From Macrostomum lignano (lineage: Eukaryota): a stretch of DNA of 64,000 bases. This document shows positions 1-64,000 of this stretch, piece after piece. The DNA lies in the NCBI GenBank assembly GCA_002269645.1, contig NIVC01000221.1:186001-250000 (forward strand), in the 5' to 3' direction. The translations under genes and the position numbers were made by a program. Below the pieces are notes generated by a model. The model did not search any database, was not told the origin of the DNA, and was given only the letters and a program-made list of their open reading frames with translations. How positions within the stretch are numbered: position 1 is the stretch's first letter; each line of letters begins with the position of its first letter.

Positions 1-596
1 TAATCGAGCCCTAATCGAACCCGAATCGAAAACTAACCGAAACCTAATCGTACCCTAATCGGACCCTAATTGAACCATAATCGTACCCTAATCGAACCCT
101 AATCGAATCATAATCGTACCGTAATCGAAACCTAATCGTACCTTAACCGAACCCCAATCGTACCCTAATTGAACCCTAATTGCACCCTAATTGAACACTA
201 ATTGAACCCTAATTGAACCCTAATCGTACTCTGATCGAACCTAATCAAAACATTATCGAACCCTATTCGAAACCTAATCTAACCCTAATCAAAGGCTAAT
301 CAAAACATAATCGAACCCTATTCTAAACCTAATCTAACTCTAATCGGACCCTAATCGAACCCTAATCGTACCTTAATCGAACCTAAATCGAATCCTAATC
401 GAACCCTAATCGAACCCTAATCGAAACCTAATCGAAACCTAATTGAACCCTAATCGAGATCTAATCGAACCCGAATCGTACCCTAATCGAACCCTAATCA
501 AAACCTAATCGAAGCCTTTTCGAACCCTAATCGAACCCTCATCAAAACCTAATCGAAACCTATTCGAACCCTAATCAAACCCTAATCGAACTCCTA
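1..596. repeat. Degenerate 11-bp tandem repeat (consensus CCCTAATCGAA) containing the telomeric hexamer CCCTAA
   Basis: About 54 degenerate units such as ccctaatcgaa, accctaattga and acctaatcgta. It runs off the window start and stops just before the splice acceptor ctcctaccgcAG (602). Confidence 0.9.
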
Positions 597-602
597 CCGC
601 AG

Positions 603-3600
603 GAGCTGTGCCCGCAATGGCGCGATGAATGCGACCTGCTCGCCAGCTTACGGGCCAGCAACTACAATGTGGAAGACTGCATCAACACTTTCCATGCCAC
701 GCAGGGTACCTACGGGCCAGAGGTCGCGGCCGGATTTGAGGGCGCTCTGAGCCGGGAGAAGTCAATCATAATGCAGAATGAGAACTACGATGAGATGGCC
801 GCTAAACTCACCACGGCGGTTAGGGTCGCTTTTTCTATCAATAGTTGCGAAGGGCAAATGACCTGATCCGATAAAGACACTCAACTACTTCCAGCGAATC
901 AATTTACCCAAGTGACGCCTTCCCACATGAAATCTACCGACATGATATTTACCCACATAACATCTGCCCGCATTAACATATACCCACATGACACCTACCT
1001 AAATGACATCTATCCAGAGGATCTATACAGTTCACTTTTATAGAGTGGACCGTTATAGTTTAGTTTTAACGCCTGTACTTAATCATGAGCGGTGTGAGGC
1101 CGTACATCTTAGACTAGCCTAACATTGAAACTTTGACACATGTGATACATGTTGCCTTACTTTTCAGGAACGTAAGCTGGAACGGCGTGAAGTCCGAGTC
1201 AAGAAACTTGAGGAGGAGAACAACTATTTGAAGTCAAAGGTGAGCCCTACAAAAAGCTGCTTATTTTAGTAAAATTTTCTTCGAAGTTATTGCAAAATAA
1301 TTATGTAAGAATATCTTGCAACTCTCAAAAGCAGAAATACTGTTTATAAGCATACGCAACCGTTGCTTAGTAATGTCGAGGCTGAAGGATGAGTTGCTGA
1401 GATGTCATGGCTCAGTGGGGAGTTGTTGAGATGCCATGGCTCATTGGGGGGAGTTGCTGAGATGTCATAAATCAATGGGAAGTTGCTGAGATGCCATGAC
1501 TCAATAGGGGAGTTGCTGGGATGCCATGGCTCAATAGGGAAGTTGCTGGTACGCCATGGCTCAATGGGAAGTTGCTGGTACGCCATGGCTCAATGGGAAG
1601 TTGCTGAGATGTCATGGCTCAATGGAGAGTTGCTGAGATGCCATGACTCAGTGAGCCATGTGACTCAATGGGTCATGTAACTCAATGAGTCATGTAACTC
1701 AATGAGTCATGTAACTCAATGGGTCATGTAACTCAATGGGTCATGTAACTCAATGGGTCATGTAACTCAATGGGTCATGTAACTCAATGGGTCATGTAAC
1801 TCAATGGGTCATGTAACTCAATGGGTCATGTAACTCAATGGGTCATGTAACTCAATGGGTCATGTAACTCAATGGGTCATGTAACTCAATGGGTCATGTA
1901 ACTCAATGGGTCATGTAACTCAATGGGTCATGTAACTCAATGGGTCATGTAACTCAATGGGTCATGTAACTCAATGGGTAGTTCAGTAACTGTAAAGTCT
2001 GAAGACTGCGGTTTAAGCTGAGCGAGAAAAATACGTGAAGCCCAAACTGGCCAAGTTAACGATATATGTATTGGAGGTTTTAAAAGGGAACAATATCAAT
2101 AAGACGTACATAAATTATGCAACCCAAGATGCAAATCTATGATAGAATATAACTAGCTCACTCACTCAGTTAGAACAAATCGATAAACAATATTGCGAGG
2201 CAACTACGAGCGACAGTAATTACTCGTAGTAACCCACAGGAACCAAATACGTGAAAATATCAAACCTCATTCATTCACCAGATTGCCGAAGTAGAGGAGC
2301 TGCTGGCAACAACCAAGGCCGAGTGCTCTGCCACCATCGCGCAGGTGGAGGTTCTGCAGCGAGAGCGTCCCGTCACGGCGAAGTCCCGCGGCGGCAGCGG
2401 CGGCGGTGGAGCCTCGGCAGCCGCAGCAGCGGCAGTCGCGGCAGCAGCGGCAGCTCAAACGCAGGAGACAATCTCCAAGGATGAGCTGAAGAGACTCTAC
2501 GACGGAGTTAAATCGATGCACAAAGTCTACCTGCAGCTGGTCAGCGAGACTAAAACGCAGAAGGAGTTCACTAGCAAGAAGATCACCGAGCTGAAGGAGT
2601 CCATGAAGCGACTGAAGCAGTGCGGCAGCGTCACCGAAGAGCAGATTGAAGAAGTTCGAACCCTGTACCGCAGAGAGGCCCTGCAGAGGAAGCTGCTATA
2701 CAACCAGCTGCAGGAACTGCGCGGCAACATTCGCGTGTTCTGCAGGGTGCGGAATGAAACTTCGGCCAAGATGAGCCTGGCTACGCCCAACGACCAGGAC
2801 GTTGTCACGGTTGGCGGCAATGACAAGAAGATGTTCCAGTTCGACAGGGCATTCGGCGTCAACTCCACACAGGATGAGGTAGAGTGTATTTTTTGCTTGA
2901 CCGGCAAAGTACATGTCAAAATGTTGAACAAAGAGCACGGCTTAGAACCTAGGACTTTTAACAAAAAATCCGTAAGCATTTTATATCCGATTGAATGCAG
3001 GGGGCTGGGCTGTGTGCATTCTTGCAAACTTGAAGCGACATTGTCACACAACCGGCAAGAGGTTTTATACACTCATAGGAGTTTACATGTACGAGCAGAG
3101 CCAAGCTAAGATTCCAATTCAGCCCCCAAATTAATGTGACTGCACTTGGAATCGAGCCTGAGCCGCTGGCACATTAGAGCGCCGCGCTGGACCACTGGGC
3201 TACGGCCCCACTTGAAAGCTGCAAATGGTGCACACTTTTTATCACGTACTGTACATGTAACCCAATAAATAGTGACTATTCGTCCGGTTAGTCATAAAAC
3301 AAGAAATTTCTAAATGGTTCAAGTTCATGATGGTTCAGGACTTAAAATTTCATATACAGTTTTTGTTAAAAACTATATGAAAAGCTAAGAAAAATTTTGC
3401 GTTAAAAAACTAGCCTATAAACAAAAGGCTTCCACGGATTTAGGCTTTATTGTTTGACAAATTGACGTCATTTATAGCAGTGGAAAGACGACAAGGCACC
3501 ATAGTCAACTCTAAATCAACTAAACTGACCCAATTGGGCGCCTGCAGGTGTACTCGGTGGTCAGCCCCATCATTACATCGTGCGCCGACGGCTACAACGT

Positions 3601-6600
3601 GAGCATCATGGCTTACGGGCAGACGGGCAGCGGCAAGACTTACACCATGCTGGGCCCGTCGCCCAATCCGTTTAGCAACCCCGGCGTCAACGTTCGCGCC
3701 ATCCAGGAGCTGTTCCGACTGTGCGCGGAGAGGAAGGACACCACAGACTACACCATGCACATATCCATGGTAGAGATCTATAACGAGTGCATCCAGGATC
3801 TGCTCAGAAAGGATGTAAAACAAGTGGACCTGCGCAGTACCGGAACGAAGGTCACGCTGGTAGACATCACCGAGCAGCCTATTGGAAAAGAGAAGGACAT
3901 CCTGGATGCGTTGGACCAGGGCACCTCCAATAGAAAGGTTGCCGCCACCAAGATGAACTCGCAGAGGTGAGCGGTTGTTGAGAATAATTTCACTACGTAT
4001 TTTTATTCACATCTGGAAGCGTGCTTCAGTATTGACAAGCTACCAGTGGTTTTTGGCACCAAATATCTATGCATTATAAACTGCTTTCTGAACTGCCAAA
4101 TCAACATTTAAGTAATAAAAAAAGTGCAGTTAGTGTAGTGTTATTTATACCCTCTTAAACTTGAAAAATATTTAAATCAATGTCAAATTATTGTTTGATT
4201 TGAAATCCAGTGTTGGGCAAAGTTCCGGCACTTCCGGCACTTTACTTCCGGCAGTCTTACGCATTGGTCCATCTATCAAATTCCAGCCAGAATTTGTTGT
4301 CCGGTATCTTTTTTGTTAACTGTTAACTGGCATTTCTAAGGCTCCTAGAGTATTATTATTGATTCTAAATGAGTCAGCAGTACAAAAGTATAATTACACT
4401 ACTGTAAAAGTACAATACTATACAAGCACAATACTATATATAAGTAGGGCGACAAGAGAATGCCCCCACAAACTGAGTCGCCTGAAGTATCCTACACTGA
4501 TCATTGTGAGGCATATATTGGACAAAAATTATCTCCATACATATTTCTGAAAAGTCAGAATCAATATTTGAAAATCAGCCTCCAATTTTTTATGCGAATC
4601 GTCCTGGTGTACAGTTAATTTTTGTTTTTTAAAGGTGTTATTTATTCATTCAAATTTTGGACGCGATAATAACAAAAAACATTATGTAGCATATTTATTT
4701 GAGAAATAACATCATGTTAGGTACTTTTTATGTTTAAGTACTTTTTAATTGGCAGTTCTTTAAAATTAGAAAGGACCGGTAACGGAAGTACCGGAAGTTA
4801 CTTTTCTTTAAAAGTACCGGTACCGGAACAAGTGCCGGAAGCTAAGTTACTTTCCTTGGAACCGGAAGTTACTTAACGGAAGTTACTTTTTCAAAGTAAC
4901 TTGCCCAACACTGTTGAAATCCGGGAGTTCAGATGGTTGGACAGTCGATTTAGTGCCAAAGACGACTTAAAAATCAAAGTCAGCTATCCTTGTGTCCTAA
5001 AATACATTTTACCCATTTTAACTTAACCACTGCCTTCGACCTCACTAAAATTTCATATTCACGTTCACAGCGCATTTGCAATTGCTCACTATAATCACGA
5101 TATCCGACACAGACAACGAACCGCACATTCTTAACCTTCGAGCCCTGCATATTAATTATCCCTGGTAATATTTTTATGGCATAATCTTCCTACAATAGAA
5201 GTTGGCTACTCTTTGCAAAGAGGATCTTTTGGTGTGTTTTAGAAAAAATATAATCAACTTATACGGTATTAATATGTCGAATTTTAAAAGAAGTTTTGCT
5301 TTTTGTTCTATCGTCCTGTTCACAAGTCTCCACACTATTTGCAGTTTCACTCGCATCAACTTGTGTGTCATCAGCAACATTCGTACAGGTTATTATCGTT
5401 ATATGATACTTCATGCACAACGTGAAGAGTAACATAGAGTAACATCGGGCATATGTTCTGACTGCTTAAAAATACTTAACTTTTAATTCTTAAAAATTAT
5501 CCCTATGTTACTCTAGCATCCAAAAACCAGTTGGGACCGAAAACAAGTTATTATTGGCCCATAGGGCTAGGCAATTCTGAGGCCAAAACTCAGTGAGCTC
5601 AAATGGAGTTTTTTGAGAGTTGCAGAGATGCAGTGGCTCAAGGGGGAGTTGCTGAGATGTCAAGGCTCAATGGGGAGTTGCTGAGATGCCATAGCTCATT
5701 GGGGGAGTTGCTGAAATGCCATAGCTCATTGGGGGAGTTGCTGAGATGCCATAGCTCATTGGGGGAGTTGCTGAGATGCCATGACTCATTGGGGGAGTTG
5801 CTGAGACGCCTAAGGCTCCATGGGTGATTGTTGATATCATAAACTAGAAACCTTGAAATCAGGCTTGGGGCAAATGGTTTTCTGTTTTAAACATTGGTAT
5901 CTTCAAGATGCCAATACGAGTAACAATGACTATCAAAGTTTTTTACAGTGTAGTTTCTTTTTTAATATTTATTATTCCTTCGTTTGTTGCCTCCTCAAAA
6001 GGTGGCTGAGATTGCTCGCATTTCTGTAACTGCGGGTTTAAAACTTTCCTAGAATTTCTTAAAGCCAACTTATAAAGACGGATTTGGTCAGCGCGTTAAT
6101 TACTATGCACCTTAGACAGTAAAAACATTTTGGCAACACGCAATTGCACAATTTTGCACACATCATTGTTGCACTGACAGCAAGCCCAGTCTATGCTTAC
6201 TCATTTCTAGTCTTTGTAAATTTGTTTGTAAGAGTATTGGTTACGGAGAGAATGTCAATCATAAAGTATTATTGATTTAAACGTATGTTTTGTGAATTTT
6301 TACCAGTTTCCTTATGATTCGTGCATGTTGTAAGCATCTTTGATTGAAGTATATTAGGATGCAGAATAAAGCCTAAAGAACTAAATTTAAAGTTACAGGT
6401 GATGTATAGATTAGCGACTCAGGCTCATGATAATTTATTTAATTTAAAATGAGTTTCATTCCACCTCCACACCGCCAGCTCCCGCTCTCACCTGGTGCTC
6501 ATTCTGACGGTCATCGGCAAGGACCTGGTCACCGGGACTCGAACCAAGGGCACGCTGACCCTGTGCGACCTGGCCGGATCCGAGCGAGTCGGTAAGACTG

Positions 6601-7612
6601 GCGCCACAGGCGAGCAACTGGCCGAAGCTGCCTTCATCAACAAGTCGCTCACCTCACTGGGCCAGGTGTTCGCGGCTCTGCGCGACAATCAGCTGCACGT
6701 GCCGTACAGGAACAGCAAACTGACGCACCTGCTCATGCCCAGCCTGGGTGGAGACGCCAAGGTAACAGAATTTTACAGTTTACTACTGATCAAGCAATGT
6801 AGCCAGTATGCTCAAAATATTGAAAAGCTACTCACTAAAATACCACAAAGGACAGGAGGGTTGTGCTTTTGTTCCATAAAAATTCGATTAAAGCTCCTGC
6901 TCAAATATTAATAGTAAAGTCCATCAGACGAGGTTGGGGAGTTTCGCTCTGGGGAAGTAAACGAATTTAAAGCGACATTATTGTCGCACAACCCATTCCG
7001 CCGACTCCCCTGAGCAGGCATACAAGCGCAGGCACACACTCACACAGGAGTGTACAGCGGCCCTAACTTATTTATCGTTAGGCATGTACACTTCATTGTG
7101 CCTTGGGGGGTTGGCCCTCAAGGGCGTTCATTATACGAGCAGAGCCAAGCCGAGATTCCAATTCAGCCCCAAATAAATGTGACTGCACTTGGAACCGAGC
7201 CTTGGCTGCTGGCTCATAGTAGCACCGCGCTAGACCGCTAGGATACGGCACCTTGCGCCAGGGAATTAAACTAGTAAGAATTTCAGAAATAGGAGCTTTC
7301 GAGCTTTGAAGCTTCGAGATTGTGAAACGCCTCACAAAAAGGGTGCGCTCTGCAGTGACAGCTGAAGCAGTAGTCGCTCTGTGGTCAGTGCAAAATGCAC
7401 CGATCCAGAATGTCTAATTGCAGCCATTGAAAATCATCTACTTATCTAACCAAATAAACTCGAACTCTCGCAATTCCCCCTAGGCCTGTCTATTCGTGAA
7501 CGTCAGCCCGAACGAGTCGAACCTGCAGGAGACGCTGAGCACTTTACTGTTCGGAGTGAACGCTCGCCAGGTGGCTCTCGGCCAGGCTAAGAAAAATGTC
7601 GCGAAAAAGTGA
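603..7612 (+). CDS. Kinesin-14 family (KIFC3-like) C-terminal motor protein, 5'-partial; exons 603-818, 1168-1239, 2282-2878, 3548-3966, 6479-6761, 7484-7612 (571 aa visible)
   Basis: All introns are GT-AG with consistent phases (0,0,0,2,0). Kinesin-14 neck [23 protein letters not shown]-loop GQTGSGKT, switch I NSQSSRSH (split by an intron), switch [21 protein letters not shown], stop TGA 7610-7612. Coiled coil lies N-terminal to the motor. The first two exons are assigned by splice sites and phase only. Confidence 0.92.
1385..1660. repeat. Intronic ~30-bp minisatellite (GGGGAGTTGCTGAGATGCCATGGCTCAAT type)
   Basis: About 9 degenerate units of 29-30 bp. The same family recurs at 5600-5825. 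Confidence 0.85.
1663..1978. repeat. Intronic 17-bp tandem repeat ACTCAATGGGTCATGTA (~18.5 copies)
   Basis: Near-perfect 17-bp period, directly abutting the 30-bp array and sharing its CTCAATGGG and CATG words. Confidence 0.95.
3090..3209 (-). mobile_element. tRNA-derived SINE head, copy 1
   Basis: Minus strand reads ggggccgtagcccagtggtccagcgcggcg...ggctcgattccaag, with A-box and B-box-like motifs. Aligns over ~120 bp with 7134-7252. Confidence 0.7.
4208..4913. mobile_element. hAT-type MITE (706 bp) in kinesin intron
   Basis: Perfect 13-bp TIR CAGTGTTGGGCAA / TTGCCCAACACTG, 8-bp TSD TTGAAATC (4200-4207 and 4914-4921), clustered subterminal CCGGAAGT/ACTTCCGG motifs, no coding capacity. Confidence 0.9.
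5600..5825. repeat. Intronic 30-bp minisatellite (GGGGGAGTTGCTGAGATGCCATAGCTCATT)
   Basis: About 7 units, same family as 1385-1660. The [13 protein letters not shown] is a by-product of the repeat. Confidence 0.9.
7134..7252 (-). mobile_element. tRNA-derived SINE head, copy 2
   Basis: Minus strand reads ggtgccgtatcctagcggtctagcgcggtg...ggctcggttccaag. Homologous to 3090-3209. Confidence 0.7.
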
Positions 7613-8462
7613 CTGCCGACTTGCAGCAATGCTTAATGCCTCAGCAACAAGTAGTTTATTCGGATATCTTATTGCTTCCTGAATTTACCTTTACTCACAC
7701 TGTGCGTGTTCTCCGATTTTTCTCTGGAGTTTCTAGACTTTAGTCGACACTTGTGTGTATAGCTTGTTCCGGGTTTATTTACTTTTTTGTGTTCAATTGT
7801 GCCGTTGGCGTCCCGGCGTGAACAATGCCGACACAAGGTTTGGCCTCCCTTTGCTCAGCATGGATTTCGCTACGTTCAAAACACGCTTCGCTACCAAAGG
7901 AAGCTGCAATTTGACTCTTTGTTATCTACAATTATGTGTCCTGTGTACTAATCCGTAATCAGAGCGGTCAATCGGTTTTACTTCTATTTTTTTCTGAGCG
8001 TTATAGTGTCCGCCCGCTTAAACGTAGTTTTGCAACGCTTTTTACACCTGTAGGTAGCAGAAATATTGCTGCTCAAGGTAGCAAGTAGCAAGTGACTAGC
8101 TACCTATGCATTGTTCTCTTTAACATGACACCCAAACTTTTAAGTGGCTCCACTCTCCGTCCTCTGTCCTGTTCGTGCTAATACTAATTATTGTACACAA
8201 CTTTTTGCTATACTCAGATGTCAGACTAATTTTTTAGCAAACTTGTTTTTTGACAATTTACTTTTTACCCTTTTACTTAGTTGAGACTATTGGTAGAACT
8301 ATTTTGGATAATTGATTTTTATTTAAATAACTCTAGTAGGACTTTCTTTGGCAGTGTTACAAGCACCAGTGCACCGTCAACGCAACACACGATATTTTCA
8401 ACCGTAGTAACCAGAATATTTTCAACTATCGGATAGATAGTAGTATACACTGTACAGTATAA

Positions 8463-8649
8463 ACTCAGCAACATTGAAAAGTCGCCACCCTTTGCCCCAG
8501 TGAGCAGTGTCTTTCCACCAGCCTCTATATCACCTGGCCAACCGTTGTGATATTAAAAAAAGCTTGAAAAAACAATGAAAACCGGGCGGAAGCTGAGCTA
8601 AAATTTACTGCTCACTCTTAAAGGTGGCGACTTTCTAATGTTGTTGAGT
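8463..8649. repeat. Small inverted-repeat element (MITE-like)
   Basis: actcagcaacattgaaaagtcgccacc (from 8463) pairs imperfectly with ggtggcgactttctaatgttgttgagt (ending 8649). No clear TSD. Confidence 0.55.
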
Positions 8650-9111
8650 ACAGACATGAATTTACTTACGATTGCATGTTATTAATGATAGATACTGAAA
8701 ACCTCCAACAGGAGTTACATTTTTTTGTCCGATAAATATTGATTGTGCACATTATTTTCAAAGAATTAGACAGATAGTAAACACTTAAGCTATATGCTTT
8801 CCTTTATGCTTTTTTCAGTGTCTTAAAAATTAGTGTTATTAATTATTTTCTTCTTTGAACAGACGTCTTTATTCTGGTCGTCAACATTCAATAACAGAAT
8901 TCATCGCTGCAACTGTAGCTATTCCGGGTTTAAATGTATTTTTAGAAAACTAATCGAACGCGCAGCGATATAAATGATCCAAAATAAAGATTATCCTGTT
9001 TATGGGTCAAAAATATACGCTCGTAAAATCATGGCTTTTTCCTGGGCGGATTTCAAATTTCTGCTGGGATTGACTGTGTCTCTATCTGCAGGCCCTCGGT
9101 TCTTTGAAACT

Positions 9112-10025
9112 TCTCTCCTCTCTCCTCTCTCCTCTCTCCTCTCTCCTCTCTCCTCTCTCCTCTCTCCTCTCTCCTCTCTCCTCTCTCCACTTTCCACTTT
9201 CCTCTCTCCTCTCTCCTCTCTCCTCTCTCCTCTCTCCTCTCTCCTCTCTCCACTTTCCACTTTCCTCTCTCCTCTCTCCTCTCTCCTCTCTCCTCTCTCC
9301 TCTCTCCTCTCTCCTCTCTCCTCTCCTCCCTCTCTCCTCTCCTCCCTCTCTCCTCTCCTCCCTCTCTCCTCTCCTCCCTCTCTCCTCTCCTCCCTCTCTC
9401 CTCTCCTCCCTCTCTCCTTTCCTCCCTCTCTCCTTTCCTCCCTCTCTCCTTTCCTCCCTCTCTCCTTTCCTCCCTCTCTCCTTTCCTCCCTCTCTCCTTT
9501 CCTCCCTCTCTCCCCTCGTTCCTCTCTCCTCTCCTCCCTCTCTCCTCTCCTCCCTCTCTCCTCTCCTCCCTCTCTCCTTTCCTCCCTCTCTCCTTTCCTC
9601 CCTCTCTCCTTTCCTCCCTCTCTCCTTTCCTCCCTCTCTCCTTTCCTCCCTCTCTCCTTTCCTCCCTCTCTCCTTTCCTCCCTCTCTCCTTTCCTCCCTC
9701 TCTCCTTTCCTCCCTCTCTCCTTTCCTCCCTCTCTCCTCTCCTCCCTCTCTCCTCTCCTCCCTCTCTCCTCTCCTCCCTCTCTCCCCTCGTCCCTCTCTC
9801 CTCTCCTCCCTCTTTCCTTTTTTCATTCTCATCCGGCTCATCTCTCTTCTCTCTTCTCTATTTGCCTTTCCTCCCTCCTCTATTCTCTCTTCTCTCTGCC
9901 CTCCTTTCTTCTCTTTTCTTTCTCATCTCTTCTCTCTTGTCTCTCCTCTCTCATTTTTATTTCTCCTCTCTCCTCTCTTCCCACTTAACTCTTCTTTCTT
10001 TTTTTTCTCCTCGCCTCTCTCTTCA
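9112..10025. repeat. Polypyrimidine (CT-rich) compound micro/minisatellite
   Basis: About 900 bp almost exclusively C/T, with 7-bp ctctcct units followed by 17-bp ctccctctctcctttc-type units. Confidence 0.95.
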
Positions 10026-10844
10026 TTCAACTCGACCGCAACCATGAGCTGCATTTTTACCTGGCTTTTGAGGTAAGAATTAGGTTTGTTGACCTCAGCG
10101 GTAGATGATACTCAATTTAAATTTGAAAACTTAATCAATATTAGGAAAACATTCAATAAGCATCAGCCAGATTTGTATCATTTTATTTCAATACAAACGC
10201 TTTTAGGTTGCCAGTCGCTTAAATATTGTACAGAAATCTACAATACAAAAATATGGGCAATAAACGCTAATTTTTAAGTTACTGGATCAACAGCATATTA
10301 CTCCAATAAGCTTATGTTTTACTACTCAAAGTCACTCATTATGCAACAGAACTTTATAGTGTTCGAGCCTATTGAGAAAGTCGACTTGGGAGCCAAAGCC
10401 ATCAGAAGCTAAAGAAGGAACAGCATTAACATTGTACATTTTCGATGCAAGCAAGTTATGTTTGTGTGACGAACAACAACTTTTTGGAAAGCAGAGTTCC
10501 TCTCTCTGCGTTCAGGAGTCCGAGGAATGGACAGAATTGTCTCGACCACTGTTTGTGGGACGATTTTGCCGAAGGCGTAGCTCCCGAGTGTTCAAAATCC
10601 TCCAGCAATTACAATTATTACATAATCCCCTGTTAAAATGCTATTGGACAAAAGACAACACTTTGGCTTCATTTTATACTTACAGTAGGGCTGTTACTAC
10701 TGAAAGTAGCTATCCAGTAGGTAGCATTTTAATTGCTCTAAGCTTGTCGAAAAAGACTTGCAAAGACTCTCTCCCTGCTAAAAAACATTATAAAAGAGTT
10801 GGAAGTTGCATCGGAAGCAGAATTTATTGCAAGGAATCTTAAAA

Positions 10845-11033
10845 ATGCGCTCAGAACAGTCAATAATTGCACTGGTCACGGCCTGCATTTTGTTGGCATG
10901 CAGCGTCGCTGGCAGATTGATCCGAATTTCCTACATTGGCTGCTATCATGATGGAAATACCGAACGAGACTTTGATGAGTTCAAAAAAGTTAGCAAGCTT
11001 GTTAGATATTTGCGTCTTATATTTCCGTTTTAA
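10845..11033 (+). pseudogene. Truncated secreted WSC-domain gene (signal peptide + first WSC strand only)
   Basis: MRSEQSIIALVTACILLACSVAGRLIRISYIGCYHDGNTERDF matches the start of the 62833 copy (AGRVIEFSYVGCF). The remaining WSC cysteines are absent. Confidence 0.65.
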
Positions 11034-12272
11034 TCCAACGCTTAATCTTTGTGGGGAGGAGTGTGTTGACTTGGCTGGGTTGATTTCAGTGTTTATTACT
11101 TTATTCAGTGTTTGAGGGTGGTGTTTTTACCTGTTTCGCTGTGTGCGCCTTTCTAAAATGTCTTGATGTACGCTCCTAATCATGTACGTTCTTCATTCTG
11201 GCCACTAATTGTCCTCCATCCCTAAGACTCATCCTCATCCAGCTCAACATGTACAACATAAATCGCCGTCGTTTGCCCCGTATCAAGCGTATATCGTTCT
11301 ACAATCGAAAGTGAAGTCTTTACAGTTATAATATGGCTAGTAGCAATCTAATTTTTCAAAGTTTATGGAAGAAATATTTCGAAGTGGAACTATTTTTTGT
11401 AGATTATGCTGAACAAACAAAATTAAACATCGAATTGCATCTGTAACATATCCTAACTGACAGCTAAAAATCTTTGCAATCTTTGCATTCTAGCTGTTAG
11501 TTCCTCGATATGAAGCTGATGGCTATCAAATAATTACAAATTCTTCATCAACTCAAGTTTGACTGACGAGCAAAGCTTGAGGTCCAAATCTCTACAAGCA
11601 TTGCTGTTGAACATGTCAATTAAACGAAAGCCAATCATCTTATTTAAACAAGATAAGAGGATGAAATTGATCAACTGATGTGCAAGCGTTTAAGCCCAGC
11701 AGCCATGAAGAAAACCACAGAATTATAACTTATTTGCTCACCCAAGCATTATTTAGCCCGGCTCTCTTAAACAGTCTCTTGAGTTGTTTACAGTCGGTTT
11801 GAATTAACCAATCACACCCATGGAATCACACCAATCACACTCTATTATCACACCCCATTAGCAAAGGAGACGAACAGCAGGCAGGCAAATGTCTATGACC
11901 GAAGCAGCGCGAGAGGTCGGGAAAGCGACCCCGTGTAAACGATAAGTTTATTTGGCAAAAAAAACAAGATTAAAAGAATAAAAGGAGTTTTGAAAAATTT
12001 GAACTGCAAAGTCAGAGCGAACGACGTGGCACAGAGGGCGGCGCACAGATAAATAAGCGGGTGAGCAAAACATCCGCCCCAAGGAGGGGTGGAGAGGACA
12101 GTGCACAAACAAAGGAGCCCTAAGAGAAATGGAGGCATTAATCCTAAAAAAACTCTTGCCGGAGATTAGCCGGATATTTCTCTTCTTTCTAATCAAAAGT
12201 AGACGATCTCTAATGCCCATGAAGATGAAATCTTAGGCCAATGGATTCACGACATTTTTGGGCGATTCTTCC

Positions 12273-12305
12273 ATTGGCTTCTTCCAGCAAATATATTGCT
12301 TAAAT
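12273..12305 (+). promoter_or_regulatory. Conserved proximal block (inverted CCAAT + TATA-like) shared by WSC-PAN paralogs 1-4
   Basis: cattggcttcttcca(gc/ta)aaatatattg occurs ~70-100 bp upstream of the ATG near 12273, 19002, 22486 and 54447. Function is inferred from position and conservation only. Confidence 0.45.
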
Positions 12306-12372
12306 TTGTTACCTGAATCAGAAGAAGCGTCTCAGAAACCGCGGTTCGGCCGCTCTCTGGGATTTTTTCCCA

Positions 12373-13226
12373 ATGCTGAAACTCTGCGCTTTGCTGCTCT
12401 GTTGGGCAGCCGCTGTTGCGGTGCCGCCTCAACCGTTGGAGTTTCGCCACCTCGGCTGCTACGTGGATGGCGCTGATGGCAACCGAGATCTTGTAGGACT
12501 GCAGGGGGTCAAAACGTTCGGACAGTTTAAGACTCACCCTCATTCCATAGCATTCGTTTACTACTTCGCCAAGATGACACTACAACTGTGCAGCCAGATG
12601 TGCTCTTACGGCCGATTTCGCTACTTTGGGGTTCAGTCTGCGGCCTACTGCTGCTGCAGCTCGGCCTACGGATCGCACGGCATCGCACCGGCTGGCGACT
12701 GCAGCTCAGCTTGCAGCGGAAACTCGTCTCAGATTTGCGGTGGAGTCTCGAGAAACTCTATCTACGAACTGACTTACTCGCCAAGTGAGCATTCTGGATT
12801 AACGCAGCACGTACGAGCTAGAGGCGTAAAGAGAGTCTCACTGAGCCAGACGACTTAAAGACCCAGTGTTCTGAGGTCATTCTTGAATGTAGTTCGAACT
12901 GGGCCATTTTGCCAGCAATAGTATAATAATGACCAATCAAAATACTTAAGTCAAAATTATTTTCTACCAACCCTTCTGCAGTCGGTCCGGTGATGCCGAA
13001 ACTGCCCGTGACGTCTTTGCCGAACATCACAGCCTCCGAGAGCTCCGTCACTCACCGCAGCATCGCAGCCAGCAGTGCCGTTGAATGCGCCGCCATCTGC
13101 TACAGCAGCCCGGACTGTCAGGGCTGCGCCTTCGTGCCTTCGAGCCGCATGTGCCGCCTGCTGAGATTCGCCGCTGTGCCCGCTGAGGTGGCCAGCGAGG
13201 CTGAGGAGGTCTGGATGAAGCAGTGA
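12373..13226 (+). CDS. Secreted WSC + PAN/apple-like domain protein, paralog 1 (exons 12373-12784, 12982-13226; 218 aa)
   Basis: Signal peptide MLKLCALLLCWAAAVA. WSC motifs HLGCY.D, MTLQLCSQMC, YFGVQ, CCC, CSSACSGNSSQICGG. Phase-1 GT-AG intron. Exon 2 has the C-x3-C-x5-C...C-x-L PAN-type core. Confidence 0.88.
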
Positions 13227-14504
13227 GACTGAGTGGTTCTGGATGAAGCTGTGAGGCTGAGTGGGTCTGCATGAAGCTTTGAAGCTGAGTAGGTCTGGAT
13301 GAAGCTGTGAGGCTGAGTAGGTCTGGATGAAGCTTCGAATCTGTTCGGTGTAATATCAAGCATTGATAAAAATTCTTAGTAATAATCGTGAGAAACTTTT
13401 TAAAATACAAGAGAGCCATATTTTGGCCATGGTTTATATCTTAATATAATCTATCTATAATAACGAATGCAAATCAAAAGTTTTAAGACGTGCCTTTTGA
13501 CACGAATTCTTTTATTGCCTGTCAGTTGTCTAGACAGCTAAAACCGCTTATTAGTGGCGACTGTGCACTGATAAAACTTCAAAGGAAAAACAATAGCTTC
13601 TTTTAATTGCGTTGAACATGTATTTTTGGAAAATCGGTCTTGACTGGTATTGCAATTGACAATATTTGTGAGCTGACTAGTGGTTGCATTCAAGGAAAGC
13701 TTTCTCTGACATTGTTAAGAGATCCAATCACTGTTTTAGCGTTGAAAATCGTGAAATTTCATATCTCCGTAGTGTATTTTTCCGGTGAAACCTGCCTTTA
13801 AAACTATTTCTGAACGAAAAGCTTTATAAATATCGATAGAGCAAAAAGAAAGGCACAAGATATCAAAGCATGAACACTGGATCTGCCTCCTATCAAAAGC
13901 AATAACAATTTTTGTGCTGAAAAAATTAAAACCTCCTATCTCTGTAGTGTATTTTTCGGCGAAAAGTTGCTTTCAAAACATTTACCACAGATTTCGAGTG
14001 TTGCGTCCTATATATTTGATCCTTGAGTAGTCCTTGGTTGCATTGCAGACGGTGCTTGCAAAAAATAGTTTAGGCAAACACGCGGTTAAGCTACTCAGCA
14101 CGCTTGCCAGAAGATGTGTGGCCAACGGTCCTGTCCGATATTTCGTCCAAAACGTTTTGCGCTGATTTGCTGCGAGTTCTCTATTGAGTCAGATTTTTCA
14201 CAGGACCGTCTTTGGCGTCATTGTGCGAACTGATTATTTCAATGATGAATAAGTGTCCTGCCAGCTGCAGCCTGTTCACCACCAGCTTCTTCCTTAATTC
14301 CATGTTCTCCGATAATTTCAGCGTCAAGGCTCACCCAATCCGCCTCAACGCCTCATGCACACTTCTGACGATATTTGGGAATTTTATGCAAAATTCTGTG
14401 TTGAAAAGCCTGTTGGATTCCACAGGATTGTCTCAGTTAAAAGTTCTTGTAGCTTGATTTCTACAATTGAGTCTCTCAATCCAGCTTGGTTAAGCTCTCT
14501 TTTC

Positions 14505-14790
14505 AACTCTCTTCTTTTCCCTTCTCTCCGCTCTCTCCCCTCTTCTCTCTCCCCTCTCATCTCCTCTATCTCCCTTCTCCTCTATCTCTACTCTCTCCCC
14601 TCGCTACCCTCTCCTCTGCTCTCTCTTCTCTCCCCTTTTTATCTCCTACCTCCTCCTCTCCCTTCTCTCCCCTCCCCCCTCTACTCTTCACCTTCTACCC
14701 TCTCTACTCTCAACCCACCTCTTGCCTCCAATCTTCTCTTAGCTCTTGTATTCTGTTCCTTCTCCTTTCCACTCTCATCTGGCTCGCGGC
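14505..14790. repeat. CT-rich low-complexity tract
   Basis: Pyrimidine-only stretch. The Leu/Ser/Pro ORFs over it are artefacts. Confidence 0.85.
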
Positions 14791-15659
14791 CAAGGACTGA
14801 ATTCTTTATCTGGTCCAGGAGGTAAAAAGTTTGCCAACCCGTGGCCTGTACTATGGGTAATATTGATATATCCATGCAGACTATCCATTCATAGTTATAA
14901 TTGTAGTGGTTGCAGACCTCTCAGTAACATCCAGTCGGAGTGGATTCTCCTTAATTCATACCTTTGATTTGCTTTGAAATCACAATAGAATATTCTCATT
15001 AAAAGCCAATAAATTTTTAATGATTCAAACTTTTTCTCCCTTTCCCTTGTAATTCTTCCTTAGGAGATTTTTTCACGGAAATACACACGTGTTCCTACCT
15101 TATCCTAGCTTTTTGCATCCCTGCAAATAATGGTTTTGTCATTTTTTTTGACAAGAAAGCTTACTTGGAGATAAGCTGAATAGTTCTTGGTGTTCTCGGC
15201 ACCTCATATTCTGTTAGTCTAACAGGGTAGCTTTTCAAGACATCTGTTCGGCTGCTCAAGATCAAGGAGCAAAGGCAAGAAGCCCAGAAGAGAAATATGA
15301 GAGGTCACGGCGTATTTGAGTTCTGAAACTGACGATCGGTTTCAAGCCTCTGAGCTTTTCTTCAGTCTAAAATTTAGCGTTTGATTAATTTAATATTCGC
15401 CTTACAAGTATGAATTCTTCCAGTAAAATCGATGTGTCTATGTGTATAATAACCTGTTGTATCGCTATCTCGTCCCAGAGGCTTTTAACATTTTAGTCTA
15501 TCCGACAGCACCTTTAGTGTAATAAAAAGTGTTTTATGTATTACAATCAATAGATAGAATGCAGGTATTCAGGTGGGAGCATGACAGTAAATATTTGAAT
15601 GCGCAAAAATGAGCAAAACCAGAATCAGCAAACTTAGCGAATTAAAGTCAGCTTACAGC

Positions 15660-18600
15660 TCTGGGACCAACTCAGCTAGTGGATTGTGGCGCTGGAGTCG
15701 GCCTGTTGGGTGGAGCTCTGGCCCGTCTTCAAGAACCATGTTGCAATCGAGTCTGATGCATGTGGAAGAGGTGGGGCAGCGGTGCTTCGAAAGTGGTCCA
15801 TGTCAGTTGGGACTGGTGCTACCTCAGTTGGAGCCAGGACGCAGTCAGAGTGTTCGCTGATCTGCTCATCAACTACGGCGCAAGGCAAAGTGCCTCCAAC
15901 GGAAAGCTGGCAAGAGCAAGGACCCAGCTGAGCTGGGCGCTTATCAAGACGCGATTTGTGACTTTAAGCGTGAAACCAGGAAATCCAAGTCCGATCGACT
16001 AGTGGTGCCAATACTGCGCCGAGTTTGAAGGCACCCGCCCTACTTCACGCGTGATCAAGGCTCTCAACCTCGACAAAAAGTCAAAGCTCTTAGTCATTAA
16101 AAGACCCAATGGCCGGCTCGCGGAGAACCCCGAGGAATCCCTGGAAATCATGCTCACAGGCTCTTTCCCACGTGCCGCGCAGCAGCTAGGTCCCCCCCGG
16201 ACCACTCTCCGGGTGGACAGATCCTGGCTTCGACCATCATTACTAGAGAGACGACGGCTCGCGTCGCAAAATCCTATTCTCTCCTTTCAAGTCACCGGGA
16301 CCTGACAACATTTATCCTGCCTTCCTCCATGAGGCAGTTAAAAATGACATGTTTCTTGGTCTCCTCTGCAACCTCTTCAAGGCCAGCATTACCCTCGGGG
16401 ACGTGCCAAAAGCCTGGCAAGAGGCAACCATAGTCTTCATACTCAAACCAGGGAAGGGAGACTATCATTCTGCCAAAGCTTACCGCCCCATCAGTCTTTC
16501 TTCCTCAAACTTCCTCAAACGGCTGGTGCTCTGGCGTCTCCTCCTCGTGGAGCTGAGGAACTCTCCGCTGTCCCCCAATCAATACGCCTTTCGTCCTGGA
16601 CACTCCATCGAAGGTGCGCTGCACGCCATTGTCGACAAGTTGAAACGCGCCGTGCTTGGCAGTGGATACACGCTGTCGCTTTTCCTCGACATTGAAGATG
16701 CTTTGAATAATGTGCTCTTTGAAGCCTTTAGCCCTGGAATCCCGGGGCACGCACGAGCACCTTACCCGCTGGATCATGTACATGGTCTCCCATCGTACTG
16801 CCACCTCGCACCTTCGGGACACTCCCGCTCTGTGGAGGTCCAGAAAGGCAGACCGCAAGATGGAGTCCTCAACCCGATTCTCTGTAACTTGGTCATGAAC
16901 GAGCTGCTTTGTAGCCCGCATCCGGACCCAGTTCAGAAGGTCGGCTATGCGGACGATGTTACTGCCACTGTCGCTGGACCATTACCCACGGTCCTCAGAG
17001 ACCTTCTCCAAGCCGTCATCCATAGTGCCGAGCGCTGGCACACAGCTGCGGCCTCAGGTTCCTTGAGTCTAAAACTGTGGCTAGCATGTTCACCAGCCGC
17101 CGAAACTGGAGGATAGAACCGCTCTCCCTCTATGGCAACCCCGTTGCCATGGAGAAACAAACCAGATGTCTGGGCGTCCCCCTCGACCAGGTTTGGTTTG
17201 GTTGAAGAGGTGTCCAATTTAAAGCCCGCAAAGCTTTCGAGAGCTTCCGAAAGATACGCAGAGCTTTCGGCGCTACCCGAGGCCTCTGGTGAATTTACAA
17301 TGCCATCTCCTTCGCCGGCTTCATATGGAACAGCGCCGTAGAGGTGAAAGGGGTTCTCGATGCTCTTAACAGGGTGCATGGCCACACTTGTCTAGCTATC
17401 ATGAGTGCCTCTATACCCTTTGCTTTCATGAACTCCTTCCTGGACATTCCCCACTTGACCTCTTTGTCAGAGGGGAGGCAGTGAAGACCACCAGCAGTCT
17501 GCTTGACGCGGGTGTCCAAATCCAGAAGCAGTTTGTCTTCAAAAAGCGGAACTTTCGGCCGCACGGCGACCTCAGACTGCGAGACCTGGAAGCAGCGGGA
17601 AGCCTGTTGACCCTCTCGGACGGAATCCGATCCACGCTCTTCTCTCCGAAAAAATTCAAAACCAGCATTCCAATAGGAACAACTGGAAACCCCGAGAAAT
17701 CCATTTCTTCACTGACGGGTCCCAAATCAACTCCGCCTCTGACTACGACTACTGCATCGTGTCTGGAAGGAGCTTCACTGACGGGTCCCAAATCAACTCC
17801 GCCTCTGACTACGACTACTTCATCGTGTTTGGAAGGAGAACCGTGTTGGCCATCTTCCAGCACACCGGCGCCTGCTCCACCGATTTCCAGAACGAAATTC
17901 TCGCCATCAGCTTCTGCGCCATAGAGCTGTATAATCAGCGCGTCTGGGGGAAGGAGATTACCCTCCACTCGGCAGTCAAGCGGCGATTCACGCCCTTGAG
18001 CGCACCACCACCTGCTCGCGTACAGTCCTTGACTGCATCGGGCAGCTCAACCGCTTAGGCGCCTCCAACAAGGTGTTCCTAATGTGGATCCCAGGAACTC
18101 AGGCCAACCCGGCAACGAGTTGGCCGATCGCCTGGCCAAGGCTGGCTCGACCGGTTCTTTTACTGGTCCCCTGATCGTGGCCCCCACCCCCATTGCCGTT
18201 GTCACCACTCGGATCAACCAGTAGGTGGCTTCTAAGCACAGGGAGAGGTGGGCTAACGCCCCCGACTGCCGGCAATCCCGCGCGGCTGCCCCATGTCCTT
18301 CCTCCGCCCTGCGCAGGGCCCTGCTTGGACTCAACCGCGTGCAGGGACATCAGGACGGTGACCTTGGCTCTATCAGGTCATGGGTGTTTTGTCAGGCATC
18401 GTTACCTCCATGGAAAAATCCGTAGCGCGGAATGCCCATTTGGCCTATCCAGTGTCGAGAATGCGGAGCAACTCATCTGTGAATGCCCCGCCTTTGCTCA
18501 GGACAGGCTCACCTACCTCGGCCCAAACCCGGACTTCTCCAACGTTTCCAGGCCCGAGAATCTCTGCCAGCTCGTCCGCTACCTAATGCTACCGGGCGAG

Positions 18601-18770
18601 CGACCATCCACCTCCGGGACTCTCCGAAGGAGGACCGCGCTGCGGAAACCGGCACCACCGGCTCTCCCTGCGCGACACCGCAGCACCATGCAGCTGCCTG
18701 TGGTCGCCAGCGGCAATGACGCCTCGCTGCATTAAGATGCACGGAGCCCCTTTTCAGCTAAGTCAAGTAA
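15660..18770 (+). mobile_element. Decayed, 5'-truncated non-LTR retrotransposon (LOA/R1-like ORF2 with RT, RNase H and C-terminal Cys/His motif)
   Basis: Fragments across frameshifts: SFKSPGPDNIYPAFLHE, WQEATIVFILKPGK..YRPISL, FLDIE, GRPQDGVLNP, YADD, RNase H FTDGS and W.PG...GNELADRLAK, LSGHG...CPFG...LICECPAF. Ends in a taagtcaagtaagtaa tail. The 5' boundary is approximate. Confidence 0.85.
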
Positions 18771-19099
18771 GTAAATTATTCTGGTGTTTAAATTCCAATT
18801 ATTTGAGTCGTGTAGTTTATTCTCTTTCATTGTTACAGTCGGTTAGAATTTATCTAAAAAATCTCTTTCCTGACTTATTTATTCAAAGTATTAACTCCAA
18901 GAACAGCTTACTCTCTTGCTACTCATCAGTAGGCGATCTCTCGTGCACATCAAGGTGATACCTCAGCCAATCCTTGCACAGCTTTTGTGGCCGATTATTT
19001 CATTGGCTTCTTCCAGCAAATATATTGCTTGAATTTCTTACCTGCACCAGAAGAAGCGCCTCAGAAGCTGCAGTTCGGTCACTCTCTAGATTTTTCACA

Positions 19100-19937
19100 A
19101 TGCTGAAACTCTGCGCTTTGCTGCTCTGCTGGGCGGCCGGTTCCGGACGCTTCGCCGCTGCTTCTGTGCCGCCTCAACCGTTGGGGTTTCGCCACCTCGG
19201 CTGCTACGTGGACGGCGCTGATGACAACCGAGATCTTGTAGGACTGGAGGGGGTTAAAAAGTTCGGACAGTTTGAGACTCACTCTGTTCACTCAGCGTTT
19301 GTTTATGATGACTCAAAGATGACATTGGAAATATGCAGCCAGATGTGCTCTTACGGTCGATTTCGCTACTTTGGAGTTCAGCTCCACAGCTTCTGCTGCT
19401 GCGGCTCGGCCTACGGATCGCACGGCATCGCACCGGCTGGCAACTGCAGCTCAGATTGCAGCGGAAACTCGTCTCAGATTTGCGGTGGAGCTTCAAGAAA
19501 TTCTATCTATGAACTGACTTACTCACCAAGTAAGCGTTCCGGATTAACGCAGCACGTAAAGCGTAAACACAGCCTAATTTAGCAAAAGACGACTAAAAAC
19601 GCTCTGTGTTCCAAAGTCGTCATTTGAATTTATTTTACTATATTTATAAGTGATATTTAAGACAATAATATTTTCTACCAACCCTTCTGCAGTCGATCCG
19701 GTGATGCCGAAACTGCCCGTGACGTCTCTGCCGAACATCACAGCCTCCGAGAGCTCCGTCACTCACCGCAGCATCGCAGCCAGCAGTTCCGTTGAATGCG
19801 CCATCATCTGCTACAGCAGCCCGGACTGTCAGGGCTGCGCCTTCGTGCCTTCGAGCCGCATGTGCCGCCTGCTGAGATTCGCCGCTGTGCCCGCTGATGT
19901 GGCCAGGGAGGCTGAGGAGGTCTGGATGAAGCAGTGA
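19100..19937 (+). CDS. Secreted WSC + PAN/apple-like domain protein, paralog 2 (exons 19100-19529, 19693-19937; 224 aa)
   Basis: Same architecture and phase-1 intron as paralog 1 (CCAA|gtaagc ... ctgcag|TC). Confidence 0.88.
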
Positions 19938-20675
19938 GACTGTGTGGTTCTGGATGAGACTGCGAGTATGTTTGATCTAATCTCAAACACTGATAACAAT
20001 TCTGAGTAATAATCGTGATGAACTGAAAAAATACACGAGAATCAGATTTTGGCTACTGTCTATATCATATTCCAATATCTATAAAGCTATCTATAATAAA
20101 CTGGAAATTTATAGAAAATGTTTCATTTATCTTCGGTTTCTTTCTCTACTAACCTATCTTTTCTCTGCATTTGTTGTCGGAATGCAATCCTGCTCGCGTT
20201 CAAAAGCGCTGGCACACATTGACATTCCGTTTGCCTTGCGGCCCGCGAAATCATGGGACAACAGCGAACACTGCTGCTGCATTTCATGAAAAACTACTTA
20301 GCTTGATGAACCTGTGAGCGGAACTTAAACAGGACACATACTTGCCTCATTTGCAACTAGTAAGTTTTGAAGCTGAGATATTGACAATTCAGCGCTAAAA
20401 AACTGAGAATTTCCTACAGAAAGAAGATAGCTTTGGATTCAGCTATTCAACTCCAGATGCCAGGTGCACAGCACAGCTGGTAGCTACGAGCTAGTTCCCA
20501 CATATTCAACTTCGGTTGCTCCCACGAAGAAAAAAAACCTACTTCTTCTCAATGTCTAGACTTGAAGTATCTGAAAATCCTTTTTTTGAAAAGCTGCCAA
20601 GCCAATTGTCTGGCTGTCAGTATAAAGACTTTGACACCTGATTGCTATGAAGAAGTGGAAACACACCTGAAAGCA

Positions 20676-20999
20676 ATGCAAGCGCTTATAATTTTAGTTG
20701 ACTTCTTGTCTGTATGGGTGCTGCTGGCTTTCGAGTCGCCTCACTTCCGATAGGTTCGCTACATCGGATGCTTCACTGACGGCAGAGAGAACTGCGATCG
20801 AGACTTTCAAGGACTGGAAGACGTAACGGCGTTTGACCGGTACACAGTTGACCGCAAGTACAGCGCCTTCGTCAAGAGTAGGAAAATGACACTGCAGAAG
20901 TGCAGCCCGATCTGCTCATACGGTCGGTTCGGCTACTTTGGTGTCTAAACAGCCCTGTGTTGCTGCTGCGGATCTGCGTACGGGTCTTGCAAGCATTAA
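20676..20999 (+). pseudogene. WSC-domain pseudogene (divergent subfamily)
   Basis: MQALIILV...PHFR*VRYIGCFTDG...MTLQKCSPICSYGRFGYFGV*TALCCCCGSAYG. Two in-frame stops, truncated, no PAN exon seen. Confidence 0.8.
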
Positions 21000-22588
21000 A
21001 ATGAGGCTAAACTCACAAAACTTGTCAGTTTTATTGATGGTTGGCTTTGGCTGTTAGGTATTGTAAGAAGTTAAACTTTTATTGATCTCGTAAAATCACA
21101 ATCAATATTCCCGACAGAGGGCCTGTTTTTTAAGGTAAAATTTTCGACTTTTGTATACTTGTTGATTGACTGTCTAATAATGATGAAGAGGTGTCCCTAC
21201 CAGCTGCCTCCTCTTCACCACCAGCCTCTTCCTCGATTCCATGTTCTCTTATAATTTCAGTGTCAGGGCTCATCCAATCCGCCTCACTGCTTCCTGTACA
21301 CTCCTGACGACTTCTGTGGGACTTCTGTCAAATTGTGAGTGAACTAGCCTGTTGGATCGGAGTGGCTAAATATTCTAACGATCCTGTTTCTTTTGAAGTT
21401 CAATATGAAAAGCGGTTTCGGCCATAGACTGTCGGAAAACCTTTTCCACATCAGACAATTTCGCCCATACTAAGAGAGTTTTCTTGTAATTTCTTCATCC
21501 CTTTGTAATTCTTCCTTAGGAGGCTTTTCACGGAAATGCACACCTGTTTCTACCTTCTCTAAGCTTTTGTATCCTTGCAATTTGTTTTATCGATTTCGTT
21601 GACAAAACGCTTATTTGGAGATAAGCTCAACAGTTTTTTTGTTTTCTCAGCACCGAATTTTCTGCTGATACAACAGAGCAGCTTTCAAAGACATCTGTTA
21701 GGCTTCTCAAGATCAATGAGCAGAGGTAAAAAGTTCGAGAGAGAAAGACGAGAAACGATAGTGAACGTCAATATTGCGGATCAATGGGTAAAATGAACAA
21801 GAAGCGCATGGATTGGAACGATTCAGTGGCTTCCTCGCTGAGTTTTAAGCTTATTTCGAGCCAGGAGGCTCTGTGAATTTCGCGGCTGGGTAAATGCGGC
21901 GAGCATGCGAAAACTACCGAATAGATAAATATCTACTTCAGCGCAACAGGTAGTTCCCGCATATTTGACTTCGGTTGCTTCCTTTGATGTAGAACAAAAA
22001 ATCCCATTTCTTGGTTAAGGACATAAATTTTTCCGAGTGTTTGTTAGAATTGTTTCAAAAGTAAATCAGGATGAAGCTAGGAGACTGAACTGATCTACAC
22101 AAAAAGTTTTCGAACCAATTTTTAATAGAAATAGTCCATTTTTTACCTCTAGTAGTAACTTTTTGCTGTTTGTCAGCCGACTTCGAATTTTGTTTTTGCT
22201 CAATTAAACGTGCAGTTTATCCTCTGCTTTTTATTCCGATAGTTCTAAACACGCAGCTCACTCTCCTTCGTTGTTTCAGTTAATTAGAATTATTCTTAGA
22301 AAACCACTCTTTCTATTCATATTCATTCACAGCTCAATTTAACTCCCAGTGCAAAAATGCTCTTTGAACACAGTGTCAGAGATTTGCCTGATATTCTCTT
22401 CTTGCTACTCATCAGTAGGCCATCTCTCACGCACATCAACGTGAAACCTCAGCCAATTCTTGAACAGCATTGGCGGGCGATTCCTCATTGGCTTCTTCCA
22501 ATAAATATATTGCTTAAATTTCTTACCTGAATCAGAAGAAGCGTCTCAGAAACTGCGCAGTTCGGCCACTCTCTGGACGTTTTTCCCC

Positions 22589-23426
22589 ATGCTGAAACTC
22601 TGCGCTTTGCTGCTCTGCTGGGCAGCCGGTTCCGGACGCTGCGCCGCTGCTTCCGTGCCACCTCAACCGTTGGAGTTTCGCCACCTCGGCTGCTACTTGG
22701 ACGGCGCTAGTGGCAACCGAGATCTTGCAGGACTGGAGGGAGTCAAAAAGTTCGGACAGTTCGAGACTCATCCCTTTGTCCCAGGATTTGTTTTCGATGA
22801 CGCCAAGCTGACACTGCAACTGTGCAGCCAGATGTGCTCTTACGGCCGATTTCGCTACTTTGGGGTTCAGTCTAAAGACTTCTGCTGCTGCGGCTCGGCC
22901 TACGGATCGCACGGCATCGCACCGGCTGGCGACTGCAGCTTCGCTTGCAGCGGAAACTCGTCTCAGATTTGCGGTGGAGACTCGAGAAACTCCATCTACG
23001 AATTGACTTACTCACCAAGTAAGCGTTCCGGATTAACGCAGATCGTTAAAACTCAGGTTAATTTAGCCAAGTACGACCTAAAAACGCCGCGTTCTTCATT
23101 CGTACTTTAAATTAGTTAATTGAGCGATTAAATTATAAATATTCATTTTCAAAACAATTTTTGCAACCAACCCTTCTGCAGTCGATCCAATGATGCCGAA
23201 GCTGCCCGTGACGTCTCTGCCGAACATCACAGCCTCCGCGAGCTCCGTCACTCACCGCAGCATTGCAGCCAAGAGCGCCATCCAGTGCGCTGCCGCCTGC
23301 CAGCGAAGCCCGGACTGTCATGGCTGCGCCTTCGCGCCTTCGAGCCGCATGTGCCGCCTGCTGAGATTCGCCGCTGTTCCCGCTGAGGTGGCCAGCGAGG
23401 CTGAGTGGGTCTGGATGAAGCTGTGA
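22589..23426 (+). CDS. Secreted WSC + PAN/apple-like domain protein, paralog 3 (exons 22589-23018, 23182-23426; 224 aa)
   Basis: Intact signal peptide, WSC exon, phase-1 GT-AG intron and PAN exon. Confidence 0.88.
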
Positions 23427-23719
23427 GGCTGAGTGGATCTGGATGAAGCTGTGAGGCTGAGTGGGTCTGGATGAAGCTGTGAGGCTGAGTGGGTCTGGAT
23501 GAAGCTGTGAGGCTGAGTGGGTCTGGATGAAGCTGTGAGGCTGAGTGGGTCTGGATGAAGCTGTGAGGCTGAGTGGGTCTGGATGAAGCAGTGAGGCTGA
23601 GGGGGTCTGGATGAAGCTGTGAGGCTGAGTGGGTCTGGATGAAGCTGTGAGGCTGAGTGGGTCTGGATGAAGCTGTGAGGCGGAGTGGATCTGGATGAAG
23701 CTGTGATGCGGAGTGGGTC
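23397..23719. repeat. 28-bp VNTR GAGGCTGAGTGGGTCTGGATGAAGCTGT (~11.5 copies) starting in the last codons of paralog 3
   Basis: Clear 28-bp period. The first unit encodes EAEWVWMKL and the stop TGA spans the unit 1/2 junction. Confidence 0.95.
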
Positions 23720-25260
23720 AAGGAGTTAGAGACTAATGTATACGGAGGCGAACTTCAACAAGCGTTATCGAAATCGATACATCGAACCCTTTAAGAGCAT
23801 TGCCACTAACTCTAAAATCTTGTTTCTCTCCTACCGGTCCTGAATAAATTTGGTGTTGACCCGATAGTTTTGTTTTGAATAGTGAGAAGGAAATCTGAAT
23901 TCTGTGTAACTTCAAAAAATTACTTTTTTTATTTTGCTCTGGCTATCGATATTAATTTCTGTGAAATCGCCCTTAATTTTTCTAATTTGCAGATTTCCCA
24001 AACAGAAAGAATATTCGAGATTTCGGCTATGGTTTCTGTCTTGTTATTTTTAAAGCCAATAAAATAAAGACTGGAAATTCAAAATTTTAAGCGTCTTTAT
24101 ATACGATTTTTAATTTTCTTTGGTTAGAACTGTCGCCTAGGGTAAAACTTCAAAACTTTTTCTCGTTATTAGTTGACCGTCTATTCATGACTAGACCATG
24201 TTGTATTGTTCTAATGTTCTATTGGAACTAAAAGATCAGTTTAGACAATCCTGTGGAATGCGGTTCGTTTCGAGCGGCAGTTCTGTTGAAACAAAATCTT
24301 TTCATCATCACAATCTAAATATACTAAATCTCTAAGGTTTGTTTGACCGGTATTTCAGTCTACAGCCTGAATGCCTTAACCGATTTTTTTCAAACTTGCT
24401 TTATTCATTTGAAATTCTTGTGAGATTGTGTGGGTGTAATTGCATTAAAAAATTCGAATAGGAAGATGGTTAAATATTTGAAAAACTGTATTTTCCCTAT
24501 CTAATTAATGTATTTTTCTCGCAGTGAGATCTCCATATGTCTATGGCCATAGACTAAACTTCAACTTCTTGAGCTGTACTATACGAGCTATAAATTTAAA
24601 TACGCGTATTCGAAAACACGCTTTTTTGGATAAGGGAGAGATGTCAGCCAGTTCATTTTATAAGTATTGAAGTATTGCGCAACTGTGTATAGGCCTCACT
24701 GCTATATATCACTCGGCTGATGCCCGTCAAACGGTGTCGGACGAGATGAGTCGGCAGCTGACAGAGGCGATCGGTCGGGGTCTCGGTGGCCATCCAGCTC
24801 CTCGTCCTAGGGAAGGTTGGCCGGCAGAGCCGCTGCACGGCCAACCAGGTACCTAGTGTTAATACGGAGTACTCAATTCAATTGTGAAAGTAGTGAGGAA
24901 ACAAATATCATGATTGCACACCTGAACTGCAGAGGGATCAAACCCAAGATGAAGGAACTTAGTCTATGGCTCCCCGCCAACAAAATAGACATAGCCCTTT
25001 TCTCTGAGACAGTCCTCAGCCCCTCCCAACCTTGCTCATTTCCTGGCTACGGAACTGTTCGATTTGACACCCCGAGCGCAAAAAGGGGTCTCCTCCTTGT
25101 CCACTCGCCAAGAGTCCACATCATGGACGTCTCTGTGTCCTACGATAGCGTCTGTCATGAGGTCCTTTCCTGCAGGGTCCAAATTCCAGACAATCCTTGT
25201 CCAGCTTTTACGCTCTCACTGGTCTAGAGAAATCCCTCTCCGGACCAGCTCGATACCAAC

Positions 25261-25562
25261 TGAGGCGGCGTGTTGGTTTGCAGGGTCAGACTCTTGAGTT
25301 ATTGATCTACGAGTATATATTTTATTGAACCAATGAGCCAATGCCTTCTTACACCCGAAGTGTTCAGATGTACGTATTCACTCTAAGCACTTTATTTATT
25401 TTATGCCTTCTGTGCGCGCACTGCACCAACCACCCCAATATTATCACTATCGTGTTTGCTATATATCGTTAGTTTTCTCTCGCTTTGAAATCGTGAAATA
25501 CAACAGCATTTTGACCATGCATAATTAAGCTAGACTTGTTTCATTCAATCGACGACACGTCA
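25261..25562 (+). repeat. 5' LTR (302 bp)
   Basis: Direct repeat of 29292-29593 with TG...CA ends. Confidence 0.97.
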
Positions 25563-28500
25563 ATGGCGTCGCAAGCAGTTAGACAGAGCCAAGAGCTCAA
25601 TTTGGAAGATGCAGAGATGGCTGAGGCTTGGATGCAACAGCTATCGGCGACAGCACGTATCAAGAAGCTCGCCGACTCCGACGAAGCTCGCGACAAAACT
25701 GATTTGTTTCTGTCAAAGGCGGGACTCCAGGCGATTCGCACCTTGTCTCTCATGGCAGCGCCAAAAAAATTGGAAGATTTAAAATTTGACAACATCAAAA
25801 CCCTAGTCGACAGCACTATTCGCCCGAAGAAACGCCTCGTCATCGCGGAGCGCACCAAGTTCCTCAACATAAAACAAGAAGTGGGTGAGAGCGTCATGGT
25901 CTACTTCAGGAGACTGAGGGCTGCCGCATCTCTATGCGAGTTTGAGACGCTAGGAAGCAAGCAGTCAAAGGAGAACGATATGATCGTCATGCGACTTATT
26001 GATGGTCTGATCTCAGCCGAGCACAAAAAGCGAATTCTCGAGCGGCTACAAGAGGGTGACCTGCTGCTTGACGGTATTCTGCAGAGCCTTCAACACTTGG
26101 AGCAGATCAGAGACTACAACGCTCCCACAACCGCGGACATTGCTTTCACCAGACAGCACAAAAATGTACCACCTTCAAAGGAAATGGCTAAATGTGGATT
26201 CTGTGGCACGAGTCACCCCAGAGGCAACTGTCCCGCGTTCGGAAAAAAGTGCAGCAAGTGTCAGAAGAAGAACCACTTTTCGGCTGTCTGCAGGTCTCGA
26301 GCTGTCCATCTGGAGACAACGGAAACCGATGAGGCGGAAATATACGCCCTTGGCCCTAACGCAGCAAAGACAGGCCTCTTCAAAACCATCAAGATCAACG
26401 GCTGTGGCGTACCAATGCAGATCGACACTGGAGCGGAGGTCAGCCTCATCCCGCAGAACCTCTGGAGACAACTGGGCCAACCGCCTCTGCGTAATTGCAA
26501 AAGGATTCTGCGGCAGTTTGACGGCTCGACCATTGCCTGTCTCGGCGAGTTCACTGCGTCGCTCGAGACCGACACGAGCTTCGTAACCGTTGATCTAGTC
26601 GTCACTGTCTCAGAAAAGAAGCATGGGCTGCTCGGAATGGATAACATAAAACTGCAAGAAGACTCCGTCACCATCAACAAGATTCAGCAGCTGGGCTGTC
26701 TCAAAGGCTTTCAAGCTAAATTCAGGCTCGTGGAAGGAGCCAGACCGTTCTACTGCGCTGCTCGACCTGTGCCACTGCACCTCAAGGACCTGGTGGTGCA
26801 CGAGCTGCAGCGGATGGAATCTGAAGGCATCATCGAGCCAGTCCCGGCGGGTGGCAGCCAGTGGGCGTCTCCAATAGTCAACGTTCTGAAGCCCAGTGGG
26901 AAGGTCCGAGTGTGCGCCGACTTCAAGGCCGGAGTGAACCACCAGATCTGCAATGACACCTACCCGATGCCAGAAATGGAGACCATATTCTCAGAGATCG
27001 CGGGCATGACGCACTTCGCCAAACTCGACTTGTCAGACGCTTACCTGCAAATTGAACTCGAGGAAAATAGCCGAGAAGTAACCACCATTGCAACACCACT
27101 AGGCCTCTACCGCTACAAGAGATTGGTTCCTGGTTTAAAATCAGCGTCATCAATTTTCCAAAAGGCCATGGAAACAATACTGGAGGACGTCAGCAGCAAA
27201 ATAGTATACCAGGATGATATCCTTCTTGGTGCTAAGTCCGACTCCGAGCTCAATCAGAAGGTACAGCACGTACTGCAAGCCCTGGAGTCAGCCGGCATGA
27301 CCATCAACCTGGACAAATCGAATCTAAAAGCAACAGAAATCTCATTCCTCGGCTACAAGATTAGCGCCGCTGGAATCACGCCGGACCCGGACCTGGTAGA
27401 GAAAATCCGCTCGGTAAAACCGCCCAAGGACAAAAAGCAGTTAGAATCTTTCCTAGGACTCGCGAACTTCTTTGGGAGGTTCATCAGGAGCTACTCTGAC
27501 ATCGTCGAGCCGCTCAATCAGCTGCGAGCCCGAGCTGCTAAGTTCAACTGGGGTCCGGCTGCGCAATCAGCGTTCTCGCTCATCAAGGACATTCTCAGCC
27601 GAGGACCGGTCATCAAACCGTACGACAAGCGCAAGGAAACGACGCTCACCACCGATGCCAGCGAGAAGGCGATCGGAGCGATTCTGTCACAAGATGGTCA
27701 CCCGATAATGTACTTCAGCAGGCGGCTGAGCAGCACCGAGACGCGCTACTCAAACATAGAGAGAGAGGCACTCGCAATCGTCTGGGCCATGGAGCGTGCT
27801 AAACAATTCCTGCTGGGATCGCGCTTTACACTAAGAACCGATCACCGCCCGCTGGAGTTCATCTTCGGCTCGAGACGCCAACTGCCGAAAGTCGCAAATG
27901 CCAGGCTGCTTCGGTGGGCCATAAAACTAATGGCTTTCGACTACGATATCGTCTACACGAAAGGCGAGTCGATCCCGCAGGTCGATGCGCTGTCACGGCT
28001 AGACTTCGATGGTGACGGCTCCGAGAACCAGACTGAGCAGCGGCTGGAGAGCATTATCCACTGGACAGCGGAGGCTGTTATCCCATGGCAGGAACTCAAG
28101 GCTGAAACCCAGAGGGAGAGGCTGCTGATGGATGTCACAAAGCGAGTCGTCACTAACAGATGGTCGAACTGCTCTCCGGCTGAAAGACCGTTCAAAGCGG
28201 CCCGGAATGCTCTGATTGTCGAGGACGGAGTTCTCTGCTATGGCGACCGGGCGGTCATTCCGGCCGTCCTCCGGCAAAAAGTTCTTCGACTTGTGCACAA
28301 CGACACGCATCAAGGGTCCGGCTCGACGCGCGCTCGCCTGCAGAACTCCGCCTGGTGGCCCGGCTACTGCAACGACGTGGAGGTCTTCATTCGCAACTGT
28401 CCAACCTGCTCGAGACTGCGGCCAAGCGGTTCGGCGGCTGTCCATCGGTGGCCGGAGGAGCAGGAGCCCTGGCACAGGGTACACATGGACCACGCAAACG

Positions 28501-29294
28501 TTCCAAAGGCCGGGCTGCTGCTAATTCTGGTCGACGCGATGTCCGGCTGGCCGGAGGCTGTACGAGTGCCTAACAGAGACGCGGCCACTGTCAAGCGAGT
28601 GCTGCAGTCCGTCTTCGCGAGAACCGGTGTGCCCCACGTGCTCGTCAGCGACAATGCAGCCGAGTTTCATGATGCTAATCTGCTCGCCTGGCTAGAGAGA
28701 ATCGGCTGCCGCGCTGTAAAAACGCCACCGAGACATCCGCAATCCAACGGCTTGGCGGAGCGGATGGTCCAGTCCATCAAGAGAGCATCAGCAGCCTGGG
28801 ATCAGCGATCAGAGCCCTACGACTCATTTCTGTCCAGGCTGCTCCTCAACTACAGATGCGTGCCGCACGCAGGCCGAATGCAGAGCCCGGCGCAGCTCAT
28901 GGGTCGGCAGCTGCGCAACCCGATCACCATGCAGACCCCCATCGGAGCAAGCGTCTGGTACACACCCGGTGGCAAACAGGAGCAAGAGCAAGCCGAGTTC
29001 GTGGCACAGAAGGGCACAAACACGGCACTGATCGCTCGACACGGAGGTCAGGTCACCCTTGCTCACGCCGACCAGCTGAGTCCGGTCATTGAGCAGCCGA
29101 CTAAGCCAGTCCAGCAGCAGCCAGACAATCCTATCGATCTCCGGACTGGCGAGCAGCTCGCCCAGCATCAGCCCGACGATCTCGATCAAGACCAGCCAAG
29201 CGGACTCGGCGAGCCCGCCCAAGAGCCAGAGCGCCGCTACCCGGTGCGTGCGAACCGAGGCGTGCCGCCGGTTCGATTCGAGGGGGGGAGATGA
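25563..29294 (+). CDS. Gag-Pol polyprotein (Gag with double zinc knuckle, protease, RT, RNase H, integrase), 1243 aa
   Basis: CGFCGTSH..NC.AFGKKCSKCQKKNHFSAVC, QIDTGAEVS, DLSDAYLQ, YQDDIL, TDASEKAIG, YSNIEREALA, HHCC zinc finger, D..SDNAAEF..SNGLAERMVQ. PR-RT-RH-IN order, uninterrupted. Confidence 0.96.
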   Translation: MASQAVRQSQELNLEDAEMAEAWMQQLSATARIKKLADSDEARDKTDLFLSKAGLQAIRTLSLMAAPKKLEDLKFDNIKTLVDSTIRPKKRLVIAERTKFLNIKQEVGESVMVYFRRLRAAASLCEFETLGSKQSKENDMIVMRLIDGLISAEHKKRILERLQEGDLLLDGILQSLQHLEQIRDYNAPTTADIAFTRQHKNVPPSKEMAKCGFCGTSHPRGNCPAFGKKCSKCQKKNHFSAVCRSRAVHLETTETDEAEIYALGPNAAKTGLFKTIKINGCGVPMQIDTGAEVSLIPQNLWRQLGQPPLRNCKRILRQFDGSTIACLGEFTASLETDTSFVTVDLVVTVSEKKHGLLGMDNIKLQEDSVTINKIQQLGCLKGFQAKFRLVEGARPFYCAARPVPLHLKDLVVHELQRMESEGIIEPVPAGGSQWASPIVNVLKPSGKVRVCADFKAGVNHQICNDTYPMPEMETIFSEIAGMTHFAKLDLSDAYLQIELEENSREVTTIATPLGLYRYKRLVPGLKSASSIFQKAMETILEDVSSKIVYQDDILLGAKSDSELNQKVQHVLQALESAGMTINLDKSNLKATEISFLGYKISAAGITPDPDLVEKIRSVKPPKDKKQLESFLGLANFFGRFIRSYSDIVEPLNQLRARAAKFNWGPAAQSAFSLIKDILSRGPVIKPYDKRKETTLTTDASEKAIGAILSQDGHPIMYFSRRLSSTETRYSNIEREALAIVWAMERAKQFLLGSRFTLRTDHRPLEFIFGSRRQLPKVANARLLRWAIKLMAFDYDIVYTKGESIPQVDALSRLDFDGDGSENQTEQRLESIIHWTAEAVIPWQELKAETQRERLLMDVTKRVVTNRWSNCSPAERPFKAARNALIVEDGVLCYGDRAVIPAVLRQKVLRLVHNDTHQGSGSTRARLQNSAWWPGYCNDVEVFIRNCPTCSRLRPSGSAAVHRWPEEQEPWHRVHMDHANVPKAGLLLILVDAMSGWPEAVRVPNRDAATVKRVLQSVFARTGVPHVLVSDNAAEFHDANLLAWLERIGCRAVKTPPRHPQSNGLAERMVQSIKRASAAWDQRSEPYDSFLSRLLLNYRCVPHAGRMQSPAQLMGRQLRNPITMQTPIGASVWYTPGGKQEQEQAEFVAQKGTNTALIARHGGQVTLAHADQLSPVIEQPTKPVQQQPDNPIDLRTGEQLAQHQPDDLDQDQPSGLGEPAQEPERRYPVRANRGVPPVRFEGGR

Positions 29295-29593
29295 GGCGGC
29301 GTGTTGGTTTGCAGGGTCAGACTCTTGAGTTATTGATCTACGAGTATATATTTTATTGAACCAATGAGCCAATGCCTTCTTACACCCGAAGTGTTCAGAT
29401 GTACGTATTCACTCTAAGCACTTTATTTATTTTATGCCTTCTGTGCGCGCACTGCACCAACCACCCCAATATTATCACTATCGTGTTTGCTATATATCGT
29501 TAGTTTTCTCTCGCTTTGAAATCGTGAAATACAACAGCATTTTGACCATGCATAATTAAGCTAGACTTGTTTCATTCAATCGACGACACGTCA
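29292..29593 (+). repeat. 3' LTR (302 bp)
   Basis: Direct repeat of 25261-25562, followed by the TSD CCAAC. Confidence 0.97.
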
Positions 29594-32500
29594 CCAACCT
29601 CCTCTCTAGGCTCCTTTCAAACAGACACAGCCTCCTGCTGGGGGACCTTAATGCTAGGCATGGGTTTCTTGGCAGCGAGAGCAGATGCAATAGAGCAGGG
29701 AACCAACTCTATGAATGGGCAACAAATGACGCCTATAATCCTAAATTCATGCCCCAGGGGTTTTCACCAGAATCGCGAGCAAAGCGGGAATCATCTCCAG
29801 AAACGTTCTAGACTTGGGGATTTCGTCTTCCGATTTCTGCCCCTGGATAAGCAAGTTCCACGTTGGTGAGGATGTGGGCAGTGACCACCTTCCCATCTTC
29901 GTCACTCTTAACTCCAAGCCCCCAGCCTGGTTAGGACCGGAAAAACCAAAAAATTTCAATAAAGTAGACTGGGACGCCTTCCAAGCTCATCTAAGAGGAC
30001 GTATGCTTCGCGAGAATAGAGACACAATTTCTCCCTTAGACTCAATCACCAAAATAGACCAGGAGGTAAAAACTATTACAGAAGTCATTCAAAAAACTAT
30101 CGAAGAGGTAGTCCCAACCAGAAATCTCCAAAGACCTCTCCCTCAGGAGATAATTACCCTCATAAAAGAACGTAGAAAGCTCCGTAGGATCTTTAACCAA
30201 ACGAGAGATGACTCTTTTAGAAAGAAAGCCAACCAAACAGCGAAAGAAATCAAAAGAAAAATTGATGCCTTTGAGGCCGGGAAACTCACCAAAATGTGTC
30301 AAAGAATAGTTGAGAACAGTAACAATAAAAAATCAAAGATTTCTGGAGGGACACTAAAGTTCTTATGGGCAAAAATAAGACAGGAAATATTCCCTCTCTC
30401 TCAACGGAAAGAGAGACTGCACACACAGACATTGACAAAGAAAACCTGCTCGCAACCACACTAAATAACAGAATGCAACCCATCTCATCCACCAGCCCCT
30501 CCTTTAGAGAAGAGGTCGAGAAAGTGTGCAGAAAACCTGAGTTCAAACCCATACCACAGGGTAAAACTGTTAAGATCACTCACCCACTTGAGATCCCATT
30601 TACTGTCTCTGATACAATCTGGGAACTCGAACATCTCAAGGTCAATAGTGCCCCTGGATTAGACAAGATCCCGAACAAAATCCTCAAATTTGGCCTCGAA
30701 GGAGTAGCGATCAACCGGATCACCAACCTGTTCAACTCCTGCTTCAAAACAGGCATCTTCCCCACAGCATGGAAACAAGCGGTGGTCACAATGATCCCCA
30801 AACCCAATAAACCTCCGCAATCTCCTAGCTCCTACAGACCTATTAGCCTAACATCCTGCTTAGGGAAAGTCTTTGAAAAACTTCCAGTTAAACGACTGAT
30901 GAAGTACCTAGAAGCGAATAATATCTTAGGTAGTGATCAATGTGCTTACCGAAAGGTCCACTCCACTCTTGACAATCTTGTGCGGCTCGTCCAGGATGCC
31001 CTGGTCGCAGAAGCAGAACACTTGAGAAGCCTAGGCATCTTTCTCGATGTGGAGGGAGCCTTTGACACGATGGTCCATAACTATATTAGGTATAGAATGT
31101 TCCAGGTAGACCTGCCAACAGCCATTACCAGGATCTGCTCTAACTACCTTGAGAACAGAAGTTTTCGGGTCAAGGTTAACAACATCCTTAGTGACTCGTT
31201 TCAAATTATGGCAGGCGTTCCCCAGGGAGGTATACTCAGCCCCTTCTTGTACCTGCTCTTCATCAGCACAATGCCCCAAACGGGTCATCCAGACATCAGG
31301 AAAAGTCAATTTGCAGATGACATGGCCATCTGGGGATCTGCCAAGTCCTTCGGAGAACTCCGAAATATTGTTCAACCCTACCTGAACAGCCTTTGGGCCT
31401 GGTGCGGAGAACAAGGCATCAAAATAAATGCTAGCAAAAGTCAAGCTATAGTTTTTTCCTATGCCCCAGAAAACCCGACTAGATGGGACATCAGGCCGGA
31501 ACTAAAGCTAGGTGACGCAACCCTACCTACCAAAAAGAAGTGAAATTTCTGGGCATCAACCTTGACTATAGACTCACCCTGAAACCCCACTGTGAGGCTG
31601 TAATCACCAAATGCAGAGCACTTATTATGTCAATCCATCGAATCTCCAAACTCACCAAACTCAGCAGTGAGACACTAAAAATGCTCTACAGAGCATATGT
31701 TGATAGCACAATGACCTACACGTATTCTCCAAGTACTCAGAAATGATAGCATTACGAAACTCCAACAGACCCAAAATCTAGCCCTTAGATTATGCTTTGG
31801 TGTTCCCAGTTACACGCAAACTAAATTCCTACATGAACTAGCAGAAATGCCCATGGTTGCAGACAGAATCCTAGACTTGGGCATTGGATGGCTCAGTAAG
31901 GCGCAAAACGCAAACCTCCACAACTTTCGGACTGAACCGGAACTACCCAGAGCAGCCCAGGGAAAACCCCCAATCCTGAATAAGCTATGGGGCAAACAGA
32001 GGGAACGGGCCGCCTCTGCACTTCCGATCCAACCTAGACTAGCAAATAAGGCAAAAAGAACATTAAGCAACAGTGAAGGAAATGAACAAAAAGCAAAAAA
32101 AACTTGCCGAAGAGAGTCAGAGCGGCGCCCAAGCTAGATCCACATGGTGAATCGATGCGCAGGTCCCACACTGTGGATAACCTATCTTTGAAATGTCACT
32201 CAGGCGCGGGGACGATTTCAGCCAGGAACCCGCGTCGAGCCCGCAGACTCCAACCTGGCAGACCTCGAAAGGCCCTTATCTTGTGCCCAGCGACAATTGC
32301 TTATCTGTGTTCTTGTCTATAGTTCGATTTTCCTTATGTACCCACAAAAAAATTACGTATTCAGTGTCTGAACCCGATTCAGATATTTCCTCAATTTTTA
32401 GAAACATATTTTTAGAAGGATAGTAACATCTTGGGAAAAAAGCTACTACAATTATTATAAACATCAAAAATTACCAAAATAACAAAAATCGATAAAAAAA

Positions 32501-33099
32501 TTAAAGTGTCACCATTTGGGCTGGAGCAGTGCACAGCTCACTCCTTTTTGTTCGAGCTTAATCAGATGTATATGTACGACTGCAAAACAAATAATCCTTA
32601 CTAATCCTTACTAATTTCAACTAATTTCTTTCTTTTAATTCTACAATATATTTATGCACAATATTTACAATATCTACAATATTTATTTAAAATTGTTTTT
32701 AGTATCCAGCCCAGCTCAAAAGGAACCCCTTCCCCTGTTTTTTATCCCTAATATTCTCCTTCCTTGAGCAAAATTTTCTTAAAAATTCCAAAATACTTTT
32801 ACTTTTATTTTCAATCTCAATGATTACAGTTTTACACCTTTACACTTTTTATACAAGTAAAATACTATTTCGCAATTTAATTTACAATACAATGCTCGTT
32901 TTAAATTTTTTTATAAATATATATATATTGCGGCAGAGCCCCCCCAAGGGCTGACCCGCGACCGCTTAGGTCAATGCGTTTTTAATAAAAATATCACTCA
33001 CTGTGTATATCACTGCTATGTATTTGACTGCAGTGCCGAAGCATATATGGCTGATGCAAAAAATGGTCTGGTTCGTTTTATGTGTGCCCCGGGTCTCGG

Positions 33100-33305
33100 G
33101 TGCTTGCTACGTCTGTTGGATGCTTGATGTCTGGGGGATTGCTTGCTGTCTGGGGGATGCTTGCTTGTGCTTGCTGTCTGAGAAATGCTTGCTGTCTGGG
33201 GGATGCTTGCTTGTGCTTGCTGTCTGGGGAATGCTTGCCGTCTGGGGGATGCTTGCTGTCTGAGGAATGCTTGCCGTCTGGGGGATGCTTGCTTTCTGGG
33301 GGATT
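33100..33305. repeat. 18-bp degenerate minisatellite (GCTTGCTGTCTGGGGGAT)
   Basis: Repeated gtctgggggatgcttgct units, giving the 6-aa periodicity of the spurious ORFs. Confidence 0.85.
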
Positions 33306-35085
33306 CTTTGAGTTAGGCTAATAAAGAGGGGTCTAAGGCCGTGAGCTCCTGCTGTAGACCAGAATATGCCCCGGCCAGTGACAATATGCACTAAGAGTTT
33401 GTGCTTGAAAGGATAAGCACTATTTGCTGATTGAGACAGGGTTTTGGGTTGATGAAGGAAACTTTTTTGGCGGATGAAAGTTTTGATTCATGGCAATTTG
33501 GTGTCATTTTTAAGGCCCCCCAGTGGGGGGCTAAATGGCTAGTTCTAAAAGCTAAATCAAGGAATTCTAAATCTAGCAACTGGAATGACAACTGAAATAT
33601 CAGCTAGATTTAGAATTCCTTGGCAAAATTGTCTGAATTGGAAACTGTATTCCGGCAGTCTATGGCGAAAACCGCTTTTTTGTGGAGACTGCGCTCTGAT
33701 TCGAACTTTAAAGAAAACAGAGTCGCTTTCAATTGCGTAAAACGTGGCTTTTTGCGAAGCGCAATTTGACAATTTGTGAATTAACTTCCCAAAATGGTGG
33801 CGCTTGCAGCAAAAAATGAAATCAATTCACTTAAGCATGCATGTTCTCAACCATCGACTGTCAAAAGTGATGTGGCCAACGGTCCCGGCCGCCATTTCGT
33901 TCAAACGCCTTGGTGATAAACCGCCATTGTCTTGATCTGACAATTTCGGTTATAGATAGAAAGAGGGTCTTCTTGAACTTACGCAAGAATCTAGCTTTTT
34001 GCATCCCTGCAGCTTTTTTTAGCTATTCAGTTGACAAGAAAGGTTATTTGGTAATTGGCTAAAGAGCTTTTTTCTTTTCTCGGAACGCATATTCTGTCAG
34101 TCTATTAGGGTAGCTTTTCAAGACATCCGTAGACTTCTCAACATCAATGGGAAGATGTAAGAAGCCAGCGAGAGCGAGAGGGAGAGAGAGAGAGGTTTGG
34201 GTGCCGGTCGATGGAAGCGAGCGCTTGTCAGCATCGGAGGCTCAACTACCATTGTGATTCTCACTACACCACCTCTCCTGAGTATCCTTGGCGCGATCCA
34301 CATTGCAGAGCAGACAGTAGAGTAAGTGTTTCCTTGCTGAACAGAAAAAACTGGAAAAATTGTAAAGGCTCTTTTAGGCGTATGCAAAAAAACCGAGAAG
34401 AAGCTCAAGCCGTCACGGATGATTCACCAGCAGGAACGCAGAAACAGCCGCTGGAAAAACAGCGCTGCAAGACATGTGCTCCCAGATTTTTCCAAAAAAC
34501 CCACGCATCATAGAAAAGCTTCAATTTTTTTCTCAGAATGCGAAATTCTTCCCATATGAGTCAGGTACATTAGTGTAAATTAAAAGATTCTAGTACTAAA
34601 AGTAGTTCATCCGGTGTCCCACCGGTTGCGCATTCAACAAGAAAGTACAAGCCGCCAATACACTCTGCTTTAAACTATACGACGTAGAAGACCCATCGAT
34701 TCTTTAAGCATTAAGCAATCAGCAATCATTAAGCAATCACCGATCACTAAACACCGAGAAACAACACTTGAAATGGTTTACCAAACAGACATAATCACTT
34801 TAGTGACGTCTGCACACTGCCTGCGTCGCTGGCAGTGTAGGTTGAATAACTTCTACTACTTTGTTGGAACGCGCTCCGTAATTGGTAGATATTTCATTAT
34901 ATAGTACTTTAGCGCGACGGACATCCAAACAGAGTGAATGCCTCCACCATATACTAAAAATGGTCTGTCGGTATCACTAGGTAGGTAGGAAGATATGTGA
35001 TCGATTAGTGAAAAAATGGCTCAACCAGTTTTCTTCGAATTTGATCGAATAACTTAAATCGCACTTGATAAGCGAAATATTAAAT

Positions 35086-35575
35086 TGCACTTGATAAGCC
35101 AAGGATTATTGCATTTGATAAGCCAAGGATTATTGCATTTGATAAGCCAAGGATTATTGCATTTGATAAGCCAAGGATTATTGCACTTGATAAGCCAAGG
35201 ATTATTGCATTTGATAAGCCAATGATTATTGCATTTGATAAGCCAAGGATTATTGCATTTGATAAGCCAAGGATTATTGCACTTGATAAGCCAAGGATTA
35301 TTGCATTTGATAAGCCAATGATTATTGCACTTGATAAGCCAAGGATTATTGCACTTGATAAGCCAAGGATTATTGCATTTGATAAGCCAAGGATTATTGC
35401 ACTTGATAAGCCAAGGATTATTGCACTTGATAAGCCAAGGATTATTGCATTTGATAAGCCAAGGATTATTGCATTTGATAAGCCAAGGATTATTGCATTT
35501 GATAAGCCAAGGATTATTGCACTTGATAAGCCAAGGATTATTGCACTTGATAAGCCAAGGATTATTCCATTTGAC
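35086..35575. repeat. 24-bp minisatellite TTGATAAGCCAAGGATTATTGCA(T/C), ~20 copies
   Basis: Clear 24-bp period. A paralogous array lies at 57320-57660. Confidence 0.95.
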
Positions 35576-35659
35576 TTCAGATGCCACATGTTGAACGACA
35601 ATGACTATCTACTGGCGCTGTAGCACAGCTGGCAGTTTCTTAAAATTCTACTTCGATTG

Positions 35660-35875
35660 AAGCACCGCTCGCTTCCGATACACGCCTCAGTTCCGACAAG
35701 TCGCTACACTGGACGCCTCGCTGACAGCAGGGAGAACAGCGGTCGAGACCTGCAAGGACTCGAATGTGTCACGGCGTTTGGCCGGTACACAGTTGACCGC
35801 CTTCGTCAAGAGCACGAAAATAACACTGCAGAGGTGTAGCGGTTTCATGCTCGTAAGGTCGGTTCTGCTTTTTTG
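35660..35875 (+). pseudogene. Degenerate WSC exon fragment (subfamily of the 20676 copy)
   Basis: Aligns with 20740-20930 (RYTGRLADSRENSGRDLQGLECVTAFGRYTVDR..FVKSTKITLQRCS). Frameshifted, with cysteines lost. Confidence 0.7.
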
Positions 35876-36117
35876 GTGTTCAGGCGGTCGACGAGGGAGA
35901 ATGTGCGGCCCGTGCAGTGACATCTGCAATGACGCTAACTGGATCATTTCCATCTTTTAAATCACCATTTGACAGGTAAAAATCCTCAATTTTGAACGAA
36001 GTCGAGTTAAATTCGAACCAAAATAGACTTGAAATGAGAAATTTCAGTGGAATGCGATTCTTTGAGGAAATCCAATCAATTTAAACAAACTCATTTTCTA
36101 TTGGCTGAATTGTCTGA

Positions 36118-36500
36118 ATTGGAAAATCTGTTTAGACAGTCTATGGCCAAAATCGCTTTTAAGAGGCCTCGGCAGCTCACTAATGCGAACTGATTTTTAG
36201 ACAATGAGCGGGACGTGTGTCCTGCCAACTGTCTCTCCAAGCCATCCTCTTCACCAGCCTCTTCCTCGTTTTCATTTTCTCCGACAATTTCAGTGTCAAG
36301 ACAAATCCTATCCGCCTCATCTTCATGCGCACTCATGACGATGGCTGCTAGATCTCTATCCAATTCGATGAGTTAAACAGGCGGTTGGAGTCGCACAATA
36401 CGAGTATTCCGTCGATTCTGCATCTTTTGAACTTCAATTCAGCGAGCTGTCGCCCCTGAAAAGCGGTTTTAGCCATAGACTGTGGCAATAAATTTTCCAA
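36118..36500. repeat. Inverted-repeat-bounded dispersed module (MITE-like), also at about 58200-58575; partial copies near 14200-14400 and 21100-21460
   Basis: ttggaaaatctgtttagacagtctatggccaaaatcgctttt is an imperfect inverted copy of aaaagcggttttagccatagactgtggcaataaattttccaa. Confidence 0.55.
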
Positions 36501-36913
36501 AACCAGAAAATGTAGCCTATAAAAAGGGAGTAGCTTATTTGAATTGATGGGGTGGGGTGGTGGGGTGGTGGCGCACCGCGCTAGCCGGCTCGCTAAGCCA
36601 GGGGGTTTGGCGTAGCCAATCACGCCACGCAACATGTGCGCACCTCCCTTGGCCCCTCAATAATCTCGCGCTGTTTTCACTGTTTTGTTTGAAGAACGCC
36701 AAGTCAATGAATTATGGTAGTTTGAAATTAAGCTATATTTTAGCGGCAGCGCGCTCCTAGGGTCTTGTGCTCCTATATGAAAAGATTCGAAGCTTAGCAA
36801 GCAAAGGAGAGTACCGTATCGCGTCGCATAAACCATAGACTATTTTCGAAGTAAAAGTCTATACTTTGCAGTAGTCATAGCAATACGCAACACCCCCACC
36901 GATGCTTATACTA

Positions 36914-38863
36914 ATATAAACCATAGATAACGCAACTTTCCGGTACATTTTTTCAAGTCGCGGGATGTTACATGACTTGATAATCTTAGTTTTTCCGGGA
37001 TTTTATTTGTCGGTATATTTTTTCAGTCAGTTGATTCTGACCATAGACACTAAACATGCAATATGATAAAAAATTGAATTTAACAGATCATTGCAATGGT
37101 CAAAACAGTTTTCACCAGTATGTTCGCATATTATTTCAGTTTGTTACGTACAGCTAACGATTTATAGCAATCCATCAGGTCGACTACAGGTACCCATCGT
37201 ACAAATGTTTTGAACAACGGAACACTTGTTGAATACGAAGCTGTGGCCACCACTTCCAGATGCACCAGATGAGGTCGTGGCTTCTTGAATCGGCCTGCCA
37301 TCGACCACCAGACTAGACGACTTGATTAGGTTCGTAGATGTTCGCTTGTACGCACGTACGCCGTCGACACTGCGATGGCCCGTACGCTCCATTATAAGCT
37401 GCTCGTCCACACCAGCTTGAAAGAGACGCGTCGCACATGTTGCCCTCAGGCAGTGGTTTGTCAGCTTGGGCACGCCAGCATCCTCGGTGATCGTAGCCAT
37501 CATTTTGCACATGTAGTTTTTGCCAATCGGTCTGTTACAATACCACGCCGCACCGCTATCCCACTTTTTGGCCGATTGGAGGTAGAATCGTGTAGCGTCT
37601 GGGGGACGCACCTTTAGATAAGTCTTGAACGCTTGTAGATGACAGACGGATCTAGCGTGAGAAGGGACGTACAACCGCTCCACTTGTTTGCGACGTTTGT
37701 CATTCAAGCCGCCATGGTAGGTCTTTGATGAGGCTTCTCGGTAAATAAGACACTCTTCGTTGTCGCGTATTTCAATTGTTATCTGGGAAAGCATCAGATT
37801 CGAATGCTCCTCACCTCCACGTAGAGCAAAGTGGAGTCCATTGAGAAAAAAGAGCGTCTTGGTCAGCTGATCAGGATTATCCAAGCCGAGGACTCCAGAC
37901 TGCCATATTTTTTCTTCGTCAGAAACACTTAAAATCCCAGCTGGCTTACTGTTGAGTGAAGTACCAGCGGCGGTTGACAGTTTCATGGCAGCGTCCAACG
38001 AGTCCCTGAATGGCCGTAGTTCCATTGACTTGAACAGATCTACTGTCGGCTGGACCTCTCGAATGGCCGAATTAAGTCCAGCGGCTATCGATACTTATGA
38101 CCCTCTAGGATAACGCTCGCCGTTGACCTTTCGCACCTCGTGGATGAAGCGACCGAGAATCGTATTGATTTCCTCACAGCTGAACTCGGTGATGGGCTTC
38201 ATGCCGATCTCACTGACACGAGAGCTCACCCATGCCTGGAAAATTCGCAGGGCCCAGTTGTTCCGATTGATTGTGCCCTTTGGACGGACAGACTCGTTCA
38301 GCGCGGCAACACTGTCGACTATAGCAAAACGACCGCCACCATCCAACAGTGGTGTCTCAAACGTCTCTATCTCGTATAAATCTTCCAACTCCACTTCTTC
38401 TTCATATCTTTTCATCTCAGTCGCCAGCCACTGATGATCTTGAAAATCTCCACCAGCGCGTGACTTTACGAAATCGAGCGGTAGGACGTTTGGATCGAAG
38501 TTGCCAATAAAATCTTTTGAATAGTCGACGAGTGGATTAAGAATTCGACGCATCGAAAAGCCTTTCGATAGACTCTGTAATAAATGAATGAACTGTCGAA
38601 ACTTAAATGAAAGTCAGACCTGATCTCCCGACGTGTAGCTTTTAAGAACACACATCACTTTAGACCATAGACAATTAATTATAAGTGTTTGTTTACGTGG
38701 GGGCTCTGCCCCCACACCCCGCGGGGGCTCATCGCCCCCTCGACCCCACCTCTCAGTTAGTAGGCATTTTGGCCATAGACACTTCTTTTTTGTATTTGCA
38801 GGATTATATTATAACTCCGGGGTATTATCTAATATTATCCCGGAGTTTATCTATGGTTTATAT
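36914..38863 (-). mobile_element. Crypton-like tyrosine-recombinase DNA transposon
   Basis: YR ORF bracketed by a perfect 17-bp inverted repeat ATATAAACCATAGATAA (36914-36930 / 38847-38863). The region is absent from the paralogous segment at 58619-58826. Confidence 0.8.
37162..38553 (-). pseudogene. Tyrosine recombinase (Crypton / DUF3504 type, KCTD1-ZMYM-like), ~463 codons with one premature stop
   Basis: The two listed ORFs are in one frame, separated only by TAA at 38095-38097 (EVRKVNGERYPRGS*VSIAAGL...FRDSLDAAMK). Catalytic motifs LRGGEEH, NHCLRAT, TGHRS and VRAYKR are intact. Confidence 0.9.
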
Positions 38864-38869
38864 GAGATA

Positions 38870-38969
38870 AAACATGCCTTTTGAGGGAGTTATTTTCATA
38901 AATCCCTCGGGCCTTGAGGGCCTTCGGCCCTCGTGATTTATATAAATAACTCCCTCAAAAGGCATGTTT
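38870..38969. other. 100-bp palindromic hairpin with 26-bp perfect stem and internal GAA-triloop arm
   Basis: aaacatgccttttgagggagttattt (38870-38895) pairs with 38944-38969. Inner ataaatc/gatttat stem and a gagggcc-ttc-ggccctc hairpin. Confidence 0.85.
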
Positions 38970-39059
38970 AATCTGATTCATAAATATACGCGCAAAGCAG
39001 CGCAAAATCTTCGCTGCCATTCCATCTATTGAAACAAAAAGGCCTTCCGCCTCAATACG

Positions 39060-39597
39060 GCCTAATGATGCCTAATGACGCATCGTCATTAACGATGCCT
39101 AATGATGCCTAATGACGCATCGTCATTAACGATGCCTAATGATGCCTAATGACGCATCGTCATTAACGATGCCTAATGATGCCTAATGACGCATCGTCAT
39201 TAACGATGCCTAATGATGCCTAATGACGCATCGTCATTAACGATGCCTAATGATGCCTAATGACGCATCGTCATTAACGATGCCTAATGATGCCTAATGA
39301 CGCATCGTCATTAACGATGCCTAATGATGCCTAATGACGCATCATCATTAACGATGCCTAATGATGCCTAATGATGCATCGTCATTAACGATGCCTAATG
39401 ATGCCTAATGACGCATCGTCATTAACGATGCCTAATGATGCCTAATGACGCATCGTCATTAACGATGCCTAATGATGCCTAATGACGCATCATCATTAAC
39501 GATGCCTAATGATGCCTAATGACGCATCGTCATTAACGATGCCTAATGATGCCTAATGATGCATCGTCATTAACGATGCCTAATGATGCCTAATGAC
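39060..39597. repeat. 37-bp minisatellite CCTAATGATGCCTAATGACGCATCGTCATTAACGATG (~14.5 copies)
   Basis: Near-perfect 37-bp period. The unit contains the hairpin AATGACG-cat-CGTCATT. Confidence 0.95.
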
Positions 39598-39724
39598 TAT
39601 CGCGGATCGGCAAACCCCGCCCGACGTGCAACATGCGGCCAGCGCAGCCTCTCTATTCAGCCCTCCGGTCCTTTAAAACTTCACAACGGCAATTTCGGCC
39701 TGCTCAATACTTATGTCGCTAGTC

Positions 39725-39990
39725 AACTCTTTATCCCCTCTTCTTTCCCCTCTCTTCCCTCCTATTTTCTCCTCTTTCCCCTTCCTCTCCCCTCTGTCGG
39801 CCTCTAACATTTTTCCCTCTCCTCTCTTCCCTCTCTCCGCTTCTTTCCCCTCTTCCCCTCCTCTCCCGTCTTTCCCCTCCTCTTGCCTTTCCCCTCTTCA
39901 CTACCTTCTCTTTCTTATCTTTTCTGTCATCCCATCTCTCGACTCTCATCTCTTGTCTCATCTCTCATTTTCCATTCCTCTCCTCTGCAC
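39725..39990. repeat. CT-rich low-complexity tract (paralog at 58975-59225)
   Basis: Pyrimidine-rich and alignable with 58975-59225. Confidence 0.8.
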
Positions 39991-40348
39991 TTTCATTTGG
40001 CACGAAGTGATGAGCTGGATTGTTTTAAGTGACTGGTGAATTTTCTCATAAAAAGCCTAGACGAAAACGTTTTCACGGCTCAAACGTTTTTCCCCACTCC
40101 TTTGTAATTCTAGTTGCTAGGGCGAATGTCATCTTTTGGCCCGACATCCTACTCATGCTGCTTGACGAGCGCACAACTCTTGAGGTCAACTCTTTTCAGA
40201 GCTGCTGTTGAACTTGTAAATCAAACACGTTCTACCCCGATAATTGGCATCGCAGAGTTTAATTTCACCAAAATACGACTGACGTAATATATTTGCGTTA
40301 GAATGTTGTTCTGAACTGTGAGATTAGTCTGGAGTTCTAGCCTAGTGA

Positions 40349-40670
40349 GGGGGTTGTAGCCTTAGTGGCTAAATTGTCAGACTCACGACAGAAAGGTCGG
40401 GAGTTCGATTCTCGGCCCGCTCAGAAACATCTGTGTCCTTGAGCAAGACACTTAACTCTACATTGTTTCAGTTCACCCAGCGGTAAAATGGGTGCCAGCA
40501 TTAGCTGGGGTAAATGAGGCTGTGTGTGGTGACCCCCCAGTCCTTGGACTGAACAGCCGTACGCAGCCTTCAAATGCGCCGCGCAATAGCTGCGGCTGAG
40601 CTGTCGTTTGAAAATCTGGCCATTAAAGCGGGTGTAATTAATTAATTATTAATATTATTGTTATTATTAT
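40349..40670 (+). mobile_element. tRNA-derived SINE with CORE-like central domain
   Basis: Head gggggttgtagccttagtggctaa...gggagttcgattctc (A/B boxes), then tgtgtccttgagcaagacacttaact...gtaaaatggg resembling the CORE domain, ending in an (ATT)n-type tail. Confidence 0.8.
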
Positions 40671-42249
40671 GACTATTACTACTTATTTACTATTATAATA
40701 ATTATTATTATTAGGTGGCAGTAACTTAAGTCGTTGTTTCGGTTGCCGTTTGAGTAGTTCCTGCTATAAGCTGAACAGATAACTTTATGTGTAAGAATAG
40801 CATAGAATAGAATAGAATAGTAAGAATAGAATAAGAATACGGATGCAACAATTACATCACACTGCACCTTGCTAGCTATCAAAGAATGATGCCTGCTACC
40901 TCACCTTTTGTTCTGACGCGCGCACGCTTGACAGACACTCAATTCTTGAGGAAATCTTATGAAAAACAACTGCTGTTGAACTTGTAAATGAAGCGAAATT
41001 CATCCTCTTATCTACACAACACGGAGAAACTGATGCGAAGGCAGTTAAGCCGACCAGTTAAGAAAATAACATCATTTGCTTTTTTGTCTACTTACAAGTA
41101 GCGGTTATAAAAGTTTTAGAATAAGTCAAAATAGGAGTACTATTTTGTTAGACTTTAGATTAAATACATGTACGACTATTTAGCTTTGTGTGGCCTTGCG
41201 CTTTAGTAGCGACTCCAAAAGATACATGAAGCTCGATCTTCAGAATCGAGAAACTGGTAATCTGCTTGCAGCCTTGTCGGGGTTGCTGTCAATTTTGTTA
41301 AAAATGCTGGTTTGTACTCTAAAGAGGAACGGCGACTGTGTCCATAAATTTTGACTGCTAGAAGCATTTGACACTGATCAAGTACATGTAAATTACCATG
41401 CTTTAAAGCCAGATCCAGTAATCGTGCAGCTACGAGCGCAGTTGAAGAGAGCCACGGGCCCGATGTGTCAACTGATGACAGCCCGATGGTGATTGTATCT
41501 CAGGAGTTTGTTCAAAAGCAGTCTGGTGAAAGAGAGAGAAGGAAAAGAGATTTGTTTAGGTGCCGATAGAGTGAAACGAGCTCTTGTCAGCATGAGAGGC
41601 TCAAGTACAAATTTTGTGGTTCTCAATAAACTATCCCTCCTGATTTAACCTTAACGTTATCCACAACGCAGAGTAGATAGACAGACATCTGGGAATATAG
41701 ATATCAGATACCGTAAGAGACCCGGCCAGAGCTGTGACTAAACTTTCTGACAGCAGTAGAATCAGTCAACGTTAACGTTATCTTAAAATAACGCTGGTAA
41801 AAATCATTCAGTCAATAGAATGAATTCACTGATATCTGAATTTGCAACCATTGAAGTTCAGGAAACTGGGAGGCTGGCTTTCTGATTGGTGACAGTGAAT
41901 TTATGGAGCGGAAACCGAAGGCAACTTACGAGCTACTCTCATTTCATGCCTGAAATGAAAAATAAAAAATGCTTTTAACAGACGATCTTTTTAGTCTCTG
42001 CCTGGCCCTTTTTGCCCAGCGTCGTTGACAGGTGATTCCGTTTTTTATGCTGGCTGTTTGAAAGCTCGTGTATCGAGCTTCTTGGTTACTGAGAGTTCAA
42101 ACGAACAGCATGTACTTAAAGTAGCATATCAGTTATCTACACGGATCGTAGCTCAAAGTGCAGTGATAATCTACAAATAACCAATCAGATTAGCCCACTG
42201 CAAAATTATATGAAGTGTGCAAAGTCCTCAAGTGATCGATCAGGAGCAT

Positions 42250-42439
42250 CGCCTCGCGACGGATCCAGTGGACCTGCCCTGCCAAAATCGATGTCACCTG
42301 TGTGATGCTGTGCGAGGCCGCAGCCGACTACCAGGCTGTGATTTTCTATGGCCAGCAGCGCCTGTACCACCTTCTGAGGTTCGCCTACCCGCTTGCCAAC
42401 CTGAGCAGCATCGACGGGGTGTACTTTGTTCGTGGCTGA
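42250..42439 (+). pseudogene. Orphan PAN-like exon fragment of the class-2 WSC gene (WSC exon deleted)
   Basis: TCVMLCEAAADYQAVIFYGQQRLYHLLRFAYP...GVYFVRG* aligns with 63370-63551. The upstream flank joins directly to the pre-ATG sequence. Confidence 0.75.
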
Positions 42440-45127
42440 AACTTGAAATGAGAAGATCGATTTATTTAGTAGAAAATAAGACGAAAATTAAAATCCTACA
42501 AATGTGCATGCTTCGGTAATTCCTCAACAAAACATACTTAGCAACAGCTAATCCCCCCATTAACTCACGCTGGCACACGGCTTAAGAGTTTTGCACGCCA
42601 TCGGGGTAAACCAATAGTACAGCCATCAAGCATGTCTGGGACTTAGTAATGCGAAGACGTCAGTAGGGTGCCCAGCAGAATGCTGAACAGATTTGCGTCT
42701 GCCGGTTCTGAATGCCCGGCAGCAGTTGTCTCAAGCGTTCATCAATGGGCTGGTGAATCAGCTGATGCCACGACGAGTGACGGCACTTTTGCGTGCTCGT
42801 GCATGGTTCCTGGACACGCTACTGAAACTGGAATTAAAGACACTGCCGCGTGTGACAGAGTCAGTTTTGGGGGCGGGCGATTAGCTGTTTTTGAGTGTGT
42901 TAACCCGACAGCTAAACATTGTTAAATTTTTGTTTCCTATAAGTCCTGAACTTGTTGTTTTCCATGTTCAACTGGTCTTAGAAATATTTTCTGATACGAT
43001 CCGTATCTTTGAGAGGTTCTTCTCAGAAATATACCCGATCGATGAAAACGTTACCGTGACAAGAGTCGTATTACGAGCTAGAACCGTTTTAGTGATTCAA
43101 ATACGCGTCAAGTGATTCAAGTACGCTTCAAGTGATTCAGAAACGATTCTTGTGATTTTAAAACGCTTCAGGGGTGGGTGAGTGAGTCGCACAAATTTTT
43201 CTGATGGCTAGAATCGTTTCTGAATCGTTTCTGAAGCGCGTATCTGATGCATTTCAATTTTTTTGCAAGTTTCTGCAACGTGTTAGAATGAAAGTATATA
43301 TATATGCTTCCTGCTGCTGCTGCACATGCAGTATTTTAATGTCTTACAGAACCGCCACCAATTTGTATTTCAGAGCTGCATGGAGAGGCGACAATGTTGC
43401 GATTGTGCATATTGGACCCGTGAAACTGGGTGCAATGTTTCTTTACCTCTACTGAATTCCGCTGTAGCTGATCAAGCTGTGTGGCGAAATGACGACTAGT
43501 CTGACGGGCGGGCTTGTCTTGTAACATGCCTCGTGACAAGTGACTCTGTCTTTTTGTTGCTTCAATTGCTTCAATCTGTTGCTTCAATCTGTCATGTACA
43601 GTCATATTTTGAGCTTGTTATTTGTGCAATGGTAGCTCTCAATTTTAGCTAATGCAAAGTAAAGTAGTTTTAATAGTGTTTTTATGAGTAACGTCGTACG
43701 TTTTATGCTGCAGTTTGGACTCCGTGCGGCAAGTAACTACTGTGAATTTAAATTTACAGTGCGACATTATATTGGCACCGTTGTACTTCTGTTCAATAAA
43801 GAAGTTTCGAGGATATAATGTACGGCTAATTAGATACCATAAAGATTTGTCCAGTAGAGTGCCAGCTTAAAGCACGTACTGTATAAAAAATTCCACCTTT
43901 TTTAATTCATTTTTTACAAATTTTCTGCAAGCACAACAACTGGAGTGAGTGGGTGACGCAACGATACATGTCATGAAAATGATGTGTGTTAAATGTAGGG
44001 TTCAATGAGAAGTAAATTTATATGAAATTGTGCCGCTTCATGCTCATCTCTCGGACAAATCTAGCAGCATTGATTGTTCTATGAGAAAAAGCAACGCAAT
44101 CGTGCAGCGCTATCGATACGTTAAGAGACCGATACAATGTGCTTTATTTACGCAAAATATTTCTGCTTTTATTTAGCAAAAGTGACTAGGCAATTTGAGT
44201 TTTGCTAAGTATTCTTTCTCGAGACAACCGTGAAATGTAAGCTTAACAGTTAAGGGAAATCCGGAATGCATTTAAATAAATTTTGTTCTAACAATTGGCC
44301 AGATGGAAGAACATAGCTACGGGCAGTGAGAAAAAATAATAGATTTACCCGCTTCAGAATCTAATTTATTCCTGATAAAATCGCATTTAGAAAATTCATC
44401 GCTTTGAATATACTTGTGCGTTCGTTCATGTGGTTTTGTGGCGATTGTATAAAATCTGCTGTGCAATGCGCTTTTAACGTTGGCACTCATTTAACTACGT
44501 AGTTATTAAACAGCTCTTTTCATTTATTCTTTAAAAGCATAAATTATGACAAAAAATTACAGATACATGCTTAGTATTTTAGTTAAACCCGAACAAACTG
44601 AACTATTTTTGTTTCTAATACGGTAATGTACTGTATTGCAATGTAAACTTACTTAATTTGTCAGGTGAACTGGAATTCAGCATACGATATATAAATGGGC
44701 CTATGAAGGTGTTTTTATATTTCATCTTTTAGAAGAAAGAGGTGCTTTATGATAACTGATCTAATAATGATACGATACTGATAATTCTGACAATGATAAT
44801 GTTACTGGTACTGAATGGTACTGCATAATAAAATAGTAATATCACATTGTATTCTGACTAACTTATATTCAGTTTATAGAGGGTGAAGATGATAGATAAA
44901 AATTCTAATTTCTTAAAATCCCATCAAATTATGCAAGTTATAAAAGTATACACATTATAAAAATTAGAGTTCACAATAAAATGTTAAAACTCATTTCAAC
45001 ATTGCAATATTCAATTGTATAAAATTTGGCTATACTGCTGCACTGTACTGCAATGTAGACTGACTTTATTTGTTGAGTGAACTGGAATGCTGCATAAAAT
45101 TTGTAAATAGGCCAATGAAAGTAGGCC

Positions 45128-46451
45128 CTACAAAACTGAACACAAAACAACTGGAACCATGAAAACACTGTTAGATTGCTTAACATGATTCTGTCGCTCA
45201 ACATATTCACCACCAATGTCTTTGCACTTCTGCCAGCGATTTACCAGGCCTCTGATTCCAGAACTCACACCACTCGCGACCGTTTGGCTTGATTGCATGC
45301 AGCTTCGATGTGCTCGACGCTGTCGAATCGAATGCCCCGAAGGTGCCTCTTCACAGATGGAAATAAGAAGAAGTCGCACGGCGATAAATCAGGCGAATAG
45401 GGTGAATGTTGGAGCACTTCCCAGCCCCATTTGCTCAGGAGTTCCACGACGTTGTGCTTGCGATGTGCTGGCGCATTTTCGTGCAGCAGGATCACACCAG
45501 ATTCCAGCAGATCAGGGCGCTTCTTTCGTATTGCTGGGTGCAACTTCTCCTGCAGAATCCACTTGTAGTAGTCCCCATTGACGGTGGTTCCTTGTGAGAC
45601 TGCCCAGTTCAGCAAGATTCCTTGGGAATAAAAAAACATGACGTGCATGATCTTCATCGCGCCCTGCTTCCTGATGGCCTTCTGAGGTCTTGGAGAATGT
45701 GCTGGAAGCCATTCGGCAGACTGGGCCTTTGTCTCAGGATCCCAGCTGTAAACCCACGTCTCGTCTCCAGCAACAATTCTTGATAGAAAATCCTCCCCTT
45801 CTCGATGGAACCGACGCAGGTGGCTGCTTGAAGCCACAGTTCGCTGCATCTTTTGCTCACCTGTCAGCAGGTGTGGCACCCACTTGCAGAACTTTTTCTG
45901 CAGCTGAAGACGCTCCGTCAGAATGGTGTGGACGCTTCCTACTGACACACCAACGTCTTCTGCCAACTCTTCGCAAGTCCGTCGCCGATCATCATCCAGG
46001 AGCTCTTGCACTTTCTTCACAACAGTCTCGTTGGTTGCAGTCACGCCAGATCGAAAATGGTCTGGAATGCCATAGGCCTTCCAGAGCGATCATTGTCCTC
46101 CCTCAGCGAACAGCCGGTACCATTTTCGAACTGTCTGCTCAGTTGGTGCACAGTTGCCAAGCACTTGCTGAAGCTCCCTAAACATATCCGGTGGCTTTTT
46201 CCCTGCAGAAACTGAAACTTCATCAAGCTTCAAACGTCAGGCTTTGAAAATGATTCAGCCATGGCCAAGAAATTGAGTGGTAGCTGATAGAAATGTTCGC
46301 TGCTCTAACATAGTTGCAAACTGAGGCTTAAAACCCTAGGAACGGTTAGGCCATAGACATAACTTAGTTAAATTGCTAAAATTCTGTTTACAATCGCTTT
46401 CTAAAAATAAATGCCAAAGGACCGAAAAGAACTTTTTGAATACACCTCGTA
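45128..46451 (-). mobile_element. Mariner (Tc1/mariner, D,D34D type) transposon, degenerate
   Basis: Transposase fragments KWVPHLL, AGDETWVY, LLHENAPAH (catalytic D to E), YSPDLSPCDFFLFP, LVNRWQKC..GGEYVE, with frameshifts. The 5' TIR reads TACGAGGTGTATTCAAAAAGT on the minus strand (46430-46451). The 3' TIR was not found. Confidence 0.9.
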
Positions 46452-46994
46452 TGAAACAATATAGACAAATGTAATTTAAGATGGAGATGGTGATAGATGA
46501 TAGATAATCATTGGTGGAGATGATAGATAAAACAAAAAACTAAAATTAATTAAAATCACACTAAATTTCACAATGAAGTTTACACAATGAAATGTTGAAA
46601 CTTTTCAGATCACAACAGCAGTTGCTAACTTAAATGTAGAAATGGTATCAGATTAGGTCCTAAATCCTGACACTTTTTGCACTATAGGCCAGCTTTCGTT
46701 TTTTTACGCCAGATTATTTTACTTCTCTAATTAAAGAAATTGAAAATTTTGCCATGTGTATTTATTCTTTTTTTCCACTGCCTGAATTAGCTATAGAAAC
46801 CACAGTCAAATCGCCGAGTTCGGCTTTGCCACTAGGATATGTTAAGATACTTATTCCTCGTCGCATACTTATTTTACTAGTAGTCTAAAGATGCAGCAGC
46901 ACAGACAGGAATACGAATGAAATTGTAGGAATGAGTCACATTTGAGGTTGACAAATATATATGGAATTGCGCATAACAAAACATACAGTCACAT

Positions 46995-48790
46995 GTGGCA
47001 CCGTACACGCAGTATTTGTTTAAACTGATGTTTCAGTTGAACATATATCAGGCAGGTCAACTCCGTAGGAAGGAGTATAGGCGGCGCGAGCGTGCACCGG
47101 CAGATTCCGACCCGACTGGGAGGCTTCGCCGAGGCGATGCTCTTCGGCAAAAAAGGAGGCGTGACCGCATGCGTCAGGAGTGTCTAATGACGGCTGCAGC
47201 TCAGCCGGCAGCCGAGGCAGGTCCATTAATGTCAATGGATCTTGATGATGACAGCGAATGGCATGAGGCTGAGGTTGAGGCTGAGACTGACGCTGAGGTT
47301 GAGGCTGAGACTGACGCTGAGGTTGAGGCTGAGACTGACGCTGAGGTTGAGGCTGAGACTGACGCTGAGGTTGAGGCTGAGACTGACGCTGAGGTTGAGG
47401 CTGAGACTGACGCTGAGGTTGAGGCTGAGACTGACGCTGAGGTTGAGGCTGAGACTGACGCTGAGGTTGAGGCTGAGACTGACGCTGAGGTTGAGGCTGA
47501 GACTGACGCTGAGGTTGAGGCTGAGACTGACGCTGAGGCTGATCATGATACTGATGCTGCCGCATTTTTTACCCCGCCCAGCAGCAGCAGTAGCAGTGTC
47601 TCGGACGACGATGAGCCATCTGTTGACGCCAGGTTGCTGGAACCTGTCTGTCCTGGAAGTCGCCATACGCATGGGAGTTTCGCTGTGGCGATGCAGCAGC
47701 TGGTGATGCGACACGGTCTGACTGGTGCAGTCGTTCGGGATGCACTCCGCTTAATTGAGGACACATTGCCCGCAGGTGCGTCCATTCCTGTGTCTCCACA
47801 TCGTTTACAATGTGCACTGAAGGTGGATCGACGCGCTGGCAGGAGAACGCACTTCTGTGCTGGCTGCCTGTCCATTGTTAAAGAAGGAGACGCCGTCTGT
47901 GGTAATTGCACAGCTGCGCTGTCCACCGAGAGTCGCTGCACATACTGGAAGGCCGATGTGGCAAAGCAGCTGCGACTGCTCGTTGAGGCGGATGGCCTGC
48001 TTCAGCGGGTTACCTTCCCGGTAGACCATCAAGCCGAGCCTGGAGTACTCAGTTTGTCCACGTCGAAGGGATACGATCAGTTTAAGCAGAGGATCTGTCT
48101 CGATGCCAGCCAGGACTTATCCTACACACTTTGCATCGATGCCTTTCCTGTAAGCGACATTTTACGACTGATTCTTACATTCAATATTGCAGTACATTTA
48201 CTAACATACTTTATCGTTTGACAGGCTCTCCGATACGCTCGGATGGACATTTGTCCTGTGTACCTCAGTGTCACTGAGCTGCCGGATCGCCTTAAGGGCA
48301 ACAGCGTGGTCACCTGCGGCTTCTGGTGCGGTCGGCAGAAGCTTCACTCAGTGGCCTACCTACCCATTGTTGTCAAGCAGCTGAACAAACTGAGTAGCGA
48401 GGGGTGACCTGCAGAAGAGGATTTGGCAATGATGGTACTCAGGTATATCGGGTCTCGCGTCAGCTGTTTCCACCGCTGTGACTTTCGACTTTGTTCACTG
48501 ATACATGGCACACTTTACATCATGTATCCAAATTAATTCTTCTAGACAGGTGCCGTTCGTTTCCATCCGCTTCTGTTTCTAATGGACGCACCTCAGCAGG
48601 CCGAGACCATGGGAATAATGCGCTTCAATGCAGTCCACGGCTGTGACAAATGCTATGCCAGGTCTGTTCCTGTTGGACAGGGGCAGGCCCGCATATTTTC
48701 ACCAGATGTGGCTGCCGAGGATTTGGCCTTGGCTGCTGAGTATGGCTGCGAGCAGCCGGACTACCGGACTATCCAGGACACTGTGCACTG
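46995..48790 (+). pseudogene. CACTA/EnSpm-like transposase, intron-containing, C-terminally truncated
   Basis: CxxC..CxxC zinc motif (FCAGC...CGNC) and LCIDAFP|intron|...CPVYLSVTELP...GFWCGRQK...KQLNKLSSEG|intron|...MDAPQQA...GCDKCY, following the Transposase_21-type motif order. The reading degenerates after about 48780. Confidence 0.75.
47271..47534. repeat. In-frame 24-bp repeat (EVEAETDA x11) in the transposase N-terminus
   Basis: gaggttgaggctgagactgacgct repeated exactly 11 times. Confidence 0.95.
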
Positions 48791-49378
48791 CTGCTGCTGC
48801 CGCTGCTGCTAGTAGGCAGGCTGCCCCAGACATCACTGCTGGAAAGCGGGTTGGCGCTGCTGCCGCTGCTCCTAATAGGCAGGCTACCGCCACAGCTACT
48901 GCTTCCATGCAAGCCATTCCAGTCGGGACAGGTGCGTCTCAATTGAATGCTCAGGTTCATTGACACATAGTCACAAGCCAAGCTACTTACATCCTGAGGT
49001 TGACCCATCCTACCTCACAGACTTTCAGACAAAGTCGCCCGTACTCAGTCAAAATACTCCGGCTGACCTACCCGCCTACCTCGCCGCAGCCGCGAACACC
49101 ATTACAGGCGCTGCCGCAGCTACTGGTACGTCCATGTGGGTGGTTTACTTCATTGAGTCCGGAAACTGCAGGGCAATGAGCAGCAGCTGCTTCTTAGGGC
49201 AACCTCCAGCAAGCGGGTTTCACTAGTGGTGTCACGTTTTGCTGCACTGGGCTAAGAAGCCGAATCCAGGAAGCAATGTGCACAGGACTGTCTTGTTATG
49301 AGGCCAGCAACTAAAGGGGAAGCACGAGTTCGGTAACAAATGTTCCGAAGTCTGCCAACGTAAAATCCCGCATTTTCA

Positions 49379-50487
49379 GTGTCACTTGACTGCACGCAGT
49401 GCCATGTGCGCGACGCGGAGCTGCAGTGTGTGCGGCACACAATGCACTGTTTGCAAATTGAGCATCAGCGGCTCAAGGAGGATTGCGCCGCGAAGGACCT
49501 AGCCAACGCCAGGCTGCAGCAGGAGAGCACTGCAATGCGCCTCCATATTTCGGGCCTGGAGAAAGAGCTGGACAAGCTACAAGCGGAGTTGGTCCAGGTG
49601 AGCAGCACGGGGCCCAAATGTATATATTCGCACATGCTAGAAATGTCAAGGTTGTACAGTCAAGTCTTTACCCTTTCTATTACTAAGGTACAGCATGGCA
49701 GTTCCATTTCAAAGGCGGCATACAGGGCGCAATTTCTCCGCATCGCCCATTTCGCTGATGCTATTAAAGACGCAGCCAGCAGCAATGCACCAGCAGCACA
49801 ACCAGTCGCAGACACGGGCGATTTTGCGTCTGGAATGCTAGCTGAGCTGATGGGCATTCCATTGGACGCGCCACATGCAGCTGCGGCGACTGTGTCCGTT
49901 GCCGCTACTGCATTCCCGCTGCCCGTTGCCGATGTTGCCGCTACTGCTGATGCCGACACCAGCGGCACCGGTGTCGTGACCGATATGCGCGATATGGTCT
50001 CTCTGATTCCAGGGCACCCATACAAGGTTTCTTTCTTTCTGATGATTTCACGGTGATGAACATTTGACGATTACTTCCAACACACAGTACACTTGTCCAC
50101 CTCCTTGCTTCCACATGTAGGTCAAGGCGAGAAGCTACTCGGAGGTGGTGTCCGCAACCGAAGAAAACAAGCAGGTGCGGTCCAGCCACACGCAGCTTCT
50201 GCTTGTGCGGTCTCTACTGCGCGCGGTGTTCTCGGAAGAGGACATCGCGACAAAATCTTTGACCGGCCGGACTCGCAACCAGCAGGGCAACCCGCGAACT
50301 GGTGCCATCTAGTGTCCTGGACGTTGTGCAGTCATACTTGGTGCGTGTCGCAGGAGCTGCAGTGACATCTGCGGACATTCAACTAGTGTTCCGACGCTTG
50401 CTCAGTGAGCAGAGGCGCCGTGCAAAAAAGTCAGCAGCCGACCAGTCTAATCAGTATGGAGAGCCCGACAAGGTGACTGCTGATTAA
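49379..50487 (+). pseudogene. Coiled-coil + C-terminal BEN-domain gene (second gene of the CACTA-like element), one frameshift
   Basis: Exon from 50121 reads ..LVRSLLRAVFSEEDIATKSLTGR.. then, after a +1 shift in the ccc run near 50291, RELVPSSVLDVVQSYLVRV...DIQLVFRRLLSEQRRRAKK, which fits the BEN pattern by eye. Upstream coiled-coil and Ala-rich exons. Confidence 0.65.
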
Positions 50488-53149
50488 AAGAACTGTAAAC
50501 TGAGAGAAGGCGAGAGTTAAGCGAGACCAAAAACACACGAAGTGGCTAAAGCCATGCGCAACGATGTATATATTTACAATGTACATCAGTCGATGTACAT
50601 CATGATTATTTGCAGATGAATACCCCCACCCTAACAACCACACAACAGCGAAAACATTCATGCCTCTTACAGAACTAATGGGCATGGGCATTTGTTAAGC
50701 TATTTGTACTAATTGTTAAATTTTTAATACTTTTCTTCAATTTTTGTAACTTTTGTCAAGTTTTTTGTAACTTTTGTCAAGTTTTTGTAATAAATATAGG
50801 GTTAGGGGGAAGCGCTTTTATGTTTAGTTCTAGGAAAATTCTTTCTATTATTTTGCTTACCTCTTTTGCAGTTAGGATTGGAGGTTTTAGTGGGTCAGTT
50901 TTGGCGCGCTTTTGAGTGCAGGTGGTTCGTGTTTTTTGGTGTAGGCTCTTCCTCTCCCTCCTCGCGCTCGGCGTGCCTCGTTACCGTGTTCCAGTGCTAT
51001 CCGACAATACTATTTCCCCCTACAGGTCATAGAGCCAACCCAAACCGAATTTAAACGTTAGACTTAGTAACTTAACTGCCGCCAAAATTGTGCCCTAGTT
51101 ATTTTAATATAAGTTATATTATTTTAGACTCAGGATCATCTTATTGTGCTCCAATTGATATGCGCTACAATCAAATAACCTGGAATAATTATTAATTAAA
51201 GTTTGGATATTATCCTGAATAAATTTAATAGTTAAATTGAGTTACAATTCTTTTTTATTATTTGAACTGCACTGAGTGCTCTGCTACAGTTCTTGTAGCA
51301 ATTCCTTTCTACAAAATATGGTACTATAAGGACTACGAGAAGCAGAAGAGAATCGGAAATAGTTCAAATATGAAAAACTTACTCAAATTACAACTCCGAG
51401 TCAAAAACGATTCAGAAACGCCGCTAAAACGCGTTTCCACAAAACGCTTCAAAGTGATTCAGAAACGCTTCAAACACGCGTCTTTTACGACGTGTACCGT
51501 GACATCTCGTCGGTTTTGAATCACCCAGAATTACTTTCTCTCCTGTCCCCTAGTGCAACTCCAAAACGCTTCAAAAGCGATTCAAATACGACGCAAACGC
51601 TTCATTTACAATTCTAGGCCACAGTCACATTTTCGTATACACACGAAGAAATACACGTTTCTGGGCACCACATATTCTTTTCATCCAACAGGCTTGCAAT
51701 ATTTAAGACTTCATGTCAGAGGCTCAACTACAATGGTGATTCTCACTGTGCATCTCCTTAGTAAACCTTGGCGCTATCAGCATTGCAGAGTAGACGGACA
51801 GACAGGTGGAAATATACATATCAGATGCCGTAAGAGACCAATTGAGCTGTGACTGAAATTTTTTACAGCAGTAGAATCAGCGAAAACGTGTTAAAAGCGT
51901 ATGTTTTGAAAAAGAACTTATGAGTAGTCAGAAGTATGAGCTAAATACGTTTGAAAATTGTATGTGTTGACTAATCGAATATCGACACTGTATGGCTGAC
52001 GAAATGTGTAAAAACCGTAAGCTCAGATGGTAGCCAGACACTTTATTGCAGATATTTCGGTGCCAAGACAGTTCGAGTGCCAGAGCGAGTGGCATCTTTA
52101 AAAAGAAGAGTGAGTTGCGGAGAGGTGTTTTTCCTTTAGGCATAAAAAATACAAGCTGGCTACGTATAAAAGACAAATAAAAATCGCTAAGAAATGCTAA
52201 AAAACACTCACTTGCACTAACTCGTGTGCAAACTAAGAAATGACAAACCGTGTTAATAATGTGTATCGTTACCGGCTGTATTGGAAAATACCATTCTAAC
52301 AAAATTCACCAAAACCTGACAGAAGAATATAGAATGCAGAATCCAGATATTTTTCTTTTTAATAAATTTGATTACTATGCCATTATTCAGTAGCATAAAA
52401 ACTAGTATGACATGCACCGAAGTGACTTGGCACCGAAATATTTGGCACCGTCGTATCCAGTGTTCTATCAGACTTTTGAGGAGCGTGAGAAAGTTACAGG
52501 CCTAATTAGGCTGTTATTACAGTGTACTCTTAATTGTTCTCTGAAGCCTCGTCTGAGCTGATGCAGAGAAATGTGGAGAAATTCAAGCCGTCACAGGCAA
52601 ACTTTGCCAGCAGGAATGTAGAAACAGGCTGCAAAACCAAACATAGCGAGCTGTGAGACACGAATTACTTTCACAGTCCCTGCTTTGTGTAAAAAACTGC
52701 GCGTTATAGAAACTCGTCAAACTGTATTTAGTGAGTTTCATATTACCACAGCATCGCTCTCGGTAGATATGTTATTTCTCAATATTTTAGCGTGATGGAA
52801 AACCCAAACAGAGTGAAGGCCTCTGTTACTATGACTACGGGGGAAACTCAAGTGAAAACTCAAGTAAAAGTGTTTATTATCAACACTACGAGCTTACGTT
52901 ATCAGATCATCCCGAAAGTTTTCTCTTTTTTTCAGCTTTGATTGCTCATAGCTTTGGCTGTGATTTCTGAGATATAATTACGCCATTTCAAAGCAAGCTC
53001 AGATGCTGACTAATATTTACTAACATCCCCTACCTTTACATGTAGATGGGTGTTACCAACATACTTTAAGCCAACAAACATAATATACTTTAAGTAAGAC
53101 TGGCTCAATACGTACATGCACATGGGCCTTCAGAACCTACACTCCAGGA

Positions 53150-53830
53150 CACCATGTGGACTGTGCTACTTGCAAATTCTAATCACCTAGATGTTCTATT
53201 ATTTTGCCCTGTCTCCTTTCTGTTTCTGCCTCCGCAAAAATCTGTAGCCCTTTTCCGTCGCCCATACTCCACCCCCTTGGTTCGGCAGGCATCTTGGTGA
53301 TGTCCGAACTTCTGGTACTTTGAGCACTGGTGGGTCAGGTGGGGACACTTTGCCGCCCAGTGAGACTGGGAGCCCAAAGAAAGCTGGCCCAATCACGAGG
53401 ATTCCGTGTTTTGGCTGCCTTCACGTGCTTGACGTCGTGACTTGGTAATTTCACCTTGCTGATGGCGTCTGTTCCTCTCTCCGCTGTCTCCAAGATGACC
53501 GCGATCTTGTGGGAGCTGCTCGGAGAGTCGTCTGGAGCAGGCGTCTCTGAATCTGCGAATTACGGAGCCCGGTCACCAGCTTGTCCTTCGGTGCTTCATC
53601 CAGGATTTTCTCAGTTGTTCCAGATAATGGCTGATGCTCTCGCTCTCGTGCTGACTGCGCCGGTAGAAATTGAACCTTCTTCACCACCTTTCAAAGCTTG
53701 GGGTTAAAGTGCTCCCGGAGAGTCTTGATGATGTCAAGAGGTCTCCTTCGGCTTCTTTGGGGCCAACAGATCTCGCAACATTGTCACTGTTGTAACGTTC
53801 GAGAGTCCTGGCATGTCTAATTTAATGAGC
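53150..53830 (-). mobile_element. Degenerate Ty3/Gypsy (Mag-like) gag relic
   Basis: Minus-strand fragments LREHFNPK, KDKLVTGLRNSQIQRRLL and CPHLTHQCSKYQKFGHHQDAC (decayed zinc knuckle), with multiple frameshifts. Confidence 0.7.
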
Positions 53831-53960
53831 CGCTGCTGCGAGCACATTTATGCATACTTTGCTTTCTCTGCTCGACTCTCGACTCTATGGGACCGCTCTT
53901 TGAGCCATAGATAACAGCATTAAAAGGGACAAATGAAGCAATATAAGTAACAGTTGGAAA

Positions 53961-54033
53961 TGAGTAGGTCCGGATGAAGCTCTGAGGCTGAGTGGGTCTG
54001 GATGAAGCTGTGAGGCTGAGTGGGTATAGATGA
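53961..54033. repeat. Orphan 28-bp WSC-PAN 3'-end repeat (~2.5 units)
   Basis: Same unit as the 23397 array, but with no PAN exon upstream. Confidence 0.85.
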
Positions 54034-54547
54034 TTAAGAGTTTCAAGATAAAATGGTTGAGGTTTACCAGCTAATATTTCGAATTTTCTTTTTTGAACTA
54101 AACGTGCAGTTTTTCTTCTTGTTTTTTATTCAGATTATTCCAACTTTGCAGGTAGTCTTTTTAGTTGTAATATTCGGTTAGAATAAACCCTAAGAAACAC
54201 TCTCTCCTATATTATTCATTCAAAGTCAATTTTGACTCCAATTCAAATACAGTGCCAGAGATTTGCCTGATATTCTCCTCTTGCTACTCATCGGTAGGCA
54301 TCTCTCACGCACATCCAGGTGACACCTCAGCCAATCCTTGCACAGCATTGGCTGAATGGGACAGCATGAAGCGTACTTGCTAAATACTACAAAAGCCAGC
54401 GTCTCCTTGTTTTCCACTTCTAATTCCGCTAGGTGGTCCATATTACCATTGGCTTCTTCCAGCAAATATATTGTTTAGGTTTCTTACTTGAAACAGAAGA
54501 AGCGTCTCAGAAACTGCGGTTCGGCCACTCTCTGGGATTTTTTCCCA

Positions 54548-55383
54548 ATGCTGAAACTCTGCGCTCTGCTGCTCTGCTGGGCGGCCGGTTCCGGACGCTG
54601 CGCCGCTGCTGCGGAGCCGCCTCAACCGTTGGAGTTTCGCCACCTCGGCTGCTACGTGGATGGCGCTGTTGGCTACCGAGATCTTGTAGGACTGGAGGGA
54701 GTCAAAAAGTTCGGACAGTTTGAGACTCACCCTTCTAACCCAGCATTCGGTTTCGACTTCACCAAGATGACACTGCAACTGTGCAGCCAGATGTGCTCTT
54801 ACGGCCGATTTCGCTACTTTGGGGTTCAGTCTGCGGCCTTCTGCTGCTGCGGCTCGGCCTACGGATCGCACGGCACCGCGCCGGCTAGCGACTGCAGCAG
54901 AGCTTGCAGTGGAGCCCTGTCTCAGATTTGCGGTGGAGAGTCGAGAAATTCGATCTACGAGTTGACTTATTCACCAAGTAAGCGTTGCGAATTAAAGCAG
55001 CTCGTAGAAGTGTAAAGATAGTCTCACTTAGCCAGACGACGTAAAACGCTGCAGATGTTCTAAAGTCGTCCTTAAATGTAGTTCGGACTGGGCCATTTCA
55101 AATATCAAAACAATTTTTTGTAACCAACCCTTCTGCAGTCGATCCAATGATGCCGAAACTGCCCGTGACGTCTCTGCCGAACATCACAGCCTCCGCGAGC
55201 TCAGTCACCCACAGCAGCGTCTCTGCCAAGAGTGCCATCCAGTGCGCTGCCGCCTGCCAGCGAAGCCCGGACTGTCAGGGCTGCGCCTTCGCGCCTTCGA
55301 GCCGCATGTGCCACCTGCTGAGATTCGCCGCTGTGCCCGCTGAGGTGGCCAGCGAGGCTGATTGGGTCTGGATGAAGCAGTGA
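54548..55383 (+). CDS. Secreted WSC + PAN/apple-like domain protein, paralog 4 (exons 54548-54977, 55139-55383; 224 aa)
   Basis: Intact. Same phase-1 intron and motifs as paralogs 1-3. Confidence 0.88.
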
Positions 55384-56287
55384 GGCTGAGTGGGTCTGGA
55401 TGAAGCTGTGAGGCTGAGTGGGTCTGGATGAAGCTGTGAGGCTGAGTGGGTCTGGTTGGAGCTGCGAGTCTGTTCGATTTAATGGCAAACACTGATAAGA
55501 GTTCTGAATGATAATCCTGACGTACTTTTAAAAACGAAAATGATTAATGTATTGGTTCTGTTTCATGTCTTATTATTTATAAAGCTATCTAGAATAACAA
55601 ATGCTATTAAAAGTTTTAAGAGCTTTAAATCTTTTATTTTCTCTTAATTGTCCATTGGCAGAACTGTTGTGTACGGTATATAAACATATGTTGTGTTATG
55701 TGTATTTATAAGCTTCAAATTCTTGGATATTAGTTTACCGTCTATTAAACTAAAACTCCATGGCTAGACTACATGTATGTTTTATTCTACGCTTTGGGCA
55801 TATTTCACGTCTTAGGCTATCATTTATAAAGCTATCTAGAATGACAATTTCAAATCCGAGTTTCGAAGTGTCAAGGTTAAAAAGTTTAAAGTTTTTTCTT
55901 TTTGCATTGTTTAGCTACTGTCAAAATTAATGTTTATGGTAAAAACTTTAAAATTTCTGGATACATTACTACTTTACTGTTGTACCGTTACGAGTTGTAA
56001 GAACTCCATGACTAGTTGACAGTTGGAAAATCATTTGCAGCCGTACGGCATTTTAACGTTAAATTTTTAAACAAAATTTCAATTCGAGCTAAACGAAGCT
56101 CAATTTGGACAATCTAGTGGAGTGCGGTTTTTGCGGCAATTCAGTTGAAACGAATTCTCTTTCTTACAGGCTAAGTTTTCCGAATTGGAAAATGTTTTCC
56201 GACAGTCTATGGCCGAAACCGCTTTTGAGTGGCGACTGCGCTCTGATTAAAGTTTCAAGGAAACAGATCAGAGTCACTTTCAGGAGC

Positions 56288-56319
56288 CAGAGAGCGAGAG
56301 AGAGAGAGAGAGAGACAGA

Positions 56320-56369
<50 letters not shown>

Positions 56370-56455
56370 GAGAGAAAGAGAGAGAGAGAGGAGAGAGAGA
56401 GAGACAGAGGGGGGGGGGAGACAGAGAGGGGAGAGAAAGAGAGAGAGAGAGAGAG
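56288..56455. repeat. (GA)n microsatellite, expanded relative to the paralogous site at 34168-34195
   Basis: Long interrupted AG dinucleotide run followed by the same gtttgggtgcc flank. Confidence 0.9.
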
Positions 56456-57319
56456 GTTTGGGTGCCGATCGATGAAAGCGAGCGCTAGTCAGCATGAGAG
56501 GCTCAACTACCATTGTGATTCTCACTACACCACCTCTCCTGAGTATCCTTGGCGCTATCCACATTGCAGAGTAGACAGTAGAGTGGCAGATTCTTCACTG
56601 AGCATAAAACAGGAAAATTTCTAAAGTCTATTACGAGCTAATTCTAGGCGTATGCAAAAATCGAGATGAAGCTCAAGCCGTCACGGGTGAATTCAACAGC
56701 AGGAACGCAAAAAAAGCCGCTGGAAATAACAGCGCTGCATGGCGCTCCCAGCTTTTTCTAAAAAACCCACGCATCGTAGAAAAGCTTCAATTTTTTCTCA
56801 GACTGCGAAATTCTTCCCAGATGAGTCAGGTACACTAGTGTTAATGAGAAAAGACAATTTAAACTTACTGTAGTTTTACTACTAAAAGTAGTTCATCCGG
56901 TGTCCCACCGGTTGCGCATTCAACAAGAAAATACAAGCCGCCAATACACTCTGCTTTAAACTATACGACGTAGAAGACACATCGATTCATTAAGCAATCA
57001 CCGATCACTGAGCACCGAGAAACAACACTTAAAATGATTTACCAAACAGGCATCATCACTTTAGCGACGTCTGCACCCTGCCTGCGTCGCTGGCAGTGTT
57101 GGTTGAATAACTTCTACTACTTTGTTTGAACGCGTTCCGTAATTGGTAGATATTTCATTATATAGTACTTTAGCGCGAGGGACATCCAAACAGAGTGAAT
57201 GCCTCCACCATATACTAAAAACGGTCTGTCGGTATCTAGGTAGGTAGGAATATATGTGACTGATTAGTGAAAAATGGCTCAACAAATTTTCTTCGGATTT
57301 AATCGAATAACTTGAATCG

Positions 57320-57660
57320 CACTTGATAAGTCAAGGATTATTGCACTTGATAAGCCAAGGATTATTGCATTTGATAAGCCAAGGATTATTGCATTTGATA
57401 AGCCAAGGATTATTGCACTTAATAAGCCAAGGATTGTTGCACTTGATAAGCCAAAGATTATTGCATTTGATAAGCCAAGGATTATTGCACTTGATAAGCC
57501 AAGGATTATTGCACTTGATAAGCCAAGGATTATTGCACTTGATAAGCCAAGGATTATTGCATTTGATAAGCCAAGGATTATTGCATTTGATAAGCCAAGG
57601 ATTATTGCACTTGATAAGCCAAGGATTATTGCACTTGATAAGCCAAAGATTGTTGCATTT
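57320..57660. repeat. 24-bp minisatellite, ~14 copies (paralog of the 35086 array)
   Basis: Same unit and the same flanks. Confidence 0.95.
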
Positions 57661-57747
57661 GACTTCAGATGCCACATGTTGAACGACAATGACTATCTAC
57701 TGGCGCTGTAGCACAGCTGGCAGTTTCTTAAAATTCTACTTCGATTG

Positions 57748-57965
57748 AAGCACCGCTCGCTTCCGATACACGCCTCAGTTCCGAGAAGTCGCTACACTGG
57801 ACGCCTCGCTGACAGCAGGGAGAACAGCGGTCGAGACCTGCAAGGACTCGAAAGTGTCACGGCGTTTGGCCGGTACACAGTTGACCGCCTTCGTCAAGAG
57901 CACGAAAATGGCACTGCAGAGGTGTAGCGGTTTCATGCTCGTAAGGTCGGTTCTGCTTTTTTGGT
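57748..57965 (+). pseudogene. Degenerate WSC exon fragment (duplicate of 35660-35875)
   Basis: Nearly identical to the 35660 fragment, with the same lesions. Confidence 0.7.
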
Positions 57966-59482
57966 GTTCAGGCGGTCGACGAGGGAGAATGTGCGGCCCG
58001 TGCAGTGACATCTGCAATGGCGCTAACTGGATCATTTCCATCTTTAAAATCACCATTTGACAGGTAAAAATCCTCAATTTTGAACGGAGCTGAGTTTAAT
58101 TCAAACCAAGATATACTTGAATTGAGACATTTCAGTGGAATGCGATTCTTTGAGGAAATCCAATCAATTCAAACAAACTCCCTTTCTATTGGCTGAATTG
58201 TCTGAATTGGAAAATCTGTTCCGACAGTCTATGGCCAAAATCGCTTTTAAGAGGCCTCGGCAGCTCACTAATGCGAACTGCTTTTTAGACAATGAGCGGG
58301 ACGTGTGTCCTGCCAACTGTCTCTCCAAGCCATCCTCTTCACCAGCCTCTTCCTCGTTTTCATTTTCTCCGACAATCTCAGTGTCAAGACAAATCCAGTC
58401 CGCCTCATCTTCATGCGCACTCATGACGATGGCTGCTAGATCTCTATCCAATTCGATGAGTTAAACAGGCGGTTGGAGTCGCACAATACGAGTATTCCGT
58501 CGATTCTGCATCTTTTGAACTTCAATTCAGCGAGCTGTCGCCCCTGAAAAGCGGTTGGCAATAAATTTTCCAATTCAGAAAATGTAGTCTATAAAAACGG
58601 AGTAACTTATTTGAATTGAACTTCTGTAAGAATCAAAATGCACTGGATAGGAACTCGATTGAAGTTGTTGTAGTTTGAATTGAACTCGATTTTGTTTAAA
58701 ATTGAGGGTAAAATGATGTACTACTCTTATAGTATGGGTATTATTTTTTCTATTCATACAAATAATCCATGTGTTTCAGTGATTCACGACTAACATTTAT
58801 TCAGAGCAAATGGCCTTTTTATTGATACGGCCTAATGATGCCTAATGACGCATCGCATGATTTGCTTTTAAATCGCGGATCGGCAAACCCCGCCCGCGCA
58901 GCCTCTCTATTCGGCCCTCCGGTCCTTTAAAACTTCACAACGGCAATCCGGCGACTATGTGGCTGGTCAACTCTTTATCCCCTCTTCTTTCCCTTCTCTC
59001 CCCTCCTCTTTTCTCCTCTTCTCCTCTTTCCCCTTTCTCTCCCCTCTGTCGGCCTCTCACATTTTCCCTCTCTCCGCTTCTTTCGCCTCTTTCCCTCCTC
59101 TCCCGTCTTTCCCCTCCTCTCGTCTTTCCCCTCTTCACTACCTTCTCTTTCTTATCTCTTCTGTCATCCTATCTCTCGACTCTTATCTCTTGTCTCATCT
59201 CTCATTTTCCATTCCTCTCCTCTTCCAGTTATTCAACAATAACTGACTGGTGAATTTTCTCATAAAAAGCCCAGACGAAAACGTTTTCACGGCTCAAACG
59301 TATTGTCCCCACTCCCTTGTAATTCTAGTTGCTAGGGCGAATGTCATCTTTTGGCCCGACATCCTACTCATGCTGCTTGACGAGCGCACAGCCCTTGAGT
59401 TCAACTCTTTTCAGAGCTGCTGTTGAACTTGTAAATCAAACACGTTCTACCCCGAGAATCTGCGATTGCAATGCCCCTAAAC

Positions 59483-59630
59483 CTCTGTAACACCCTGATT
59501 TCAGAGTGGCGTGTCTAAAGACACCAACACTCTGTAACACCCTGATTTCCGAGTGGCGTGTCTAAAGACACCAACACTCTGTAACACCCCGAGTTGAGAG
59601 TGGCGTGTCTAACAGACACCAACACCCTGG
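59483..59630. repeat. 47-bp tandem repeat, 3 copies
   Basis: ctctgtaacaccctgatttcagagtggcgtgtctaaagacaccaaca starts at 59483, 59530 and 59577. The unit contains a gtgtc-taaa-gacac hairpin. Confidence 0.9.
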
Positions 59631-60607
59631 ACACACCCCCGACTTGAGCGTATCTTGGCATCAACACAATGCCATCATAAGCAACACAGGAATATTCTGC
59701 CAGGTGGTACACTTGAATAATTCGAGGCTCAAATCCGACAACTCACAAGCGTCTGAGCGAGGAGCTGCATCGACTGCTCAGCGAGGCGGAATCCATACGA
59801 ACTGTTGAACTTCCAGAACAAGCAAGAACTTCAGACCGGGTTTGAAGGTTCTGCTTTCTCTGCGACTCTCACGCATGATTTTCAACCCTAATAGCCAGCA
59901 TATTTTGCAACACTACACTGCACACGAATGGTAGTATAGATTAAAATACACTTACATTTATATTAATTATAGTTGGTTGTACACCTCGGGTGGCTTTAAA
60001 AATGAGTGTTAATAATTATTTTCTTCACTGATATTCCTTGTGGCGATCTTTAAATAAGTAATTCCTTGTTGCGACTGTATTCTGGGTTCGAATGTATTTC
60101 TGAAAGACTATCCAAACTTGCATCGATGAAAATTATCCAAACTCAAGATCATTTTTTCGGCAAAAAATATAAAATCCAATATAATTTTTGCAGAAAAATT
60201 GCTCAATAAATTTTAAAAGCACAAATTTGCCTTATTTCGAATGCATTAGTCAAAAAAGTAAGTTGTCTTGAAATTTGTGCTTTAAAACTGAGAATTTCCT
60301 ATCTCACAAATGCATGTTGCAGTGAAAACCGCGGCCTCTACAGAAATCTCTACGCTTGGCGGGTGCAGCGTCCTTAACTCTATTTTAGTGGTCCATGAGG
60401 GCAACACGGGCTTACAAGAGAGCCAAATGCAGCTGATTTCTCACTGGCTGAGGCCCTAGAAACCAGACAGACAGTCTCGAGTCGAGTAAACTTCAGAAGC
60501 TGTTGCAATCAAAACATAAGCCATACAGCCAGTGTTCACAGCACAGAGCAGGCATATTCTGAAAAGTCAAAACTTCAAACACTGACCGCAAAGACCAGAG
60601 GCATCAA

Positions 60608-61532
60608 ATGTTTTCAAAAAGCTTTTCTGTCGGTTACTTGCTGATGTGGGCGGCGTTCGGAAGCTGCTTGACTTCGGTGCCGCCTCATCCGATGGCATTC
60701 CGCTACATCGGCTGCTTCGTGGACAAAAAGGACCCCGACATGACAGGCCTCGTTGGAGTCGCTACGCTCGGTCCGTATTCGACCTTTTCAGAAAAACCAT
60801 TTCTTGTACAAGACTCTTTAATGACGCTGCAGATGTGCAGCCAGATCTGCGCTTATGGGAGATTTCGATACTTCGGTACGAGGTACGGTGGATACTGCTG
60901 CTGCGGCAACAGCTACAGCTCGTTCGGTCCCGCCCCGGCTAGTGACTGCTCGCATCATTGCAAGGGAAACTCGTCTCAAATCTGCGGTGGAAACATGAGG
61001 AACTCCGTCTACGAAAATATTTATAATCACGGTGAGAGGGAATTTTTCTGAAGCGAATGTTGTTTTGTTGCCAAAACGGGGCACAATAAGTTACAACATC
61101 GTTATACCGTCAAAAACTGTCAAACGAAGGTGGATACCAGTGACAACTTAACTAATTCTAAGATATTATTTTCTAAATATATTATTTCTAGTTTTCAGGC
61201 AATTTTTCCCTAAATTCAGTTTTAATTCAACTTTTGTAGCTGGCCAAACAATGACCAAGCTGCCAGCTTCTGCCATGCCGAGCATCTCAGCGTCACTGAG
61301 CTCCATCACTCACAGCAGCGTCTCTGCCAAGAGCGCCGTCCAGTGCGCTGCCGCCTGCCAGCGAAGCCCGGACTGTCAGGGCTGCGCCTTCGTGCCTTCG
61401 AGCCGCATGTGCCGCCTGCTGAGATTCACCGCTGTGACCGCTGAGGTGGCCAGCGAGACTGAGTGGGTCTGGATGAAGCTGTGGGGCGGAGTGGGTCTGG
61501 ATGAAGCTGTGAGGCGGAGTGGGTCTGGATGA
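60608..61532 (+). CDS. Secreted WSC + PAN/apple-like domain protein, divergent paralog 5 (exons 60608-61031, 61240-61532)
   Basis: Signal peptide, RYIGCFVD, MTLQMCSQIC, CCCG, CSHHCKGNSSQICGG. Phase-1 intron CAC G|gtgaga ... tgtag|CT. The PAN exon reads on into the 28-bp repeat. Confidence 0.85.
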
Positions 61533-61677
61533 AGCTGTGAGGCTGAGTGGGTCTGGATGAAACTGTGAGGCTGAGTGGGTCTGGATGAAGCTGTGAGGCG
61601 GAGTGGGTCTGGATGAAGCTATGAGGCTGAGTGGGTCTGGATGAAGCTGTGAGGCTGAGTGGGTCTGGATGATGCTG
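61455..61677. repeat. 28-bp VNTR (~8 copies) at the 3' end of paralog 5
   Basis: Same unit as the 23397 array. Confidence 0.93.
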
Positions 61678-62832
61678 CAAGGCTAAAGCTGGTCTGCACT
61701 GGCAAACACTGAGAAGAATCTGAGAAAAAATCGTAGCAGGCTTTTAAAAATACACGAGAATCATATTTTGGCAATTCTTTGAGTGTTTATGAGTGTTTCT
61801 AATATCAACTGCAAATCTGAAACTTTAAGCTAGGGTCTCCTTATTGATGGAGTCGACAAATTGAGAGCCGTTTTGAGACACGTGGATCAGGACATCGAAC
61901 GCCAATCAGGCCAGATCCAGTGATCGTGCAGCTACGAGCGTAGTTGAAGAGAGCCATGGACCAGATTTGTTAGTTGATGACAGCCCGATGTCGATAGCAT
62001 CTCAGGAGTTTGTTCAAAAGCAGTCTGGTGAAAGAGAGAGAATGAAAAGCGAATTGTTTAGGTTCCGATGGAGGGAAGCGAGGTCTTGTCAGCATTAGAG
62101 GCTCAAGTACAAATTTTGTGGTTCTCAATAAACTACACCTCCTGAGTCAACCTTAGCGTTATCCAAATCGCAGAGTAGACAGACCGACAGCTGGAAAAAA
62201 TATCAGATAACATTCATAGTAAAAAGAATGAATGTCCAGATATCTGAGTTTGCAACCATTGAAGTTCAGGAAACTGGGAGGCTAGACATCTGACTGGTGA
62301 CAGTGAATTTACGGAAAGCGGAAACACTCTCATCTGTAGCAGATTTGCTGCTGGGAAGAAAAACTGGAGCATCTCCCTGATGCCTCTTGTGAGCGCATAC
62401 AAAAAACGGAGAAGAAATTTTAGCCGTCTTCCGGCAAATTCACCTGCAGAAATGTGGAAACAGGTTGGAAAAACAAAGCTGTGAGACACATGCTGCCAGC
62501 TTCTGTAAAAACTCGCTGCTAAAGAAGCAATTCAAAAATGCTTTTGCAAGCAGGTGATCGCCTCAGTCTCTCCCTGCCTCTTCTTGCCCAGCGTAATTGA
62601 CGATGATTCAGTTCTTTTATGTTGGCTGTTTGAAAGCTCGTTAATCGATATTTCAAACACAGTTTGTACTTAAAGTAGCATATCAGTTATCTACACAGAT
62701 CTTAGCTCAAAGCGCAGTGATACATGTAGATCTGCAAATAACCTATCAGATTAGCCCACTGAAAAACTATATAAAGCTGTGCAAAGTCGTCTAGTGAGCA
62801 GGAGCAAGAAGCCCAGGTATACAATTTTAAAC

Positions 62833-63551
62833 ATGTTCTACAGACATTCAGTCGTTCTGGTCGCTGTATGCACCTTCTTTGTCCTCGCCGCTGGCAGGGT
62901 GATAGAGTTTTCTTACGTTGGCTGCTTTAAAGACGAAGGAAGCAACAGAGCCTTAAACGGATTCGTGGATGTCACAAGCGTTGGCCGATACGGGAACACA
63001 GTACATTCGGCCATCCGTAATAGCGGGATGACCCACGAAATGTGCGGCAGCATTTGCTCCTTGGGCGGATTCCTAGCTGTTTTTCGGGGTGCAGCACCTA
63101 CTGCTACTGCGGCTCATCCTATGGCTCAGTCGGATCAGTCGCTGACAGCCTGTGCAGCACTGTGAGCTCTGGAAACTCCAGTCAAATGTGTGGAGGCAGT
63201 TACAAAAACTCAGTTTTCGCTTTGACCTACCCGAGTGAGTGTTCATACTAAAAGTGTAAACTGTTAGCGACCAATGAATCAACGTGGGCCTATTCCCTAA
63301 ATTATTTCATTTCGCAATTTCAGATAGCAAATGTTTTCAACAGACTGCCAGGCAAACCCTCACAGTGACTGCCTCGCGACAGATCCACTGGACCCGCCCT
63401 ACAGGTTACCTGTGTGATGCTGTGCGAGGCCTCAGCTGAGTGCCAGGCTGTGATTTTCTCTGGCCAGCAGCGCCTGTGCCACCTGCTGAGGTTCGCCTAC
63501 CCGCCTGCACACCTGAGCAGCACCGATGGGGTGTACTATGTTCGTGGCTGA
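62833..63551 (+). pseudogene. Class-2 WSC + PAN gene, frameshifted (exon 1 62833-63234, exon 2 about 63325-63551)
   Basis: Signal peptide + SYVGCFKD..MTHEMCGSICSLGGF, frameshift near 63085, then YCYCGSSYG..QMCGG..LTYP|gtgagt. Exon 2 TCVMLCEASAECQAVIFSGQQRLCHLL also needs a frameshift. Confidence 0.8.
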
Positions 63552-64000
63552 GACTTGAAATAAGAAGATCTATTTATTTAATAGAAGATAAGACGCAAAT
63601 TAAAACCCTACAAATGTGCATGCTTTGATAATGATTTTCAAAATCAAACCTATATTTTTCTCAACAAAACATACTTGACTACAGCTAATCCCCCCATTAA
63701 CTCACGCTGGCACACGGCTTAAGAGTTTTGCACGCCATCAGGGTAAAGCAATGGTACAGCCATCAAGCATGTCTGGGACTTAGTAATGCGAAGACGTCAG
63801 TAGGGTGCCTAGCAGAATGCTAAACAGATTTGCGTCTGCCGGTTCTGAATGTCCGGCAGCAGTTGCCATAAGCGTTCATCAACGGGCTGGTGAATCAGCT
63901 GATACCACGACGAGTGACAGCACTTTTGCGTGCTCGTGCATGGTTCCTGGACACGCTACTGAAACTGGAATTAAAGACACTGCCACGTGACAGAGTCAGT

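Follow-up and report, generated by a model that had tools for sequence, protein, structure and literature searches.

Small secreted proteins with a WSC domain are a prominent class among the prostate-limited seminal-fluid candidates of Macrostomum lignano (PMC5977470 Table S1; PMC6953679). In Table S1 of Weber 2018 (PMC5977470), at least 13 of the prostate-limited transcripts name WSC explicitly and seven more match 'fungistatic metabolite' proteins; a resemblance to WSCD2 is described for Mlig-pro46 and 'several other' candidates (PMC6953679). The genes to which such transcripts map occur in multiple copies under a shared numeric ID prefix (e.g. Mlig024181.g1-g10), and these are probably tandem copies. 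The Mlig-pro series (e.g. Mlig-pro5/RNA815_80.4, Mlig-pro46; PMC5977470, PMC6953679, PMC4490696) thus offers small secreted WSC proteins from the same species and, like the family described here, consists of multi-copy genes lacking close homologues outside the lineage; the described Mlig-pro members, however, have two WSC domains or no reported PAN module. This species context was missing from the initial annotation of the locus. The WSC domain of Kremen1/2 (PDB 5FWS/5FWW) was, of the solved structures, the one best matched by the family profile (E 1.7e-12) and ranked among the top fold matches (with a weak E value); it is likewise an animal extracellular WSC with eight cysteines and a CGG motif. 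Kremen, however, is a type I membrane receptor for Dickkopf with a Kringle-WSC-CUB architecture, whereas the present family lacks Kringle, CUB and transmembrane regions and adds a PAN core. Membership of the Kremen family was rejected, as Pfam gives only WSC and PAN and no hydrophobic segment follows the signal peptide.

Here we describe a 64,000-nt stretch of M. lignano DNA (the window) carrying a WSC-PAN multigene family that, among the public protein data searched, has apparently been seen so far only in this species. Judging from sequence, we assign a probability of roughly 0.55 to the reading that the family encodes small, secreted, disulfide-rich proteins, each built from two modules that belong to the PAN/apple fold class, with exon 1 encoding a full WSC domain and exon 2 a pared-down PAN core. 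Two features absent from the initial annotation are new here, namely a minisatellite that spans the stop codon and a 3′ mosaic suggestive of gene conversion.

A tandem cluster of WSC-PAN genes and relics

The window contains five intact two-exon genes (g1-g5; Table 1) with products of 218-238 aa, as well as approximately seven decayed copies, all on the + strand. The initial annotation had proposed a tandem birth-and-death family with intact genes starting at 12373, 19100, 22589, 54548 and 60608, and both proposals held. Exon 1 measures 412, 430, 430, 430 and 424 nt in g1 to g5, respectively, in each case 3n+1, so all five introns are in phase 1; each has a GT donor and an AG acceptor, and the predicted separation of one domain per exon was seen in all five genes. 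The splice junctions of g1 and g3 recur in independent, older M. lignano annotation models, with exact stretches across the junction of 128 aa between g1 and UniProt A0A1I8GBL5 and of 53 aa between g3 and model P0011. P0073, a gene of a distant subfamily, shares the intron position. The DNA surrounding the array and its pseudogenes is transposon-rich.

Searching a six-frame translation of the window with a family HMM yielded matches exclusively on the + strand and recovered, besides the five genes, precisely the six relic loci already listed, in agreement with the earlier count of at least six. Two of these (35681-35892 and 57769-57980) are copies of one decayed fragment within a segmental duplication. 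The two-exon pseudogene has lost one WSC cysteine and carries at least three frameshifts, two in exon 1 near 63072-63095 and a third, a frameshift/stop, in the linker of exon 2. An orphan piece of minisatellite, probably left over from the 3′ end of a gene since lost, was not in the earlier relic list. The claim of at least three subfamilies was correct, these being g1-g4, g5, a dead 20676/35660/57748 type and a dead 62833/42250 type. The last of these probably includes relic 10845, and intact relatives of this type (e.g. P0070) lie at other sites in the genome.

Table 1. Genes, relics and associated features of the WSC-PAN cluster (window positions)
Feature	Position	Strand	Details
g1	exon 1 12373-12784; exon 2 12982-13226	+	218 aa; exon 1 signal peptide and WSC, exon 2 linker and PAN core
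g2	exon 1 19100-19529; exon 2 19693-19937	+	224 aa
g3	exon 1 22589-23018; exon 2 23182-23426	+	224 aa
g4	exon 1 54548-54977; exon 2 55139-55383	+	224 aa
g5	exon 1 60608-61031; exon 2 61240-61532	+	238 aa; divergent subfamily
Minisatellite, g1	13197-13334	+	28-bp unit, 4.9 copies
Minisatellite, g2	19908-19963	+	28-bp unit, only ~2 units
Minisatellite, g3	23397-23719	+	28-bp unit GAGGCTGAGTGGGTCTGGATGAAGCTGT, 11.5 copies; 3′ end of gene
Minisatellite, g4	55354-55472	+	28-bp unit, 4.2 copies
Minisatellite, g5	61455-61684	+	28-bp unit, 8.2 copies
Orphan minisatellite	53961-54033	+	2.6 copies of 28-bp unit; no adjoining coding relic
Homogenised 3′ tract, g3	23266-23426	+	exon 2, PAN core and tail; 95 % nt identity to g5
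Upstream region, g3	22396-22588	+	~190 bp, common to g1, g2 and g4; putative promoter
Relic	10845-11009	+	signal peptide and first ~30 residues of WSC exon, then unrecognisable; HMM 10854-11009, E 2.6e-6
Relic	20676-20987	+	signal peptide and first half of WSC, in-frame stops, no exon 2; HMM 20757-20945, E 2e-20
Relic	35681-35892	+	frame-shifted WSC fragment, 20676 type; HMM 35681-35803, E ~1e-4
Relic	42242-42433	+	exon 2 (PAN) fragment, third subfamily, duplicate of 63399-63545; E 5.6e-13
Relic	57769-57980	+	copy of 35681 fragment; HMM 57769-57888, E ~1e-4
Pseudogene	62833-63548	+	two-exon, third subfamily; HMM 62854-63239 and 63399-63545, E 1e-15 to 1e-17

In a library of 1.84 billion proteins, all full-length matches whose source was looked up came from M. 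lignano, forming at least 12 clusters at 50 % identity, whilst matches from other organisms spanned the WSC half only. The family is therefore not a widespread, slowly evolving one, although its apparent restriction to M. lignano may arise because databases contain few other macrostomorphan genomes. The five exact full-length products were absent from a 15-billion-protein collection. The literature searched for WSC proteins of flatworms did not contain the minimal WSC plus PAN architecture, in line with the earlier remark that it corresponds to no named family.

Domain composition, predicted fold and secretion

All five spliced products matched Pfam WSC (PF01822) at 41.6-52.7 bits (cut-off 27.8). 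PAN_1 (PF00024) was matched at 24.5-29.7 bits by g1, g3, g4 and g5 (cut-off 21.4), with g2 slightly under the cut-off at 20.9 bits; these matches were short, covering ~45 of 76 model positions within ~10-62. Eight conserved cysteines with C-x3-C, C-x-C and the CGG motif are present in the WSC domain, which in g1-g5 has one extra cysteine (CCC). In an alignment of 13 sequences the WSC motifs GC..., LCSQMC, FC(C)CG, DCSxxC and ICGG were invariant and the PAN core cysteines C179-x3-C183-x5-C189 ... C201-x-L were conserved, the core of the g1-g5 clade having a further, clade-specific cysteine (C192 in g3). Compared with PDB, the family profile also matched yeast Wsc1 (E 5e-8), the HGF N-domain (E 3e-3) and the apple lectins MIC4 and SML-2 (E ~5e-3 to 8e-3).

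The AF2 model was of moderate confidence (mean pLDDT 62), rising to 83-89 at residues ~151-180 of the PAN region, which is laid out as a strand, a helix and two strands. The best Foldseek matches were Wsc1, Kremen, HGF NK1, SML-2 and MIC4, every one with E >1e-3. For the WSC domain, where pLDDT was only ~60-70, Wsc1 (7PZ2) and Kremen (5FWS) were matched with a probability of 1.00 and E values of 7e-3 to 4e-2; for the PAN region, the HGF N-domain, SML-2 and MIC4 aligned over ~50 columns at an rmsd of ~3 Å, with probabilities of 0.9-1.0 and weak E values. The earlier assignment of exon 2 to PAN is thus matched by Pfam, by profile comparison with PDB and by fold, the last at E >1e-3. WSC domains themselves belong to the PAN/apple fold (PMC9024836). 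An apple domain of the factor XI/prekallikrein type was considered for exon 2 and rejected. Because the module lacks the flanking cysteine pair of the outer disulfide and spans ~50 rather than ~90 residues, we refer to it as a PAN core.

The sole hydrophobic stretch of each product is N-terminal. Past residue 30, the 19-residue Kyte-Doolittle maximum did not exceed 1.02, and the same heuristic scan found no hydrophobic C-tail in the five products. Within the reach of such a heuristic, this is the profile expected of a protein with a signal peptide but neither a transmembrane segment nor a GPI signal, as the initial annotation had it. The predicted mature protein is ~195 aa long with 14 cysteines, all of which are kept in the five copies, and its modules are joined by a Ser/Thr-rich linker of ~35 residues with an N-glycosylation sequon in g1-g4 that is absent in g5.

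Selection on the WSC exon and candidate biological contexts

The description of the cluster as 'rapidly turning-over' was only partly true. The WSC exons of g1-g4 differ from one another by dS values of 0.14-0.33, and from g5 by ~1, but pairwise dN/dS was 0.4-0.6 (0.41-0.61) and no window was convincingly above 1. The few 15-codon windows that exceeded 1 depend on very few substitutions, and the variable WSC loops, picked post hoc, gave a pN/pS of 0.86. These values therefore do not demonstrate that the WSC 'head' is under positive or diversifying selection.

The secreted proteins would act extracellularly as non-enzymatic binders. By association, glandular reproductive secretion (prostate/seminal fluid) is the leading candidate context, although we hold it at somewhat less than even odds; an epidermal, mucus or immune lectin role, also by association, is appreciably less likely, and the remaining probability falls to other secretions or the extracellular matrix. 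Allowing up to four mismatches, the primers of 18 of the 76 Mlig-pro transcripts (the RNAi-tested set) matched nowhere in the window, and none of the supplements searched contained the family's gene IDs.

The initial annotation favoured an innate-immune or mucus lectin repertoire, whereby epidermal, gut or gland cells would secrete proteins recognising microbial beta-glucans or other glycans, a reading that we consider possible but improbable. Tandem, lineage-specific, pseudogene-rich arrays are typical of immune recognition families, and the present cluster has this form. Analogy extends to ligands: beta-glucan is a ligand of WSC domains in fungi (SiWSC3 and ThCrd2, as cited in PMC9024836), and apicomplexan microneme proteins bind galactose through their PAN/apple modules (PDB 2yil/2yip, MIC4). 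The lack of detectable positive selection argues against such a repertoire, however, as does the fact that the localized WSC proteins of M. lignano are prostate-limited. 'Bifunctional lectin' is at most a putative label; the animal WSC of Kremen binds a protein, Dkk, and not a glycan (PMC9024836).

A mosaic 3′ end and its stop-codon minisatellite

The evolution of the cluster is mosaic. WSC exons, introns and putative promoters diverge freely through birth-and-death, whereas the last ~155 coding nucleotides and the minisatellite are near-identical between subfamilies. Nucleotide identity between g3 and g5 was 63 % in exon 1, 43 % in the intron and 68 % over nt 1-90 of exon 2, but 95 % over nt 91-245. 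Between subfamilies, dS was 0.85-1.16 in the WSC exon versus 0.00-0.07 in the PAN core (Fisher p ~7e-7 to 1e-6), and g1 and g2 showed a similar disparity (0.257 in exon 1, 0.018 in exon 2; Fisher p 7e-4). Such identity across 155 PAN-coding nucleotides, set against that of the WSC exons, suggests 3′-end gene conversion in addition to birth-and-death. The 3′ modules are of two types (g1/g2 versus g3/g4/g5) that are discordant with the exon-1 phylogeny, the pattern expected for exchange.

The 28-bp minisatellite starts within the final codons and extends into the 3′ UTR. Its first unit encodes the last codons, EAEWVWMKL, and the junction between units (CTGT/GA) creates the TGA stop. In g5 this usual stop is mutated from TGA to TGG, so the reading frame continues for 16 codons into the minisatellite. 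The repeat is also found 3′ of paralogue P0007 on another scaffold (L001:10721-11219). The minisatellite may promote ectopic recombination or gene conversion, and so would homogenize the 3′ module.

Constraint at the nucleotide level could account for part of the 3′ homogeneity. That it explains the near-identity of tract and minisatellite as a whole, through purifying selection on an element for mRNA localization, stability or translation or on a small-RNA target, seems unlikely. The tract and repeat are kept at 83-94 % identity at the P0007 locus despite its different scaffold, and the repeat lies in the 3′ UTR of every member of the g1-g5 clade, both of which such selection would produce. 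Yet subfamily P0073 has no repeat, copy number ranges from 2 to 11.5, the orphan piece persists without a gene, and RNA structure prediction scored the sequence no better than shuffled versions (z=+0.25). The two 3′ types that cut across the exon-1 phylogeny likewise favour conversion.

In the reading that we favour, the variable WSC loops would contact a glycan or protein ligand, whilst the uniform PAN tail would supply a constant second contact, whether as an anchor, a partner or an oligomerization surface. A bolder form of this reading is a 'variable head, constant tail' repertoire of binders, in which WSC exons would diversify by birth-and-death, minisatellite-driven conversion would keep the PAN tail alike across subfamilies and scaffolds, and the products would be seminal-fluid lectins involved in the sexual conflict of a hermaphrodite; this is speculative and we regard it as doubtful. 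Similarly doubtful is a structural or matrix component of another secretion (eggshell, cement gland, adhesive gland, rhabdites or pharyngeal glands). The small, cysteine-rich, predicted secreted products offer a possible cross-linking site in an odd or extra cysteine, and M. lignano produces many gland secretions specific to the tail (PMC4490696), but the products contain no low-complexity or repetitive structural regions, and WSC and PAN are both classic binding folds.

Upstream of g3, CCAAT (~-135), ATTGG (~-100) and AAATATAT (~-84) were identified. CCAAT, ATTGG and TATA-like motifs lie at fixed distances in g1-g4, save for the distal CCAAT of g4 (-217 versus ~-135), whose upstream 200 bp is just 61 % identical to that of g3; the upstream region of g5 differs from that of g1-g4. 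These conserved motifs resemble a promoter and may be a signal of live genes. That the cluster is instead transcriptionally dead or decaying, its 'intact' ORFs being recent duplicates still undisrupted, is highly improbable: relics do outnumber intact copies in this transposon-rich region and the exact products are missing from public protein sets, but dS of 0.14-1.0 with dN/dS of 0.4-0.6 and retention of the cysteines indicate that selection acted after duplication, the putative promoter motifs are conserved, and older models use an identical splice junction.

Several known systems share parts of this arrangement. Fungal Wsc1 (PDB 7PZ2) and SiWSC3 use WSC as a carbohydrate- or wall-binding module, and fungal copper radical oxidases have N-terminal accessory PAN_1 and/or WSC modules; the sole PAN-bearing oxidase matched, in profile and fold searches, was that of C. 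graminicola (6RYV/6STX). In fungi, however, the modules are attached to enzymes or membrane sensors, whereas here two modules, WSC then PAN, constitute the whole protein, and fungal matches to the family profile covered the WSC half only. Exon 2 shares its C-x3-C ... C ... C-x-L core and, in the model, a helix-on-sheet fold with the HGF/plasminogen N domain, MIC4 of T. gondii and SML-2 of Sarcocystis. It differs from PAN/apple lectins in being ~45-50 residues long, in lacking the outer apple disulfide and hairpin insertions, and in having an extra cysteine. Tandem multigene families in which a single exon evolves in concert form a general class that would share with this cluster a discordant divergence between exons of the same gene pairs, linked to a recombinogenic repeat. 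The cluster departs from these in that a minisatellite lying across the stop codon would anchor its conversion tract, an arrangement without a named precedent known to us.

Gene models and domain content of the cluster

The window has a base composition of ~37-56 % GC and contains abundant repeats and transposons. The initial annotation had described five intact two-exon genes with phase-1 introns (here g1 to g5). Each locus translated to one exon-1 ORF, encoding a signal peptide and WSC domain, and one exon-2 ORF, encoding a linker and PAN core, whilst tblastn with the g3 exons returned five strong exon pairs, on the + strand only. All five pairs displayed a GT donor immediately 3' of the ...TYSP(A) codons (HG in g5) and a polypyrimidine-AG acceptor. 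The first exons measured 412, 430, 430, 430 and 424 nt in g1 to g5, placing every intron in phase 1, and the spliced products comprised 218, 224, 224, 224 and 238 aa. ORF translation, tblastn and splice sites thus confirmed the described structure. The g1 product was identical to the Macrostomum lignano UniProt model P0005 (A0A1I8GBL5) over a stretch of 128 aa, and the g3 product to P0011 over 53 aa, both stretches crossing the predicted exon junction. Outside these stretches both older models were frame-broken; the public entries are broken or chimeric, and P0011 is labelled 'Autophagy-related protein 13'. None of the five exact full-length products was present in a 15-billion-protein collection. 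Clean full-length frames in the window, set against broken public models, indicate that public annotation of the WSC+PAN family is unreliable. Long minus-strand ORFs over repeats (e.g. 23248-23721) were rejected as genes, as they reflect stop-free read-through of a 28-bp repeat.

The products had also been proposed to carry a signal peptide, one WSC and one PAN domain, and no TM or GPI tail. Pfam WSC scored 41.6-52.7 bits in all five (cut-off 27.8), and PAN_1 scored 24.5-29.7 bits in four, with g2 below the cut-off of 21.4 at 20.9; the PAN_1 match spanned only ~45 of 76 model positions. The sole hydrophobic segment was N-terminal (past residue 30, the 19-residue hydropathy maximum was at most 1.02) and the C-terminus was not hydrophobic, so the sensible reading is a predicted signal peptide and no TM segment or GPI tail. 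Apart from the g2 PAN_1 score, Pfam and hydropathy agreed with the proposed architecture. The mature proteins contain 14 cysteines, nine from the WSC exon and five from the PAN exon. The exon-2 module retains C-x3-C ... C ... C-x-L, whilst the outer apple disulfide and hairpin insertions are absent. One extra cysteine is found in the WSC 'CCC' motif of g1 to g5 and another in the PAN module of the clade they form with database proteins P0007-P0010; an inter-domain or inter-molecular disulfide through these residues is possible.

Structure prediction and a large HMM search were run on homologues from M. lignano together with translations of the individual window exons. An AlphaFold2 model of a close homologue, built with the family alignment, had a mean pLDDT of 62, rising to 83-89 for model residues ~151-180 in the PAN region. 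Foldseek against the PDB placed yeast Wsc1 and Kremen on top for the N-terminal domain, and HGF NK1, plasminogen, Sarcocystis SML-2 and Toxoplasma MIC4 apple-5 (probability 0.9-1.0) for the C-terminal domain; all E-values exceeded 1e-3, so these matches are supportive, not decisive. Sequence profiles against the PDB supported WSC more firmly, with E-values of 1.7e-12 for Kremen and 5e-8 for Wsc1, and PAN marginally (HGF 3e-3, MIC4 5e-3, SML-2 8e-3). The Wsc1 structure established that the WSC domain itself has a PAN/apple fold, with two of four disulfides common to PAN cores (PMC9024836), so that each product consists of two tandem PAN-class modules.

Approximately 190 bp of upstream sequence is common to g1 to g4 and includes CCAAT at ~-135 (-217 in g4), ATTGG at ~-100 and AAATATAT at ~-84, whilst the g5 upstream region is unrelated. 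The shared motifs are consistent with g1 to g4 being live and co-regulated.

Relics, segmental duplication and neighbouring elements

A family HMM built from window and database members was scanned against all six frames of the window. It recovered the five genes and every relic listed in the initial annotation, confirming that observation in full, with no family match on the minus strand. The 62833 pseudogene contains at least three independent frame disruptions and a lost cysteine, making assembly error an unlikely cause.

Self-comparison of the window revealed a segmental duplication of ~8 kb in two copies with 86-96 % identity, which explains the paired relics. Gene g5 is present in the second copy only, and the matching first-copy interval (~40244-41408) is shorter, reflecting either loss from the first copy or insertion into the second. 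A 24-bp satellite (GCATTTGATAAGCCAAGGATTATT; 14-21 copies, 95 % matches) lies directly upstream of the 35660 and 57748 relic copies. Among other elements, the Ty3/gypsy-type retrotransposon appears intact and looks like a very recent insertion within the cluster, and the ORF with a kinesin-type match probably represents one exon of a host gene that flanks the cluster and has no relation to it.

Features of the window, with positions, strand and basis or details
Feature	Position	Strand	Basis or details
g1	start 12373	+	intact two-exon gene
g2	start 19100	+	intact two-exon gene
g3	start 22589	+	intact two-exon gene
g4	start 54548	+	intact two-exon gene
g5	60608-61532	+	intact two-exon gene
Relic	10854-11009	+	family HMM
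Relic (20676 type)	20757-20945	+	family HMM, translation; in-frame stops
Relic (35660)	35681-35803	+	family HMM, translation; heavy frame decay
Relic	42242-42433	+	family HMM
Relic (57748)	57769-57888	+	family HMM, translation; heavy frame decay
Pseudogene 62833	62854-63239 with 63399-63545	+	family HMM
Orphan 3' minisatellite stretch	53961-54033		one more relic
Duplication, first copy	34170-42865		self-comparison
Duplication, second copy	56431-64000		self-comparison
24-bp satellite	35061-35574 and 57319-57662		
Ty3/gypsy-type LTR retrotransposon	25261-29593		
Its LTRs	25261-25562 and 29292-29593		302 bp, 100 % identical
Its ORF	25536-29294		1252 aa; protease, RT, RNase H, integrase domains
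Non-LTR (LINE-like) RT fragment	16349-18735		between g1 and g2
Non-LTR (LINE-like) RT fragment	30365-31543		just past LTR element
Tyrosine recombinase ORF (Crypton/DIRS-like)	37162-38025	-	287 aa; DUF3504, phage-integrase type; within first duplication copy
Mariner/Tc1-like DDE transposase ORF	45265-46044	-	259 aa
ORF, kinesin-type 'Microtub_bd'	2345-3109	+	59 bits
Tandem array	1-596		11-bp, 54 copies
Tandem array	1646-1979		17-bp, 98 % matches
Tandem array	9112-9978		CT-rich, 16/112-bp
Tandem array	39060-39597		37-bp, 14.5 copies, 98 %
Tandem array	47264-47542		24-bp, 11.6 copies, 99 %; inside 408-aa ORF (46995-48221) without Pfam match

Mosaic divergence and the 28-bp minisatellite

Typical genes are expected to be more constrained than the whole-gene dN/dS of 0.41-0.61 obtained here (pairwise Nei-Gojobori). 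Loop patches defined post hoc reached 0.86 versus 0.28 for the rest, which did not convincingly exceed neutrality, and neither pairwise nor sliding-window Nei-Gojobori analysis of g1 to g5 found positive selection; these values indicate relaxed constraint rather than demonstrated positive selection. By the same method, synonymous divergence of the WSC exon was 0.14-0.33 among g1 to g4 and 0.85-1.16 to g5. Divergence was not uniform along the genes. Between g3 and g5, exon 1 was 63 % identical at the nucleotide level and the intron 43 %; within exon 2, identity rose from 68 % over nt 1-90 to 95 % over nt 91-245. In g5 comparisons, synonymous divergence fell from ~1 to 0.00-0.07 in the 3' tract (Fisher p ~7e-7 to 1e-6). 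Likewise, g1 and g2 displayed dS of 0.257 in exon 1 versus 0.018 in exon 2 (p 7e-4).

The conserved 3' tract runs on into a 28-bp minisatellite, GAGGCTGAGTGGGTCTGGATGAAGCTGT, the first unit of which encodes the last nine residues, with the unit junction generating the TGA stop. In g5 this junction reads TGG instead, so the protein gains 16 repeat-derived residues. Copy number is ~2 in g2, ~4 in g4, ~5 in g1, ~8 in g5 and ~11.5 in g3. Tract and repeat recur behind P0007, a paralog located on a different scaffold of GCA_002269645.1 (blastn matches 88-94 % identical; 3' coding 155 nt 83 % identical to g3 and g5), whilst the repeat is absent from the distant subfamily of P0073. RNA structure in the tract and repeat was rejected, the predicted fold being no better than shuffled (z = +0.25). 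Two types of 3' module can be distinguished, g1/g2 and g3/g4/g5, a grouping in conflict with the exon-1 tree.

We interpret these patterns as putative minisatellite-seeded gene conversion or ectopic exchange, on top of birth-and-death: exchange would homogenize the 3' module, with WSC exons still subject to birth-and-death. The weaker alternative is selection at the nucleotide level on a 3' element, which could also explain the conserved tract. Under minisatellite-seeded exchange, a stop-creating repeat marking a conversion tract would provide a compact case of a repeat splitting a gene into freely and concertedly evolving modules.

Family breadth, possible function and known systems

A word-indexed search returned M. 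lignano proteins in all cases except one partial WSC match with 28 % query coverage. A profile search across 1.84 billion representatives returned 6,807 matches, mostly multi-WSC proteins; those matching the whole profile were either proteins of ~176-235 aa or long fused models containing five to seven WSC+PAN units, and an HMM restricted to the PAN part selected the same proteins. Every whole-profile protein whose name was looked up came from M. lignano, with P0013 and P0131, which have UniParc IDs only, outside this check. Repeating the indexed search from a diverse alignment again found M. lignano proteins, 22 in number, with coverage of ~70-100 % and in most cases over 80 %, whilst fungal and metagenomic matches covered the WSC half only. 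The architecture therefore appears to be a large expansion, of at least 12 clusters at 50 % identity, so far seen in M. lignano only, among libraries containing few other macrostomorphan genomes. The P0073 gene (loci L002 and L003) carries an intron at the same profile position as the window genes, indicating that the family ancestrally had each domain in its own exon. Long models with three to seven consecutive WSC+PAN units (P0013, 2673 aa; P0015, 1074 aa and P0174, 1656 aa, both from M. lignano) are most likely neighbouring tandem genes merged by annotation, the alternative being true polyproteins; such merged genes point to further family arrays elsewhere in the genome.

On the generic mechanism favoured here, the g1 to g5 products would be secreted, non-enzymatic two-module binders. 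An in situ screen of M. lignano identified 76 prostate-limited transcripts, and its BLAST table names WSC in at least 13 rows, with seven more matching 'fungistatic metabolite' proteins (PMC5977470). One such transcript, RNA815_80.4 (Mlig-pro5), carries two WSC domains and is required for a prostate secretion epitope (PMC4490696), and resemblance to WSCD2 was noted for Mlig-pro46 and 'several other' candidates (PMC6953679). Seminal-fluid candidate transcripts map to multi-copy genes with a common numeric ID prefix, which are probably tandem copies. By analogy, we tentatively rank reproductive gland secretion (~35-40 %) above an immune or mucus lectin and other secretions.

Identity of g1 to g5 with published seminal-fluid transcripts received no support. 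The 36 RNAi primers (18 pairs) in the Patlar 2019 table had no match in the window, and their encoded peptides matched solely one unrelated long model. Family gene IDs (Mlig013640, Mlig005479, Mlig003588 and others) and 'WSC' were absent from the Brand 2020, Wiberg 2021 and 2026 Cells supplements, the same IDs did not occur in full-text literature searches, and searches on flatworm WSC/prostate yielded nothing usable. The link to prostate WSC proteins is thus by analogy only. The immune or mucus lectin repertoire originally proposed is rather unlikely. Fungal WSC and apicomplexan PAN precedents make lectin activity plausible, but Kremen WSC binds a protein, so a lectin role is not assured.

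These results define an uncharacterized, apparently Macrostomum-specific protein family combining two known binding modules, and supply clean full-length gene models where public protein sets have only truncated or frame-broken ones. Should the family prove to belong to the prostate-limited WSC proteins, researchers on sexual selection in M. lignano would gain a tractable gene cluster and a built-in natural experiment, with diverging WSC exons beside homogenized PAN exons. No long-standing question is opened; the family is real and tidy, its putative evolutionary mechanism neat, and a specialist would not be surprised. The closest known systems are M. lignano prostate WSC proteins, Kremen WSC, fungal WSC modules, fungal oxidases with PAN and/or WSC, PAN N-domains and microneme lectins. 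The family falls within the WSC and PAN-core definitions and outside those of Kremen and apple, and its combination of a minimal WSC+PAN architecture and a minisatellite spanning the stop codon is an undescribed variant assembled from known parts.
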